Shown here in pieces: positions 1 through 64,000 of a stretch of DNA of 64,000 nt (position 1 is the stretch's first letter; each line of letters starts with the position of its first letter). The stretch is taken from positions 17,486,001 through 17,550,000 of the forward strand of contig NC_087245.1 in assembly GCF_037042905.1 (NCBI RefSeq). The letters run 5' to 3'. A program made the position numbers and the translations under genes. Origin of the DNA: Lytechinus pictus. Taxonomy: Eukaryota. The notes beneath the pieces are model-generated. The model searched no databases. It saw only the letters and a list, made by a program, of their open reading frames with translations, and was not told the DNA's origin.

Positions 1-3000
1 TGTGCAGGTACTTCCTTGGGCTTCCTTGGTATTTCACAACGATGGTTTTTTAATCATATTCTTTTCTTATTCTTTTGATAACATTAAATATTGTTTCATG
101 TCAAATACCATTTCATTCTTATGAGAAACTATTCATATTTCAATTCCTTTTTTCGTAGCTGCATTGTACTGCTAACGTTACACATGTTCATACATTTTCA
201 GCGCACAGAAACGCCTTAATTGACAGCGATACGCGTTTATTTATTATTATTTATTTTTTTGTGTATTATTTATTTATTCATTTAGCGAGCTTTAGGGGTA
301 ATTAATGTAATTAATTAATGCACTCTTTTATAACAGATTAGAGATAACACATACACATAGAGTAACATCTAAGCCTATATTATCTTCTTTTTTTCACCTC
401 TGTTACTTCCTCTTTCATTTTTATTCTTTGCTTATCTTTTCTTTCTTTTATTCTTTTCTTTTCCTTTTATTTCATTTCATTTTATTTTTTTTCTTTGCAA
501 GGCGGCATCGACATGTATTTTCTTTATTTTTCTTTTTTTTGATGCATTCTCATTATTTTTTTTGGATGGGGCCCCTTTTCTCCACCGCGGCCTCATTTTT
601 CTTTGTGCCGGTCATTGTGTTTGTAACAACAAAAACATTATGATCTCGGGAATTTCATTCTTCTGTTCAGTGCCGGTCCGCTGCTTTTCTTTTTTTTTTC
701 TAGATTTCTTATACGCTTATTCAAAGCTTTGTCACCAACAACATTTCCTACATCAAACAATTCGGCAAGAAGCCGCGAAAAATGCTTATACTCATACCTT
801 GTTTTCGGGACCACCTATACAACTCGAAAGCAACACCATTTGTTAAATATTCCCATCCCATTTTGTCTTGATTCAATTCCCCACACATTGACATCTGTAA
901 CTCCCCCTCTGTTCCCCTACACTGGTTACAGTGTTAACGACTTCATTAACGACATTTCCACCTTTACCACTCGAACACATTTTTCTCATTTTTCTCACAG
1001 GGTATGTAAAATCACAACACGAAATACAAGTACCGATGAATCACTGTTTATAAACACATATTCGTGAGTGAGAATTCCCACGTTCATTTGTACACAAAAT
1101 TACTATAGCAGCACGCACAACACCCGCGACCTTTTTCGTATCTCGCGCCGGCTCTCACACGTGATCACGTAGCGCGGGAGTGCTTGTTGCTATGCGCGTC
1201 CATTCATTAGTCACGCCTCTATTTTCGATGCTCTTTTTTATGACGGGAAGGGTAATTTGAAATGCATTTTGTAAGTTGATCCCAGGGGGTTAGCGAAAAA
1301 CTAACTGCAGATTCGTATTCTACGTGACTGAATCCATATACGTACACATGGGGCTGTTATTGTACTTTTCATAGTTGATGTGAATGGAGGGTCTAACGAT
1401 TGCTTTCTTTTGTACCATGGAATTTATCACTGTGATTTAAACGCCCCTGGTCGGTATATGTTGAGAAAATTTTACTCTTTTCGATTAAAACATTTTTATA
1501 TTCTAAATTTATTTGGATCATGGTGTAAAATCACCTGAAAGTGTGATTTTACCCAGATAATCTTGACCATTTTCTTGAGATGCGCGATGCCATTGAAAAT
1601 GCGTGTAGACGAATGTCTGCGTCGCCGCGACCGATCCAAACCGCATTTTTATAGTAAAATTCATTAAATGAAATGGAAATGAAACTCATGCTAATTTGGG
1701 GGGTAATTGTGTTAGTAAGGTCAGGAAAATGAGTGCTGTGCTTGTGTTTCAATTATTTTCTCAATTATGACTCTCTGTAAAAAGTTATTGTAAAATTACT
1801 GGAGGCATGTTTAATCTGTGCTGACCATTGTTATGCGCGCAGCAGTGCATTACCGCATATAGGCGGAAGTTTTTATTATGAGTCCGGACACCTATAGCTT
1901 TATCAGTCTATCATTACCGAACCCCGAACCGAACCAATGTTCGGCAAATTTCTGCCGAACCTTGCCGAACCGAACCGAACCCGAACATGGCGCCTGACTT
2001 GCAGCACTAGGTCGGACATTCTGAAGTTTTATTAGTGGCATGCATAGACAAAATAATGAATGAAATAGAAAAAAATGAGAATAGATGAAAGTATATTGAG
2101 AAAAAAATAAGCTAAAAAAAGAAATTAATGAGGAAGGTGATCTGTAAGAGAAGTGACTGAATGCGATGAAATTAATTGAAGATGTAAATGTTGAAATAAG
2201 ATTTTTTTATCAAAAGAATGGAATATATACCATTTATATGAATTAAATATCCATCTGCTAAGTCTCAGACAAAATAAGATTACAGAGAGGTTGGAGGGAT
2301 AGGGCCTAAGATACGGGATCATAAAATGTTTTAAATACAGGGATATTCTGCATGTCATAGGCCTATTATTTCATATGTCCTTAATATTATGTATGTATAT
2401 ATATATATATATATACACTAGCTTATTTTTGGCTTTGGATTTGTCTCATGCATCCCCTATATAGAACTTGTATGATCAAACTAAACAGCCCGAGTTACAA
2501 AAAAGGACTACCGGTATATTTCCCCCAAAATAACAAAAAACTAGCTGAATTTATATGGAGATATATGGTCTACATTATGATTCTCATGAATATTCTTTAA
2601 TGGAAAAATATGCTATCTAATTCGGATCGCCGACGTGCTATTTTCTAAAGTCGATCGGCATCGACCTGCAATCACCGTCTCACTTTTCCCACAAAATCTT
2701 CCCAAGGCCAAGTTTAGCCCGCAGAAAACTTCAAAAATATGGTGAGTATTGAGTTCATACTTTCACTGGGCGATCATGATACAATTGTTCTATAAATCCA
2801 CATTCAAGTATCCAAAATAATTTAAATACGAAGAAATCAGACTTTAATTTAAAAAAGCCTGGATTTTGAGTGACACTTAGTCTATAGTCTATACTATAGT
2901 ATAGGCCTACACAAAACATATGGCGTTGTATGGGCTGGCTTCCCGAAAGCCGATTCCGCGTTTGCCCCCTTTCGCATCCCGTGATCCTCTGCGATGACAG

Positions 3001-4231
3001 ACGCCCTCTCGCGACAGACGCTATTTGCGATAAGGTCTATGGAGTATGGTTGTGCCACCCAAGGGTTCATTACATGCCGCCACGCACAGAAAAATCAAGC
3101 CATAGAAATTAGAAGTCGTGTGTTGTGGACCCAAGTGAGATCCCATTCCCAGGCCCAGCACGCGCGACCCACTAAGTAAGGCACTAGTATGATGGTGGGC
3201 CCCAAGTCTGCGCACCTAACAGTTTGAGTTAAGATTTATCATGAATTTTTTCTTATTTCACAAAATCTTTTGGTTAATAGTGTTCCTTATATTATTAAGA
3301 GTAAGTGTACCAAATTTCTCATTAAAAAATGAAAGAAAATATAAGGTTTTCTTGAAAAACCTTTGGGCAGTCATTTTCAGATTGAAAAAAAAATGGTACC
3401 CCATGTCTGCGCACTCATTCACTTTGCACACTATTCGGGGATTTTGATGACAAAGGCTGCATTTTGAGGCCGTCACATGAAATGCCCTGAATTCATTATT
3501 TTTCCACCATTTTGAGTCAGATTTTTTATGAATACCTGTCTATGTAAAGCATGTGTAAAGTTCGTGCTCGTTGCGTATCTTCTTTTACTAGAATCGCGCA
3601 GATACGCGGGTGCGCAGACTTGGGAGACCGCGCAGACATGGGCATGATGGGGGAACTGACCATACTAGGCCTAGTGGCACTAGTTAGAAATCCACTGCCA
3701 AACGCGGTTCGTGGTGCGAGGTTAGGATACTAATAGTAATACTAACCTCGCAATACGTGTGAGTGTGGTTGTGCGAGGTTCGTATAGAATATACTAACTC
3801 GCAATAGTGTGAGTGGGTGGAGCGTAGTGTAGCGGTAGTGAAGTGGAGTTGAGCCTGCACGAACTTCGCCAGAGGTACCGGGTACGGGCTAGGTACGGGC
3901 AGTCAAGACACCCAAATAAATAAATGCCGAGCAAATTATTTTTAATTTCGCGATGAAATTGGACAGAACTAAGCGGCGGTAGAGATTATAATTACTTGAT
4001 GAAAATAAAATAAAATAAAAAACCAAATACTTCAAAATGGCACTCTAAGATAACGCTCCCAACTTTTTTTTTAAAATGCTGTAAACTTACCGTTATGTGA
4101 TTTAATTCCCCCATTTTGCTCAGGAACAGCGGAAGGGAGCGACAAAGTCGCCATCTTTTCATCGACCCTTTAATTACCTGAAAGCTGCCGTAGATGGAGA
4201 CAGATGACTTTTTTTTATCCAACTTAACGGC

Positions 4232-4400
4232 GGTGCCGTAGCTAGCCGAGTGGTCGATAGGCGCTGGCTATACATGGAAAGTCCGGGGTTCGATCCCCCG
4301 GTCGCGTCACCTATGCCCGTGAGCAAGGCATGCAATCTACAATGCTCTTTTATCCTGCTGTCAAATAAATGAAAATGCATTATTGGTAACTAGGTGTGCA
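4232..4400 (+). mobile_element. tRNA-derived SINE
   Basis: tRNA-like head 4232-4311: ggtgccg/cgtcacc acceptor-stem pairing, A box tagccgagtgg, B box ggttcgatccc. Followed by the CORE-like motif cccgtgagcaaggcatgcaatc. Confidence 0.65.
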
Positions 4401-4880
4401 CTTGTTTGCCGCTTGTTTGTTTGTTTTTTATTAAAAAAATAAAATCTACTAAAGAAATGCAACGTGCCACTTTTTTTCATTTTCACGTCGGAAAAATAGC
4501 AATTATTTTTTAATTTTAGATTGCCTAATTTATACTTTTATACTACTTTATTTATATATTACTAATTTATACTACATTTAATTCATTATTTTTTTCATAA
4601 CACATTGCAATTTTTATGGATTATTTTTATATTGCACATGTAATGTGAAATTGCTTCTACTTTCTGTAAAATGAAAAGGAGATGCCGTACGTCAGACGAG
4701 GTTTGGTCCAATTCTATTTGTTATAATGTGCGTTTGACAATGAGTTGGAAATCTCGTTCCCACTGTCGTGCGATACAAAAGTCACGATTGGCTTTCGTAA
4801 CAGCTAGATCGCAGAAAATTTTTGAACTATTCAAACATTTTCTACGATCAATGTGATTGCCACGACTGATCTGATACGAT

Positions 4881-5053
4881 CAGGGCCCCGTAACACAAAA
4901 GTTAGCGATTAATCGCCAAATGAAATGGCCTAGATCAAGATCATCGTTGCATATGGGCATGTTGCTAATTAGACTGACGAGGAACCAATCAGAGTTTTTC
5001 TTTAAAATTAGCGTTTAATCGCTAACCTCTCTGTTGCGCTGTACGGGCCCCTG
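4881..5053. mobile_element. MITE, PIF/Harbinger-like
   Basis: Terminal inverted repeats (TIRs) cagggccccgta...gttagcgattaa / ttaatcgctaac...tacgggcccctg. Confidence 0.55.
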
Positions 5054-5054
5054 A

Positions 5055-5399
5055 TAGTCCAAGATAGGCCCCATAGAAAATTGGGTCTGTGGCGGCCATT
5101 TTGAATATCAAGAAATAAATATTTTGTATGAAAATTGTTTTTTCAGAGAGTATTTCACTCCTGCAACACAAATACATACATTTTATAACCAATGTGCGGG
5201 CAATTTTATGATTTTCATGGGTATAATTTGCATATTTTGGCGGCCATATTGGATTTTGTCAATTCAGTGCGGAAAATGCTCAAGGTTACACGAGTGGCAT
5301 CATTCAGAATCGTAATCTGCACCCTCGAATTGACAATAAACAATAAAAAAATATTGTATATATGAAAAAACAAGGTTATGCCTCTTCTGTCCTGGACTA
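5055..5399. mobile_element. short Academ-like non-autonomous element, same family as 40628-43400
   Basis: Termini tagtccaaga / tcctggacta; the body matches 43080-43370. Confidence 0.6.
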
Positions 5400-6290
5400 T
5401 ATACGATTACTCCACGATTAAGAGCGCCGTTTGAATCGTGGCGTAAAATGGTGACAGTGAGGGGATTACTAGCAAGTCTTTATAAAAGCATATATATCCT
5501 ACATGATAAAAGGCAAAGAAATCGTAGACATGACTCAGTGACGTAGTGCTGAGAGTCGATTTTATTATTATTACTAGTATTATAATTTTTGTATGATTTC
5601 AAATTTCATCCATTATTTTTTAATAGGCCTACCTAACAATACCCGGTTTATCAGGTATCAACCTTTAAAATGATCATAGAGACGGACACATTACCTCAAA
5701 AGGCAAATCCTTGTTGGGCCTATTAAGTGACCCATTTTGCAAATTGCATGTCTTTTCTCTAAACAACCTCTAAATGTAAACTGAAACTAATCAAACTAAT
5801 TACTATGTCAGAGTTGTGTAAAGGGCCTATCCCATTCATCAAATTCTACGGCAATTTTTTTTCGCTTAAATCTGTTTGCCAGATGTTTGCACATAATAAT
5901 GACTCTAATCCTCGGTAAACTTGAGCAAAAGTTGCCATAATTAAGCGAACCTTTAAATAAAATTCACAATTATATTTTAAACCATCACGACAATGTATAC
6001 CAATTTGATAAGCATCAATAGCAAAGGCCAGAAATTGCAGAATAAATATAATATTCATGAACTTCTTTGTGATAGCTAATTATGTCCTTCATACAAACGT
6101 CCTTGGCTCGATGGCGTTATTCTCCCATGCAGCGGATGGGAGGCCTCGGTATAAAATATTGATATCATTACTGTAACAACGGCACATTCAGATGAACACA
6201 TTCTTCATCCCGAGAGAGGAACTATACCTCTTTCACACTTTACGAATGACTATTTGAATATTTCCTTCTGCTGCTCTCAGGACTCGGTGC

Positions 6291-6314
6291 ATGAAAAAAA
6301 CATCAGTAATCATG
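6291..6314 (+). CDS. copy 1 exon 1 coding part (MKKTSVIM)
   Basis: Acceptor ctgctctcag at 6271-6280, ATG at 6291, donor gtaagc at 6315; identical in all three copies. Confidence 0.6.
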
Positions 6315-9300
6315 GTAAGCTCATATTTTTTATTATTTTTATTATTATCATTATCGCAGATTTCATATATGTCATTTTATCATGGACATAATTACGGTTT
6401 CATGATGTTTACTGTTACTTTTTAGGCCAATTTTCCATTTCCTTTCTTGGTCAATGAAAAAATGAACTAAAATGGTTGTCTGATATGTACATGTTGCACT
6501 CCTGTATTTATCACCCCCCCCTTATCTCTCTCTCCCCCTCTCTCTCTCCCCCTCCCTCTCCCTGACTCCTTCCCCCTCTCTCTCTCTTTCCCTCTCTCCC
6601 CCCCCCCTCTCTCTCTCTCTGTCATGTTGTTTTGGAAGCAAGCTATACCTTATAAATATATTGAATTGAATTGAATTTATTCAAACCAGTCAAAGGAGAA
6701 CAAAGTACAAACAAAATAAATGGTTACATTATAAAGAACTGAAACAAATGACAGGTTTGGGACCCCAAAGAAGCACAGCTTGTAATCAGGGGCCCCTGCA
6801 TATGGTATTTTACTCAAACATGGAATAACTATGAGAAGAAGAAGAAAAAAAGGTATTTAAAGATCACAACAGGAACATTACCCACACGCAAGCATACACA
6901 CACTCACACAGACACACGCAGACATTCACACTCCGAACATGTCACCCCAGGTGCAACTAACACCTAATCTTAAATTTATCAAGTAGGTATTTATGACATA
7001 ATTTCTTAAACCGAGACAGGGTACTGCTACTTCTTATACCAGAAGGATTTCAATGTAGCATAAATTCTAGCAAAGGGTTGGTGAATATGATGTCTCTGAC
7101 GTGTGTTATAATTATGAATCTTAGAATTAACCACAAAAGTTTCTTGTAAAAAAGAACAATGCAGGGATTGGTATTTATACATGAAAATAACACAATTCAG
7201 CAAGACCATTTCATTAAATGGTAACATATTCAACTGCAAAAAAAGCGGGAAACTTGGAGCCAGATAATTTGAATTTGTTACATATCTTATAGCTTTCTTT
7301 TGAAGAACTTGTAGTTTACGTACATGAGTCCTAAATGTATTCCCCCAAGCAATATTGCAATACATTAAATGTGGCACAATTAGAGCATTATATAAAAAAA
7401 ACAATGTTCGTTGACTAGGTAAGAAATATCTTACTTTTGACATCACACCAACATTACGAGATACTTTAGAACATACATTATTAAGGTGATGATTTCATGA
7501 CAAGTATTCATCAACTGTGACACCAAGAAATTGCACACTTGAGCTGAATTCAATTTGTCGACCACCAACTATTATTGGATCTATATTATCAATGACCCTC
7601 TTTCCCTTTGTTCTAAATAAAACACATTTCGTTTTACTTGTATTCAGTAACAGCTTATTACAACAAAACCAGGCAAAACATGACAAATTTCAGTATTTAC
7701 CTCCCGAATAAGACTTTGCAAGTTCTTATGAGGCAGGGGCCGCGGAACGGTTTTCAAAGTGGGGGGCTGAGCCAAAAGTGGGGGGCTGACCATGCTAAAA
7801 ATCACAATCATATGGTCATTTTTACGTTTTTGTACACGGGTTTGGAAAAAAGTGGGGGGGGGGGGTGTTACACCCACAAATGTAATAATCGCCCACAAAT
7901 GTAATAACGCCCACAAATGTAATAACACTTTACCCACAAATGTAATAACGCCCACAAATGTAATAACACTTTACCCACAAATGTAATAATTTTGATCGCC
8001 CACAAATGTAATAATGACTTTACCCACAAATGTAATAAATTTGAAGGGAATTTTGGCGAATCCGTTCTAAACTGAAATCCTATAGTAATACGTTCATATA
8101 GAACAAATGTGCAAGGTCTTTTTTTCCAGACCCGGTTAATAAAGAAAGTATAATATAATCCAAAGTCTTTTCTTCCAGACCCAGTTGTTTCAATAATTAT
8201 AATATAAGTTCAAAGTCTTTTTTCCAGACCAAGTTGTTAAAAAAATTATAGTATAAGTCCAAAGTCTTTTTCCAGACCCGGTTCTTTAAAAAATTATAAT
8301 ATAAGTTCAAAGTCTTTGTTCCAGACCTGGTTGTTTAAAAAATTATAATATAAGTCCAAACTAAGATATGATAATGATATTCCAGTGGAATAAAAATGAG
8401 AATCGAGCTTAGTCTTTTTCCAGACCCAGTTAATTAAAACTGGTGGAATTAGTGTCTTTGTTGTTGTTTTCACTTATACGGCGCATATTGTGAATATATG
8501 CGCTAAGAGTAAATTGAGAATCAAGCATAGTCTTTTCTCCAGACCCGGTAACTAAAAACTAAAACCCTATAGTAATGTGTTCGTATAGCACAAAAGTCTT
8601 TTTTCCAGACCCGGTTAATTCAAAAATTATAATATAAGTCCAAACTAAAACAACAAAACAAAGACCTATGGTGTAGTCTTTGCTCCAGACTCAGTTATTT
8701 CAAAATAGGAAATTATAAGAAACAATAAAAACAAACAAACAATATCAACAAACACTCCACAATATCATTGATGTAGAATAACGTTGTTGTTGTTGTTATT
8801 GTTATCTTGGGTTTTAAGGTGCATATCATTCAGATATGAACATTTACGCCTATGATTAATTTGTCGTTTTCGTGGTATGCATTATCACAGGGTTTTGATA
8901 GTTTAGAAGATGCTGGGGTTAAGTTTTAAGATTAAAGTTTCGCTTAATTTGTATTTTTCAGAGAACTGGGTTAGGGGTAAAGACAACACTCTAAACCTAA
9001 GCATTTTAACTGGGCTCAATTTTGAAATTTGGTCTTAGATTTTTTTTTCAATATTTCTTTATTTTTTTAATAACCGGGTCTAGACGAAAGACTAAGCATA
9101 CTACTCGTGTTATTCCACAGGAATAAGAATATGACAAAGTCTTGTGTTCTTAAGACTGTTTGAATTATTTTTTAAATGACTGGGTCTGGAATAAAGACAA
9201 CGCTCTAAACATGTGCTTTTCTACATGGTCTTAATTTGGAGGATTGTTGGTTCTTAGATTCGTTGTTGGGGTTGGGTTTTATTGCTTTTTTATTCTTGAA

Positions 9301-12300
9301 ATAACTGTGTCTGGAGGAAAGTCTACAATCGATCTTCATGTTATTCCACAGTAATTAGATTATTGGGTATTCGTTTTAGAATATTTGTAAAAACTATCTT
9401 TTTTTTCTTCAAATAATAACCAAGTCTGGAGAAAGGATGTTTGCGTTACCCATGCATTATTACAATGTTTTGTAGGGGTCTTAGTATTATAAAAAAAAAA
9501 CAGGGTGCGGGGAAAATACATATTTTTACACCCAGTAAGGGTGTAACTTTTGAAGATTGGTCTTAGATTTGAACTGTTGAAGTTTTTTAATTCATTTTTT
9601 TAATAACCGGGTCTGGAGAAAAGAGTACGTTTTAAAACTCGTGTTATTCGAATATGATTATAGTCTTACGTTAGAAGATTTTTTTTTTGTAAATTGATTT
9701 AATGATTAGGTCTAGAATAAAGACAATCCTCTAAACCTCTTTTTAAAACAGGTTTTTAGGTTGAAGGATTGTTTGGTCTTAGATTTGGAGTTTTCTTATT
9801 ATTACTGTTAGCGTTATTTAAAAAAAAATTAACTGGGTCTGGCTGAAAGACTATGCTATATGTCCATGTTATCCAGCATTAATAAGATTATTGGGTCTTT
9901 ATACTGTTTTTGTTGTTGTTGTATTGTTATTCATAATTTTCGAATAACAGGGTTTGGAGAAAAGACTATGCTCGATTTTCATTTTTATTCCACTGGAATA
10001 TTATTATGGTATCTTTAATAGTTTGGACTTATATTATAATTTTTGAAATAACTGGGTCTGGAAAAAAGACTTTGGACTTATGTTGTAATGTTTGAAACAA
10101 CCGGGTCTGGAAAAAGACTTTGGACTTATATTTTAATTTTTGAAACAACCGGGTCTTGAAAAAAATACTTAATTTAGACTTATGTCATAAATGTTTAATT
10201 ATCCAGGTTTGGAAAAAAGACTTTGCACTTTTGTGCTATATCACAAATGGTGCTTGGTACACTAAGAAATTCTAGAATTCAAAGTACCGAAAAACTTGTT
10301 AAAACGATATCCCCTCTTGTTAGAATGACTTTCTTTTATATAATATCTCATAGATCGTCGATCAACAACCTTATCGTTTTCGGGAAGTAATCCCCCTATT
10401 GTTTGCTGATATCTTATTCCTCAGTTTTTTGTTTCATATGTATTTAAATGTTTTTTTTTTTCATAGAAAAAAAAAGGAATGAATATACAAGAAATAATAA
10501 AAAAAAGTAATAAAAAAATAATAATATTAAATAAAATTGTTACCCTACTTTACATACAGTGGGTGGCCAAAATAGTCAATCGTGACTTATTGCCATATAA
10601 AAACAAGGAATGGAATGGATATGAGCGCATTATTATAAGGATTTAGTTTTTAGTTTTAAGTAACCGGGTGTGGAGAAAGACTACGCTTGATTCTCAATTT
10701 ACTCTTAGCGCATATATTCACAATACGCACTGTGTAAGTTCAAACAACAACAAAGACATTAATTCCATCAGTTTTAATGAACTGGGTCTGGAGAAAAGAC
10801 TAAGCTCGATTCTCATTTTCATTTCACTGGAATATCATTATCGTATCCTAATTTGGATTTATTTTATATTTTTTTAAATAACCGTGTCTGGAAAAAAAAG
10901 ACTTTGGACTTATAGTATAATTTTTGAAACAACCGGGTCTGGAAAAAAGACTTTAAATTATATTATAATTTTTGAATTAATCGGGTCTGGAAAAAAAGAC
11001 TTTGCACTTTTGTGCTATATGAACGCATTACTATAGGATTTTAGTTTAGAACGGAATCGCCAAAAATCCCTTCAAATTTATTACATTTGTGGGTAAAGTG
11101 TTATTACATTTGTGGGCGTTATTACATTTGTGGGCGTTATTACATTTGTGGGTGCAACAGGGGGGCTGAAGCTCCCCAGCCCCCCCGGTTCCGCGGCCCC
11201 TGTGAGAAAGTAATAAACAGGTGTCATCAGCATATAAAGAATATGTAAGCAATTTGGAAGAATTAACAATATCATTAATATAAATTAGGAAAAGCAGCGG
11301 ACCAAGAACCGATCCTTGCGGTACTCCAAATTTAATATTTCTATATTCTGAGCTGACACCGTTGATAACTACAAATTGTGACTGGTTTTCTAGATAGCTT
11401 TTAAACCAGTTTAAAGCCATCCCACGAATGCCATAATATTCAAGTTTAATTAAGAGTATACTGTGATCAATGGTGTCAAAGGCTTTACTTAAGTCAAGGA
11501 ATGCACCAAGGCAAAATTTTCCATCATTCATAGCAGTGATAATCGTGTTATATATATATATATAAACAGTCTTGAAAACAAGTCCTTATTTTTATTAATG
11601 TTTGATTTATTTTACGGAAAATACAGAGAAATGATTTTGTATTCAGTTACGTCCATCATAATCGTCATGGAATTCTTGTTTGATAACTCTTTCTGCTTCT
11701 TTTAGTCTGTCGTATGCTCATCACAGAGTCTGCCTATTTTCCTGTTCCTCATTCCAGCGAGTTTCGTTCATGGTGGTAAGTTTGAATTTGATATTTTGAC
11801 CCTATTTTGTTATTACTTGTATTGACATGATTACAAACAAAACAGATCACATAATTACTGTAGACAACAAAGAAAAACAATATAGAAAAATAACTAAAAT
11901 AATAATCAGAATAACAATATCAATAAAAACATAAAGTGACCCTGATTTTATTCATACACTTTCTTCTTATAATATTTTTGCGATTTATAAATCGCGGTAT
12001 AATCTATGTGAAGAGTGGATACCATGCGCGACCAAAAAAAAAACACGTAAAAAGGATGTCTTTTTCAAGATAGGATACGTTACGTACGTAACATAATAAG
12101 GGTGTAAAAAACACTAAAACTATGATAGGGTATCTATTTCGCTAGGAAAGCTACGTGTTTCGGGTCAAATTTGCGGGGGTATAACAAAATTAAGACTAAA
12201 ATGTTTTATAAAGGATATAATTTTTGCCCCAACAGTCAACACTACGTGTGTTTAGAGTACGATTTGCGCGCAGGGGCGTCGATCCATTTTTTCAGATGGG

Positions 12301-15300
12301 GGGGGGGGGCGCAAAATCATGAATCAACGTTAAAAAGGCGCTCGATCACACAAAACAAACTCACCCACACACACACACATAGGCATATATATATATATAT
12401 ATATATATGACTCATGAGAAAAAGACACATATCTCACCAGCAAATTAATGCGAGCGCGAAGCGCGAGCCAAAATTTTTTAGTATCCTGACCTGAAAACAG
12501 GAAAAGGTACCTGTTTTGGACTGTTTGTAGTAACTCATGAGGAGGATACATATCTCACTACACAGATAATGCGAGTGCCGAGAGCGAGCTGAAATTTCTT
12601 TATATTCTGACCTGAAAGCTTGATATTCTAAGCATTTTTGGTACCAATGATTAAGATAGGTATCTAAAAGAACAATAGGTACGAGCGCGAAGCGCGAGCT
12701 GAAAAGTTTGATATTTCGATCTGAAAAAAATGACAGTTTAATGGTCGTTTTTTAATAAAGAACAAGATATATATCCAACAAAAGATTATTGCAAATCGAA
12801 GCGGGAGTTTTTTTTAGGTTTAGAACTGAAAACGGGACATTCTATTCACCTATTTTATCATGAAAAGTATGGGTTTTTGCTACAGAAATGATGCGAGCGC
12901 GAAGCGCGAGCTGAAATTTTTTATATTACAATCTAAAAAGCGGACATTTTGAGCACGATTTTAAATAAAGAACGAGTTGTGTATGTCAATCTCGCTTGCT
13001 GATTTCTGTGTAACATTACAATCTTTGTATTTTATTTTTGCACATGCGGAATTATTGGGGGGGGGGGGCAAAACGATATGTTTGCCCCTCCCCAATATTT
13101 TCATTGGTGGGGCGATCGCCCCCCCCCCCCCCCCCTGGATCGGCGCCTCTGTTTGCGCTAGGTGTGGGAGGTGGGGCCGTACTAAACCCAACGATGTAGG
13201 TAAAGGTAAAACCGACGACCGACGTCCGTGACATAACAATTAACATATCGCTGTATTTGTTTAGGGGTTCAATTCAGGGAATACTTGCCAAGAGGATCGT
13301 TTTGTTTCCAATTCTTGTTAAGGGTATAGGGTTTCACACGCAAATACTTGATAAGGGGTGCATTTTCAGAACATGGCAAATACTTGTTTATACCTTGGTC
13401 ACATTTGCTCTACGGCGGCCTTACGGCGAGTCGAAAACAGCCGTTTTATTAATTTTGATTCAAACAACCTAAATGTAGTTGGACAAAAAATGTTAAAACG
13501 GCTGTTTTCGACTCGCCGTACGGCCGCCGTAGAACAAATGTGACCATGGTATTAGGGTGTTTTTCGAGACCCCATGGTCGCGCATGATATCCACTCGTCA
13601 ATGAAAGTGCCCCCCCCCCCCGGTGACTTATATCATAGGCGGATCAAGGGGGGCCCGGGCCTCTCGGCCCAGGGACCTGAGAAGCGGGGGTGCTGGGGGT
13701 GCTGAAGCACCCCCAGAAATTATCCTGGGGGTGCTGCGTGTATTATTTTCCATAGGCAGCACCCCCACGAAATTAGGTTCCCCCTGTATTTTTTTAAATA
13801 TGTTATAATGTACATAATTATCACATCAGACAATCGCAAATCATTTATATAGTCTTTCACATATTCCAATAACCTCCCTCCTATATAACGCGACTCAATC
13901 AAGCTCCAGCGGGACAGCCACTCCGATACAGACGTACATGTAGTCGCGCGCAATACGTGATACACACTGGGGTGGTTGAAACTTCCAGGTTTTATGTCGA
14001 ATCAAGTGAGCGCGCGCCCGACCGCCCGTGTATTGTATACAAAAATTAAAAGTAAAAATTAAAAGTCTTTTTCGCCCTGCCCCATGGCCCTACGGGCTGG
14101 GAAGCGGGGGTGTTCGGGGTGAAGCAACCCCAAAATTTGGGGGTGCTGCGTGTGTTATTTTCCATATATATAGGCAGCGCACCTCCTGGAAATCTAGTGG
14201 TAGGTATGATAAATGACAGAAATGTAATGAAAATGAACGACCTTTTGTAGAACCCCCCCCCCCCACTTCAGAATTTTCTGACACATTACTTGAAATAGTG
14301 TTTAAATTCACCCTCTTTCAGATCGGAATATCAAATGTTTTCTGCTCGCGCTTCGCACTCGCATTATTGATTTTTATCATTAAAAAATGTATTTAGAATG
14401 CCCAGATACTATATAGGTCTAACTCTAAACACGCGCACGCATGTTTTATTCAGATACGCAGCTTCACCAGCTTGATGGGGGGGGGGGGGGTACTCCGGGC
14501 TGAAAATATTTATATCAAATACATTTTATCAAAATAAATAAATTTTATCAAAATCTGATAACGATTAGTTAAGTTATTTAATTCTAAAATTTAGCAATAT
14601 TTTATGAAAATGGTGATATGCATGTCGTCATGAATATTTAATAGGTGCGCTGATGCTGTCACATCCCCATTATCCTAGCTGTTCCTTGTGGAATCAAAAT
14701 TGTTTCATTTTTTTCATACCAGAATGAATGATATGTCTCCCTTATAATGAAATAAGTTGCAGCAAAGAATATCTAATGGACTAAATCAGTTGTCAATTCA
14801 ACTGTTTTGGTTCTTGAAAGGAAAATATTGAATAAACCTAATTTTATATAATAAAATACAAAAGAACAAGTGGGGAATAATGCTAATCTTTAAAATGCAA
14901 TAACTGATTCCTTGTCTGATTTTGATCAAATCTTTATTCTTATGTTCGTCTGAGTTTTCTTTATCTGTTCAAACCATTTTACATTCAGTATGGAGTTTCA
15001 GATCAGAATATCAAAAATTTTCTGCTCGCGCTTCGCGCTCACATTATTAATTTAAGAATATATCCAATTACCCATCATTTTCTTGATTTACAAAACATGA
15101 ATGAATGTCCCGTTTTCAGGTCTGAAACCTCAATTTTGTTTCCGCTCGCGCTTTGCGCTCGCATCAATTGTATAGTTATATACCTATCCTGTTCATGATT
15201 AGAAAAGTGCATAAGATGTCTCGTTTTTAGGTTTGAAATCTCATTTTTATTTCCGCTCGCGCTTCGCGCTTGCATCAATTGTATAGTTTTATACCTATAC

Positions 15301-15782
15301 TCATCATGATTAGAAAAGAACTTAGAATCTCTCGTTTTTTTTGTCTGAAATCTCAATTTTGTTTCCGCTCGCGCTTCGCGCTCGCATCAATTGTAAATAT
15401 ACCTATCCTGCTCATAATTAAAAAACGTGCTTAAAAAGTATTTAGGTCGGAATGTCAAATTTTTCAGCTCGCACTTCGCGCTCGCATTATTTGATTGTTG
15501 ATATATGTATCGTCTTCATGAGTAACTGCAAAACAGTCCTTATAACACGTCCCTTTCGATCAGGCCAGAGCCTATATAAAAATATATCTGCTCGCGCTCA
15601 CAATTATTATTTGTTACATACGCATCTTGGACCACAAACATTGCTCAAAATGTTCAATTTTCAGGACAAAATACATGCAATTTCCACAAAAAATAGCTCG
15701 CGCTTCGCGCTCGAATTATCTAATTATATATTAATGTTCTTTTATAAAAAGAAAGCATAGAAGTGACTGTCATATATATGTA

Positions 15783-15838
<56 letters not shown>

Positions 15839-18800
15839 GTATGTGTGTGTGTGTAATTATGTTAAACTCAATTGTGTCTGCCCCCCCCCCCACCTCTGAG
15901 GAGAGATTTCAGCACCCCCACTGAAAAAATCGTTCCCAGGTCCCTGTCTCGGCCCCCCCCCCCCCCAGTGGCGTACCTAGGATTTTCCACAGGGGGGCAA
16001 AAAAGGTCTTTCAAGCTCGTCAGGGGGGCAGGGATACGTCCTTTGCATGGGTTGTGGCTCGTCACGGGTTGGCGGAGCAAAAAAGGGGGAAAAAGGAAAG
16101 AAAGACAAAAAAGCTGAAAAATGAATAAAGGAGGGAAAAGGAGGGAAAAGAGAGGAGAAAAAAGCAGTGGAGGAAGACGAGTGAATAAAATAAGATGAGG
16201 GGAAGACTTGGAAAATAAAAAGAATCTTTCATGCCACTACATAAATTTTTTGCTTGCGCTTCGAGCTCGCATTATCTTGTTCAATATGGAGTTTAAATAT
16301 CAAGTTTGGAAGTCAATATACAAAACATATTTCACCTCGGAAATCGAACTTTTATTATTTCGTATGATTTATAAATTAATTTTTATAAAGTGCTCTTTAA
16401 AAATGTCAGTTTTATGGTCTGAATATTAACATTTTCTGCTCGCGCTGCGCGTTCGTAAAATTTTTATTTTTCAGGTACCTATTATTTTCGTGTATTCCAA
16501 AAATTTTCAAAATATCCCTTTTCAGGTCTGATTGTCAAAACGTATCAGCTAGCGCTGCACGCTCGCATTTTTATTGGCGAGTTATGTATGTCTCAATATT
16601 GATTATACTATTAAAAAAAACTTAAATCCCCTTTTCATGACAGTTTATAAAAAAATTTGGCTCGCGATTTGCGCTCGCATTAATGGTTACGATATATTAA
16701 CTGATGCATCCTATTTATAATTACAGAAGTGCTTGAAATGTCCGGTTTTCAGGCCATAATATCATCAGATTTCGCACCCTCATTAGGCATTAATTTTGTT
16801 TCATCTCGCGCTTAGCAAGGGGAATAGGAAGATAGTCATCATTTTGTAAAAGAAAGTCAATGCATAACATATAATACACAGTATATAAACAAATCGCCAA
16901 TGTTTGGGTATAAAATGGATCAATGAAAATTAAAACATATACACGCGATTGAAATTATTTGAAAAAAGGAAAAAAAAATGATCATAACAATAATAAAAAA
17001 GCAGAGTAAATAGACAACAGTTTATTTAAAATGAATAAACCTATGAAGCAAGAACCTCGAGAATGAATTGCTTCAAAATCTTCAAAGCTTGTTGGGCTCC
17101 CAGGGACAGGAGAAAGCAATGACGTCTATCGGTGCATGGAAAATTCAATACAAAAGATGGTTGATGGGCCAGGCCTGGGAATGTCTCTCTCACACACTGA
17201 CCCTCAAATACGAACACTCTCAAAACCATCAACACAAGCACCAACCCGCCCCTCCCCCTCCTCTCCCTCTCTGCAACAGACCCAGCCAGAAGGGTACAGC
17301 AGACTGCCTCACACCCAATCCCGCCCAGTCATCATTTTCATATGCATGTCCTAAGGATGTCCGGTCCTATGTTAAAACTCAATGTGATAATAATGTGTGA
17401 TCCTTATCCACCTCACAATTTTCCTACAAAGTTAAGTTCATACTTCAATACTTTACATATTTAAAAGAAATATTCGGGGAAACGGATAAACGATCAAAAT
17501 TACCGTCTTGTCGATTTTTTTCACAACACAGTTGCTGAATTCAAAGAGCTTTGCGACCCACACCCTTTATCATGTAAGAACATCAATCTATCTGGAGGGA
17601 GATCGATTCAACTCATTCCAAGATTAGCATCAAAATTAAACGATCCTGAACCAGTTCTGGTAAAACTCCCATCTTGGCGCCATGTTGTCTGTGTTTTGCC
17701 GAAAAGAAATGGTGAGTGCATAAAAACAATCTTCTACAGATATTTTGGACATGATAGGCACATTGGCGGCGGAAACCAAACAATTTAGGGGGACCACCAA
17801 AAATTTTTGACAAGCAAAAAAAAGTTATATATCAACCAAAATTTTAGGGGGGACCGACAAAATTTTTTGACAAGCAAAAAAAAAAGGTCATCAACGAAAA
17901 ATTTAGGGGGGGATCGTCCCCCCACCTCAAATTTAGGGGGGACACGTCCCCCCGTCCCCCCCCCCCCGCTTCCGCCGCATATGGGGCTTTGTCTTCTTAT
18001 ATCATAAGATTTCGCACAATTATCATTGTAAGGGGCGGTAAAGTATTTAAATAATTACCTGTGGTGAAAAGGATGGAAATAAAAGTATTTGCTAGGCTAT
18101 TTAGATTACAGTTGCTCATTTCACCTTCCTTTAGATGGGTATAATTAGAACCGGTTCCCTCAAGCCATTTGGCGCATGTTCCTGTTCTTATAATATGCTA
18201 AAGAGATACTGTAACCGAGCAAATTGCTTTATTGCACCGAATATGCAAACGTCTATACATGTTATTCATTGGCAGCGGAACGGTTTTTGAAAGGGGGGGG
18301 GGGGCTGAATTACAAGCGCAAAATCGCAATCATGGTCATTTTTGTGTTTTTGTACACGGTTTTGGAAAAGCCCCCAGCCCCCCCCCCCCCCCCCCCCCGG
18401 TTCAGTGAGCCCTGTTAAACTGTAAGTGTGGAAGGGTCTGGTTAATTAAAGACTTCATTATTAACTGTTTCCCCTTGTTTGTCTTTTATTTCGGATCGTG
18501 CTTTCCTACTATATCTTTTGCGATTCGTATTGACTGCATCCTATGCAGTCTGCTTCCTCTTCTTGAACCATGGACCGTCTTTTGCAGTGTTTCGTAAATA
18601 TCTTATCGAGAATAGTATTTCTATACAATGTGCCTTTACACTATCTTCTATAGGCCGGCCAGACCGGATTCGTTAATGTTTTTGCTCTCTTCCATCATCA
18701 TGATCATGTGTCCATGTTTCTACTACACGAAGTTCTGTCCCAACACAATCACCATCCGTAAATAGTTTTTTAATTGGCATTATTATATCGTCTTTGTATT

Positions 18801-21800
18801 ATTATGTCAATATCGTAGAGACTCCTACGGATGCATCACCACCACTAGAAACTCTCGATGGAGGAAGTTCGACAACTTCGCCAGAAATTTCATCCAGTGG
18901 ATCAACTGAAGCTTCGTCAGAACAAGCAATGACCCCAATGACAGGCTCTTCAACTACTCCATCAAAACCTACGACCAATGGTAAAACAAGCCCCCAGCCC
19001 CCCTTCTCGGTTCCGTGCCCATAATAATCTGTAAAAGCTCCATGGTTAAAGTTATATGGTCTGATAACACTTCCATAATGATTTTCCTCGTTTGTCCTTT
19101 ATGTCGGATCATGCATTCCTCCTAACTCTTTTGCAGTCTTCTTCCTTTTCTTGAACCATGGATCATGTTTTTCATTGTTCCTTTAATGTCTCATCGAGAA
19201 TGGTACTGCTATCAATGTTTCTTCTAGACCAGACCGGTTTTGCTAATGTTTTTGCTCTCTTCCATTCATCTATGATCTTCCATGTTTCTCCTACACGAAG
19301 TTCTGTCCCAACACAATCACCATCGGTAATTGTTTTTTTATGTCAATATCGTATAGATACTCCCATGGATGCATCACCGCCCCAAGAAACTCCTGGTGGA
19401 GGAAGTTCGACAACTTCACCAGAACTTTCTTCCAGTGGATCAACTGAAGCTTCGTCAGAACAAGCAATGACCCCAATGACAGGCTCTTCAACTACTCCAT
19501 CAGAACATACAACGGACGATGCAGCGACAACTTTGTCACACCCTACAACAATTCCTTCTACGGAGGCTTTACCTGAAACCACAACAAAAGGAACTTCAGG
19601 TGTGAATTCGTGTAAGATGCTCTATTCAATGGGGCATCAAACAAGTGGTGTCTATGCCATCTCTCCTAGCGGTGTGGGACTGACCGATGTCTACTGCGAT
19701 ATGACCACCGACAACGGAGGGTGGACAATCTTCCAGGTACGTTCCGCCAGATTCTCGGTGTGAAATATTATAATATTTTCTGGATATGACAAAATCTATC
19801 AATTTTTTTTGTTTTATTTTATCGCATTTTTTCCCTTTTCTTTTCTTTTTCTTTTTTCTTTCTTTATAAGGAACTTTCGCTCTATCCACCATATCTGACC
19901 TCTTCATGATTTATAATAGGCCTGAGTAGAATTTTGTAGGCTTGCTCGCTTCGCCCGCTTACAAATTTTCTGTAATATTCCAATGTACCCAAACTCAACC
20001 CTCTCTTTTGTTTTATCACGCTCATTATTCGACAATATTTTCATTGATTTATTTTCATATATCACATCCTTCACAATAATAAAATGCATACAGAAACGTT
20101 ATGACGGATCTGTGGATTTTTACCGCAATTATAACGAGTATGTTCGTGGATTTGGTGACGTCGAGGGCGAATACTGGTTGGGATTAGACCAACTCTACTT
20201 ACTTGCTAAAGATGGAGTCGAACTCAGAATCGATATGGTTGATTACGATAACAATCCATTCTACGCTCATTATGGCAGTTTTAGCATTGGGAGTACCAAC
20301 ACCAAGTAAGGTTCTTACAATTTTCCTTCGCTATATTTTTTTTTTTGCAGAATTTTCTGCATTTATTGTAAAGTCAAAATAAATTTACAATACATAAACA
20401 TAATCGTAGTATGACATTAAAGTACATTGAAATGTGACAAATTTATAGCAGTGTGATAACAAAATTCAGACATGAATACAATTTAAGGATAAGACAAAGT
20501 AGTGAAAAACAAATGCAGTGGCAAACTATATAAGCAAAATAAATGCTTGAGTAATAGCAGCCAAAATATATATAGAGAGAGCGTATGGAAAACGTTACAT
20601 TTTGGAAAAGCTGCAGTTTCATTTTGTAATTTATCTAAAATCTTCTCTATCAGATGACACCACGATATATTTTGTGCATGCTTGAGCGCAAAACGACATG
20701 TTTTATCAGGGTGACGAGAAATGGCTTGCGCCATAATGAAGGAAATGGGCAATGTGAAAGTAACCGACTGATAAGGACTTAAAATCAACTGATTTGCTTT
20801 TAAGAACTTTTCACATACTACTTATTCTTAATCATGCATTGACAATAGAAAACTTAAAAAATATACTTCGTGTATTCACATGCGTAATTTTGACAGCTTT
20901 CTCAAAATGAAACGTTTATCATTCATCAAATTTTTATTTTTGTTTATATTGCTTATAATTCTACATTACAATACCTTTCTTTAACATGTTAAGAATGTCT
21001 AATAACCCAGTTATTTTGATGATCAAAAGAGAGGTTGTGTGTCTTGTAACATTTCTACTAACTACCGAACCAACGGCAACGGTAATTATTAACCCTAATC
21101 GTCCCCGGGTAATTTGAGTCTTGTCACTCCCGGGTCATTATACCCCCCCCCCCCCGCTCGTAATCGCGATATCTGCGCGATGGTGGAAAATGACGGTTGC
21201 ATCTTAGCCAACTTTCACTATCTATATTATCAATTTAACTATGTTAATTTGTGCATGAAATTAGAATTTGGGGGTAAATCTATCGATAAAGCCATTGAAA
21301 ATGGACAAGGAATAACAAAGATATGACATTATATGGATTTGCATTATTTCGGTGAAACAGTTCTATACACGTCTTCATGAATATTCAATGAGTATAGACC
21401 GATAATGTCATATCCCCACTTCTTCTTTTGTATTTTATGGCATGAAATTATGTTTATTCATTTTTTCTTTAAGAACAAAAATTAAAATGGATAGACAATT
21501 GATATAATGCATGAGATAGTCATGGCTGCAACTTATTTTATCGTGATAAGAATATATAATACACACATGTATGAAAATATGAAATAAATATGATTTCATG
21601 TAATAACATAAAAAGGGAAAGTGGGGATATGACATCATCAGCCCACCTACTGAATATTCATGCAACGTTCATATAACTGTTTCACAATATTGCTGAATTT
21701 TACTATAGGCAAATATACTTAGATATAATAATTTTCAACCCGGAGTAACCCTTTATTCTGATGTTGATTACATTTTCAATGTAATGCTTGTTTAAATTCA

Positions 21801-22365
21801 TTTTAAAGTAAATGAATAAAGATATTAATGAATAAATTTGAAGAAAAAATAGATAAAATATAATGACGTGACAAAAAAATTATGGATTACAAAATAATAT
21901 TTACACACGGAGCATTTTTTAACTTAGGGGCCCTACGAAAATCAGAAGTAAAAATGAAAGTGCTGATACTTCAGCTACTACGTCAGACATATTTTCATTA
22001 TATTTTCTCTTCAATCGCAATCTTGAATTTACATGACTGTTTTAAGGTTCTATATAGTCTTAGACTAAATTCAATTTAATGTATGTATTTACTATCTTCA
22101 ATAAAGCTACAGAATCGTGTTTTCATCATATACCGGTACTGCAGGAGAAGGGCTAGATGCAGCCAACGGACAAGCCTTCTTAACTTATGACAGTGGTGGA
22201 TCAACGAATAATTGTGCTTCTCGGTACCATGGGGCGTGGTGGTATAACAACTGTTATACAGCCAACTTGAATGGGGTACACGGACTCCAAAATGATTTGC
22301 AAGGGATTGTTTGGGATTGGCCTGACACAAAATACATGAGAGCTACAGAAATGAAGTTAAGATGA
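6291..22365 (+). CDS. FReD gene copy 1: secreted fibrinogen-related-domain protein with mucin-like stalk (ficolin/tachylectin-5/MFAP4-like FReD), 428 aa; join(6291..6314,11706..11775,17532..17711,18819..18980,19357..19736,20094..20305,22107..22365)
   Basis: Seven exons with GT/AG boundaries and compatible phases, 1287 nt in total. Signal-peptide-like start MKKTSVIMSVVCSSQSLPIFLFLIPASFVHG. FReD motifs: SCK..[45 protein letters not shown], NC...GAWWYNNCYTANLNG, TEMKLR. The same exons are conserved in the paralogues. Confidence 0.85.
7734..11202. mobile_element. hAT-like MITE (CAGGGGCCGCGGAAC ends) inserted in the LINE RT
   Basis: TIR caggggccgcggaac / gttccgcggcccctg; tgag duplicated on both flanks. 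Confidence 0.75.
7866..11159. mobile_element. 3.3 kb foldback-type non-autonomous element with TGT...ACA ends
   Basis: Termini tgttacacccacaaatgtaataa / ttattacatttgtgggtgcaaca. Outer tandem cccacaaatgtaataa repeats and inner ~57 bp ccagacccggtt repeats are mirrored at both ends. Inserted in a poly-G run. Confidence 0.8.
11706..11775 (+). CDS. copy 1 exon 2 (hydrophobic signal-peptide core)
   Basis: tttag acceptor, gtaagt donor; encodes SVVCSSQSLPIFLFLIPASFVHG; conserved in copies 2 and 3. Confidence 0.7.
12013..17430. mobile_element. cluster of nested non-autonomous DNA elements in copy 1 intron 2
   Basis: Absent from copies 2 and 3. TIR pair gagtggataccatgcgcgacc (12013) / ggtcgcgcatgatatccactc (13576-13596), several G/C-run TIR pairs, and GCGAGCGCGAAGCGCGAGC arrays. 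Confidence 0.75.
13391..13551. mobile_element. palindromic MITE with TTA TSD (PIF/Harbinger-like)
   Basis: ~60 bp TIR taccttggtcacatttgctctacggcggcc... / ...ggccgccgtagaacaaatgtgaccatggta, flanked by tta on both sides. Confidence 0.8.
17532..17711 (+). CDS. copy 1 exon 3 (unrecognised 60-aa Cys-containing domain)
   Basis: cacag acceptor, gtgagt donor, 180 nt, phase 1-1; VAEFKELCDPHPLSCKNINLSGGRSIQLIPRLASKLNDPEPVLVKLPSWRHVVCVLPKRN. Confidence 0.75.
17761..17983. mobile_element. hAT-like MITE in copy 1 intron 3
   Basis: cattggcggcggaa ... ttccgccgcatatg; absent in copies 2 and 3; same family as 26218-26546. Confidence 0.65.
18819..18980 (+). CDS. copy 1 exon 4 (Ser/Thr/Pro-rich stalk module)
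   Basis: cgtag acceptor, gtaaaa donor, 162 nt, phase 1-1; ETPTDASPPLETLDGGSSTTSPE...PTTN. Confidence 0.7.
19357..19736 (+). CDS. copy 1 exon 5 (second stalk module plus FReD start)
   Basis: tatag acceptor, CAG|gtacgt donor; ends [16 protein letters not shown]. Confidence 0.9.
20094..20305 (+). CDS. copy 1 exon 6 (FReD middle)
   Basis: atacag acceptor, gtaagg donor; [32 protein letters not shown]... Confidence 0.92.
20336..20570 (-). mobile_element. short poly(A)-tailed retro-insertion (3' end only)
   Basis: T-run at 20336-20346 followed by tttatt (reverse AATAAA); absent from the copy 2 intron. Confidence 0.5.
22107..22365 (+). CDS. copy 1 exon 7 (FReD C-terminal P subdomain)
   Basis: aag acceptor (an in-frame cag alternative lies 6 nt downstream); YRIVFSSYTGTAGEGL...GAWWYNNCYTANLNG...EMKLR then TGA. 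Confidence 0.9.
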
Positions 22366-23169
22366 TCGGATTGATCCATGTTGTTGTCATTCCTTTCTAC
22401 CTAATTTTTGAAGTTCTTATACAATAGTTATTTTAAAGCACAATGTAGTCCAAGTGATTGTGTATATTAGAGAATCACTTGAAAAACAGGAATAAGCAAT
22501 TTAAACATATTTCATGTAATGATCTATATCTATAATGGATTTCATGTCAACATGGTAACACGAACATGGGCCTCATGTTTCGGAGGGGGGGGGGGTGGGC
22601 TGCTCACGTATAATGGTAGAACCGGTACGTGGCTCTTAAGACCCCTTTTCACTCATTGACCAACCCGTTCTCCCTCGCTCCTTCATATCCTAACTAAGCC
22701 CTTTATTTTATTCGTCAGTTCTCGATGACCACATTTCATTGTAAATTCCACCCACCCCCCCCCCCAAAAAAAAAAAAAATGCAGAACTTCAGTTCTTAAG
22801 AGTATGGCATCTGATTTTCTGGCCAAACATCCGTATCCTTTCCAATCCGAGTGGGGGGGGGGGTGCCTCTCACTGAAAAACCAGTCCAGAATGATAGTCC
22901 TTTCTCAAGAGCTTTCAAGACACTGGACCCTGGTTCCTTTCACACCTTAAGGGCGCCACCTATTGCTGTCCTTTACCAGGAAACGAAACAAAACTGTTTA
23001 TTCATATTTATTTATCAAAACCTAATAGACAATCATTATTCGGAGTTGTTAAAACTCATATTAGTGAAAAGTGCGTAAGTTTCAATATTTTACATCAATT
23101 CCAGACAATAACAGACTGTCATGAAAATTGCATTTTTCTCGTGACAATTTTATTTTCACTTTACAAAAT

Positions 23170-23392
23170 CCCAGCCATGGCGTAATTTCCTTCAGCAAGA
23201 AATGTATCCACATTGTGCTGCACTCAACCCAGGTGAGGTGAATGGGTACCCGGTAGGAAGAAATTCCTTGAATGCTTGAGCAGCCCAGCTAAAGCCAGGG
23301 TAATAATAATAGCAGGGCCCGCTGGGAGAACAGTTTTCAGAACTGAAATGGCTTCCCTGGGTCAATATACCTATATAACTATATTATTATAA
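23170..23392 (+). mobile_element. 5'-truncated SINE-like fragment, duplicated at about 46800-47025
   Basis: ccttcagcaagaaatgtatccacattgtgctgcactcaacccaggtgaggtgaatgggtacc core with a (tat)n-like tail. Confidence 0.5.
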
Positions 23393-25914
23393 AATACGTA
23401 CCTTTTGAATTTATCTTTGATACAACCGATGTAGAAGAGGCTTGGCTAATATAGTATGACGTATAAATTTATATGTCTCTCTCTCACTTACACACCCTCC
23501 CTGCATGATTTTCTATTATTCATGCCATGTAAGTAGACTTAAGTTTTTGACGAAATACTGTTATGTTTTGTTTATCTGCTTATATTCCTCAGATTGTATA
23601 TTTGTTTTGCATTACCTAGTATTTTTGTTTTGAACAAAATATTGGCGAATGCCAGTGATGCTCTAATAGTAAATTCAGTTCAATTCATGTTAGCAGTAAA
23701 CAAACATACTCCAAGGAAGAACAAAACGAGTTCGGTCTAAAGTCTGTCCTTGGATGAACGGCGAGTTAATTAGTGAGATGAATAGACGAAATAAGTTTCA
23801 TAAAATGATATTAAAGTATAAGTGCTCAGAATATACTGACAATGGACAAAACATCGAGAATTACCGTTTACCCTTTCAAGCCACTTTAAATTTTAATGTG
23901 GAAGTGTGTGGACAATTGTAAAATGTTGATTTAAAACTTGTCAAATTTTGAGGATTTTCACATTTTTGAACTGTCTTACTGTTATACCATATTTTGCCCA
24001 ATTTCTGGATATATTAATGTTTTGATATATATTTCTTCATGTGTTAATTTAATATCCACATTTTGTGATCAAATAAAATTGGAAATATTCGCAATTATCT
24101 ATTTTCAACAAAACTCACTTTCTAGTTTTCCCATGAAACTGGCGGCATCACAGGTCGCCAACAAAGGCTACATTGCACCTGTGTATTCTTTTGTACTTCT
24201 TTAGAAATCGAAAGGTACATGAATTAATTTGCATTTCGTTGACACTCCTTCTTTTTTACCTCCATGGAATTATCGACCAATTTCTCTCCTTAGTTATAAT
24301 TTTTATCGAAGATTCAAGAGAGAGCTGTAGTTGCGTAACTATGGGGGGGGGGGGCAGAGATAACGGAGGAAAAAGAAGAGAATTGAGGAAGGAAGAAAGA
24401 GAGACATTGTGACAGACATTGTGGGAAATGAAAGAAGGGGAATGTAAATAATATTATTTTGATAATTTGATGAAAAATAATGTGCATAGGGTCTATGTGC
24501 TCATCACTCCTGGTGCTAATATTTACGGAAGCTTAAAAGTGCCACCGAGATGACGAGATAATTCCTCGTCTTCTCGACTTTTTGGGTCCGATAAAGCGAG
24601 ACGGTGAAATTCCAAATCTCGTCTTCTCGACTTCTCGGATACGAGAAGATGAGAAAGCGAGATTCCAAATCTCGTCTTCTCGACTTCTCGGGTATGTGAA
24701 GATGAGAAAGCGAGATTCCAAATCTCGTCTTCCCGTCTTCTCGTGTATGTGAAGGTGAGAAAGTGAGATTCCGAATCTTGTCTTCTCGACTTCTCGGGTA
24801 TGTGAAGGTGAGAAAGCGAGATTCCAAATCTCGTCTTCCCGTCTTCTCGGGTATGTGAAGGTGAGAAAGCGAGATTCCGAATCTCGTCTTCTCGACTTCT
24901 AGGGTATGAGAAGGTGAGAAAGCGAGATTCTAAATCTCGTCTTCTCGACTTCTCGGGTATGTGAAAATGAGAAAGCGAGATTCCGAATCTCGTCTTCTCG
25001 ACTTCTAGGGTATGAGAAGGTGAGAAAGCGAGATTCTAAATCTCGTCTTCTCCACTTCTCGGGTATGTGAAGATGAGAAAGCGAGATTCCGAATCTCGTC
25101 TTCTCGACTTCTAGGGTATGAGAAGGTGAGAAAGCGAGATTCTAAATCTCGTATTCTCGACTTCTCGGGTATGAGAAGATGTGAAAGCGAGATTTCAAAT
25201 GTCGTCTTCTCGACTTCTCGGGTATGAGAAGGTGAGAAGGCGAGATTCCAAATGTCGTCTTCTCGACTTCTAGGGTATGAGAAGGTGAGAAAGCGAGATT
25301 CTAAATCTCGTATTCTCGACTTCTCGGGTATGAGAAGATGAGAAAGCGAGATTTCAAATGTCGTCTTCTCGACTTCTCGGGTATGAGAAGGTGAGAAGGC
25401 GAGATTCCAAATCTCGTCTTCTCGACTTTTTCGGTATTAAAATGTACGGAAGCTTGAGAGTGCCACAATGGTAGTCTGTCGTCATCCTGAGCCATTGTTT
25501 GTCTATATATAGGCACAGAACACGGGTTAAAGCCCGATAGACCGCGGGTCCGATAGACCGCGGGTCCGATAGTCCGCGGGTCTGATAGACCGCGGGTCCG
25601 ATAGACCGTGGGTCCGATAGTCCGCGGGTCCGATAGACCGCGGTTCGATAGACTGCGGGTCCAATAGACCGCGGGTCCGATAGTCCGCGGGTCCGATAGA
25701 CCGCGGGTCCGATAGTGCGCGGTGTGTGTAAAATTATGATCAGGATATAGTGAGATCCAATTAAGAGGTCAAAAGGCCAATGATACGAGTCCATGGGGTT
25801 CAATAACGATGACCCTAAGGACAATCTACTTCAAGGAAAATATTATCCCCATATTTTTATCGTCAGGGACTGCTACCCACCCCCCCCCCGGAAATTTACC
25901 CTCTATAGACGCCA

Positions 25915-26617
25915 TACGGAGCCTCTAAAATGCCATCGACTAGACGACATGGCTAGATACTTTATCTTGCCATGTCGACTAAATAAGCTTATTATGTCCG
26001 CATGGCGCGATACGTTATTCTGCCACTTATAAAAAGTTATATGTCAACATGGCGAGATATTTTACCTTGCCAAGTCGACTTAAATAAGTTACATGTCAAC
26101 ATAGCGATATATCGGGATTCTCGCCGGGACTTGTACACTTCATATCTCGCCATGTGGACATATCGACTTGACAAGATAGAATATACCGCTATGTCGAAAT
26201 AATAAGCGTATTAATTACTTAGGCGGCGGAAGCGGTGGGGGGGGGGGACCTTTCCCCCCTAAATTTGAGGTGAGGGACGATCCCCCCTAGATTTTTAGTT
26301 GAGAACCTTTTTTTGCTTGTCAATTTGTTTTCTACGTCCCCTCCCCCCCCCTACATTGAGGTGGACCCCCCTAAAATCTTTTTGCCCCCCCCCTAATTTT
26401 GGTTGATAACCTTTTTTTTCTTGTCAAAAAATGTTGGTGGTCCTTCTTATAAATTTTGGTTGATTTGCTTGTCAAATTTGTTATCTGTGTCCATCCCAAA
26501 ATTTCAGGTGGACCCCCCTAAATTGTTTTGCCTTCCGCCGCCAATGATTGATTAAGACATGGCAAGATAAAGTACCACGCCATGTCGTCACGTTGATGGC
26601 ACTTTCAAGGATCCGTA
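25915..26617. mobile_element. second IS3EU-like element (TACGG...CCGTA)
   Basis: Imperfect TIR tacggagcctctaaaatgccatcgactagacgacatggc / gccatgtcgtcacgttgatggcactttcaaggatccgta; no clear TSD. Confidence 0.55.
26218..26546. mobile_element. hAT-like MITE
   Basis: TIR cttaggcggcggaag / cttccgccgccaatg; 8 bp TSD attaatta / attgatta. Confidence 0.7.
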
Positions 26618-26947
26618 CTAGGGGTAATTATCCGGGGTAATTGTCTGGAGGGTAAATTTCCGGGGGGGGGGTATCAGTCCCCGGCGGTAAAAATATAAGG
26701 ATAATATTTTCCTTGAAGTAGTTGTCAGGGGTTGATTGCCCTAATTGGGTTATTGTTATAGAACTCAGGCGCGGATCCAGGATTTCGTGGGGAGGGGTAG
26801 ACGTCAAAGAAAATCTGAGATTTCATTCTTAAAAACAAATTGAGGTATCTCACAAGGCCTAAATAAATAATGAGAACGCGAAGCGCGATCTTTTTTTTTT
26901 TTTTTTTTAAATAGATTTTTCATGTATTATATCCTGAAAGCCTAAGT

Positions 26948-29013
26948 CAGGGGCGGACCCAGCTTCCGCCAATAGGTTGAGGGGCCATTTTTTCACCCAT
27001 ATTTTCAAATCATATTATCAAAATTGATTTTTTTTCTTTATTTGAAGGGGTTGTCCCAGTGCCGTAATGAGCCAACAATTTCGAGGGGGCTCGATATGGT
27101 GTATCGCATAAAATTAATAAGAAGTTGCCAGTGAGCGAAGCGAGCAATCAAATATGCTGAAATTTTTATCACAAAAATACAAGGTTGTGGTAGATTTTGA
27201 CATAATATTTGGAAAATAATATTATAATTTATCCTAATTCCTTTCCTTTTCTCTCTATTTTTTCTCAGTTTTGATTCTGTCTTTTATTTTTTATTTTTTT
27301 TTTTTTGGGGGGGGGGGGCAAAACGCCCTTTTCCTAACAGTCATTTCCTAGCTTTACTTTATAAGCAACATAAATGTGTAATAATCTCTTAAGCCCTATG
27401 TAATCTAAAAATGAAATTTCATGTATTTTGTCCTGAAAATTGAACATTTTGGGCAATGTTTGTGAACCTGAACAGGACGCGTATGTAACTAGATAATTAC
27501 CACGAGCGCGAAGCGCGAGCAGAAATGTTAAATATTCGTTCTGGCCTGGTCAAATAGGGTCCTGTTAAGGATGTTTTGCAGTTAGCCATTAAGACGATAC
27601 ATATTTCAACGATTAAATAATGCAAGCGCGAAGCGCGAGCTGAACATTTTTTATATTCCAACCTAAAAAGATTAAATTTCAAATCCCCCAATGGGACATT
27701 CGATTCATGTTTGTCAATCATGAAAAAGGATGGATAATTTTTGGTATCTTCCTGCAATAATAATGCGAGCGCAAAGCGCGAGCAGAAAATTTTTGATATT
27801 CTGATTCCAAACTGGATAATTTTAGCACGTTTTGAATAAGATCAAGCTTTGTATCTCAAAAACATGCGCGCGCGTGTTTTAGAGTTAGACAGAATCCTGG
27901 CAATCTGAATACATTTCATTTTTCATCATAAAAATCAATAATGCAAGCGCAGAGCCCGAGCTGAAAATAATATTTGAAATTCCGATATTAAAAGGGTCAA
28001 TTTAAGCATTGTTTACAGCACTGTGTATATAGGGAAATTCGATAGCACTATATAACTAATGCGAGCGCGAAGCGCGAGCTGATATTTTATTATTTATTTG
28101 ACCCAGGATCGAGACATTTTAGGCCTAAGGACATTTTGTCATCATGAAGGATGACTATCTTCTATTTCTTTTCCTAAAACTTATTGATATTTATTTCTGA
28201 AAAAGGGACAATTATGAATTCATACAAATTTTATTTCATATTCATTAATCTGTTAGGCCTAATGAGTGTGTGAAATTTGTTGACAGTTCATGAGGCCTGA
28301 AAACTGGATATTTTAAGTATTTTTGTAATCATGAATAGGATTAATTGGTTGATATATTTTTAGCAAATAATGCGAGCGCAAATTGCGATCCGGATTTTTT
28401 TAATAGAATTAATATATAGGTATACATAACTCACCAATCAAAATGCGAGCGCACAGCGCTAGCTCATAGGCCTTTATTATTTTTTTTACAATCGAGACAC
28501 CTGAAAAGGTATATTTAGAGAATCTTATATGAAATATAAAAAGACAATAGGTAGACCTACTTGGCAAATAGTGCGAGCGCACAAAATGTTGCAAATGTTG
28601 ATTCAAACCATAAAACGGACATTTTCCAGAGCACTTAAAAACATAAATTGGTAAATAAAACAAAATAATGAAAGATCGATGTCCGAGCTGAATTATGTTT
28701 TGTACATTAATATCCAAACTTGATATTTTAAACTACATATCAGCCTATTGAGCAAGATATGTATCTCATCGAACAGGCAATGCGAGCGCGATGCGCGAGC
28801 GAAACTTTAATATAGTGACATTGAATATTAAAAACAAATTGTTTTCCAAGTCTTCTCCTGACCTTATTTTATTCACTCGTCTTCCTCCTTTTATGTTTCG
28901 TCTTCTTTTTTCTCCTTTCTTTCCCCCTTTTTTTTTCTTTCCCCGTTTTTCACAATTTATTTGCTCTGTCAATAGGGGGGAGGTTGCCCTCGGGCGGCCT
29001 CGATCCGCCTATG
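26948..29013 (-). mobile_element. hAT-like element, inverted relative of 33244-35206
   Basis: Ends caggggcggaccc / gatccgcctatg; the body is a reverse-complement homologue of 33244-35206. Confidence 0.7.
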
Positions 29014-29801
29014 TTAGTAGTTGTTATGATGAACACGATGCATATCTATTAAGAAATGAATGCGACCGCGAAGCGCTAGCTGAAAACTTTTATAATGATG
29101 AAATGAAAAATACATTTTCAGTTGTCAGGTTAGAATATCAAATATTTTCAGCTTGTGCTGCTCGTTCGCATAAAAAAACTGTAAGGTCGGGATGCGTATA
29201 TGACTAAACAATTTATTGATGCCAGCGCGAAGCGCGAGCTCAATTTTGTATATACTGACTTAGGAAGGACTAAGGTATAATTCCTATTCTTGAAGCAGAG
29301 GATGCATACCTCATTAATCAATTATTGCGAGCGCGTAGCGCGAGCTGAATTTGATAATAACTTTTTTTTGTGACCCTGAACAGGGTATCTATCTCGCTAA
29401 ACAGACTTAAAACTCGAAAACATTGTTTTTTCTGTGATCGTAAAAACGGGATATTTTAATTCAGCCGCATTAATTTAAGTTTTTTGGGCAGGACATATAT
29501 TTTACTATAAACAGGCAATACGAGCAATGTTGCGCCCCCGGTCGAAAATTAATTTGCATGAAGCCCTCTAAGTTCAAGGTCAATTTGGCGCCCTCGGTTG
29601 AACATAAACTTGGCGCCCCCATGTGAAATATAACTTTGCCCTCCCTCCCCCTCTCTGAAACATGTATTTGTCGCATTATGGTCAAAATTCAAATTAGCGC
29701 TCCCCTAGTTCGAACATCAATTCGGTGCCCCGCTAGATCGAACATCAATTCGGCGCCCCATAGTTCGAACGTCATTTTGGCGCCATCAAATCGACGTCCA
29801 G

Positions 29802-29956
29802 GGGAGCGTTTCATTAAAGGACTTGTCGGACGTTTTATCTGACAAGTCCCCTTTTATCCGACAGTTACCATAGAAACAGTGACTCTCAAAATAAAAATTA
29901 AGGAAAGATATCAGATCTGACAATTTGTCGGACAAAAATGTTGATGAAACGCTCCC
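29802..29956. mobile_element. PIF/Harbinger-like MITE
   Basis: TIR gggagcgtttcat / atgaaacgctccc flanked by cag on both sides. Confidence 0.7.
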
Positions 29957-29965
29957 CAGGTCAAC

Positions 29966-30750
29966 ATCTCCCTCTTCCGTTTCGCATCTCCCTTTCTTTC
30001 TTTTTTCTTTCTCTTATCCTCATTCCCCTTCCTTCCTTTCTCTTTCTTTCTCTCTTTCGTTCCCCCTCTTCTTTCCCCCTTTTTCTTCTCTTTTCCCCCA
30101 TCTTTTCTTTCCCCCTTTTCTTCTCTTTTTCTGTCTTTTCTTTCCCTCTTTTCCTCTCTCTTTTCTCGTTTTTCCTCTCTTCCTCCCTTACTCTCTCTTT
30201 TTTTCTTCTCTCTTCCTCTCTCTCTCTCTTTTCTTATCTTTCTTCCCATCTTCCTCTCTCTTTAAATATTATTCTCTTCCTTCCTCTTTTTTTCTTCTTC
30301 TTTTCCCCCTTTTCGTTATTCTTTTCTTTTTCTTTCCTTTCCCCCTTTTTTCTCTTTTAATTTTTTTCTTCTCTCCCTCCCCTTCCTCCCTCCCTCTCCC
30401 TCTTTCTTCTCTTTCTTTCCCCTCCTCCTCTCTCTCTCTCTCTCTCTTTTCTTATCTTTCTTCCCATCTTCCTCTATTTAAAAATTCTTCTCTTCCTTCC
30501 TTTTTTTTTTCTTCCTTTTCCTCCTTTTCCTTTCTCCTTTCTTTTCTTCTCTTCTTTTTCCCTCCTCTTTTTTTCCTCTTCTTTCCCCTTTTCTTCTCCC
30601 TTTTTTCCTTTGTCTTTCCTTTCCCCTTTTTCTTCTCTTCTTCTCTTACTTTCTCCTTCTTACTCTCTCTTCTATTCTCTTCTTTTCCCATCTTCCTCTC
30701 TCTTTTTTTATTCTCTCTCTTTTCCCCTCTTCCCCCTCTTTTTTTTGAGC
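29966..30750. repeat. CT-rich low-complexity polypyrimidine tract
   Basis: About 780 bp almost entirely C/T, with an internal duplicated block. Confidence 0.9.
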
Positions 30751-32329
30751 TGGGGTGGGGGGGGGGGGGGTGAGGCAGTTCCCCCTCCGCCAACCATGGA
30801 TCCGCACCTGATAGAACCCCATGGCCTCGTATCATTTGACCTTTGGACCTCTCGATGACATTTGATATATCTGATCATAATTTTACACACACTGCGGACT
30901 ATCGGACCCGCGGTCTATCGGACCCGCGGACTATCGGACCCGGGGTCTATAGGACCCGCGGTCTAACGGACCCGCGGTCTAACGGACCCGCGGTCTATCG
31001 GGATGTCCCCAGAACACGAGCCCTCTCGCCTCTGTAAAAAATGGCTCCTCGTTGACCGCGCTGTCCTGTCTTTTCGCCTTTTTACGGAAGCTTAAGAGTG
31101 CCACCGAGATGACGAGATAATTCATCGTCTTCTCGACTATTTTGGTCCAATAAGGCGAGAAGGTGAAATTCCAAATCACGTTTTCCCGACTTCTCGGGTA
31201 CGAGAAGGGGAAAAGGCGACATTTGGAATCTCGTCTTACCGACTTCTCGGGTACGAGAAGGGGAGAAGGCGACATTCCAATTCTCGTCTTCCCGACTTCT
31301 CGGGTACGAAAAGGGGAGAAGGCGACATTCCGAATATCGTCTTCCCGACTTCTCGGGTACGAGAAAATGAGAAGGCGAGATTTGGAATCTCGTCTTCCGA
31401 CTTCTCGGGTACGAGAAGGTGAGAAGGCGAGATTTGGAATCTCGCTTTCTCATCTGCTCATACCCGAGAAGTCGAGAAGACGAGGTTTGGAATCTCGCTT
31501 TCTCACCTTCACATACCCGAGAAGTCGAGAAGACGAGATTTGGAATCTCGCTTTCTAATTTCCTCATACCCGAGAAGTCGAGAAGACGAGGTTTGGAATT
31601 TCGCTTTCTCACCTTCACATACCCGAGAAGTCGAGAAGACGATATTTGGAATCTCGCTTTCTCATCTTCACATACCCGAGAAGTCGAGAAGACGAGATTT
31701 AGAATCTCGCTTTCTCATCTTCGCATACCCGAGAAGTGGAGAAGACGAGATTCCAAATGTCGCCTTCTCATCTGCTCATACCCGAGAAGTCGAGAAGACG
31801 AGATTTTGAATCTCGCTTTCTCACCTTCACATACCCGAGAAGTCGAGGAGACGAGATTTAGAATCTCGCTTTCTCATCTTCACATACCCGAGAAGTCGGG
31901 AAGACGAGATTTGGAATCTCGCTTTATCGCCTTCTCGTATCCGAGAAGTCGAGAAGACGAGATTTGGAATTTCACCGTCTCGCCTTATAGGACAAAAAAA
32001 GGCTGAGAAGACGAGATACCGGATCACGCCTTCTCGCTTTATCGGACCCAAAAAGTCGAGAAGACGAGGAATTATCTCGTCATCTCGGTGGCACTTTTAA
32101 ACTTCCGTAAATATTGCCTGATTAGATACATAATCCCGTTCAAGAGGATTAAATGGAGCCATGCATTTTCAAGTCATACACCAAATATTTTTCCTCGAGC
32201 GCTCGCCTGGCCTAATTCGCTTTGTGAATTAGGATATCCCTCGCTTCGCTCGGGAAGCAGCCGCCAGGGCCTCGACAAGCATGACAAGAGGCTACGTCAG
32301 TGGCTGTTCAGACAGCAGCATCAAATGCA

Positions 32330-32600
32330 GCACCATCAACCGGAAAAATTATACAGTAAAAATTATTTCTACAGGAGCACCTCAAGGCTCAGTCCTTGGG
32401 CCGCTGCTATTTACCATCTTTATTAACGATCTACCAATACAAGTCGAGACGTTTTCTCATGTACTGTTGTAATGTTTGGTCTAATCGATTTCTAAACAAT
32501 AACGAAATACTTAATCAACTGCACAAGCGAGCAGCGTATAGGGCTATTATATCCGGTTTCTCTTGGATGACCCCATCAAAACAGGTATTTTATCAACTTA
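32330..32600 (+). mobile_element. ancient CR1/L2 RT remnant, also present at about 48370-48710
   Basis: TGAPQGSVLGPLLFTIFINDLP; present in both units, so it predates the duplication. Confidence 0.7.
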
Positions 32601-33243
32601 CAACCAGCACAACAAAATGTTGATTTGATTTGAATAAAAAGAGAAAAATCCAAAAAGCATAACACTTAAAATTTCATCAGAATCGGTTGTAAAATGAGAA
32701 AGTTATGACATTTTAAAGTTTTGCTTAATTTCAAATTTTCTCCTCATCGTCAAGTGAAATAACGATTAATTCTTCCCTGAACCCGTGGAATTAACATCGT
32801 ATAGATGTGCATGGACGTCATTGGACGAAGCGGGTATTGGACGAAACTGGGTCGACGGACGAACTGACTGACAATTTGGTCGAAATGATTATGTCGGGGC
32901 ACTGTGGGCAATGGTAATGGACCTGAATCAGCAAAGCCCCCCCCCCCCAAAAAAAAAAAAAAAAAAAAAAAAACGAAAGAAGGAAGGAAAGAAAAATGGG
33001 CTAAGGTAATCAATTTCAATGGGGTTTTATTGACCAAATGTCGTATATTCCCTGGAATCTTTCCGTCATCTGACAGAAGAAAAAAAAAGACACCTTTGTT
33101 TCAAGACTCGTGAAATTTACAAAAAATTTTAGGTGTAAGTCATGAATATTCATATATTCCCATGTCCCACTTTTTAAATACATTTTTTAGTTATTTATCT
33201 GCATCTTCACTTCGTTATTGCGTTGTTTTAAGTTATACTAATT

Positions 33244-35206
33244 CATAGGCGGATCCAGGGGGACCGAGGGGCCCAGGCCCTCCCAATTGGCGGAGCAACA
33301 AAAAAAGAAAAAAAAAGGAAAGAAAGAAAAAAGGGAAAAGAGAGGAGAAAAAAGGAGAGGAGGAAGACGAGTGAATGAAAAAAAAGATTAAAATGAGGGG
33401 AAGACTTGGAAAATAAAAAGAATATTTCATGTCACTAGGTCTATATAAAATTTTCGCTCGCGCTTCGCGGTCAAACTGTTAGGTGATTTACATAACTTGT
33501 TCAACGTGGAGCTTAAATATCAATTTCACCTCGGAAATCAAACTTTCATTATTTTGTGTGATTTACAAATTGATTTTTATAAAGTGCTCTTTACAAATAT
33601 TTTGATTTATCAGGTACTTATTATTTTCGTGTATTCCATACAATTTTCAAAATATCCCTTTTCAGGTCTGATTGTCAAAACGTATCAGCTAGCGCTGCTC
33701 GATCGCCTTTTGATTGGCGAGTTATGTATGTGTCAATTTTGATTACGCAACAAACTACTTAAAATCCTTTGTTCATGACTGCATGAATTTCTACTCGCGA
33801 TTTGCACTCACATTAATTCCGCGCCCTCATTATGCATTGATAAATAAGATATCAATTTAATAATTAAATTGTCCCTTTTGTTTCATCTCGCGCTTGGCAA
33901 GAGGAATAGAAAGATAGTCATCATTTTTGTATGATGACATGTCCTAAGGATGTCCCGGTCCTATGTCAAAACTATGTCAAAAGTAATAATAATGAAAAAT
34001 ATCAGCTCTTTATTAAGTGCAATCTATATCCACCTCACAATTTTCCTACAAAGTGCTTGAAATAATGAGCTGAATTTGACCCTTTTTAGATCGGAATATC
34101 AAATATTTTATGCTCGCGCTTCGCGCTCGCTTTGATTTCCATGATAATATGTACTTTTAGAATGCCTAGATTGTAGGATTAAATCTGAAACAGGCGCGCG
34201 TGCATCTGCTCGCGCTTTGTCCTCGCATTATTAATGTAGGAAGATCCCTTATTACTCATCCTTTTCATGACAATACATAATAGAGTGTCCCGTTTTTAGG
34301 TCTAAATCTCGATTTTTTCCGCTCGCGCTTCGCGCTCGCATCAATTGTTTAGTTATCACGATTACAAATATTGATTAAAATTTTCCATTCTTTACGTACT
34401 AGAAATGTCAAAAATTTTCAGCTCGCGCTCGCATTATATTGATTGTTGAAATATTTAACGTCTTCATGGCTAAGTGCTAGCAGTCCTTAACAGGTAGGGC
34501 CTACCTTTTCGATCAGTTCAAAACTCTGCTCACGCTTTGCGCTCGCATTATTAATGTAAGGAAGATCCCCAATTACTCATCCTTTTCATTATTTAAAAAA
34601 CATGAATAGAGTGTCTCGTTTTTAGGTCTAAATCTCGAAATTTTCGGCTTGCTCTTCGCCCTCGCATCAATTGTTAAGTTATATACCTGTTCTGTTTAAA
34701 TTACAAAAAGTGCATAGAATTTCCAATCTTTAGGTAAAAGTGTCAAAAAATTTCAGCTCGCGCCTGACGCTCGCATTATTTGATTGTTGAAAATTATGTA
34801 ACGTCTTCATGGCTAACTGCAAGCAGTAGGTAGGGCGTAGGCCTACCTTTTCGATTAGTTCAAAACGTGTATTAAAAATTTCTGCTCGCGCTTCTCGTTC
34901 GTAGTAGAGTTGCATACACATCTTTTTCAGGATAACAAACATTGCCTACAATGTCCAAATTTTAGGGAAAAATACATAAAATAAAAAAGATTGCTCGCTT
35001 CGCGCTCGCATTATATAAATTATGATTATGATATTATATATTTATGTTGATTTATAAGAGTAATGCTAAGAAGCAACTATTAGAACCACCCCTTCAAAGA
35101 AACAAACAAAAATCATGTTCGAGCGGCCGATCGGGGAAAATATGGCTGAAAAAAAATTCCGCCCACCCCCCCCCCCCCCTATTGGCGAAGGCTGGATCCG
35201 CCCCTG
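33244..35206 (+). mobile_element. hAT-like non-autonomous element with 6 bp TSD, ~0.9 kb upstream of the copy 2 ATG
   Basis: Ends cataggcggatcca / tggatccgcccctg; TSD CTAATT (33238-33243 and 35207-35212); empty site ttatactaattgtcttg at 51001. Confidence 0.8.
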
Positions 35207-36144
35207 CTAATTGTCTTGTTATTGTATTTGTATATCATAAAAGCCAAGTCCACCCCAGCAATCAAGAAGTGGATTTGGAGAAAATGGAGAAAAATCAAAC
35301 TACTATAATTATAACGCTGCATCATGAGACGGCTATTCTGATTGGAGGTTTACTAGGCATTTAATTAATTAAAGTTCTCATCGAGGAAAAGTTCTTCATC
35401 ACGGTCAAATGTTATTAATGCTTGATCGAGAGCTCGATAACTCTCTAAACTATTGTGGTGGCAGCATACTATTTTCAAAAGGTTATTTTGATAGGGTCTC
35501 GCATTACAATAGAGACGGGCACATTACCTCAATAGGCAAATCCTTGTTGGGCCTATTTAAAGCGACACATTTTGCAAATTGCATGTCTTTTCTCTAAACA
35601 ACCTCTAAATGTAAACTGAAACTAATCAAACTAATTACTCTGTCAGAGTTGTATAAAGGGCTTATCCCATTCATCAAAATCTACGGCAATTTTTTTTTTT
35701 TCGCTTAAATCTGTATGCCAGAGTGCACATAATAATGACTCTAATCCTCGGTAAACTTGAGCAAAAGTTGCCATAATTAAGCGAACCTTTTAAATAAAAT
35801 TCACAATTATCGATTATACCATCACGACAACTTGATACTTTATATATAATGTATACCAATTTGATGAGCATCAATAGCAAAGGCCAGATATTGCAGAATA
35901 AATATAATATTCATGAACTTCTTTGTGATAGCTAATTATGTCCTTCATACAAACGTCCTTGGCTCGATGGCGTTATTCTCCCATGTAGCGAATGGGAGGC
36001 CTCGGTATAAAATGTTGATATCATTACTGTAACAACGGCACATTCAGATGAACAAATTCTTAATTCTGAGAGAGGAACTATACCTCTTTCACATTTCACG
36101 AAACTATTTGAAGATTTCCTTCTGCTGCTCTCAGGACTCGGTGC

Positions 36145-36168
36145 ATGAAAAAAACATCAGTAATCATG
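36145..36168 (+). CDS. copy 2 exon 1 coding part
   Basis: ATG AAA AAA ACA TCA GTA ATC ATG | gtaagc. Confidence 0.6.
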
Positions 36169-39100
36169 GTAAGCTCATACTTTCTATTATTATTATTATT
36201 ACTATTATCATTATTACTATTATCATTATCGCAGATTTCACACCCGTCATGATTTATCATGGACATAATTACGGTTTCATGATGTTTACTTTTACTTCTT
36301 AGGCCAATTTTCCATTTCCTTTCTTGGTCAATTAAAAAAAAATGAACTAAAATAGTTGCCTGTTATGTACATGTTGCACTCCTGTATTTGTCCCCCCCCC
36401 TCATCTCTCTCTCTCTATATATATATATATATCTCTCTCTCCCTCCTTGAACAGTCTTGAAAACAAGTCCTTATTTTTTTTTAATGTTCGATTTATTTAG
36501 GGAAAATTGATTTTGTATTCAGTTACGTCCATCACAATCGTCATGGAATTCTTAATTGATATCTCTTTCTGCTTCTTTCAGTCTGTCGTATGCTCATCAC
36601 AGAGTTTGCCTATTTTCCTGTTCCTCATTGCAGTGAGTTTCGTTCATGGTGGTAAGTTTGAATTTGATATTTTGACCCTTTTTTATTTGTATTGATTATC
36701 ATGATTACAAACAAAACATCTCATAATTACTGTAGACAAAAAGAAAAACAACAGAAAAAATAACTAAAATAATAATCAGAATAACAATATCAATAAGAAT
36801 ATAAAGTGACCCGGTTTTTAATCATACACTTCTTATAATATTTTTGCGATACATAAATCGCGGTATAATCTGTGAAGAGAATGTAATGTTGGATTGTAAC
36901 ATAGCCAATCCTTACTATCTTTTCAACAGTAAAGTAAATTGTGGAGAAAACACTCGGAATGATCACGAATGTTTTATAGATCCCGTGATCCCACTTTTAT
37001 TTTTTGTAACTTCCAGTTTAGTTCATACTTCAGTACTTTACATATTTAAAAGAAATATTAGGGGAAACGCATAAACGATCAAAATTACCGTCTTGTCGAT
37101 TTTTTTTTACAATACAGTTGCTGAATTAAAAGAGCTTTGCGACCCAGACCCTGTATTATGTAAGAACATCACTCTATCTGGAGGGAGATCGATTCAACTC
37201 ATTCCAAGATTAGCATCACCATCAAACGATCCTGAACCAGTTCTGGTAAAACTCTCATCTTGGCGCCATTTTGTCTGTGTTTTACCGAAAAGAAATGGTG
37301 AGTGCATAAAAACGATCTTCTACAGATATTTTAGACATGATAGGCCTATGTCCCCTTATATCATAAGATTTCGCAAAAATATTTTCTAGGCAATTTGGAT
37401 TACTGTTGCTCATTTCACCTTTCTTTAGATGGGTATTATGACCGGTTCCCTCGAGCCATTTGGCGCATCTACCTCCCGGATCTTCCTGTTCCTATAATAT
37501 GCTAACGAGATACTGTAACCGGCGTGTGGTCTATCGTGTTTAAATATTTCTGGAGGAGCTGCATCTGTTACAGGTGCTCTTCGAATTGTTATTTTTGTGT
37601 GACATTGTAGAGTTTTGCTTCTGACCAAATTGCTTTGTTGCACCAAATATGCAAAAGTCTATACATGTTATTCATTGGCAGCGGAACGGTTTTGAAAGGG
37701 GATGGGGCTGAACATACATAAAATTGCAATCATGGTCATTTTTGCGTTTTTGTACAAAGTTTTAGGAAAAGTGGGGCTGAAGCCCCTAGCACCCCCCCCC
37801 CCCCCCCCCCCCGTTCAGTGAGCCATGTTAATCTGTAAATGTGGAAGGGTCTGGTTATTTACAGACTTCATTATTAACTTTTCCCCTTGTTTGTCCTTCA
37901 TTTCGGATCGTGCTTTCCTACTATCTTTTGCAAAGAGCGATTTTGTACGATTCGTATTGACTGCATCCTATGCAGTCTGCTTCCTTTTCTTGAACCATGG
38001 ACCGTGTTTATCAGTGTTTCGTAAATATCTTCTCGAGAATAGTACTTCTATACAATGTGCCTTTACCCTATCTTCTATAGGCCGGCCAGACCGGATTCGT
38101 TAATGTTTTTGTTCTCTTCCATCATCATGATCATGTGTCCATGTTTCTACTACAGGAAGTTCTGTCCCAACACAATCACCATCCGTAAATAGTTTTTTAA
38201 TTAGCATTATTATATCGTCTTTGTATTATTATGTCAATATCGTAGAGAATCCTACGGATACATCACCACCACTAGAAACTCTCGATGGAGGAAGTTCGAC
38301 AACCTCGCCAGAAATTTCATCCAGTGGATCAACTGAAGCTTCGTCAGAACAAGCAATGTCAGGCTCAGTAACTACTCCATCAGAACCTACGACCAATGGT
38401 AAAACAAGCCCCCAGCCCCCCTTCTCGGTTCCGTGCCCATAATAATCTGTAAAAGCTCCATGGTTAAAGTGATAGGGTCTGATAATACTTCCATAATGAT
38501 TTTCCTCGTTTGTCCTTTATGTCGGATCATGCATTCCTCCTAACCTTTTTGCAGTTAGGTATCGCGATTTTGTACGATTCTTATTGACCCAATCCTGTGC
38601 AGTCTTCTTCCTTTTCTTGAACCATGGATCATGTTTTTCATTGTTCCTTTAATGTCTCATCGAGAATAGTACTGCTATCAATGTTTCTTCTAGACCAGAC
38701 CGGTTTTGCTAATGTTTTTGCTCTCTTCCATTCATCTATGATCTTCCATGTTTCTCCTACACGAAGTTCTGTCCTAACACAATCACCATCGGTAATTGTT
38801 TTTTATGTCAATATCGTATAGATACTCCCATGGATGCATCACCGCCCCAAGAAACTCCTGGTGGAGGAAGTTCGACAACTTCACAAGAACTTTCTTCCAG
38901 TGGATCAACTGAAGCTTCGTCAGAACAAGCAATGACCCCAATGACAGGCTCTTCAACTACTCCATCAGAACCTACGACCAATGGTAAATCAAGCCCCCAG
39001 CCCCCCTTCTCGGTTCCGTGCCCATAATAATCTGTAATAGCTCCATGGTTAAAGTGATAGGGTCTGATAACACTTCCATAATGATTTTCCTCGTTTGTCC

Positions 39101-42100
39101 TTTATGTCGGATCATGCATTCCTCCTAACCTTTTTGCAGTTAGGTATCGCGATTTTGCACGATTCTTATTGACCCAATCCTGTGCAGTCTTCTTCCTTTT
39201 CTTGAACCATGGATCATGTTTTTCATTGTTCCTTTAATGTCTCATCGAGAATAGTACTGCTATCAATGTTTCTTCTAGACCAGACCGGTTTTGCTAATGT
39301 TTTTGCTCTCTTCCATTCATCTATGATCTTCCATGTTTCTCCTACACGAAGTTCTTTCCCAACACAATCACCATCGGTAATTGTTTTTTTATGTCAATAT
39401 CGTATAGATACTCCCATGGATGCATCACCACCCCAAGAAACTCCTGGTGGAGGAAGTTCGACAACTTCACCAGAACTTTCATCCAGTGGATCAACCGAAG
39501 CTTCGTCAGAACAAGCAATGACCCCAATGACAGGCTCTTCAACTACTCCATCAGAACATACGACAGACGATGCAGCGACAACTTTGTCACACCCTACAAC
39601 AATTCCTTCTACGGAGGCTTTACCTGAAACCACAACAAAAGGAACTTCAGGTGTGAATTCGTGTAAGACGCTCTATTCAATGGGGCATCAAACAAGTGGT
39701 GTCTATGCCATCTCTCCTAGCGGTGTGGGACTGACCGATGTCTACTGCGATATGACCACCGATAGCGGAGGGTGGACAATCTTCCAGGTACGTTCCGCCA
39801 GGTTCTCGTTGTGAAATGAATCTATCTGATGTTTATGTTTTATTAAGATGGTCAATATTTTTGCTTAATCGCATCTTTTTTTTCGTTTTTCTTTTCTTTT
39901 CTTTTTTTAAAAGAACTTTTGCTCTATCCACCATTTCATTCTGGCCTCTTCATCATGTTAATATAGGCCAAATAAGTAGAATTTTGTAGACTTGCTCGCT
40001 TCGCCCGCTCACAATTTTTCTAAAATATTCCAACGTATCTAAACTCAACCTTCTCTTGCACGCTCACTATTCGATAATTTTTTTTCACATATCACATCCT
40101 TCACAATAATAATATGCATACAGAAACGTTATGACGGATCTGTGGATTTTTACCGCAATTATACCGAGTATGTTCGTGGATTTGGTGACGTCGAGGGCGA
40201 ATACTGGTTGGGATTAGACCAACTCTACTTACTTGCTAAAGATGGAGTCGAACTCAGAATCGATATGGTTGATTACGATAACAATCCATTCTACGCTCAT
40301 TATGGCAGTTTTAGCATTGGAAGTACCAACACCAAGTAAGGTTCTTACAATTTTCCTTCGCTATAATTATAGAGAGAGCGTATGGAAAACGTTACATTTT
40401 GGAAAAGCTGTCAAAATTACGCTTATTAATGAAGTATCATTGTGTAATATCTCTAAAATCTTCTCTATTAGATGACACCACGAGATATTTTGTTCATGCT
40501 TGAGCGCAAAACGACATGTTTTATCAGGGTGACGAGAATGGCTTGCACCATAATGAAGGAATGGGCAGTCAAATCAAATGATTTGCTCGAGTTATTAAGA
40601 TCTTTTCACATACTATTTATTCTTGATTAGTACAGGATAGAAGAGGCATAACATTGTTTTTACATATATATTATATTTTTTGATGGTTTATTGTCAATTT
40701 TAGAGTGCTGATTGCGAATCTGAATGATGCCACTCGTGTAACCTTGAGCATTTTCCGCAAATTGGCAAAATCCAATATGGCCGCCAAAATATGCAAATTA
40801 CCCATGGAAATCATAAAAATTGCCCGCACATTGGCAACAAAATGCATGAAATTGTGTGGCAGGAGTGAAATACTCGCTGAAAAAATAATTTTTGACAAAA
40901 TATCTATTTTCTGGATCATAATGGCCGCCATAGGCCTCTGTATACTCTATTATGTACAACATGAATAGGGAAAACTTCACAAAAAATGAGCACTAAACTG
41001 CAAGAAATCGTGATCTATGAACGAAGTTCTGTATGCAAATCGTCATTACTAACGAGATATATCATTTATTATTTCATGTATGGGAACATTTCTGTATTTT
41101 GATATTTAAAATAGCCGCCACTGGCCAAAACAGTATTATGTACAATGGCAAAGGGGGCCAAAAAAACCCACAAGAGTGAGCACTAAAATGCATATTATTA
41201 AGATAAACGAGTGGAATACTGACTAAAAACATAATTGTTAGCGAAATTTATCATTTAATATGCCATGTATGTGATAAATGTTGTATTTTGATATTCAAAA
41301 TTGCTGCCTAAGACCCTAACAGTATTATGTACAATGAGAAAGAGGACCAAAGAAATTACAAGAGGTGGCACTAAAATGCATATGTATGTGATAAAGTTAC
41401 GTAATACTGTCTAAAAAAAACCATAATGAATATTCGTAGTACACGTAAATGGAGTAGATCTCCAACGAAATATAGTTTGTGTTAAATACTGTATTTTGAC
41501 TTTCAAAATGGCCGCCATAGACATTGACTGTATTATATATAATGCGAACTGGGAAACTAATATTCACAGGAGTGAGCACCATAAATGTACGTTATAGTGA
41601 TCCATGAGTAAAATATTGCCTGAAAGCATAATTTCTAACAAGATATATAATTTATTCTGCCAGTTAGGTGACAAATACTGTATTTTAAAAGTAAAAATGG
41701 CTACTACAGGCCCTTACGGTATATTATGTACCATGTAAATGGAAAAACATGATTTCAACAGATTTTGGCTTTGCTTGACTGAATGGTGTTGTATGAGTGA
41801 AATATTGTCTGAAAACATCATTTATAACAAGATATATCATATCTTGTGTAATTTAGGTGATAAATACTGTATTTAAACATTCAAAATGGCCGTCATATGC
41901 CCTTTTGTGAAAATTATCTGTCCACATTCAAATTGACGATAAGGGCCTATGATGGCTATTTTCAATTTCAAAATGCAGCATTTTCAACTTAATTACAGAA
42001 GATATGATATATCTCGGCAGAAACCATGGTTTTAGACAATATTTCACCCTTACATCACAATTATATGCAATATTTATAGTCAAGCAAAGCCAAATTCTGT

Positions 42101-45100
42101 CAAAATTATATGTCACATGTTCCTATGTACATAATAATTTTAGGACCTATGGCAGCAATTTTGGATTTCAAAGTATACAGCATTTATTACCTCCATGACC
42201 AATATGTGATGTATGTAGTTAGAAATCATGTTTAAGACAATATTTTTAATCGTACATAACAGTTACATGCATTTTATGATTCTCACTCTTGTGAAAATTA
42301 GTTTGGTTAGGGCTTGTAGCGGCTATTTTGAATGTCAAAATACAGTATTTATCACCTACATGGCAGAAGAAATGCTATAATTCCTTCAAAATTATGTTTT
42401 CAAATAATATTTTACTCATACAACAGGATTATATGGATTTCATAGTCAAGCAAACCCAAATTCTTACAAAATTATATGTCCCCATTTACATTCTAGATAA
42501 TACTGTTAGGGCCTTTATGGGCCAATTTTGAATTTCACAATACAGCATTTATCTCATGCATGACAAAAGAAATGATATGCCTCGCTAGAAAACATGTTTT
42601 CAGACAAAATTTTACTCGTAGATCACAATTACATGCATTTTATGTTTCTTACTCTTGTGAAAAATAGTTTCTCCATTTGCATTGTACATAATAAATATAG
42701 GGCCCATGGCGGCCATTTTGAATGTCAAATTATAGCATTTATCACATACATGGCATAATGAATAATATCTTTTGTTAACAATTCTGTTTTTAGTCAGTAT
42801 TCCACTCGTTTATCTTAATAATATGCATTTTAGTGCTCACTCTTGTGAATTTTTTGGCCCCCATTGCCATTGTACATAATACTGTTTGGGCCAGTGGCGA
42901 CTATTTTAAATATCAAAATACAGCAATTTTCCCATACATGACATAATATATATATCTCGTTAGTAATGGTGATTTGCATACTGTACTTCGTTCATATATC
43001 ACGATTTCTTGCGGTTTAGTGCTCATTTTTGTGAAAATGAGTTTTCCCTATTCATGTTAAAAATAATAGAGTTTACAGAGGCCTATGGCGGCCATTTTGA
43101 ATATCCAGAAAATAGATATTTTGTCAAAAATTATTTTTTCAGAGAGTATTTCACTCCTGCCACAAAATTTCATGCATTTATTGCTAATGTGCGGGCAAGT
43201 TTTATGACTTTCATGGGTAATTCACATATTTTGGCGGCCGTATTGGATTTTGCCAATTTGTGGAAAATGCTCAAGGTTACACGAGTGACATCATTCAGAT
43301 TCGTAATCAGCACCCTCGAATTGACAAGCAACCATAAAAAAATATTGTATATATGAAAAAACAAGGTTCGTCAATTTTCTATGGGGCCAATCCTGGACTA
43401 AATCATGCTTAAAACAGCGGACAATAGACATTTTAAAAATCTATTTTGGGTATTCACATACGTGATTTTGACAGCTTTTTCAAAATGAAACGTTTATCGT
43501 TCATCAAATTTTGATTTTTGTTTATATTGCTTATGTAATTCTACATTACACATTACTACCGAACCAACAGCAACGGTAATTATCATTTCCCTAATCATCC
43601 CCGGGTAATTTGTGCCTTGTCACTCCCGGGACACCCCCCCCCCCCAGCTCGTAATCGCGATATCTGCGCGATGGCGGAAAATGACGGTTGCATCTAAGCA
43701 AACTTTCACTAAATCTATATTATCTTGTCCCATACACGGATTAACTATTTTTTTAAACTATGTTTTTTTATGGAATTTTTCGTCGATACTTCAAAGTGCT
43801 ATTTAAATCGAATGTTACAAGGGCCGCGAAACCGAAGGGGGGGGGGGGCGGGTGTTGCTTCATCTCTCCCAGTATTTAACCATTTTCACAAAGAGTGAAA
43901 ATGACCAACGATTTTATGCATGCCCCCCCCCCCCCCTCGCTTTCCATATCGTTCTGCAGCCCCTCTGTAAAAAGATACAGTTACTAATTTTGACTAGAAA
44001 CAGAGTTTACATTGGATTTGTGCATGAAATCACTTTTTTATAGCAAATTTGGGCCTAACAATAACCATGAACAGATGACCAATAAACAAATTACGATAAT
44101 TTAAGGGGTACTCCAGGCTGAAAATGATATGATTTGAAAAAGATTTAAAAAAAATAGACAAACAAAACACTGAAGAATTGTTTGAAAATGGACAAGGAAT
44201 AAAAAAGTTATGACATTATATAGATTTGCATTATTTCGGTGAAACAGTTCTAAACATGTCTTCATGAGTAGACCGATAATATCATATCCCCACTTGTTCT
44301 TTTGTATTTTTTTACATGAAAGTATGTTTATTCATTTTTTTCTTTAAGAACAAAATATAAAAGGATAGACAATTGATATAATATTTGAGATATTCATGGC
44401 TGCAACTTATTTTATAATGATAAAGATATATCACACACACATGTATGAAAATATGAAATAAATATGATTTCATGTAACAACATAAAAAGGTAAAGTGGGG
44501 AGGTGACATCATCAGCCCACCTACTGAATATTCATGCAACGTTCATATAACTGTTTCACAATATTGCTGAATTTTACTATAGGCAAATATACTTAGATAT
44601 AATAATTTTCAACCCGAAGTAACCCTTTATTCTGATGTTGATTACATTTTCAATGTAATGCTTGTTTAAATTTATTTCAAAGTAAATGAATAAAGATATT
44701 AATGGATGAATTGAAAAAAAATAGATAAAATATAATGACGTGACAAAAAATTAATGAATTACAAAATAATATTTATGCACGGAGCATTTTTCAACTTAGG
44801 GGCCCTACGAAAATAAGAAGTAAAAATAAAGGTGCTGATACTTAGAACCTCGGGTGCGATACGTCAGACATATTTTCATTATATTTTCTCTTCAATCGCA
44901 ATCTTGAATTTACATGACTGTTTTAAGGTTCTATATAGTCTTAGACTAAATTCAATTTAATGTATGTATTTACTATCTTCAACAAAGCTACCGAATCGGG
45001 TTTTCATCATATACCGGTACTGCAGGAGAAGGGCTAGATGCAGCCAACGGACAAGCCTTCTCAACTTATGACAATGACCATGATGACGGAATTGGTAATT

Positions 45101-45252
45101 GTGCTTCTCTGTACAAAGGGGGGTGGTGGTATAACAACTGTTATACAGCCAACTTGAATGGGGTACACGGACTCCAAAATGATTTGGAAGGGATTGTTTG
45201 GGATTACCCTAACCCAAAATACATGAGAGATACAGAAATGAAGTTAAGATGA
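36145..45252 (+). CDS. FReD gene copy 2, 481 aa; join(36145..36168,36582..36651,37118..37297,38246..38398,38822..38983,39408..39787,40124..40335,44988..45252)
   Basis: Eight exons with GT/AG boundaries, 1446 nt in total, open throughout. Has one extra stalk exon. The last exon (absent from the ORF track) reads YRIGFSSYTGTAGEGLDAANGQAFSTYDNDHDDGIGNCASLYKGGWWYNNCYTANLNGVHGLQNDLEGIVWDYPNPKYMRDTEMKLR*. Confidence 0.87.
36582..36651 (+). CDS. copy 2 exon 2 (signal peptide)
   Basis: ttcag acceptor, gtaagt donor; SVVCSSQSLPIFLFLIAVSFVHG. Confidence 0.7.
37118..37297 (+). CDS. copy 2 exon 3 (Cys-containing N-terminal domain)
   Basis: tacag acceptor, gtgagt donor, 180 nt open. Confidence 0.75.
38246..38398 (+). 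CDS. copy 2 exon 4a (stalk module)
   Basis: 153 nt, phase 1-1; 9 nt shorter than copy 1 exon 4. Confidence 0.7.
38822..38983 (+). CDS. copy 2 exon 4b (extra chimeric stalk module)
   Basis: 162 nt, phase 1-1; starts like exon 5 (DTPMDASPPQETPGGG) and ends like exon 4 (SEPTTN|gtaaat). Confidence 0.7.
39408..39787 (+). CDS. copy 2 exon 5 (stalk plus FReD start)
   Basis: 380 nt; ends VYCDMTTDSGGWTIFQ|gtacgt. Confidence 0.9.
40124..40335 (+). CDS. copy 2 exon 6 (FReD middle)
   Basis: 212 nt; KRYDGSVDFYRNYTEYVRGFG... Confidence 0.92.
40628..43400. mobile_element. Academ-like 2.8 kb foldback element in copy 2 intron 6
   Basis: Termini tagtacagga / tcctggacta; 3 bp TSD gat/aat; empty site ttcttaatcatgc at about 20825 in copy 1; long mirrored arms with ~175 bp subrepeats. 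Confidence 0.8.
44101..44628. mobile_element. Kolobok-like MITE, partial copy at about 21290-21755
   Basis: ttaaggggtactccaggctgaaaat ... attttcaacccgaagtaacccttta. Confidence 0.5.
44988..45252 (+). CDS. copy 2 exon 7 (FReD P subdomain with canonical-type FSTYDNDHD loop)
   Basis: aacaaag acceptor; open to TGA at 45250-45252. Confidence 0.9.
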
Positions 45253-45355
45253 TCGGATTGATCCATGTTGTTGTCATTCCTTTCTACCTAATTTTTGAAG
45301 TTCTTATACAATAGCTATTTTAAAGCACAATGTAGTCCAAGTGATTGTGTATATT

Positions 45356-46096
45356 CATGGACCTATGAAGAGATGGACATTCATCGCTTAGATAATGAAT
45401 TCACTAACAGGTGACGGTAATTGTCATCTGAATAACATTCTCTTCATACCGTAGTCTTCTTTGGTCCTATGATCGTCACCGTGAGAAGGGACTGAATTAG
45501 TTCGTGATTGGACATTTATATTTCACAAATTATATGCGCAGTTGATAGAAAATCAATGAAATAATGGATAATCGATGTGCAGTTTTTGTTTACCTTTGTT
45601 AATCTTAGTTCCATGTGTTTTATTTGGGGAAATGTCTGCATATTTTAATATAGAGGCAATATTGTGATTGATTGTTTACCATTTAAAATTCAATTTTCCC
45701 AAGTTTCTCCATAATATTCCAGATATACGTGGCACATAACATGTGTAGATCGTGTATCTTTCAATGTTATTGAGGTCCTTATGTGTGAGCGGTAGTTAGC
45801 GGATCGAATAATATCATATTTTATATCATAAAAATCGTCTGCTTCTCAAGTTTGCTGATCCATATATGAAGCATATTGACTGAAAGGCACATACTGAAAC
45901 AGGGGATCAGCCAACAAAAATCAAGACCGGGAAACTGTTCCGTCTTTGAGTGATCAGATACCCTTGGTAGTCATGGTAATTGCTATTGTTACAACACCTG
46001 TATGTTCTCATTAAGATGCGCATAACCAGGTGACGGTGACTATCATTGGGTCAAAGAAATGCTCGCGTTAATCGTCCATCTTTTCATAGGTCCATG
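45356..46096. mobile_element. P-element-like non-autonomous element in the copy 2 3' UTR/flank
   Basis: TIR catggacctatgaagagatggac / gtccatcttttcataggtccatg; 7 bp TSD GTATATT; empty site gtgtatattagaga at about 22460. Confidence 0.8.
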
Positions 46097-49000
46097 GTAT
46101 ATTAGAGAATCACTTGAAAAACAGGAATAAGCAATTTAAACATATTTCATGTAATGATCTATATCTATAATGGATTTCATGTCAACATGGTAACACGAAC
46201 ATGGGCCTCATGTTTCGGAGGGGGGGGGGATGGGCTGCTCACGTATAATGGTAGAACCGGTACGTGGCTCTTAAGACCCCTTTTCACTCATTGACCAACC
46301 CGTTCTCCCTCGCTCATTCATGTCCTAACTAAGCCCTTTATTTTATTCGTCAGTTCTCGATGACCATATTTCATTGTAAATTCCACCCACCCCCCCCCCA
46401 AAAAAAAAAAAAAATGCAGAACTTCAGTTCTTATGAGTATGGCATCTGATTTTCTGGCCAAACATCCGTATCCTTTCCAATCCGAGTGGGGGGGGGGTGC
46501 CTCTCACTGAAAACCAGTCCAGAATGATAGTCCTTTCTCAAGAGCTTTCAAGACACTGGACCCTGGTTCATTTCACACCTTAAGGGCGCCACCTATTGCT
46601 GTTCTTTACCAGGAAACGAAACAAAACTGTTTATTCATATTTATTTATCAAAACCTAATAGACAATCATTATTCGGAGTTGTTAAAACTCATATTAGTGA
46701 AAAGTGCGTAAGTTTCAATATTTTACATCAAATCCAGACAATAACAGACTGTCATGAAAATAGCATTTTTCTCGTGACAATTTTATTTCCACTCTACAAA
46801 ATCCCAGCCATGGCGTAATTTCTTTCAGCAAGAAATTTATCCACATTGTGCTGCACTCAACCCAGGTGAGGTGAATGGGTACCCGGTAGGAAGAAATTCC
46901 TTGAATGCTTGAGCAGCCCAGCTAAAGCCAGGGTAATAATAATAGCAGGGCCTGCTGGGAGAACAGTTTTCAGAACTTAAGTGGCTTCCCTGTGTAAATA
47001 TACCTATATAACTATATTATTATAAAATACGTACCTTTTTAATTTATCTTTGATACAACCGATGTAGAAGAAGCTTGGCTATTATAGTATGACGTATAAA
47101 TTTATATGTCTCTCTCTCTCACTTACACACTCTCCCCTGCATTATTTTCTATTATTCATGCCATGTAAGTAGACTTAAGTTCTTGACGAAATACTGTTAT
47201 CTTTTTGTTTATCTGCTTATATTCCTCAAATTGTATATTTGTTTTGCATAACCTTGTATTTTTGTTTTTAACAAAATATTGGCGAATGCTAGTGATGCTC
47301 TAATAATAAATTCAGTTCAATTCATGTTAGCAGTAAACAAACATACTCCAAGGAAGAAAAAAACGAGCTCGGTCTAAAGTCTGTCCTTGGATGTACGACG
47401 AGTTAATTAGTGAGATGAATAGACGAAATAAGTTTCATAAAATGATATTAAAGTATAATTGCTCAGAATAAACTGACAATGGACAAAACATCGAGAATTA
47501 TCGTTTACCCTTTCAAGCCACTTTAAATTTTAATGTGGAAGTGTGTGGACATTTGTAAAATGTTGATTTATAACTTGTCAAATTTTGAGGATTTTCACAT
47601 TTTTGAACTGTCTGACTGTTATTATACCATATTTCACCCAATTTCTGGATATATTAATGTTTTGATATATATTTCTTCATGTGTTAATTTAATATCCATA
47701 TTTTGTGATCAAATAAAATTGGAAATATTCGCAATTATCTATTTTCAACAAAACTCACTTTTCAGTTTTCCCATGAACAGATGAAACTGGCGACATCACG
47801 GGTCGCCAACAAAGGCTACATTGCACCTGTGTATTCTTTTGTACTTCTTTATGAATCGAAAGCTACATGAATAAATTTGCATTTCGTTGACACTCCATCT
47901 TTTTTACCTCGATGGAATTATCGACCAATTTCTCTCCTTAGTTATAATTTTTATCGAAGATTCAAGAGAGAGCTGTAGTTGCGTAACTATGGGGGGGGGG
48001 AGAGATAACGGAGGAAAAAGAAGAGAATTGAGGAAGGAAGAAAGAGAGACATTGTGACAGACATTGTGGGAAATGAAAGAAGGGGAATGTAAGTAATCTT
48101 ATTTTGATAATTTGATGAAAAATAATGTGCATAGGGTCTATGTGCTCATCACTCCTGGTGCTCATATTGTCTGATTAGATACATAATCCCGTTCAAGAGG
48201 ATTAAATGGAGCAATGCATTTTCAAGTCATACACCAAATATTTTTCCTCGAGCGCTCGTCAGGCCTAATTCGCTTTGTGAATTAGGATATCCCTCGCTTC
48301 GCTCGGGAAGCAGCCGCCAGGGCCTCGACAAGAGGCTACGTCAGTGGCTGTTCAGACAGCAGCATCAAATGCAGCACCATCAACCGGAAAAATTATGCAA
48401 TAAAAATGATTTCTACAGGAGCACCTCAAGGCTCAGTCCTTGGGCCGCTGCTATTTACCATCTTTATTAACGATCTACCAATACAAGTCGAGACGTTTTT
48501 TCATGTACTGTTGTAATGTTTGGTCTAATCGATTTCTAAACAATAACGAAATAAGCACATAACGAAATAAGCACAATTACGATGAGCACATAGACCCTAT
48601 GCACATTATTTTTCATCAACTGCACAAGCGTGCAGCGTATAGGGCTATTAGCCTATATCCGGTTTCTCTTGGATGACCCCATCAAAACACGTATTTTATC
48701 AACTTACAACCAGCACAAAAAAATGTTGATTTGATTTGAATAAAAAGATAAAATCAAACAAGCATAACACTTAAAATTTCATCAGAATCGGTTGTAAAAT
48801 GAGAAAGTTATGACATTTTAAAGTTTTGCTTAATTTCACAAAACAGTTATACGAATACTGGTCGGTATGCAAATGAGGAGACTGGTGATGCCATCCACTC
48901 ACTATTTGTTTGTATTTTAGTATATGAAATATGTAATATTCTCATTTTCTCCTCATCGTCAAGTGAAATAACGATTAATTCCTCCCTGAACCCGTGGAAT

Positions 49001-49309
49001 TAACATTGTATAGATGTGGACGTCATTGGACGAAGCGGGTATTGGACGAAACTGGGTCGACGGACGAACTGACGGACAATTTGGTCGAAATGATTATGTC
49101 GGGGCACTGTGGGCAATGGTAATGGACCTGAATCAGCAAAGCCCCCCCCCCCCCCCCAAAAAAAAAAAAAAAAAAAAAAAAAAACGAAAGAAGGAAGGAA
49201 AGAAAAATGGGCTAAGGTAATCAATTTCAATGGGGTTTTATTGACCAAATGTCGTATATTCCCTGGAATCTTTCCGTCAACTGACAAAAGACACCTTTGT
49301 TTCAAGACT

Positions 49310-50881
49310 GTATAGCACAGTATAGCACTGTATAGCACTGTATAGCACAACATCCTATCCGATACTCAATTTGGTTTCCGGGAAAAGAGTAGCACTTCCC
49401 ACGCAATACTTTCTTTGGTTCAAACAGTTGCCAAAGCTTATGACAAGTCTTCGAATACGATTGGTTTGTTTTTAGATTTTTCAAAAGCATTCGATACAGT
49501 TGATCATAACATTCTCCTTTATAAACTTTCTCATTATGGAATAAGAGGGGAACCACTAAAGTGGTTCAAGAATTATCTAACCGGGCGTTCACAGTTCGTT
49601 TCACTTGATTGTAATATTTCTGAACGTAAACCTGTCCTTTGTGGAGTTCCACAGGGCAGCATTCTTGGCCCACTTTTGTTCATTACTTATATAAATGATA
49701 TTGATATGTCATCTAGATTGCTCCAATTTATACTTTTCGCTGATGACTCTAATATATTTCTGTCGCACCCCGACCCAGAGCAATTGACGCAAATATTCAA
49801 TGACGAACTAAAAAATGTGTCTAATTGGATAACAGCTAACAAACTCTCTCTTAACCTAGAAAAAACTAGCTACATGCTATTTAGCAACAAGATTACGAGT
49901 GTACCAAAAGATGTAATTTTAAATGATATTGTCATTCAAAGAGTGCGATCTACTAAATTTTTGGGACTGATCATTGACGACAAACTTTCTTGGAAAGCAC
50001 ATATTGATAATATTTGTAAAATCATTGCTCGCAACATCGGTGTCATTAGAAAATTAAGTTACTTCTTACCCCATTATATTTTGTTATCATTGTATTCAAC
50101 GTTAATTTTACCTTACTTGAATTACGGAGTTGTTGCGTGGGGTAATGCAGCGAATTATCAAATTAATAGACTTTTTATTTTACAAAAAAGAGTGATTCGT
50201 ATTATTAGTCATGCAGAATTCAGGGCACATACAAATATTCTGTTTTTGAGAAATAAAGTCTTGAAGATTAAAGATTTATATTCTTTTCAACTCGGACAGT
50301 TAATGTTCAAGTTTATCAATAAACAATAACCGTTACCTTTTAATAATATGTTTATAAAAAATGATACAATTCATAAACACTTCACTCGCCAGGCGAGTTC
50401 CTTTCATTTACCTCTGAATAGAACATCGTTTGCACAGAAGACATTTGTTTTTACTGGTCCAAAATTATGGAATTCTTTTTCAAAGGATATTATACAATGT
50501 AATTCAATACACAATTTCAAAGGAAAACTTAAAAAATATCTTCTGAATTCATATTAGATTATCGTTTTTTCCCAAAGTAATGTAATTCAGAACTTAATAT
50601 GTAAATGTGTTTATTAATTTCTCTTTGTATATATATATATTGTTTATTTCTTTATTTTATCTTATTTTTAATTCATAAAATTTACTTATAAAAGGGGGCC
50701 TTCACCCTACAAGCTCTGCTTTTTAGTTGGTCTCCTTCCCTTTCGATTTCATGGTATTATTGTATTATAAAAAAATAATTTAAATGTTATATTTTGTAAA
50801 TATGTATATTGAACTATCATTGTAAATGTAAAAAGATTGAAAGAGAAAATAAATGAATTGAATTGAATTGAATTGAATTGA
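49310..50881 (+). mobile_element. 5'-truncated young CR1/L2-group LINE (RT region 49415-50557 with one in-frame stop)
   Basis: FLDFSKAFDTVDH, GVPQGSILGPLLF, FADD, KFLGLIID. A single TAA at 50327-50329 separates two in-frame ORFs. aataaa plus (gaatt)n tail; TSD aagact (49304-49309 and 50882-50887); empty site at about 33100. Confidence 0.93.
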
Positions 50882-52215
50882 AAGACTCGTAAAATTTACA
50901 ACATTTTTAGGCGTAATTCATATATTCCCATGTCCCACTTTTTAAATACATTTTTTAGTTATTTATCTGCATCTTCACTTCGTTGTTGCGTTGTATTAAG
51001 TTATACTAATTGTCTTGTTATTGTATTTCTATATCATAAAAGCCAAGTCCACCCCAACAATCAAGAAGTGGATTTGGAGAAAGTGGAGAAAAATCTCGGA
51101 GAAAAATCAAACTACTATAATTATAACGCTGCATCATGAGACGGCTAGTCTGATTGGAGGTTTACTAGGCATTTAATTAATTAAAGTTCTCATCGAGGAA
51201 AAGTTCTTCATCACGGTCAAGTGTTAAATAATACTTGATCGAGAGCTCAATATCTCTCTAAACTATTGTGGCGGCAGCATACTATTTTTAAAAGGTTATT
51301 TTGATAGAGTCTCGCGTTACAATAGAGACGGACACATTACCTCAAAAGGCAAATCCTTGATGGGCCTATTTAAAGTGACCCATTTTGCAAATTGCATGTC
51401 TTTTCTCTAAACACTCTGTTGGGACGGATCTGAGTATTTATGAATTTGGTGGAGAAAATGTTATGTTTCTCTTTAAAAAAAATTTTTTTTAATCTTTTAA
51501 AATTTGACCTCAGGAATAACATACTAAAAATCTACCAAAATCGGGGCATCCGGGGCTAAGTGGTTATTTTCAACATGGCGTCCAAGATGGCCGCAATTCA
51601 CTGAAAATGGATACAACTGACTTATTATCCACCCTAGAATCCTATTTCGGTTAATAATCCATGGTCTAGGGGTAAAAAATGTTGATACAGGCTAAAGTGA
51701 ATTATAGCACCTCCAGTGTACCTGGCAAATCCAAGATGGCGCCCAAAATAGCTGCCGTAGACTGAAAATCCACAATTCATCTAAGTGGCTTTAATTTTGT
51801 TTTTATTCAATGGTTTTTAGGGTGAAGTAGTACATTTGAACAAGTTACAAGGACAGCCAGTGGTCTAGTGTGTCCAAATATCCAAGATGGCTTAAAAAAA
51901 TGTTTAAAATGGCTGTTGATCATTAAAATGGACATAGTTCATTTCATATCCACCTGGGACATAATCAGGGGCGTAGACAACGGGGGGGGGGGGGATGAGG
52001 GGGATGCATCCCCCCACCTCACAAGGTGGGGGGGATGGCATGTACAATCATCCCCCCAGGTTTTGGGGAATGATATTTGGTTACTTAATAAGTCATAATG
52101 ATGATAATAATAGTAATAATAATAATGATAACAACTATAATATTAATAATAATAATAATTATGATGATGATAATAATAATCCTCATCATTATTGTAATTG
52201 TGTTTATTGTTATTA

Positions 52216-52500
52216 GCCGCATTCACACGGTGAAAGCCAATTCAGACGGTAAAAAAAAGAAAATCTTACAAGTATTTTGTGGTTATCTTGTGGTTTGGAA
52301 ACCACAAGATAACCACAAGATTAATCGCGCATATTTTGCAGTGCGCGCAATCTCGTGGTGTGGAAACCAAAAGATAACCACGAGTTTTGCGTGTTCAAAT
52401 GGGGCAAACCACAAGATAACCACAAGATACCTCTAAGATTGTAAACCACAAGATAACCACAAGATAACCACAAGACTGGCTTTTAACGTGTGAAAGAAGC
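52216..52500. mobile_element. MITE with ACCACAAGATA repeats, nested in the hAT element
   Basis: Imperfect TIR gccgcattcacacggtgaaagcca / tggcttttaacgtgtgaaagaagc. Confidence 0.55.
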
Positions 52501-52720
52501 TATTGAAAATCAGGGATGCGGATTACGAGCGTACGCCGTGTTATGTGCGCATTACGTGCGGGGAGAGAAGGGACGCGCTAAGGCAGTTAGCTAGAAAACA
52601 AAAACACGTGGTGAGTCCGCTCAGCAGGAGGCCTTGTCTTCCTTAACTTTTTAAGGGGGAAATATATGTGAGTGTGTCACTTACATAATTCACAGCGTGA
52701 ATTGATTTTAGGATTCTAGG

Positions 52721-53372
52721 ATGGCTCATAATAAGAAGTTGAAAACATCAAAGATCACTTCTTTTTTCAAGCACAATGAGAAAGAAGAACATGATGACGA
52801 ACAACCGTCTACATCAAAATCGGATGATGTCGGAGATAGGCCTGTTCTTCCTGAAGTTCAACCAGAAGAAAGTGCCGTTGAGGGTGATGGAGCATCTGAG
52901 GCGAAAGATGATGATGAAGCTGATGCCGGTTTTGACGACTGGGTTAGCCCCAATCACCCCCCTACTTCTTCCATTCCCGTAGTAGAAACTAAAACAGAAA
53001 ATTCTGTTTCAAGCCAAATGGTACCAAAGCTACCCCTGGATCCATTACGAACCCTCCCTGAAACGGGTACTGTGTTTCTACTGTGCACAGGCAGAAAAAC
53101 GCGGACTCTTGAAATTGGCCAAGAACAAAGAACCAGCATTTGTTTCAGTCGGCTTTTGTAATTGGAAAAAGGCATCACCCAGATTTGAGAGCCACAAGGC
53201 TTCAAATTGTCACAGAGTCGCAAAGGCAGCGATTTCCTTGAAACCTGAGGCTAAAATCGATGTCAAAATGGACGCCAACCGCCGTCAACAGCAGGAAACA
53301 GCCCAACGAGCACTGATGAAGGTCTTCAAGAGATTGCGATTCCTTCTGCGACAGGGTCTGTCATCAAGGCGT
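52721..53372 (+). pseudogene. hAT transposase N-terminal fragment with TTF-type zinc finger (ZMYM1-like/Tip100-type), frameshifted and truncated
   Basis: MAHNKKLKTSKITSFF... then a frameshift near 52995 to FQAKWYQSYPWIHYEPSLKRVLCFYC...FVSVGFCNWKK...FESHKASNCH...LRFLLRQGL; ends just before a (GT)n tract. Confidence 0.8.
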
Positions 53373-56300
53373 AGTATGTGTGTGGTGCGCGCACCCGTGT
53401 GTGTGTGTGTGTGTGAGTATGTGTGTGTGTGCGTGCGCGCGCGCTTGTGTGTGTTATTTTACCTCATTAAGTATGCATCAGATTGCACGATTTCAAGTTC
53501 AAAATTGCAAAAGCTCCCTACCGTCGGAGGGGGGCCACCCCCCTCCCACACCCTCCCCCCGCTCGGTCGCTTCGCTCCCTCGCTCGGGCGCTTCGCGCCC
53601 TCACTAGCGTTGGCAGCCCAGTCATCCCCCCCAGGTGTACGAACCTGTCTACGCCACTGGACATAATGATTTGTGTGTCTATGCCATAGTTAAATGGGTC
53701 AAATAATACATTGGGACAAGTTACAAGGAAAGTCAGTGGTCTAGTATGTGCAAAAATCCGCGATGGGTTCCAAATATTGAGTCTTAAATGGCTGCTAATA
53801 CTTAAAGCGGACATAACTCATTTCATTTTGGCATGGGAGATGTGACTTCAATGTCTAAACCACTGGTTTCAAGGGTCAAATAATACATTAGGATAAGTTA
53901 CAAGGAGTGTCAGTGATCTGATATGTCCAAACATCGAAGATGGCTTCCAAAAATTGATCTTAAAAATAGGCTGCTTATTCTTAAAGCGGACAAAGCTCAT
54001 TTCATATTGGCCCGAGAGATGTGATTTTGGTATCTAAACCACAGTGGTTTCAAGGGTCAATTAATACATTAGGATAAGTTACAAGGACTGTCAGTGATCT
54101 GATATGTCCAAAAATCGAAGATGGCTTCCAAAAATTGATCTTAAAAATAGGCTGCTTATTCTTAAAGCGGACAAAGCTCATTTCATATCGGCCTGAGAGA
54201 TGTGATTTTGGTGTCTAAACCACTGGTTTCAAGGGTCAAAATATTCATTAGGACAAGTTTTAAGGACAGTCAGTGGTCTGGTATGACCAAAAATCCAATA
54301 TGGCTTCCAAAAATTGATTCTAAAATGGCTGCTAATACTTATTTTATATCCGCCTGTGATTTGATTTCGGTGTCTAAACTATGGTTTTAAGGGTCAAATC
54401 ATATATTAGGACAAGTTACAATGACAGTCAGTGATCTAGTATGTCCGAAATTCCAAGATGGCTTCCAAAAATGGAGTTAAAATATGTCTGATGTTACTAA
54501 TAAAATGAGATAGTTTGTTCAATATGTGTCTGGGGAATATGAGTTCGGTGTCTAAACCATGGTTTAAAGGGCCTAGTAATACACTAGGGTAAGTTACAAG
54601 ATGACTTGAAAAATGGGGTGAAACTTGACTGTTGTTACTTAATTACAAATACACCTCGGAGGTATGATTTTACTGTCTACACTATAGAGTTTAAAGGGTC
54701 AAGTAATACATTGGGTTAAATTGAAAGGACAGTCAGATGTCAGGTATGTCCGAAAATTGAAGATGGCTTTAAAATTGGGGGTCTTAAATGACTGTTGTTA
54801 CTTAAAATTAGATAGAGAACATTACAAATACACATTGGGGATATTATTTTGGTATCTACACTATAGGGTTTCAAGGGTAAAAAAATACTTTGTGACTGGT
54901 TACCATGATATGCAGTTATCCATTTTGCCTTAAAATCCAAGTTGGCTGTAAAAATGGGTTGTAAAGTGACTGCTGTTAATTAAAAATTGACATAGTTCAT
55001 ACAGTATCCACCTGTGAAAAATAATCTTGGTGCCTACACTTAAATGCATGGGGATAAATTATCATATTGTTTCATGAGTTGGTAACAGCACCCATTTTGA
55101 TGAAATTTTAGAATCCGCCATGGATTTTTTTGACAAAATGGAATACTAACCATCCTTATTACTTGTCCGAATGTATCATTTGACCCTTCATACCAAAATT
55201 TAAACACCAACATTATTTCTTACAGATAGATATTGCAGAACTCTGACCATTATTATACAAATAATGCATGCAGCCGAGTGCGTTAGTGGAAATGCAGAGC
55301 ACGCGAGGTTTCTTTAGATAGGATCGTCGCACTGTGCACGAGCCGCTTGCGGCGAGTGCCCAGTGTGCTCCATCTGAAGAAACCGAGCTTTCTCTGCATT
55401 TACTTTTACGCACGACAGAGCAAGTGCATTATTTGTTTTATAAAATAGCAACACAGAAACAATTTTTTTAAAAGTTACAGTACAGTTTTGTTGGATTTTA
55501 CCGCACTGGTTTGCTCGAGCGTGCAATGTCAATTTTCGTTGCACACCTTTTGCACTACCGTGCAGTGCACAAAAAAAGTTGGATGTCATGTGACGCGTAT
55601 TGACCAATCGCGATGCTTGAAATAATACAGCTATTTTATAATGAGTGATATGAATCGTTTTAGATGTCTTTTTTGAAAACCCTCTTGGACAACTGCATAT
55701 CCATGTAACCAGTCCAAACGTATTATTTCAACCATGAAACCAAAGTGTGTACACCGAAATCATATCTTCTTGGTGGATTTTAAATGAACTATGTCAATTT
55801 TAAAAGTAACAGCAGTCACTTTAGACTCCGATTTTTTGGAAGCCATCTTGGAATGACGACATACTGGACCACTGACTGTCCTTGTAACTAATTTTCTGAC
55901 TTTTAAAACCATGGTAAAGACATCGAAATCATATACCCTTGATGGATATTACATGAGCTATATCCATTTGTAAATACCAGCGGCTAATTTATACTATTTT
56001 TTAAGCCACTGTGGACTTTTGGGCAAACTTTGACCACCCTTCGTCCTTTTAACTTATCCCAATGTATTATTTGACAATTGAAAGCATGGTCTAGACACCG
56101 AAATCATATCTCCCAGGTGGATATTATATGAGCTATGTCAATTTTAAGTATCAACAGCCATTTTAAACTCAATTTTTGGAAGCCATCGTGGATTTTTGGA
56201 CACACCAGACCACTGGCTGTCCTTGTAACTTGTACCGATGTACTACTTCACCATCAAAACCATTGAATGAAAACAAAATTAAAGCCACTTAAGTAAGTAA

Positions 56301-57484
56301 TAAATGAATTTTTTGTTTTTTAGCCTCCGGAAGCCATTTTGGGCGCCATCTTGGAATTTCCTGGTACCCAAGAACACTAATATTCACTCTAACTTGTATC
56401 AATAAATTATTTTACCCACTGGAACATGGAATATGTACCTAAATAGGATTCTAGGGTGGATAATGAGTGAGTTATATCCATTTTCAGTGAATGGCGGCCA
56501 TCTTGGACGCCATCTTGAAAATAACTACTTTCCCACATGCGGATTTTGGTAGATTTTTAGTATGTTATTCCTGAGGTCAAATAGTACAAAAAACAGTTGA
56601 AAAATCATTTGTTGCAATTTGTTCCGGGTCAAACCATATAATGAAATGATAGAAAAAGATGCAACCAAAATTAAACACAGACAACTCTGCTGAAGTATCA
56701 GCAACCGGTTTTTTTTTAAGAGTCGAGTATCGTTAATTAAGAATGCACGAAACCGCCCTTACAGGGCGAGATCTAATTGGTCATTTTGCGTAACCAAGAA
56801 AAACATTATTTACATAATATTACTCAGTCCGTGTCTCTTAGGGTTCAACACGTATCGGAAATGCTTTCTTTTGAAATTCATCTGCTGTTCGTATTTCAGG
56901 CTTCTTTGATATCATAAAATAAACTCAGAAATTGTCACAACAACTCTCTAAATGTAAACTGAAACTAATCAAACTAATTACTATGTCAGAGTTGTGTAAA
57001 GGGCCTATCCCATTCAACAAAATCTAAGGCAATATTTTTTTATTTTGCTTAAATCTGTTTGCCAGAGTGCACATATTGACTCTTATCCTCGGTAAACTTC
57101 AGCAAAAGTTGCCATAATTAAGCGAACCTTTAAATAAAATTCACAATTATCGTTTATACCATCACGACAACTTGATACTTTATATATAGTGTATACCAAT
57201 TTGATGAGCATCAATATCAAAGGCCAGAAATTGCAGAATAAATATAATATTCATGAACGTCTTTGTGATAGCTAATTATGTCCTTCATACAAACGTCCTT
57301 GGCTCGATGGCGTTATTCTCCCATGCAGCGGATGGGAGGCCTCGATATAAAATGTTGATATCATTACTGTAACAACGGCACATTCAGATGAACACATTCT
57401 TCATTCCGAGAGAGGAACTATACCTCTTTCACACTTTACGAAACTATTTGAAGATTTCCTTCTGCTGCTCTCAGGACTCGGTGC

Positions 57485-59694
57485 ATGAAAAAAACATCAG
57501 TAATCATGGTAAGCTCATACTTTCTATTATTATTATTATTACTATTATCTTTATTATTATTATCATTATCGCAGATTTCATATCCGTCATGAATTATCAT
57601 GGACATAATTACGGTTTCATGATGTTTACTTTTACTTCTTAGGCCAATTTTCCATTTCCTTTCTTGGTCAATAAAAAAAAATGAACTAAAATAGTTGCCA
57701 GTTATGTACACGTTGCACTCCTGTATTTGTCCCCCCCCCCCTCATCTCTCCATATATATATCTCTCTCTCCCTCCTTGAACAGTCTTGAAAACAAGTCCT
57801 TATTCTTTTTTAATGTTCGATTTATTTAGGGAAAATTTATTTTGTATTCAGTTACGTCCATCACAATCGTCATGGAATTCTTAATTGATATATCTTTCTG
57901 CTTCTTTCAGTCTGTTGTATGCTCATCACAGAGTTTCCCTCCCTTCCTGTTCCTCATTCCAGTGAGTTTCGTTCATGGTGGTAAGTTTGAATTTGATATT
58001 TTGACCCTTTTTTATTTGTATTGATTATCATGATTACAAACAGAACATCTCATAATTACTGTAGACAAAAAGAAAAACAACATAGAAAAAATAACTAAAA
58101 TAATAATCAGAATAACAATATCAATAAGAATATAAAGTGACCCTGTTTTTAATCATACACTTTCTTCTTATAATATTTTTGCGATTTATAAATCGCGGTA
58201 TAATCTGTGAAGAGAATGTAATGTTGGATTATAACATAGCCAATCCTTACTATCTTTTCAACAGTAAAGTAAATTGTGGAGAAAACACTCGGAATGATCA
58301 CGAATGTATCACAGATCCCGTGATCCCACTTTTATTTGTTGTAACTTCCAGTTTAGTTCATACTTCAGTACTTTACATATTTAAAAGAAATATTCGGGGA
58401 AACGCATAAACGATCAAAATTACCGTCTTGTCGATTTTTTTTAACAATACAGTTGCTGAATATCAAAAGAGCTTTGCGACCCAGACCCCTTATCATGTAA
58501 GAACATCACTCTATCTGGAGGGAGATCGATTCAATTCATTCGAAGATTAGCATCAACATCAAACGATCCTGAACCAGTTCTGGTAAAACTCCCATCTTGG
58601 CGCCATTTTGTCTGTGTTTTACCGAAAAGAAATGGTGAGTGCATAAAAACGATCTTCTACATATATTTTGGACATGATAGGCCTATGTCCCCTTACATCA
58701 TAAGATTTCGCAAAAATATTTTCTAGGCTATTTGGATTACAGTTGCTTATTTCACCTTTCTTTAGATGGGTATTATGACCGGTTCCCTCGAGCCATTTGG
58801 CGCATCTTCCTCCCGGATCTTCCTGTTCCTATAATATGCTAAAGAGATACTGTAACCGGCGTGTGGTTTATCGTGTTTAAGTATTTCTGGAGGAGCCGCA
58901 TCTGTTACAGGTGCTCTTCGAATTGTTATTTTTGTGTGACATTGTAGAGTTTTGCTTCTGACCAAATTGCTTTGTTGCACCAGATATGCAAAAGTCTATA
59001 CATGTTATTCATTGGCAGCGGAACGATTTTGAAAGGGGGAGGGGCTGAACATACACAAAATCGCAATCATGGTCATTTTTGCGTTTTTGTACAAAGTTTT
59101 GGGAAAAGTGGGGCTGAAGCCATGTTAATCTGTAAATGTGGAAGGGTCTGGTTAATTAAAGACTTCATTATTAACTTTTCCCCTTGTTTGTCTTTTATTT
59201 CGGATCGTGCTTTCCTACTATATATTTTGCAAAGAGCAATTTTGTACGATTCGTATTGACTGCATCCTATGCATTCTGCTTCCTCTTCTTGAACCATGGA
59301 CTGTGTTTTACAGTGTTTCGTAAATATCTTATCGATAATAGTACAATGTGCCTTTACACTATCTTCTATAGGCCGGCCAGTCCGGATTCGTTAACGTTTT
59401 TGCTTTCTTCCATCATCATGATCATGATATGTGTCCATGTTTCTACTACAAGAAGTTTTGTCCCAATACAATCACCATCCGTAAATAGTTTTTTAATTAG
59501 CATTATTATATCGTCTTTGTATTATTATGTCAATATCGTAGAGACTCCTACGGATGCATCACCACCACTAGAAACTCTCGATGGAGGAAGTTCGACAACT
59601 TCGCCAGAAATTTCATCCAGTGGATCAACTGAAGCTTCGTCAGAACAAGCAATGTCAGGCTCTTCGACTACTCCATCAGAACCTACGACCAATG
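57485..59694 (+). pseudogene. FReD gene copy 3, partial and probably pseudogenic; exons 57485..57508, 57911..57980, 58453..58634 (182 nt, +2 frameshift), 59542..59694; FReD exons not in window
   Basis: Exon 3 reads gaatatcaaaagagctt versus gaattcaaagagctt in copy 1, giving a premature TAG at 58548-58550. Homology to intron 4 stops at about 60354 at a TE insertion. Confidence 0.7.
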
Positions 59695-59771
59695 GTAAAA
59701 CAAGCCCCCAGCCCCCCTTCTCGGTTCCGTGGCCCATGTTTATCTGTAATAGCTCCATGGCTAAAGTGATA

Positions 59772-60083
59772 GGCCCGTATTCTGAAGTCAGGTTTAAGCT
59801 AAACTCAGGTTTAAAGTTGTGGTTTAAGTATGGACAGCCAAAAGTATCAATTTTTTTTAATAAGTTGTACGTTTCTTATGTTTACTGTGCTCTTTCTTGA
59901 TTCATCGATGGTGAAGACAATAATCTATATATACTTCCTAGACAATTATGAATGATTTGAGAGCCAAATGAGCTGAAATATGATATCCCTACTGTTAGTG
60001 ATTTATGTAACAATTGGCTTTCCATACTTAAACCACAACTTTAAACCTGAGTTTAAGTTAAACCCGACTTCAGAATACGGGCC
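59772..60083. mobile_element. PIF/Harbinger-like MITE in copy 3 intron 4
   Basis: ~65 bp TIR ggcccgtattctgaagtc... / ...gacttcagaatacgggcc; 3 bp TSD ATA; empty site gtgatagggtctg in copy 2. Confidence 0.85.
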
Positions 60084-60353
60084 ATAGGGTCTGATAACAC
60101 TTCCGTAATGATTTTCCTCGTTTGTCCTTTAAGTCGGATCGTGCATTCCTCCTAACTCTTTTGCAATTTGGTAGCGCGATTTTGCACGATTCTTATTGAC
60201 CCAATCCTGTGCAGTCTTCTTCCTTTTCTTGAACCATGGATCATGTTTTTCATTGTTCCTTTAATGTCTCATCGAGAAAAGTGCTACTATCAATGTTTCT
60301 TCTAGACCAGACCGGTTTTGCTAATGTTTTTGCTCTCTTCCATTCATCTATGA

Positions 60354-60422
60354 TAATAATAATAATAATATAGGGTATTTATATTGCGCACATATCCACC
60401 TTGTTAGGTGCTCAAGGCGCTC
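60354..60422 (-). mobile_element. LINE/SINE 3' tail in reverse orientation
   Basis: (taa)n followed by the reverse complement of gcgccttgagcacctaacaaggtggatatgtgcgcaatataaatacc. Confidence 0.55.
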
Positions 60423-60426
60423 CTAT

Positions 60427-61600
60427 CCCAGGTAACAATACAGCGTTGGACCAACGTTGGATCAACGTTGGGAAATTTTTTCCCAACGTTGCCTCAACGT
60501 TGGCAGGCCAACGTTGCATCATCGATAGAAGTGCACGCGCATACATCGTCAGACCAACAACATTTCCAACGTCAGTTCAACGTTGTCCAGCAACAATGTT
60601 TCAACGTTGTCTGGCAACGTTGATCCAATGTTGGCTAAATAGTCAAATACAACATTGCTACAACGTTGGTAAGCAACGTTGCATCATCGATAGAAGTGCA
60701 CGTCCATACATCGTCAGACCAACAACATTTCCAACGTCAGTTCAACGTTGTCCACCATCAATGCTCCAACGTTGGTATAATGTCGGCTGAGTCATCAATA
60801 ACAGCATTGCTTCAACGTTGATGGGCAACGTTGAAGCAGCGATGGACGTGCACTTGCATACATCGTCAGTCCAACTATGTTTACAACGTTGGTTCAACGC
60901 TGTCCAGCAACAATGCTCCAACGTTGTCTGGCAACATTGCTCCAACATTGTTACAACGTTGTCACAACGTTGCTTCAACATTGCTCCAACGTTATTCCAA
61001 CGTATGGCAGTAATTAACAAAACTTTAATTGGTTTCAAGGTGAAGTCCACCATTACAACTCTTCACTCTAATCTTTATCATCATGTCTTATCCTATCCTA
61101 AAATCCTACATCCTAATCCTATATCCTATTCCTATCATCCTACACCTATCCACTGTATCCTGTCATTGACTCCTATATATAGAGCAACTTTGCTATACTT
61201 GGCAGAATACAGTTAATATCATTTTCCACACTTAACCTTGAATATTTCACTTAGAATAATATGTTTTGATTATAAATGATATGGTAATGGAGCCACATAC
61301 TTTTCTGAAACTTTTCATGGTGGAAATATTGAATAAACATAAATACTCTAATTATTATAGCAATATTACCTAAAATTTTGGTCATTTACTGATGTAATGA
61401 ATATTCATGAGTGCATAATCATTGTCCAGATGAGGCAGGTTTGGCAGCGTTGGTCCAATGTTGGTCCAACGTTGGGTGACGTTGATCCAACGTTCGTATA
61501 ATGTTGGTCCAATGTTGATGGAAAGTTGATTCAACTTTAGTCCAATGTTAGCGTAAACGTTGATTCAATGTTTGTCTAATATCGGTTAAATGTTGTTGTA
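60427..61600. mobile_element. left part of a DNA element with dense CAACGTTG subterminal repeats (CCC start, possibly EnSpm/CMC-like)
   Basis: Starts cccaggtaaca; many aacgtt/aacatt palindromic motifs at 60445-61005 and 61447-61580; matching right end not seen. Confidence 0.5.
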
Positions 61601-61943
61601 CAACGCCTACTTAGCTTGTTGTACGCGAGCAAATGGGAGGCTGAATGTCAAACATTCGTACCGTTGCACAAAAGACGTACCATCCAAAATGTACCGTCCA
61701 AAGTGTACCGTTGCACGACTTTAGGAGGTGACGTCACAATACGATTTAATTCATTGCGCTCGGTAAAAATGAACAATACGCGTATAAGCCAGCTGGCTAA
61801 ATGCGCAAGGCTGCCCAAGGTCATGTGCGCTTGTGGGATTTTGCTTTCTGCTTTCGGTATTTTTGCTCCCTTTTCATAGATTACTATAGGGATAAACTCT
61901 TTGTTTTTTCATATTTTCGCTAAATTTTGAGGCGTTGTACAAC

Positions 61944-62107
61944 ACAAATAGCGAATATTCTTATTCGTGCAATGGTGCGAGATTTCTCATTCGGTGAAAG
62001 AAAGAAACGCTCTATTCAACTCGGCTCACGCCTCGTTGAATAGAGCATCTTTCTTTCACCTCATGCGAAATCTCGCACCATCGCACTCATACCTATTCGC
62101 TATTTGT
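61944..62107. repeat. long hairpin / palindromic MITE
   Basis: acaaatagcgaata...gctctattcaac, loop, gttgaatagagc...tattcgctatttgt; ~75 bp stem. Confidence 0.8.
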
Positions 62108-64000
62108 ATATTGTAACGTTGATTCTTTGTTGGTCTAATTTTAAACAAATCCAACGATGCACCATCTCCATCAAACAGTTTTCAACACTGTGCCATCATC
62201 ATCTGTAACCTGTTCATGATTCTATCAAAAAACATTACAACTATTATTACAGCTATTTATTTCTTTTCATTCTTTCTGTTACAAGTCTCTTCACATAATT
62301 AAGAGGAATCAAGAGAATTACGTGTGATATTTATTTATCACAAAAACTCACATGTGTAATTGCAGTCTCTCAGTATTTACAAAATCTAAAAGGAAGGTCG
62401 CGTAACTTGGCCTCACTCAGAGTAACGTAACTACTGCCTACTGTAACTAAAGAGTGCCTCTTTTTTATTAAGATAGAAGTCAACTGATATCTCAATATGC
62501 ATGGCCATGGCCCAGTCTCGCTCGTGCCATAACTATTAAATGATATTTCAGCGTCAAGTGTAGCATGCCTCACATAGCAACTACAGGTTTGACTGCAGTT
62601 GGAAAACACTCGGTCCAGGTTAGGCCAGGCAGGACCGACCAGGTCAATTCAAGGCAGCGTATAATAAATAAGGCAGGAATGCCAGGTAGCAAGTCATTGG
62701 GTGATTTCAAGTACGGTGTACGGTGTTGAGAGCGTGAAAGGGCTGCTGAACTGAGCTCCAACACCAAGCGTAATATTATTTTTCATTGAAATGTATTAAA
62801 ACTCTAATGATTTGCTCTCATCTTAAATGTAAAAGATAATTTTACGGAGATGGTTCGTCGTGTTCGCCCCCTGTTCGTGAGCTACAGTTCATCAACACCA
62901 ACACTGAACTTTAAATCACGATTCTCCCAATCCCTGGGGGCCGGTGTTGCTGAATGGGGAAATTGCTTGTAGATCATCAACACCATGCAGCCACAGTGCA
63001 GTGTTGGGTTCAGCAGATGACAATCAACACCAGCCTTCAACACAAACTGCCGGAAATACACCATATTTTCCAAGGTCAATCTCAACACCAGCCTGATTCA
63101 AGTACGGTGTTGTCACAACTCCAACACCAGATTTCAACACTAGCTGTACTTGAAATTATTGAAATCACCCAATGACTGTTGCCTTGCCCTTGGAATCGCA
63201 TACTCGTTCCCACTCACACGTATTGCGAGGTTAGTATTATATTAGTCACTCACACAAGCTAATTACGAGGTTAGTTAGTATGTTATACTGTGCAGTGACT
63301 GGTGTTAAGTACTACTTTACTACTACTTACACGAATATAGTAGCGTCGGACTGTACGCGCACAGAAGCTGACTCCGGGATCTTTCGGAGGGGATCAATGG
63401 TTGCAGTTACCGATTATCTGCAAGTGCAAAGAAAATTCCACTGTAGATTGTAGGTCCTAAATATGCAGCTTATAAGTACTGTTCCAGATCACTAGATATT
63501 CTGGAATTCAATTGTCTATATCCACTATCCAGTCCAAATTCTACCAGATTCTTCAAGTTCAAAATTGAAGGAAGCAGACTACACAGACATGACAGAAGGA
63601 GTCCGACGTCGAGACTAATTCTGCGCATCATAATAGTATGGTATTTTTAAATAGGCACATTTGATGCTTGTATTTCCTTCTTCAATTTCTTCTAGTTATG
63701 TGACGGTAGGCCTATGAATTATCTCGTACTTACTGTGAAAGGCCGAGCCAGCTGCAAAGGACGAGGGCGTTTCTGGAAATTCTGGTCTTGAACTACATTT
63801 TTTTTCTTGTTTTTCTCCTTTATTTTCTATATTAATCGACACATTTGCATCCCCCGGTGCATGTAGCCTCTCTATTCTACCCCATCTTTATTTTTGTTTT
63901 CCCCTTAGACTTAGTTTTAGTTCCTCTTTCCCTTCCCATTATTTTCCTTCTCTCTCGATTTCTTTTCCCCTTATTGCTGGGGGATACCAAGGGTGACATG

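Follow-up and report, generated by a model that had tools for sequence, protein, structure and literature searches.

Array layout and gene models

We analyzed a window of 64,000 nucleotides of Lytechinus pictus DNA and found, by self-BLAST, three gene units lying head to tail on the same strand, as a first-pass annotation of the sequence had proposed. The start codons of copies 1 and 2 lie 29,854 bp apart, and the spacing from copy 2 to copy 3 is 21,340 bp. Spliced at GT..AG sites by coordinates, the 7 exons of copy 1 (6291-22365) and the 8 exons of copy 2 (36145-45252) give intact frames of 428 aa and 481 aa, exactly the lengths predicted earlier. The copy 1 protein is identical, letter for letter, to RefSeq XP_063953510.1, and XP_063955115.1 corresponds to the copy 2 protein from residue 92 onward. 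A candidate extra exon at ~37430-37510 was rejected as intron, since it contains stops and its indel pattern differs in copy 1. An Rfam search returned no match.

Table 1. Exons of the three gene units in the window.
Feature	Position	Strand	Basis or remark
Copy 1 exon 1, coding part, MKKTSVIM	6291..6314	+	Start of XP_063953510
Copy 1 exon 2, predicted signal peptide core	11706..11775	+	Splice model and hydropathy
Copy 1 exon 3, 60-aa module with 3 Cys	17532..17711	+	Without Pfam match
Copy 1 stalk exon, phase 1-1 Ser/Thr/Pro unit	18819..18980	+	Splice model
Copy 1 last stalk unit and FReD start	19357..19736	+	Pfam on copy 2 equivalent
Copy 1 FReD middle exon, conserved core	20094..20305	+	2 mismatches in 212 nt versus copy 2
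Copy 1 last exon	22107..22365	+	Variable P-subdomain ~22168-22362; Pfam match
Copy 2 exon 1, coding part	36145..36168	+	Splice model
Copy 2 exon 2, predicted signal peptide core	36582..36651	+	Joint 36650/37117 in RNA contigs
Copy 2 exon 3, 3-Cys module	37118..37297	+	Both joints in X1, 3' joint also in X5
Copy 2 stalk exon 1	38246..38398	+	Splice model and RNA contigs
Copy 2 stalk exon 2	38822..38983	+	5' joint in RNA contigs
Copy 2 last stalk unit and FReD start	39408..39787	+	Pfam; 3' joint in X1, X5 and X6
Copy 2 FReD middle exon	40124..40335	+	Pfam; X1 contig with 0 differences
Copy 2 last exon	44988..45252	+	Variable P-subdomain ~45049-45249; Pfam; joint 40335/44988 in X1 and one X7 read
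Copy 3 exon 1	57485..57508	+	Splice model
Copy 3 exon 2, signal peptide with two added Pro	57911..57980	+	Splice model
Copy 3 exon 3	58453..58634	+	2-nt insertion causing frameshift and in-frame stops
Copy 3 stalk exon	59542..59694	+	Splice model

Copy 3 is frameshifted, in keeping with the gene birth and death envisaged in the annotation. It is homologous to copy 2 as far as 60354, where unrelated repeat DNA takes over, and no FReD piece was found within 60300-64000, the rest of the window searched. The earlier description of copy 3 as lacking a FReD thus holds as far as position 64000, but the domain may lie beyond the window end.

One potential explanation for such an array is neutral turnover by duplication, with a core homogenized by conversion, a last exon drifting under relaxed constraint, and some copies that are haplotype duplicates or chimeric models. 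Non-coding divergence between the copies is mostly 2-5% (range 1-14%), a level that could be allelic in a highly heterozygous animal. However, three tandem units are more than two haplotypes can supply, and transposon insertions differ between units (a LINE occupies 49310-50882 but is missing from the orthologous site, 33103), which argues against the possibility, raised with the annotation, that the copies are haplotype duplicates.

RNA support for the splice models

RNA from four of the eight listed runs was placed on copy 2 only, at 90% likeness. In run X1, RNA contigs show at least five of the seven copy 2 introns spliced at GT..AG; the joints of exons 1-2 and 5-6 do not appear among the matches listed for that run, and one X1 contig, 36139-36610, crosses intron 1 unspliced. 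Given the 90% threshold, these joints back the gene model of the family and not copy 2 alone, and it is at this level that the proposed splicing is confirmed. Depth was very uneven among RNA runs, and in the raw-read runs X6 and X7 exon depth was only ~0.2-1.3 in more than 1,200 million letters each. Two different Ca-loop variants were present within one RNA run. The text and two supplements of a study of larval infection in L. pictus contain no mention of fibrinogen or ficolin genes (PMC11688612).

A FReD carried on a Ser/Thr stalk

Copies 1 and 2 encode, in order, a predicted signal peptide, a 60-aa three-Cys module, a Ser/Thr stalk, and a FReD. The best 11-residue hydropathy window begins at residue 19, and no transmembrane segment was found in either protein; from this hydrophobic N-terminus, with no hydrophobic segment further on, we infer that the proteins are secreted. 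The stalk varies in unit number, as first described, with two units in copy 1 (136 aa) and three in copy 2 (187 aa), where stalk exon 2 is an internal duplication of an exon-plus-intron unit of ~600 bp (self-BLAST). It is composed of 44-45% Ser and Thr, 12% Pro, and 5% LIVF, and it is acidic (D+E 13-14%, K+R 1%).

We found no signal of a collagen, coiled-coil, or IgSF N-terminus, consistent with the annotation. Neither protein contains a run of at least four Gly-X-Y or a Pfam match to PF01391, copies 1 and 2 have no Pfam match to an Ig domain, and in a crude scan for coiled coils the best heptad a/d hydrophobic fraction was just 0.375. Pfam matches to EGF and FN3 repeats were likewise absent. 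The three-Cys module matched no Pfam family, had no usable match in the Atlas, and in a phmmer search of 1.84 billion representatives gave two matches, one from Lytechinus and one a wasp repeat protein that we dismissed as a repeat artefact. AlphaFold pLDDT for the module was below 50 almost throughout, and a single-sequence structure model had a mean pLDDT of 33.

The FReDs assigned to copies 1 and 2 were recovered as matches to Pfam Fibrinogen_C (PF00147), both on the whole copy 1 protein (E 7e-56, profile 4-219) and on the translations of the three copy 2 FReD exons and the copy 1 last exon. The FReD model had pLDDT mostly above 90, and its top Foldseek matches were L-/M-ficolin and FIBCD1, at ~40% identity. 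Sequence scores were almost equal for tenascin-R, ficolin-2, and MFAP4.

The wider family and its relatives

The array belongs to a family of ~11 L. pictus RefSeq models, counted as one per isoform set. Their automatic names (angiopoietin-like, MFAP4-like, and fibrinogen alpha-like) conceal that they form a single family. In our tree, four S. purpuratus models share a strongly supported FReD clade with the L. pictus family, and the two species each form separate multi-member groups. One of the S. purpuratus members opens with 13 residues that match the end of the Cys module, and another database protein, whose FReD is close, bears a long S/T/E/P stalk. Given these partial S. purpuratus relatives, the architecture appears to be older than Lytechinus; the earlier label of lineage-specific suits the expansion but probably does not extend to the architecture. 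Outside this clade fall two Apostichopus japonicus and two H. leucospilota FReDs, and XP_011672460 and the cluster containing XP_011677319 belong to a different clade. In the literature searched, which included only a minority of subscription journals, no title or abstract described this family, and five accessions and one locus id matched no paper.

Variation is concentrated in the P-subdomain

In pairwise comparisons among the 11 models, amino acid sequences differ on average by 2.4% and 1.2% over the two exons of the FReD core and by 25.5% over the P-subdomain, the predicted site of ligand binding, where 39 of 71 columns vary and nine distinct versions occur. This spread within L. pictus is about as large as the distance to the L. 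variegatus protein in the same region (27%). Replacement changes and indels cluster in the last exon, the FReD core being nearly invariant, and the WWY, NLNG, and EMKLR motifs are common to 11/11 models. The variable columns include positions in the Ca loop and in the loops of the S1 pocket, following the definitions given for FIBCD1 (PMC3908420). The variation in the binding loop that the annotation had noticed is thus stronger than it had appeared from the window.

Between copies 1 and 2, the P-subdomain has accumulated 20 replacement changes and 1 silent change (pN 0.127, 20/157; pS 0.026, 1/38), compared with a core pN of 0.012. In tests that draw on a single gene pair and on regions picked after looking, pN in the P-subdomain is higher than the pooled synonymous divergence (11/256; p=0.003), the divergence of the adjacent intron (p=0.001), and that of the intergenic spacer (p=2e-7). 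Inside the P-subdomain, with its one synonymous change, the difference between pS and pN is not significant (p=0.083). The low pS argues against an old imported segment, and a replacement divergence that exceeds, rather than equals, silent and non-coding divergence speaks against neutral drift of the last exon. Gamete-recognition proteins, too, typically undergo fast replacement in their binding surfaces.

One P type is common to XP_063961235 and XP_063961243, which have different front halves, and XP_063961210 and XP_063961219 nearly share another, again on different front halves. Identical tips on different front halves suggest exon shuffling, in a pattern drawn from RefSeq proteins that were modeled automatically. 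In tandem arrays such models can be chimeric, as XP_054758016 is. By the four-gamete test, 32/120 site pairs are incompatible. Incompatible sites can also arise by recurrent substitution.

The acetyl-binding pocket is not conserved

The acetyl-binding S1 pocket has been described as Tyr405, His415, Tyr431, Ala432, and Trp/Tyr443 in FIBCD1 numbering (PMC3908420). We carried this numbering over via pigeon FIBCD1, in an alignment that is gapped in the loops, to nine L. pictus sequences, omitting two of the 11 models whose P-subdomains duplicate others. Equivalents of His415, Tyr431, Ala432, and Trp443 were each found in 0/9 sequences, with shortened loops, and that of Tyr405 was kept in 7/9. The Ca-site pair Asp393/Asp395 was kept in 8/9, the exception being copy 1, whose last exon lacks both Ca-ligand Asp in the alignment. 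For the Cys401-Cys414 pair of the P-domain, Cys414 aligned in 7/9 and was displaced by two residues in the other two. Since the acetyl pocket is not conserved, the label of lectin given in the first-pass annotation is unproven, and the ligand is probably not a classical N-acetyl group. The P surface also binds proteins in tenascin and angiopoietin.

Interpretation

We favor, as somewhat the better bet, the hypothesis that these genes belong to a tandemly expanded family of secreted proteins presenting a FReD on a stalk, whose heads are diversifying to meet different foreign, probably microbial, surface molecules. An immune role is suggested by the pattern of diversification alone. Under this hypothesis the stalk, likely O-glycosylated, would carry the fibrinogen-related head, and the array would have grown by unequal crossing-over. 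Phase-1 stalk exons could be won and lost without breaking the frame, last exons could be exchanged between copies, and selection would act on the Ca loop and the ligand loops. More tentatively, the proteins might oligomerize, either via the FReD core or via a Cys left unpaired in the three-Cys module, and they might act as agglutinins or opsonins in coelomic fluid or surface mucus.

A bolder version, which we consider rather unlikely, would make this a second diversified germline recognition family beside Transformer, with near-invariant FReD scaffolds through which products of different copies co-assemble, a last-exon "tip cassette" that recombination within the large last intron shuffles between copies and that micro-frameshifts, compensating one another in the Ca loop, retune, and stalk exons that set reach. 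If this were true, individuals would differ in a combinatorial repertoire of non-acetyl-binding heads.

Alternatively, the proteins could be surface, mucus, adhesive, or gamete-coat proteins, with heads that recognize self or conspecific ligands or shape the microbiome rather than serving pathogen defense. An acidic, S/T-rich stalk is suited to mucus or coat proteins, fast replacement in a binding surface and a remodeled acetyl pocket would both be in order, and the uneven depth of the RNA runs fits expression restricted to a tissue or stage. Even so, the number of paralogues bearing different tips within a single genome, together with the broken copy, would seem to fit birth-and-death recognition families better than self recognition on a one-to-one basis, and we regard this alternative as unlikely.

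We think it less plausible still that these are extracellular or skeletal matrix proteins akin to skeletal Frp, or FREPs of wounding and regeneration such as those in the sea cucumber tandem cluster. FReD proteins are present in each of the three skeletal proteomes studied in echinoderms (PMC5460417), frp serves as a marker of skeletogenic cells (PMC12588293), gut regeneration in A. japonicus up-regulates 21 tandem FREPs (PMC5638244), and the top sequence matches of our proteins include tenascin-R and MFAP4. Of the S. purpuratus relatives reported for the skeletal FReDs (XP_783504, XP_011672460, and XP_011677319; PMC5460417), however, the latter two, which are the ones our tree covers, fall in the other clade, and the sampled sea cucumber FReDs also fall outside the L. 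pictus clade. Nor does a structural role predict hypervariable tips.

Finally, neutral turnover could draw on the identical P-subdomains of two model pairs, the loss of Ca ligands in copy 1, the displaced Cys of two models, and the broken copy 3, but it is very doubtful given the excess of replacement changes and the retention of the WWY, NLNG, and EMKLR motifs in every model.

Being compact, with a fixed scaffold and variation sharply localized to the tip, the family allows a clean test of how FReD ligand specificity changes. It also offers a test of whether sea urchins have diversified soluble receptors beyond Transformer, in a species that is genetically tractable and for which knockout and transgenic lines exist.

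Comparison with known systems

The family is not a new class of system, in that FReD expansions with defense roles are known across invertebrates. Ficolins, FIBCD1, and tachylectin-5A are predicted by structural modeling to have their fold in common with the L. pictus FReD. Ficolins, however, have a Gly-X-Y collagen-like region before the FReD that is absent here, and the acetyl-binding FReD lectins differ from the L. pictus sequences at four of five pocket positions. Angiopoietin and ANGPTL proteins carry an N-terminal coiled coil ahead of the FReD, in contrast to the Ser/Thr-rich, LIVF-poor L. pictus stalk. Tenascin differs in the EGF and FN3 repeats for which our proteins have no Pfam match, and it was not found in L. 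variegatus or S. purpuratus (PMC11401434).

Closer parallels lie in the FREP and FReD expansions of Biomphalaria (FREPs and sFReDs), Anopheles (FBNs such as FBN30), and oyster (FBG-domain proteins), which are likewise described as secreted, lineage-specific multigene families with a C-terminal FReD (PMC7588048, PMC5561218, PMC4346834). A strict mollusc FREP has one or two N-terminal IgSF domains and a coiled-coil interceding region (PMC7588048), whereas the L. pictus proteins have neither. In snail FREPs, moreover, the FBG is reported to be conserved and the IgSF variable (PMC7588048), whereas in L. pictus it is the P-subdomain of the FReD that varies, on a near-invariant FReD core behind a modular S/T stalk.

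Among echinoderms, FReD proteins also serve the skeleton and regeneration (PMC5460417, PMC5638244). Skeletal Frp and the skeletal FReDs have a single FReD and no collagen, as in L. pictus (PMC5460417), but the named relatives that our tree covers, XP_011672460 and the XP_011677319 cluster, fall in another clade. The A. japonicus cluster of 21 FREP genes is likewise a tandem FReD array (PMC5638244), but it is tied to regeneration, the passages that describe it mention neither a stalk nor hypervariable tips, and the sea cucumber FReDs we sampled, which need not be members of it, lie outside the L. pictus clade. SpTransformer (Sp185/333) is, like this family, a clustered, highly similar, mosaic multigene family of sea urchins; it encodes an unrelated protein, and immune induction and binding have been demonstrated there, whereas the role of the L. 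pictus family is inferred from sequence.

A tandem array of stalked FReD genes

Self-comparison of the window revealed three units on one strand with different transposon insertions between them. The first-pass annotation had proposed three head-to-tail paralogues with products of 428 and 481 aa, and both this self-comparison and the exons of copies 1 and 2, which join at GT..AG sites into stop-free reading frames, agree with that arrangement. Both proteins have a hydrophobic N-terminus, beyond which neither contains a hydrophobic 19-mer scoring >0.66. Each also contains a 60-aa module with three cysteines (the Cys module), a stalk made up of phase-1 exons (136 and 187 aa in copies 1 and 2; Ser+Thr 44-45%) and a complete fibrinogen-related domain (FReD). 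The last exon, starting at 22107 and 44988, follows an AAG acceptor whose pyrimidine tract is weak, and the joint is still present in RNA.

Exon 3 of copy 3 carries a 2-nt insertion with stops downstream of it. Homology ends at 60354, with no FReD piece past this point within the window, and the remainder could lie beyond 64000. The database model XP_063961235 reads an exon equivalent to 58453-58634 with an other-frame N-terminus, as the same 2-nt insertion would give, but is not identical to copy 3 in other parts; the copy 3 frameshift may have been duplicated.

Gene copies and repeats in the window
Feature	Positions	Description
Copy 1	6291-22365 (+)	428-aa protein, 7 exons
5-kb insertion, copy 1 intron 1	6555-11565	LINE pieces, RT at 11046-11585 (minus strand); interrupted by inverted-repeat element (~7866-11159) with 49-bp and 18-bp tandem units
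Two related 53-bp tandem arrays	24565-25428, 31152-31970	Partly inverted copies, inserted in copy 1-2 spacer
Copy 2	36145-45252 (+)	481-aa protein, 8 exons
LINE fragment, copy 2-3 spacer	49310-50882	327-aa reverse-transcriptase ORF, TGAAT tail
5.1-kb element	51502-56582	Perfect 40-nt inverted ends, 181-bp tandem array; broken ORFs at 52712-53666, weak zf-C17orf113 match (E 0.018)
Copy 3	57485-59694 (+)	
152-bp repeat element	60374-61600	CAACGTTG-rich; starts directly past copy 3 homology end

The LINE fragment is missing at the orthologous site near 33103, and the 5.1-kb element, which we would guess to be hAT-like, is part of an insertion that precedes copy 3 and has no counterpart before copy 2. 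Because such insertions differ across three tandem units, two haplotypes alone cannot explain the array.

Expression and database identity

The copy 1 protein is identical to XP_063953510.1, and that of copy 2 is identical to XP_063955115.1 from residue 92 onward, which identifies the DNA as that of L. pictus. Four of the eight RNA runs listed were aligned to copy 2 at 90% likeness. Contigs from one run (X1) contained GT..AG joints for 5 of the 7 copy 2 introns, and one of them showed zero differences to two FReD exons; another run (X5), which carries another organism label, joined the module exon to the stalk. In the raw reads of the remaining two (X6 and X7), depth over the FReD exons was low, at about 0.2-1.3, and all first mates lay on the minus strand, which is what most stranded libraries would give for a transcript from the plus strand. 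Intron 1 was retained in one contig, and no exon 1-2 joint was present among the RNA contig rows listed. Since spliced joints occur in RNA, the objection that the proposed genes lack spliced transcripts falls away. The array is real and expressed.

Variation is concentrated in the predicted ligand-binding tip

Compared pairwise, 11 L. pictus models differed on average by 2.4% over the FReD part of the exon that opens the domain and by 1.2% over the middle FReD exon. The mean was 6.5% for the opening 20 residues of the last exon, and it rose to 25.5% in the P-subdomain, the predicted ligand-binding tip (39 of 71 columns variable, nine distinct versions). The Cys module differed by 8.5% across the nine sequences that have it. 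The P-subdomains of copies 1 and 2 are separated by 20 replacement differences and 1 silent one (pN 0.127, pS 0.026; within-region p=0.083), compared with a pN of 0.012 in the FReD core and differences of 1-14%, mostly 2-5%, in non-coding flanks. In tests on this single gene pair, with regions picked after inspection, P-subdomain pN was higher than pooled pS (p=0.003) and higher than divergence in the adjacent intron (p=0.001), and the Cys-module excess was not significant (p=0.24). Given these limits of the tests, the comparison is suggestive, but not proof, of positive selection on the P-subdomain.

Two model pairs have the same or nearly the same P-subdomain type on different front halves, and a single tree cannot accommodate 32 of the 120 informative site pairs. 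This pattern fits exchange of last exons among copies, although automatic models of tandem arrays can be chimeric. Relative to copy 2, X1 contigs also showed two patterns of compensating indels (-2/+2 and -1/+1) at 45088-45095 in the Ca-binding loop; applied to copy 2, these give NWSN, found in two models, and ELGN, found in 0 of 11, with further substitutions possible. Local frameshift pairs may be one route to changing several loop residues at once.

A recognition-type fold with a remodelled ligand site

A structure model built with a 48-sequence alignment placed the FReD confidently, and nearly all of the module and stalk had pLDDT <50. The best fold matches were ficolins and FIBCD1; by sequence, tenascin-R, ficolin-2 and MFAP4 were nearly tied. 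PMC3908420 gives Asp393/Asp395 as Ca ligands and Tyr405, His415, Tyr431, Ala432 and Trp443 as the acetyl pocket. Across nine L. pictus sequences (two of the 11 were left out as P-subdomain duplicates), the Asp pair was present in eight, being absent from copy 1, and Tyr405 in seven; equivalents of the other four pocket residues occurred in none. The earlier label of lectin is therefore not supported in the acetyl-binding sense. The Ca-ligand and acetyl-pocket loops are among the variable columns. The protein is built like a recognition FReD and may bind a different glycan or a protein.

An apparently recent expansion of a probably older architecture

Cluster look-ups, with each isoform set taken once, gave 11 full-FReD models in L. 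pictus plus one without the last exon, all recorded on a 44.3 Mb contig. For L. variegatus, protein searches turned up a single gene, represented by two isoforms, a minimum counted from cluster representatives. A Cys-module search returned seven proteins among 23 candidates, six from L. pictus and one from L. variegatus. In a tree of 36 rows, the 11 L. pictus, one L. variegatus and four S. purpuratus models formed a single clade (100/100) on a long branch. Outside it fell seven further FReDs from S. purpuratus, along with the rows of sea-cucumber, crinoid, hemichordate and vertebrate origin. The L. pictus rows formed one group (93/80), with copy 1 branching first.

The array had been described as young and lineage specific. 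The expansion does look recent, but the stalked-FReD architecture, judged from partial models, is probably older than the Lytechinus-Strongylocentrotus split, since the N-terminal 13 residues of one S. purpuratus model match the Cys-module end (9/13 identical, pairwise E 2e-5) and an unnamed database protein with a chimeric C-terminus combines a close FReD with a long S/T/E/P stalk.

Possible function and comparison with known systems

The most likely reading, which we favour by a modest degree, is that secreted stalked heads with different tips would sample foreign surfaces; the secretion, selection and exon exchange that it involves are inferred from the results above. By analogy with the tetramers of FIBCD1 heads (PMC3908420) and the disulfide-linked dimers and octamers of Anopheles FBN30 (PMC5561218), we would guess that these proteins may form oligomers, held together by the conserved FReD core or by a module cysteine left unpaired. 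A role in mucus, adhesion or the gamete coat is unlikely, and one in skeleton, matrix or regeneration, for which PMC5460417, PMC12588293 and PMC5638244 provide background, is somewhat more so. Neutral turnover, with some models redundant, strikes us as less probable still beside the replacement differences in the tip.

FReD expansions are already established and common. Published examples include 73 FReD genes in Biomphalaria, with the FBG domain the conserved part of FREPs (PMC7588048), 21 tandem FREPs in A. japonicus (PMC5638244) and large numbers in oyster (PMC4346834). PMC11401434 notes, without a description, that both L. variegatus and S. purpuratus have numerous FReD proteins, and passages of PMC3342357, PMC1988830 and PMC13228809 mention FREPs for other animals only. 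A literature search of incomplete coverage found no account of a stalked FReD family with a 3-Cys module, and the text and two supplements of an L. pictus infection paper (PMC11688612) do not mention fibrinogen/ficolin genes. What is new is that an uncharacterised module of three cysteines, an S/T stalk of modular exons, a nearly fixed FReD core and a hypervariable tip, apparently shuffled and with its pocket remodelled, occur together. The stalked FReD array, undescribed so far, belongs to a known kind of expansion.

Follow-up and report, generated by a model that had tools for sequence, protein, structure and literature searches.

A hypervariable binding-domain exon in a tandem fibrinogen-domain gene array of the sea urchin Lytechinus pictus, with probable diversifying selection and exchange between copies

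An excess of non-synonymous changes at the binding site, combined with segmental exchange between sequences, is known from MHC class I; its fold and function differ from those of the genes described here, and the likeness is one of evolutionary pattern only. Within the fibrinogen-domain proteins, the FREPs of Biomphalaria form an expanded defence family, which the accessible part of the source describes as diversified via gene conversion and point mutation (PMC7588048), as is proposed here. In snail FREPs the fibrinogen domain is preceded by one or two IgSF domains, whereas the present proteins had no Ig-family match at E 0.1 in Pfam, where Fibrinogen_C was the sole match above cutoff; the diversity reported here lies among copies of one assembly, in the exon for the P subdomain. 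The SpTransformer (Sp185/333) cluster likewise comprises similar, clustered genes of an echinoid, for which the accessible part of PMC8634487 gives duplication, conversion and crossing-over between unequal partners, with dN/dS above 1 in some cases. It encodes an unrelated protein family, whereas the variation in the present array sits in a folded domain of known structure, which allows the selected sites to be mapped onto a known pocket. Ciona v-Themis is also a polymorphic fibrinogen-like recognition protein, but it is described, in the text available, from multi-allelic loci that are each paired with a sperm receptor gene (PMC7018956), whereas the present array has 13 units that share a constant 5′ body. 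Among solved structures, the best matches were ficolin-2 (E 5e-50), FIBCD1 (E 6e-48) and tachylectin-5A (TL5A; E 6e-39). These proteins share the domain, and their Ca2+ aspartate pair and P-domain Cys pair align with those of the array; the array proteins differ in having a Ser/Thr stalk with no collagen or transmembrane part seen, a Cys spacing of 12 to 14 and replaced acetyl-pocket residues. The accessible part of the FIBCD1 paper (PMC3908420) does not describe a hypervariable array.

The window, 64,000 nucleotides of the L. pictus assembly (NC_087245.1, 17,486,001 to 17,550,000), contains units 1 and 2 (copies A and B, or c01 and c02) of a tandem array of 13 units, together with the 5′ part of copy C (c03; 57506..59694), all on the forward strand. 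In each unit a hydrophobic leader and a Cys exon are followed by one to three Ser/Thr stalk exons and then by the fibrinogen C domain (FReD). The first 116 residues of this domain are nearly constant across copies, unlike its last 87. The seven exons of copy A (6312..22365) start at the ATG at 6312 and continue at 11706-11775, 17532-17711, 18819-18980, 19357-19736, 20094-20305 and 22107-22365; this copy matches protein P0015. Copy B has its start codon at 36166-36168, a predicted signal-peptide exon at 36582-36651 (a hydrophobic stretch, judged by eye), a three-Cys exon of 180 nt at 37118-37297, two Ser/Thr/Pro-rich stalk exons at 38246-38398 and 38822-38983, an exon with the stalk end and the first 45 FReD codons at 39408..39787, and a second FReD exon of 212 nt at 40124..40335, which is nearly invariant (four non-synonymous and two synonymous variants in 11 copies). 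Its hypervariable last exon at 44988..45252 (+ strand) encodes the P-subdomain half of the domain in 87 codons plus stop, compared with 85 codons in copy A, and the end of the preceding exon was spliced to base 44988 in contigs from three RNA runs. The sequence-only reading had numbered the last exon 7, which holds for copy A; it is the eighth in copy B because B carries two separate Ser/Thr exons. The last intron of copy B holds a foldback element without assigned strand (40650..43368; arms 40650-41717 and 42306-43368, 79% alike), which is present in 10 of the 11 whole copies and absent from copy A.

The five proteins scanned, which included three array copies, all matched Fibrinogen C (PF00147) at 187-201 bits against a curated cutoff of 22, and P0020, the protein matching copy B, gave an E value of 3e-59. 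The Cys exon had no match in Pfam or the ESM Atlas, and Pfam gave no collagen match; where ficolins have a collagen-like stalk, the stalk here is Ser/Thr/Pro-rich. The encoded proteins would be secreted.

The array occupies one 0.3-Mb stretch, which contains 12 of the 37 protein matches and all 12 DNA matches of the last exon, the DNA counts across the genome being lower bounds. A whole last exon is present in 11 of the 13 units, and these encode nine distinct proteins. Lesions are carried by four of the 13 units: c03 has a frameshift in its Cys exon, shared with c08, and lacks the last exon from its unit, and the last exon of c13 is broken after codon 46. All selection tests were made on the 11 whole copies, with c03 and c13 left out. 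It could be argued that two haplotypes were laid end to end in the assembly, so that some of these paralogues are alleles and the array is partly an artefact. The shared frameshift would fit, as would two long stretches of near identity (99.4% over 23.8 kb and 98.8% over 17.5 kb) and the identical last exons of c04 and c11 and of c08 and c09. However, an identical 5′ stretch is common to four units (c02, c07, c09 and c10), more than two haplotypes permit, nine distinct last-exon proteins are too many for two alleles, and the selection signal persists with eight non-redundant types. We regard such an artefact as quite unlikely; if part of the array were one, the copy number would fall and the finding would stay. 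The array is best explained, in our judgement probably correctly, as a 13-fold tandem FReD gene whose variable exon is subject to diversifying selection at a predicted ligand-binding surface, moves by gene conversion and unequal crossing-over, and furnishes an innate recognition repertoire.

Comparison of copies A and B bore out most of what the sequence-only reading had described. The quoted last-exon peptides and the 2-codon indel were exact; the single amino-acid difference in exon 6 (N/T) and the two in the FReD part of exon 5 (M/T, N/S) were found again, each exon having one additional silent change. The flanks had been called nearly identical, and this is true of the last 130 nt of the intron (2.3%) and the first 100 nt of the 3′ flank (1.0%), but divergence reaches 7-8% farther up the same intron and 19% in the intron between exons 5 and 6. 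Since the masked last exon diverges by 5.6%, near-identity is limited to the closest 100-130 nt. Changes in the last exon are indeed nearly all non-synonymous, 12 against one synonymous outside the indel loop. With about 78% of sites being non-synonymous, this ratio is not significant (about p 0.2, hand-worked binomial), and the A/B pair was rejected as sole evidence, since 12:1 is within chance and the introns are as diverged. The excess exceeds chance once the other nine whole copies are added.

Across the 11 copies, 55 non-synonymous and eight synonymous distinct variants were counted in the last exon, or 44 and six once all indel-near columns were removed, compared with eight and six in the rest of the FReD upstream (Fisher p 0.016). 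Between paralogues, 2.0 of the 116 upstream residues differ, as against 14.8 in the last exon, and the L. variegatus protein differs from them by 9-12 and 13-22 residues, respectively. Non-synonymous variants per site reached 0.25 in the last exon versus 0.11 in the flanks (p 1e-4), and the excess was still 1.5-fold (p 0.01) against all non-coding stretches, including the very diverged introns of copy A. In the site-wise dN/dS analysis that had been proposed, omega for the last exon came out far above 1: the M8 fit placed it at about 15 for 27% of codons, and 2dL of M8 versus M8a was 50.8 (F3x4), 42.0 (F1x4) or 35.0 (strict). By subset, 2dL was 49.4 with the eight distinct types, 29.4 with six and 13.0 with four close types free of indels.

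A reading without selection would treat the last exon as a hot spot of mutation, or as an old patch left unhomogenised, with its mosaic produced by conversion alone. Recombination is strong over the whole gene (neighbour-incompatibility permutation p 0.001), although within the last exon it is not significant (22 informative sites, p 0.11). For the upstream exons, too, M2a gave a weak signal (2dL 9.3), produced by recurrent sites, and this shows that recombination inflates the test. Under an extreme null in which blocks recombined freely, site rates followed gamma-0.5 and double mutations made up 10%, 2dL ranged from 12.6 to 70.8 and was at or above the observed value in two of 14 runs; the M8/M2a test was accordingly rejected as sole evidence. 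A simple binomial against the last exon's own synonymous sites also gave only p 0.06-0.08. The tree-free comparisons, however, support a site class with omega above 1. The observed share of non-synonymous and synonymous variants was matched in at most 1/250 runs for each of six simulated nulls and in at most 7/500 for each of eight others. A hot spot also agrees poorly with a synonymous rate equal to that of the flanks (0.125 versus 0.11 variants per site, p 0.45), with third positions holding just 12 of the 63 variants (p 0.009), or with indels that all preserve the reading frame. The variant spectrum is flank-like (27 transitions and 36 transversions, with just two CpG transitions), and the signature of deaminase or CpG hypermutation was absent from it. 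Absence of selection is thus very unlikely, and we hold with high confidence that selection acts on the last exon.

Movement of the last exon between copies by conversion is held with equal confidence. Copy c07 equals c02 at 14/14 diagnostic sites upstream (counted from −800, with −1193 to −842 dropped as misaligned intron) and at 51/55 downstream, but equals its neighbour c06 at 20/20 sites across the last exon. A second candidate tract, c09 versus c08, was rejected as exon-limited, since c09 keeps to the c08 type everywhere beyond about +1500 of the intron. Gene conversion, with unequal crossing-over, likely shifts the exon between copies. The earlier reading had offered positive selection or patchy conversion as alternatives; traces of both were seen, and they are not alternatives here. 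Donor-cassette conversion systems draw on pseudogene libraries as silent donors, whereas a genome search found no separate donor segments or orphan donor exons for this array, 12/12 DNA matches (counts being lower bounds) lying inside array gene units. A bolder extension, which we think rather unlikely, is that gene conversion in exon-sized tracts refits near-identical gene bodies with complete binding-site exons, at a rate high enough to give each animal an individual lectin repertoire, in the germ line and perhaps in coelomocytes, including pockets rebuilt through coupled in-frame indels around the disulfide.

The variable sites were placed by alignment to FIBCD1. In the Ca2+ loop (codons 30-37 of copy B, 45076..45099), D30 and D32 align to Asp393/Asp395, and codons 34-36, which are top selected sites, to Ser397-Asn399; c06, c07 and c10 lack codons 34-37, shortening the loop by four. 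Between Cys38 and Tyr52 (45100..45144), codons 41 and 43, on either side of the Tyr405 equivalent, are top selected sites, codons 50-51 align to the cis-peptide and codon 52 to His415, and the same three copies have insertions of two to three codons. The predicted pocket floor and rim (codons 64-76, 45178..45216) include codon 66, aligned to Ala432, codon 76, aligned to Trp443, and the top selected sites 67, 73 and 76. All three segments lie on the + strand. The P-domain Cys pair, which corresponds to the Cys401-Cys414 disulfide of the solved lectins with its cis-peptide ahead of the second Cys, is present in 11/11 copies, spaced by 12 in eight, 13 in c10 and 14 in c06 and c07.

As had been expected, variable sites cluster at the predicted binding surface, as judged from this alignment: of the nine sites with posterior ≥0.99, seven are at most one residue away from a Ca2+/S1 position of FIBCD1 (24/87 positions, p 0.0014), these being naive empirical Bayes sites and the one-residue window having been picked after they were known; for all variable sites the figure is 14/33 (p 0.016). 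The variable residues would line a Ca2+-supported S1 pocket resembling that of FIBCD1. The divergence had been assigned to the Ca2+/ligand-binding loop. Variation does affect the loop's carbonyl part and the rim of the pocket, but the Ca2+ aspartate pair itself is kept in 10/11 copies, copy A lacking both. A change of ligand specificity between copies can reasonably be inferred from the sequences, each exon type presumably binding a different surface, but the acetyl/carbohydrate pocket of ficolins, TL5A and FIBCD1 that had been invoked is mostly absent: Tyr405 is found in 8/11 copies, His415 in 0/11 (Tyr instead), Ala432 in 0/11 (Leu/Val/Phe) and Trp/Tyr443 in 0/11 (Pro/Ser/Thr), and Tyr431 falls in an alignment gap. 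Because the predicted pockets deviate from the acetyl-binding consensus, they may have new ligands.

Whether different binding specificities really come from expanded invertebrate FReD families is a standing question. With nine different predicted pocket exons on one nearly constant scaffold in a sea urchin kept in laboratories, and a sister species, L. variegatus, that seems single-copy and available for comparison, it becomes directly testable. The expansion would postdate the split from L. variegatus. Among deuterostome fibrinogen-domain families it offers an example of diversifying binding sites that is young, small and tractable. A description of this array was not found in the literature searched, most subscription journals being outside its coverage.

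The selective agent would be microbes or parasites, and a microbial target is somewhat favoured. The genes are not mentioned, under the terms tried, in an L. pictus infection paper and its two supplements. Selection could instead be real with the partner coming from the animal itself, as a ligand of the gamete coat or of self/non-self recognition. The v-Themis proteins, polymorphic fibrinogen-like proteins of the vitelline coat according to the available part of PMC7018956, offer a precedent, and the unconserved acetyl pocket allows for a protein partner. Such a partner nevertheless appears unlikely, given that the diversity is spread among many tandem paralogues of one assembly, is confined to one exon, and is expressed as several exon types together in one RNA run. 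A skeletal or extracellular-matrix FReD, diverse without any recognition role, is most improbable. Fibrinogen C proteins do occur in echinoderm skeletal proteomes (PMC5460417, accessible part), and a Ser/Thr stalk would fit a matrix protein; but a matrix role would not explain an omega above 1 at the pocket positions, and the S. purpuratus accessions in the same part of that source differ from the one listed for a close relative here (XP_011667941), by accession comparison only. An innate recognition role remains the preferred explanation.

The exon types found in spliced transcript contigs were those of c04/c11, c05, c06/c07 and c01. Three raw RNA runs gave one, two and zero reads in about 6% of each run, which is not taken as evidence of silence. 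A contig from run X2 (depth 3.6, below reliable depth) points to an exon of the c02 type that carries T67 and A81.

The window contains one gene in direct repeats, with two complete copies and the beginning of a third. The last exon, which encodes the P-subdomain half of the fibrinogen C domain (FReD), lies at 22107-22365 in copy A (c01) and at 44988-45252 in copy B (c02). A protein search of the L. pictus genome returned 37 matches; 12 had 77-100% identity and lay within 17.51-17.80 Mb of C1, the contig carrying the array, and the remaining 25 had identities of 55% or less. The same 12 were found by a DNA search. In the array region there are 13 units (c01-c13), all in one orientation. The last exon is whole in 11 of them, with c03 lacking it and c13 breaking after codon 46 (codons are numbered within the last exon of copy B, 87 codons plus a stop). 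A frameshift common to c03 and c08, a stop in the third exon of c04 and the broken c13 therefore leave nine of the 13 units open in all exons checked. The closest database proteins were named Lytechinus pictus proteins, plus one L. variegatus gene; Strongylocentrotus relatives were more distant.

Large insertions and frameshifts break up the last unit, c13 (C1:17746687-17798565), whose remaining half last exon is a mix of c01-type and c08-type variants. A direct duplication of 23.8 kb with 99.4% identity spans c08 to c10 (C1:17647823-17695374); either it arose very recently or the assembly is at fault there. Just past its 3' flank, copy B carries an insertion of about 0.74 kb (window 45356-46096) that the other copies are without. 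Arrays of a 53-bp unit at window 24565-25428 and 31152-31970 (16 and 11 copies) are partly opposite in orientation between copies A and B; they are adjoined by 16-bp arrays and likely represent the termini of a single large repeat element.

Each unit codes for a hydrophobic leader, a three-Cys stretch of one 60-codon exon, a Ser/Thr/Pro stalk of one to three exons and a single fibrinogen C domain. The protein is predicted to be secreted because, as judged by eye, it has a leader and no membrane segment. Stalk length differs between copies too, since they vary in the number of whole stalk exons and a 23-codon insert is present in c03, c05, c08 and c12 (window 38246-39787 region). The three-Cys exon (180 nt, window 37118-37297) had no Pfam or Atlas match and is partly common to an S. 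purpuratus relative. Its phase permits in-frame skipping, and the lesions of c03, c04 and c08 all fall in it.

Over the 55 pairs of whole copies, the first 116 FReD residues showed a mean of 2.0 differences per pair (maximum 5) and the last exon 14.8 (maximum 25), with nine distinct last-exon proteins among the 11 copies. For the L. variegatus protein, differences from the copies numbered 9-12 in the upstream residues and 13-22 in those of the last exon. Upstream, therefore, the paralogues are far nearer to each other than to L. variegatus, whereas in the last exon their distances about equal those between species. Two DNA runs from an organism matching the L. variegatus protein (organism B) each gave one unbroken contig over the last exon; among the differences listed, these contigs had four silent ones at codons invariant in all 11 copies. 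This would fit a single copy in organism B and an expansion of the array after the species split, a reading tempered because contigs drop rare variants. The two runs had one listed difference between them in the exon, a single observation at window 45111 that alters codon 41. No site in the array varies more than codon 41, which has 5 different residues among the 11 copies.

What the sequence-only reading had described for copies A and B was borne out on re-reading: the last-exon peptides, their 2-codon indel and the differences further upstream. With the indel loop excluded, the pair differs by 12 non-synonymous changes and one synonymous change in the last exon. Taken alone, this ratio is weak evidence: non-synonymous sites make up about 78% of the total, and the introns are similarly or more diverged (7-8% further up the last intron and 19% in the one before it, vs 5.6% in the masked last exon). 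A tree-free count of distinct variants across the 11 whole copies gave 55 non-synonymous and 8 synonymous variants in the last exon (44 and 6 after all indel-near columns were dropped), compared with 8 and 6 in the upstream FReD (Fisher p 0.016). The last exon had 0.25 non-synonymous variants per site vs 0.11 in 389 flanking sites (p 1e-4), and 0.125 synonymous variants per site (p 0.45 vs flanks). A simple binomial against the exon's own sites gave p 0.06-0.08. All last-exon indels are in frame.

Site-wise codon models of the last exon placed omega well above 1, at 2.9 under M0 and about 15 at 27% of codons under M8. The likelihood-ratio statistic (2dL) for M8 vs M8a was 50.8, or 42.0 with F1x4 and 35.0 in the strict set; subsets of eight, six and four copies gave 49.4, 29.4 and 13.0, respectively. 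In selection-free nulls of 14 runs each, 2dL reached at most 3.7 for clonal evolution and 15.4 for block recombination. A null with strong site-rate variation and 10% double mutations gave 12.6-70.8, and since 2 of its 14 runs exceeded the observed value, the likelihood ratio cannot decide the matter by itself. What is decisive is the synonymous share (8 of 63 last-exon variants): a share as low as that observed arose in no more than 1 of 250 runs of any of six nulls, and in no more than 7 of 500 runs of any of eight further nulls (kappa 1 or the flank value, 1.75).

The last exon was aligned gap-free over codons 3-60 to FIBCD1, a lectin of solved structure. In the available portion of its description, the Ca2+ ligands are Asp393, Asp395, Ser397 and Asn399, a cis-peptide lies at Asn413-Cys414, and the acetyl-binding pocket has residues Tyr405, His415, Tyr431, Ala432 and Trp443 (PMC3908420). 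The Ca2+ ligands correspond to codons 30, 32, 34 and 36, the cis-peptide to codons 50-51, and Tyr405, His415, Ala432 and Trp443 to codons 42, 52, 66 and 76, respectively; Tyr431 falls in a gap between codons 65 and 66. Nine sites had a posterior of at least 0.99, and seven of these (codons 34, 35, 36, 41, 43, 67 and 76, not 59 and 73) lie within one residue of the FIBCD1 positions (p 0.0014), as do 14 of the 33 variable sites overall (p 0.016), the one-residue window having been picked once the sites were already known. At the level of this alignment, the variable sites cluster near the binding positions as had been anticipated. The region had also been likened to the Ca2+ site and acetyl pocket of ficolins. 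Variation does fall at the Ca2+ and pocket positions, but the copies do not retain the canonical acetyl pocket (none has His415, and three have Cys in place of Tyr405), and the Ca2+ Asp pair, D30 and D32, is retained in 10 of 11 copies, being absent from copy A. The copies with this extra Cys at codon 42 (window 45112-45114) are c04, c11 and c12, and P0026 of S. purpuratus has it too. In c06, c07 and c10, a 4-codon deletion ahead of the first Cys accompanies a 2-3 codon insertion at the second, so that the two Cys are spaced by 13 or 14 instead of 12.

Trees of different gene parts conflict, and incompatible sites are spatially ordered across the gene (p 0.001; p 0.11 within the last exon alone). 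In c02, c07, c09 and c10, exon 2 and the next 350 nt are identical and the last exons 7-9% different. The clearest conversion event is c07, which is c02-like at 14/14 diagnostic sites upstream and 51/55 downstream, and like the adjacent c06 at 20/20 sites from -34 to +240 (p 3e-16). The upstream boundary of the tract falls between -140 and -34 and the downstream one between about +240 and +307; the tract therefore barely exceeds the last exon, and transfer from c06 to c07 would be the simplest reading. Positive selection and patchy gene conversion had been offered as alternatives; both left traces, in the excess of omega and of non-synonymous variants and in this c06-type exon between c02-type flanks. 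Copy c09 changes partner inside the last intron and keeps the new one thereafter, a pattern suggestive of unequal crossing-over. In 10 of the 11 whole copies the last intron carries a foldback element of 2.7 kb (window 40650-43368) with arms of 0.7-1.1 kb. The c09 switch falls within this element (+1000 to +1500 of the intron), and a role as recombination hot spot would be a guess from one case. One clean exon-limited tract was found, and it is improbable that exon swapping is frequent, targeted or somatic; selection, without any targeting, could be enough to preserve such tracts.

This young tandem array is a real and well-supported case in which a binding site diversifies and gene conversion acts at the scale of an exon. 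The array was likely built, and is likely still reshuffled, by unequal crossing-over, which would keep the leader, stalk and domain core near uniform, and conversion would carry a pocket exon into another gene body. Selection likely favours new amino-acid replacements and in-frame indels near the pocket for the new specificities that they would confer, and the stalk may hold the domain at a distance from a mucus layer or surface. The driver is most likely a microbial or parasite target, on the analogy of FREPs and ficolins; the main rival is a gamete or self-recognition ligand as the partner. The array protein belongs to PF00147, and is neither a ficolin, nor a FREP, nor a canonical acetyl-binding lectin. 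Its fold differs from that of coral tachylectin-2. For the latter, positive selection on an invertebrate lectin has been published, according to the available part of the report (PMC2880987). As far as the accessible portions of the sources describe them, the array works like invertebrate diversifying FReD lectin families such as Biomphalaria FREPs (PMC7588048), and in pattern resembles the clustered SpTransformer genes (PMC8634487). This kind of family is known; the array itself was not found in print, as the accessible text of chiefly openly readable papers held no account of it, and an L. pictus infection paper with its two supplements had no mention of these genes by the terms tried (PMC11688612).

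In three sequencing runs, contigs end at base 44988 and then run on into the end of the previous exon, and these exon-exon joins show that spliced transcripts exist. Reads numbered 1, 2 and 0 in about 6% of each of three raw RNA runs. Summed depth in run X1 was 144-517 on the exon and 3' flank vs 5.75 on the intron. Variants of the c04/c11, c05 and c06/c07 types were present in this run, and the c01 type was added by run X10. One X1 contig (depth 71) carried an insertion form absent from all assembled copies, and other animals therefore likely have more types.
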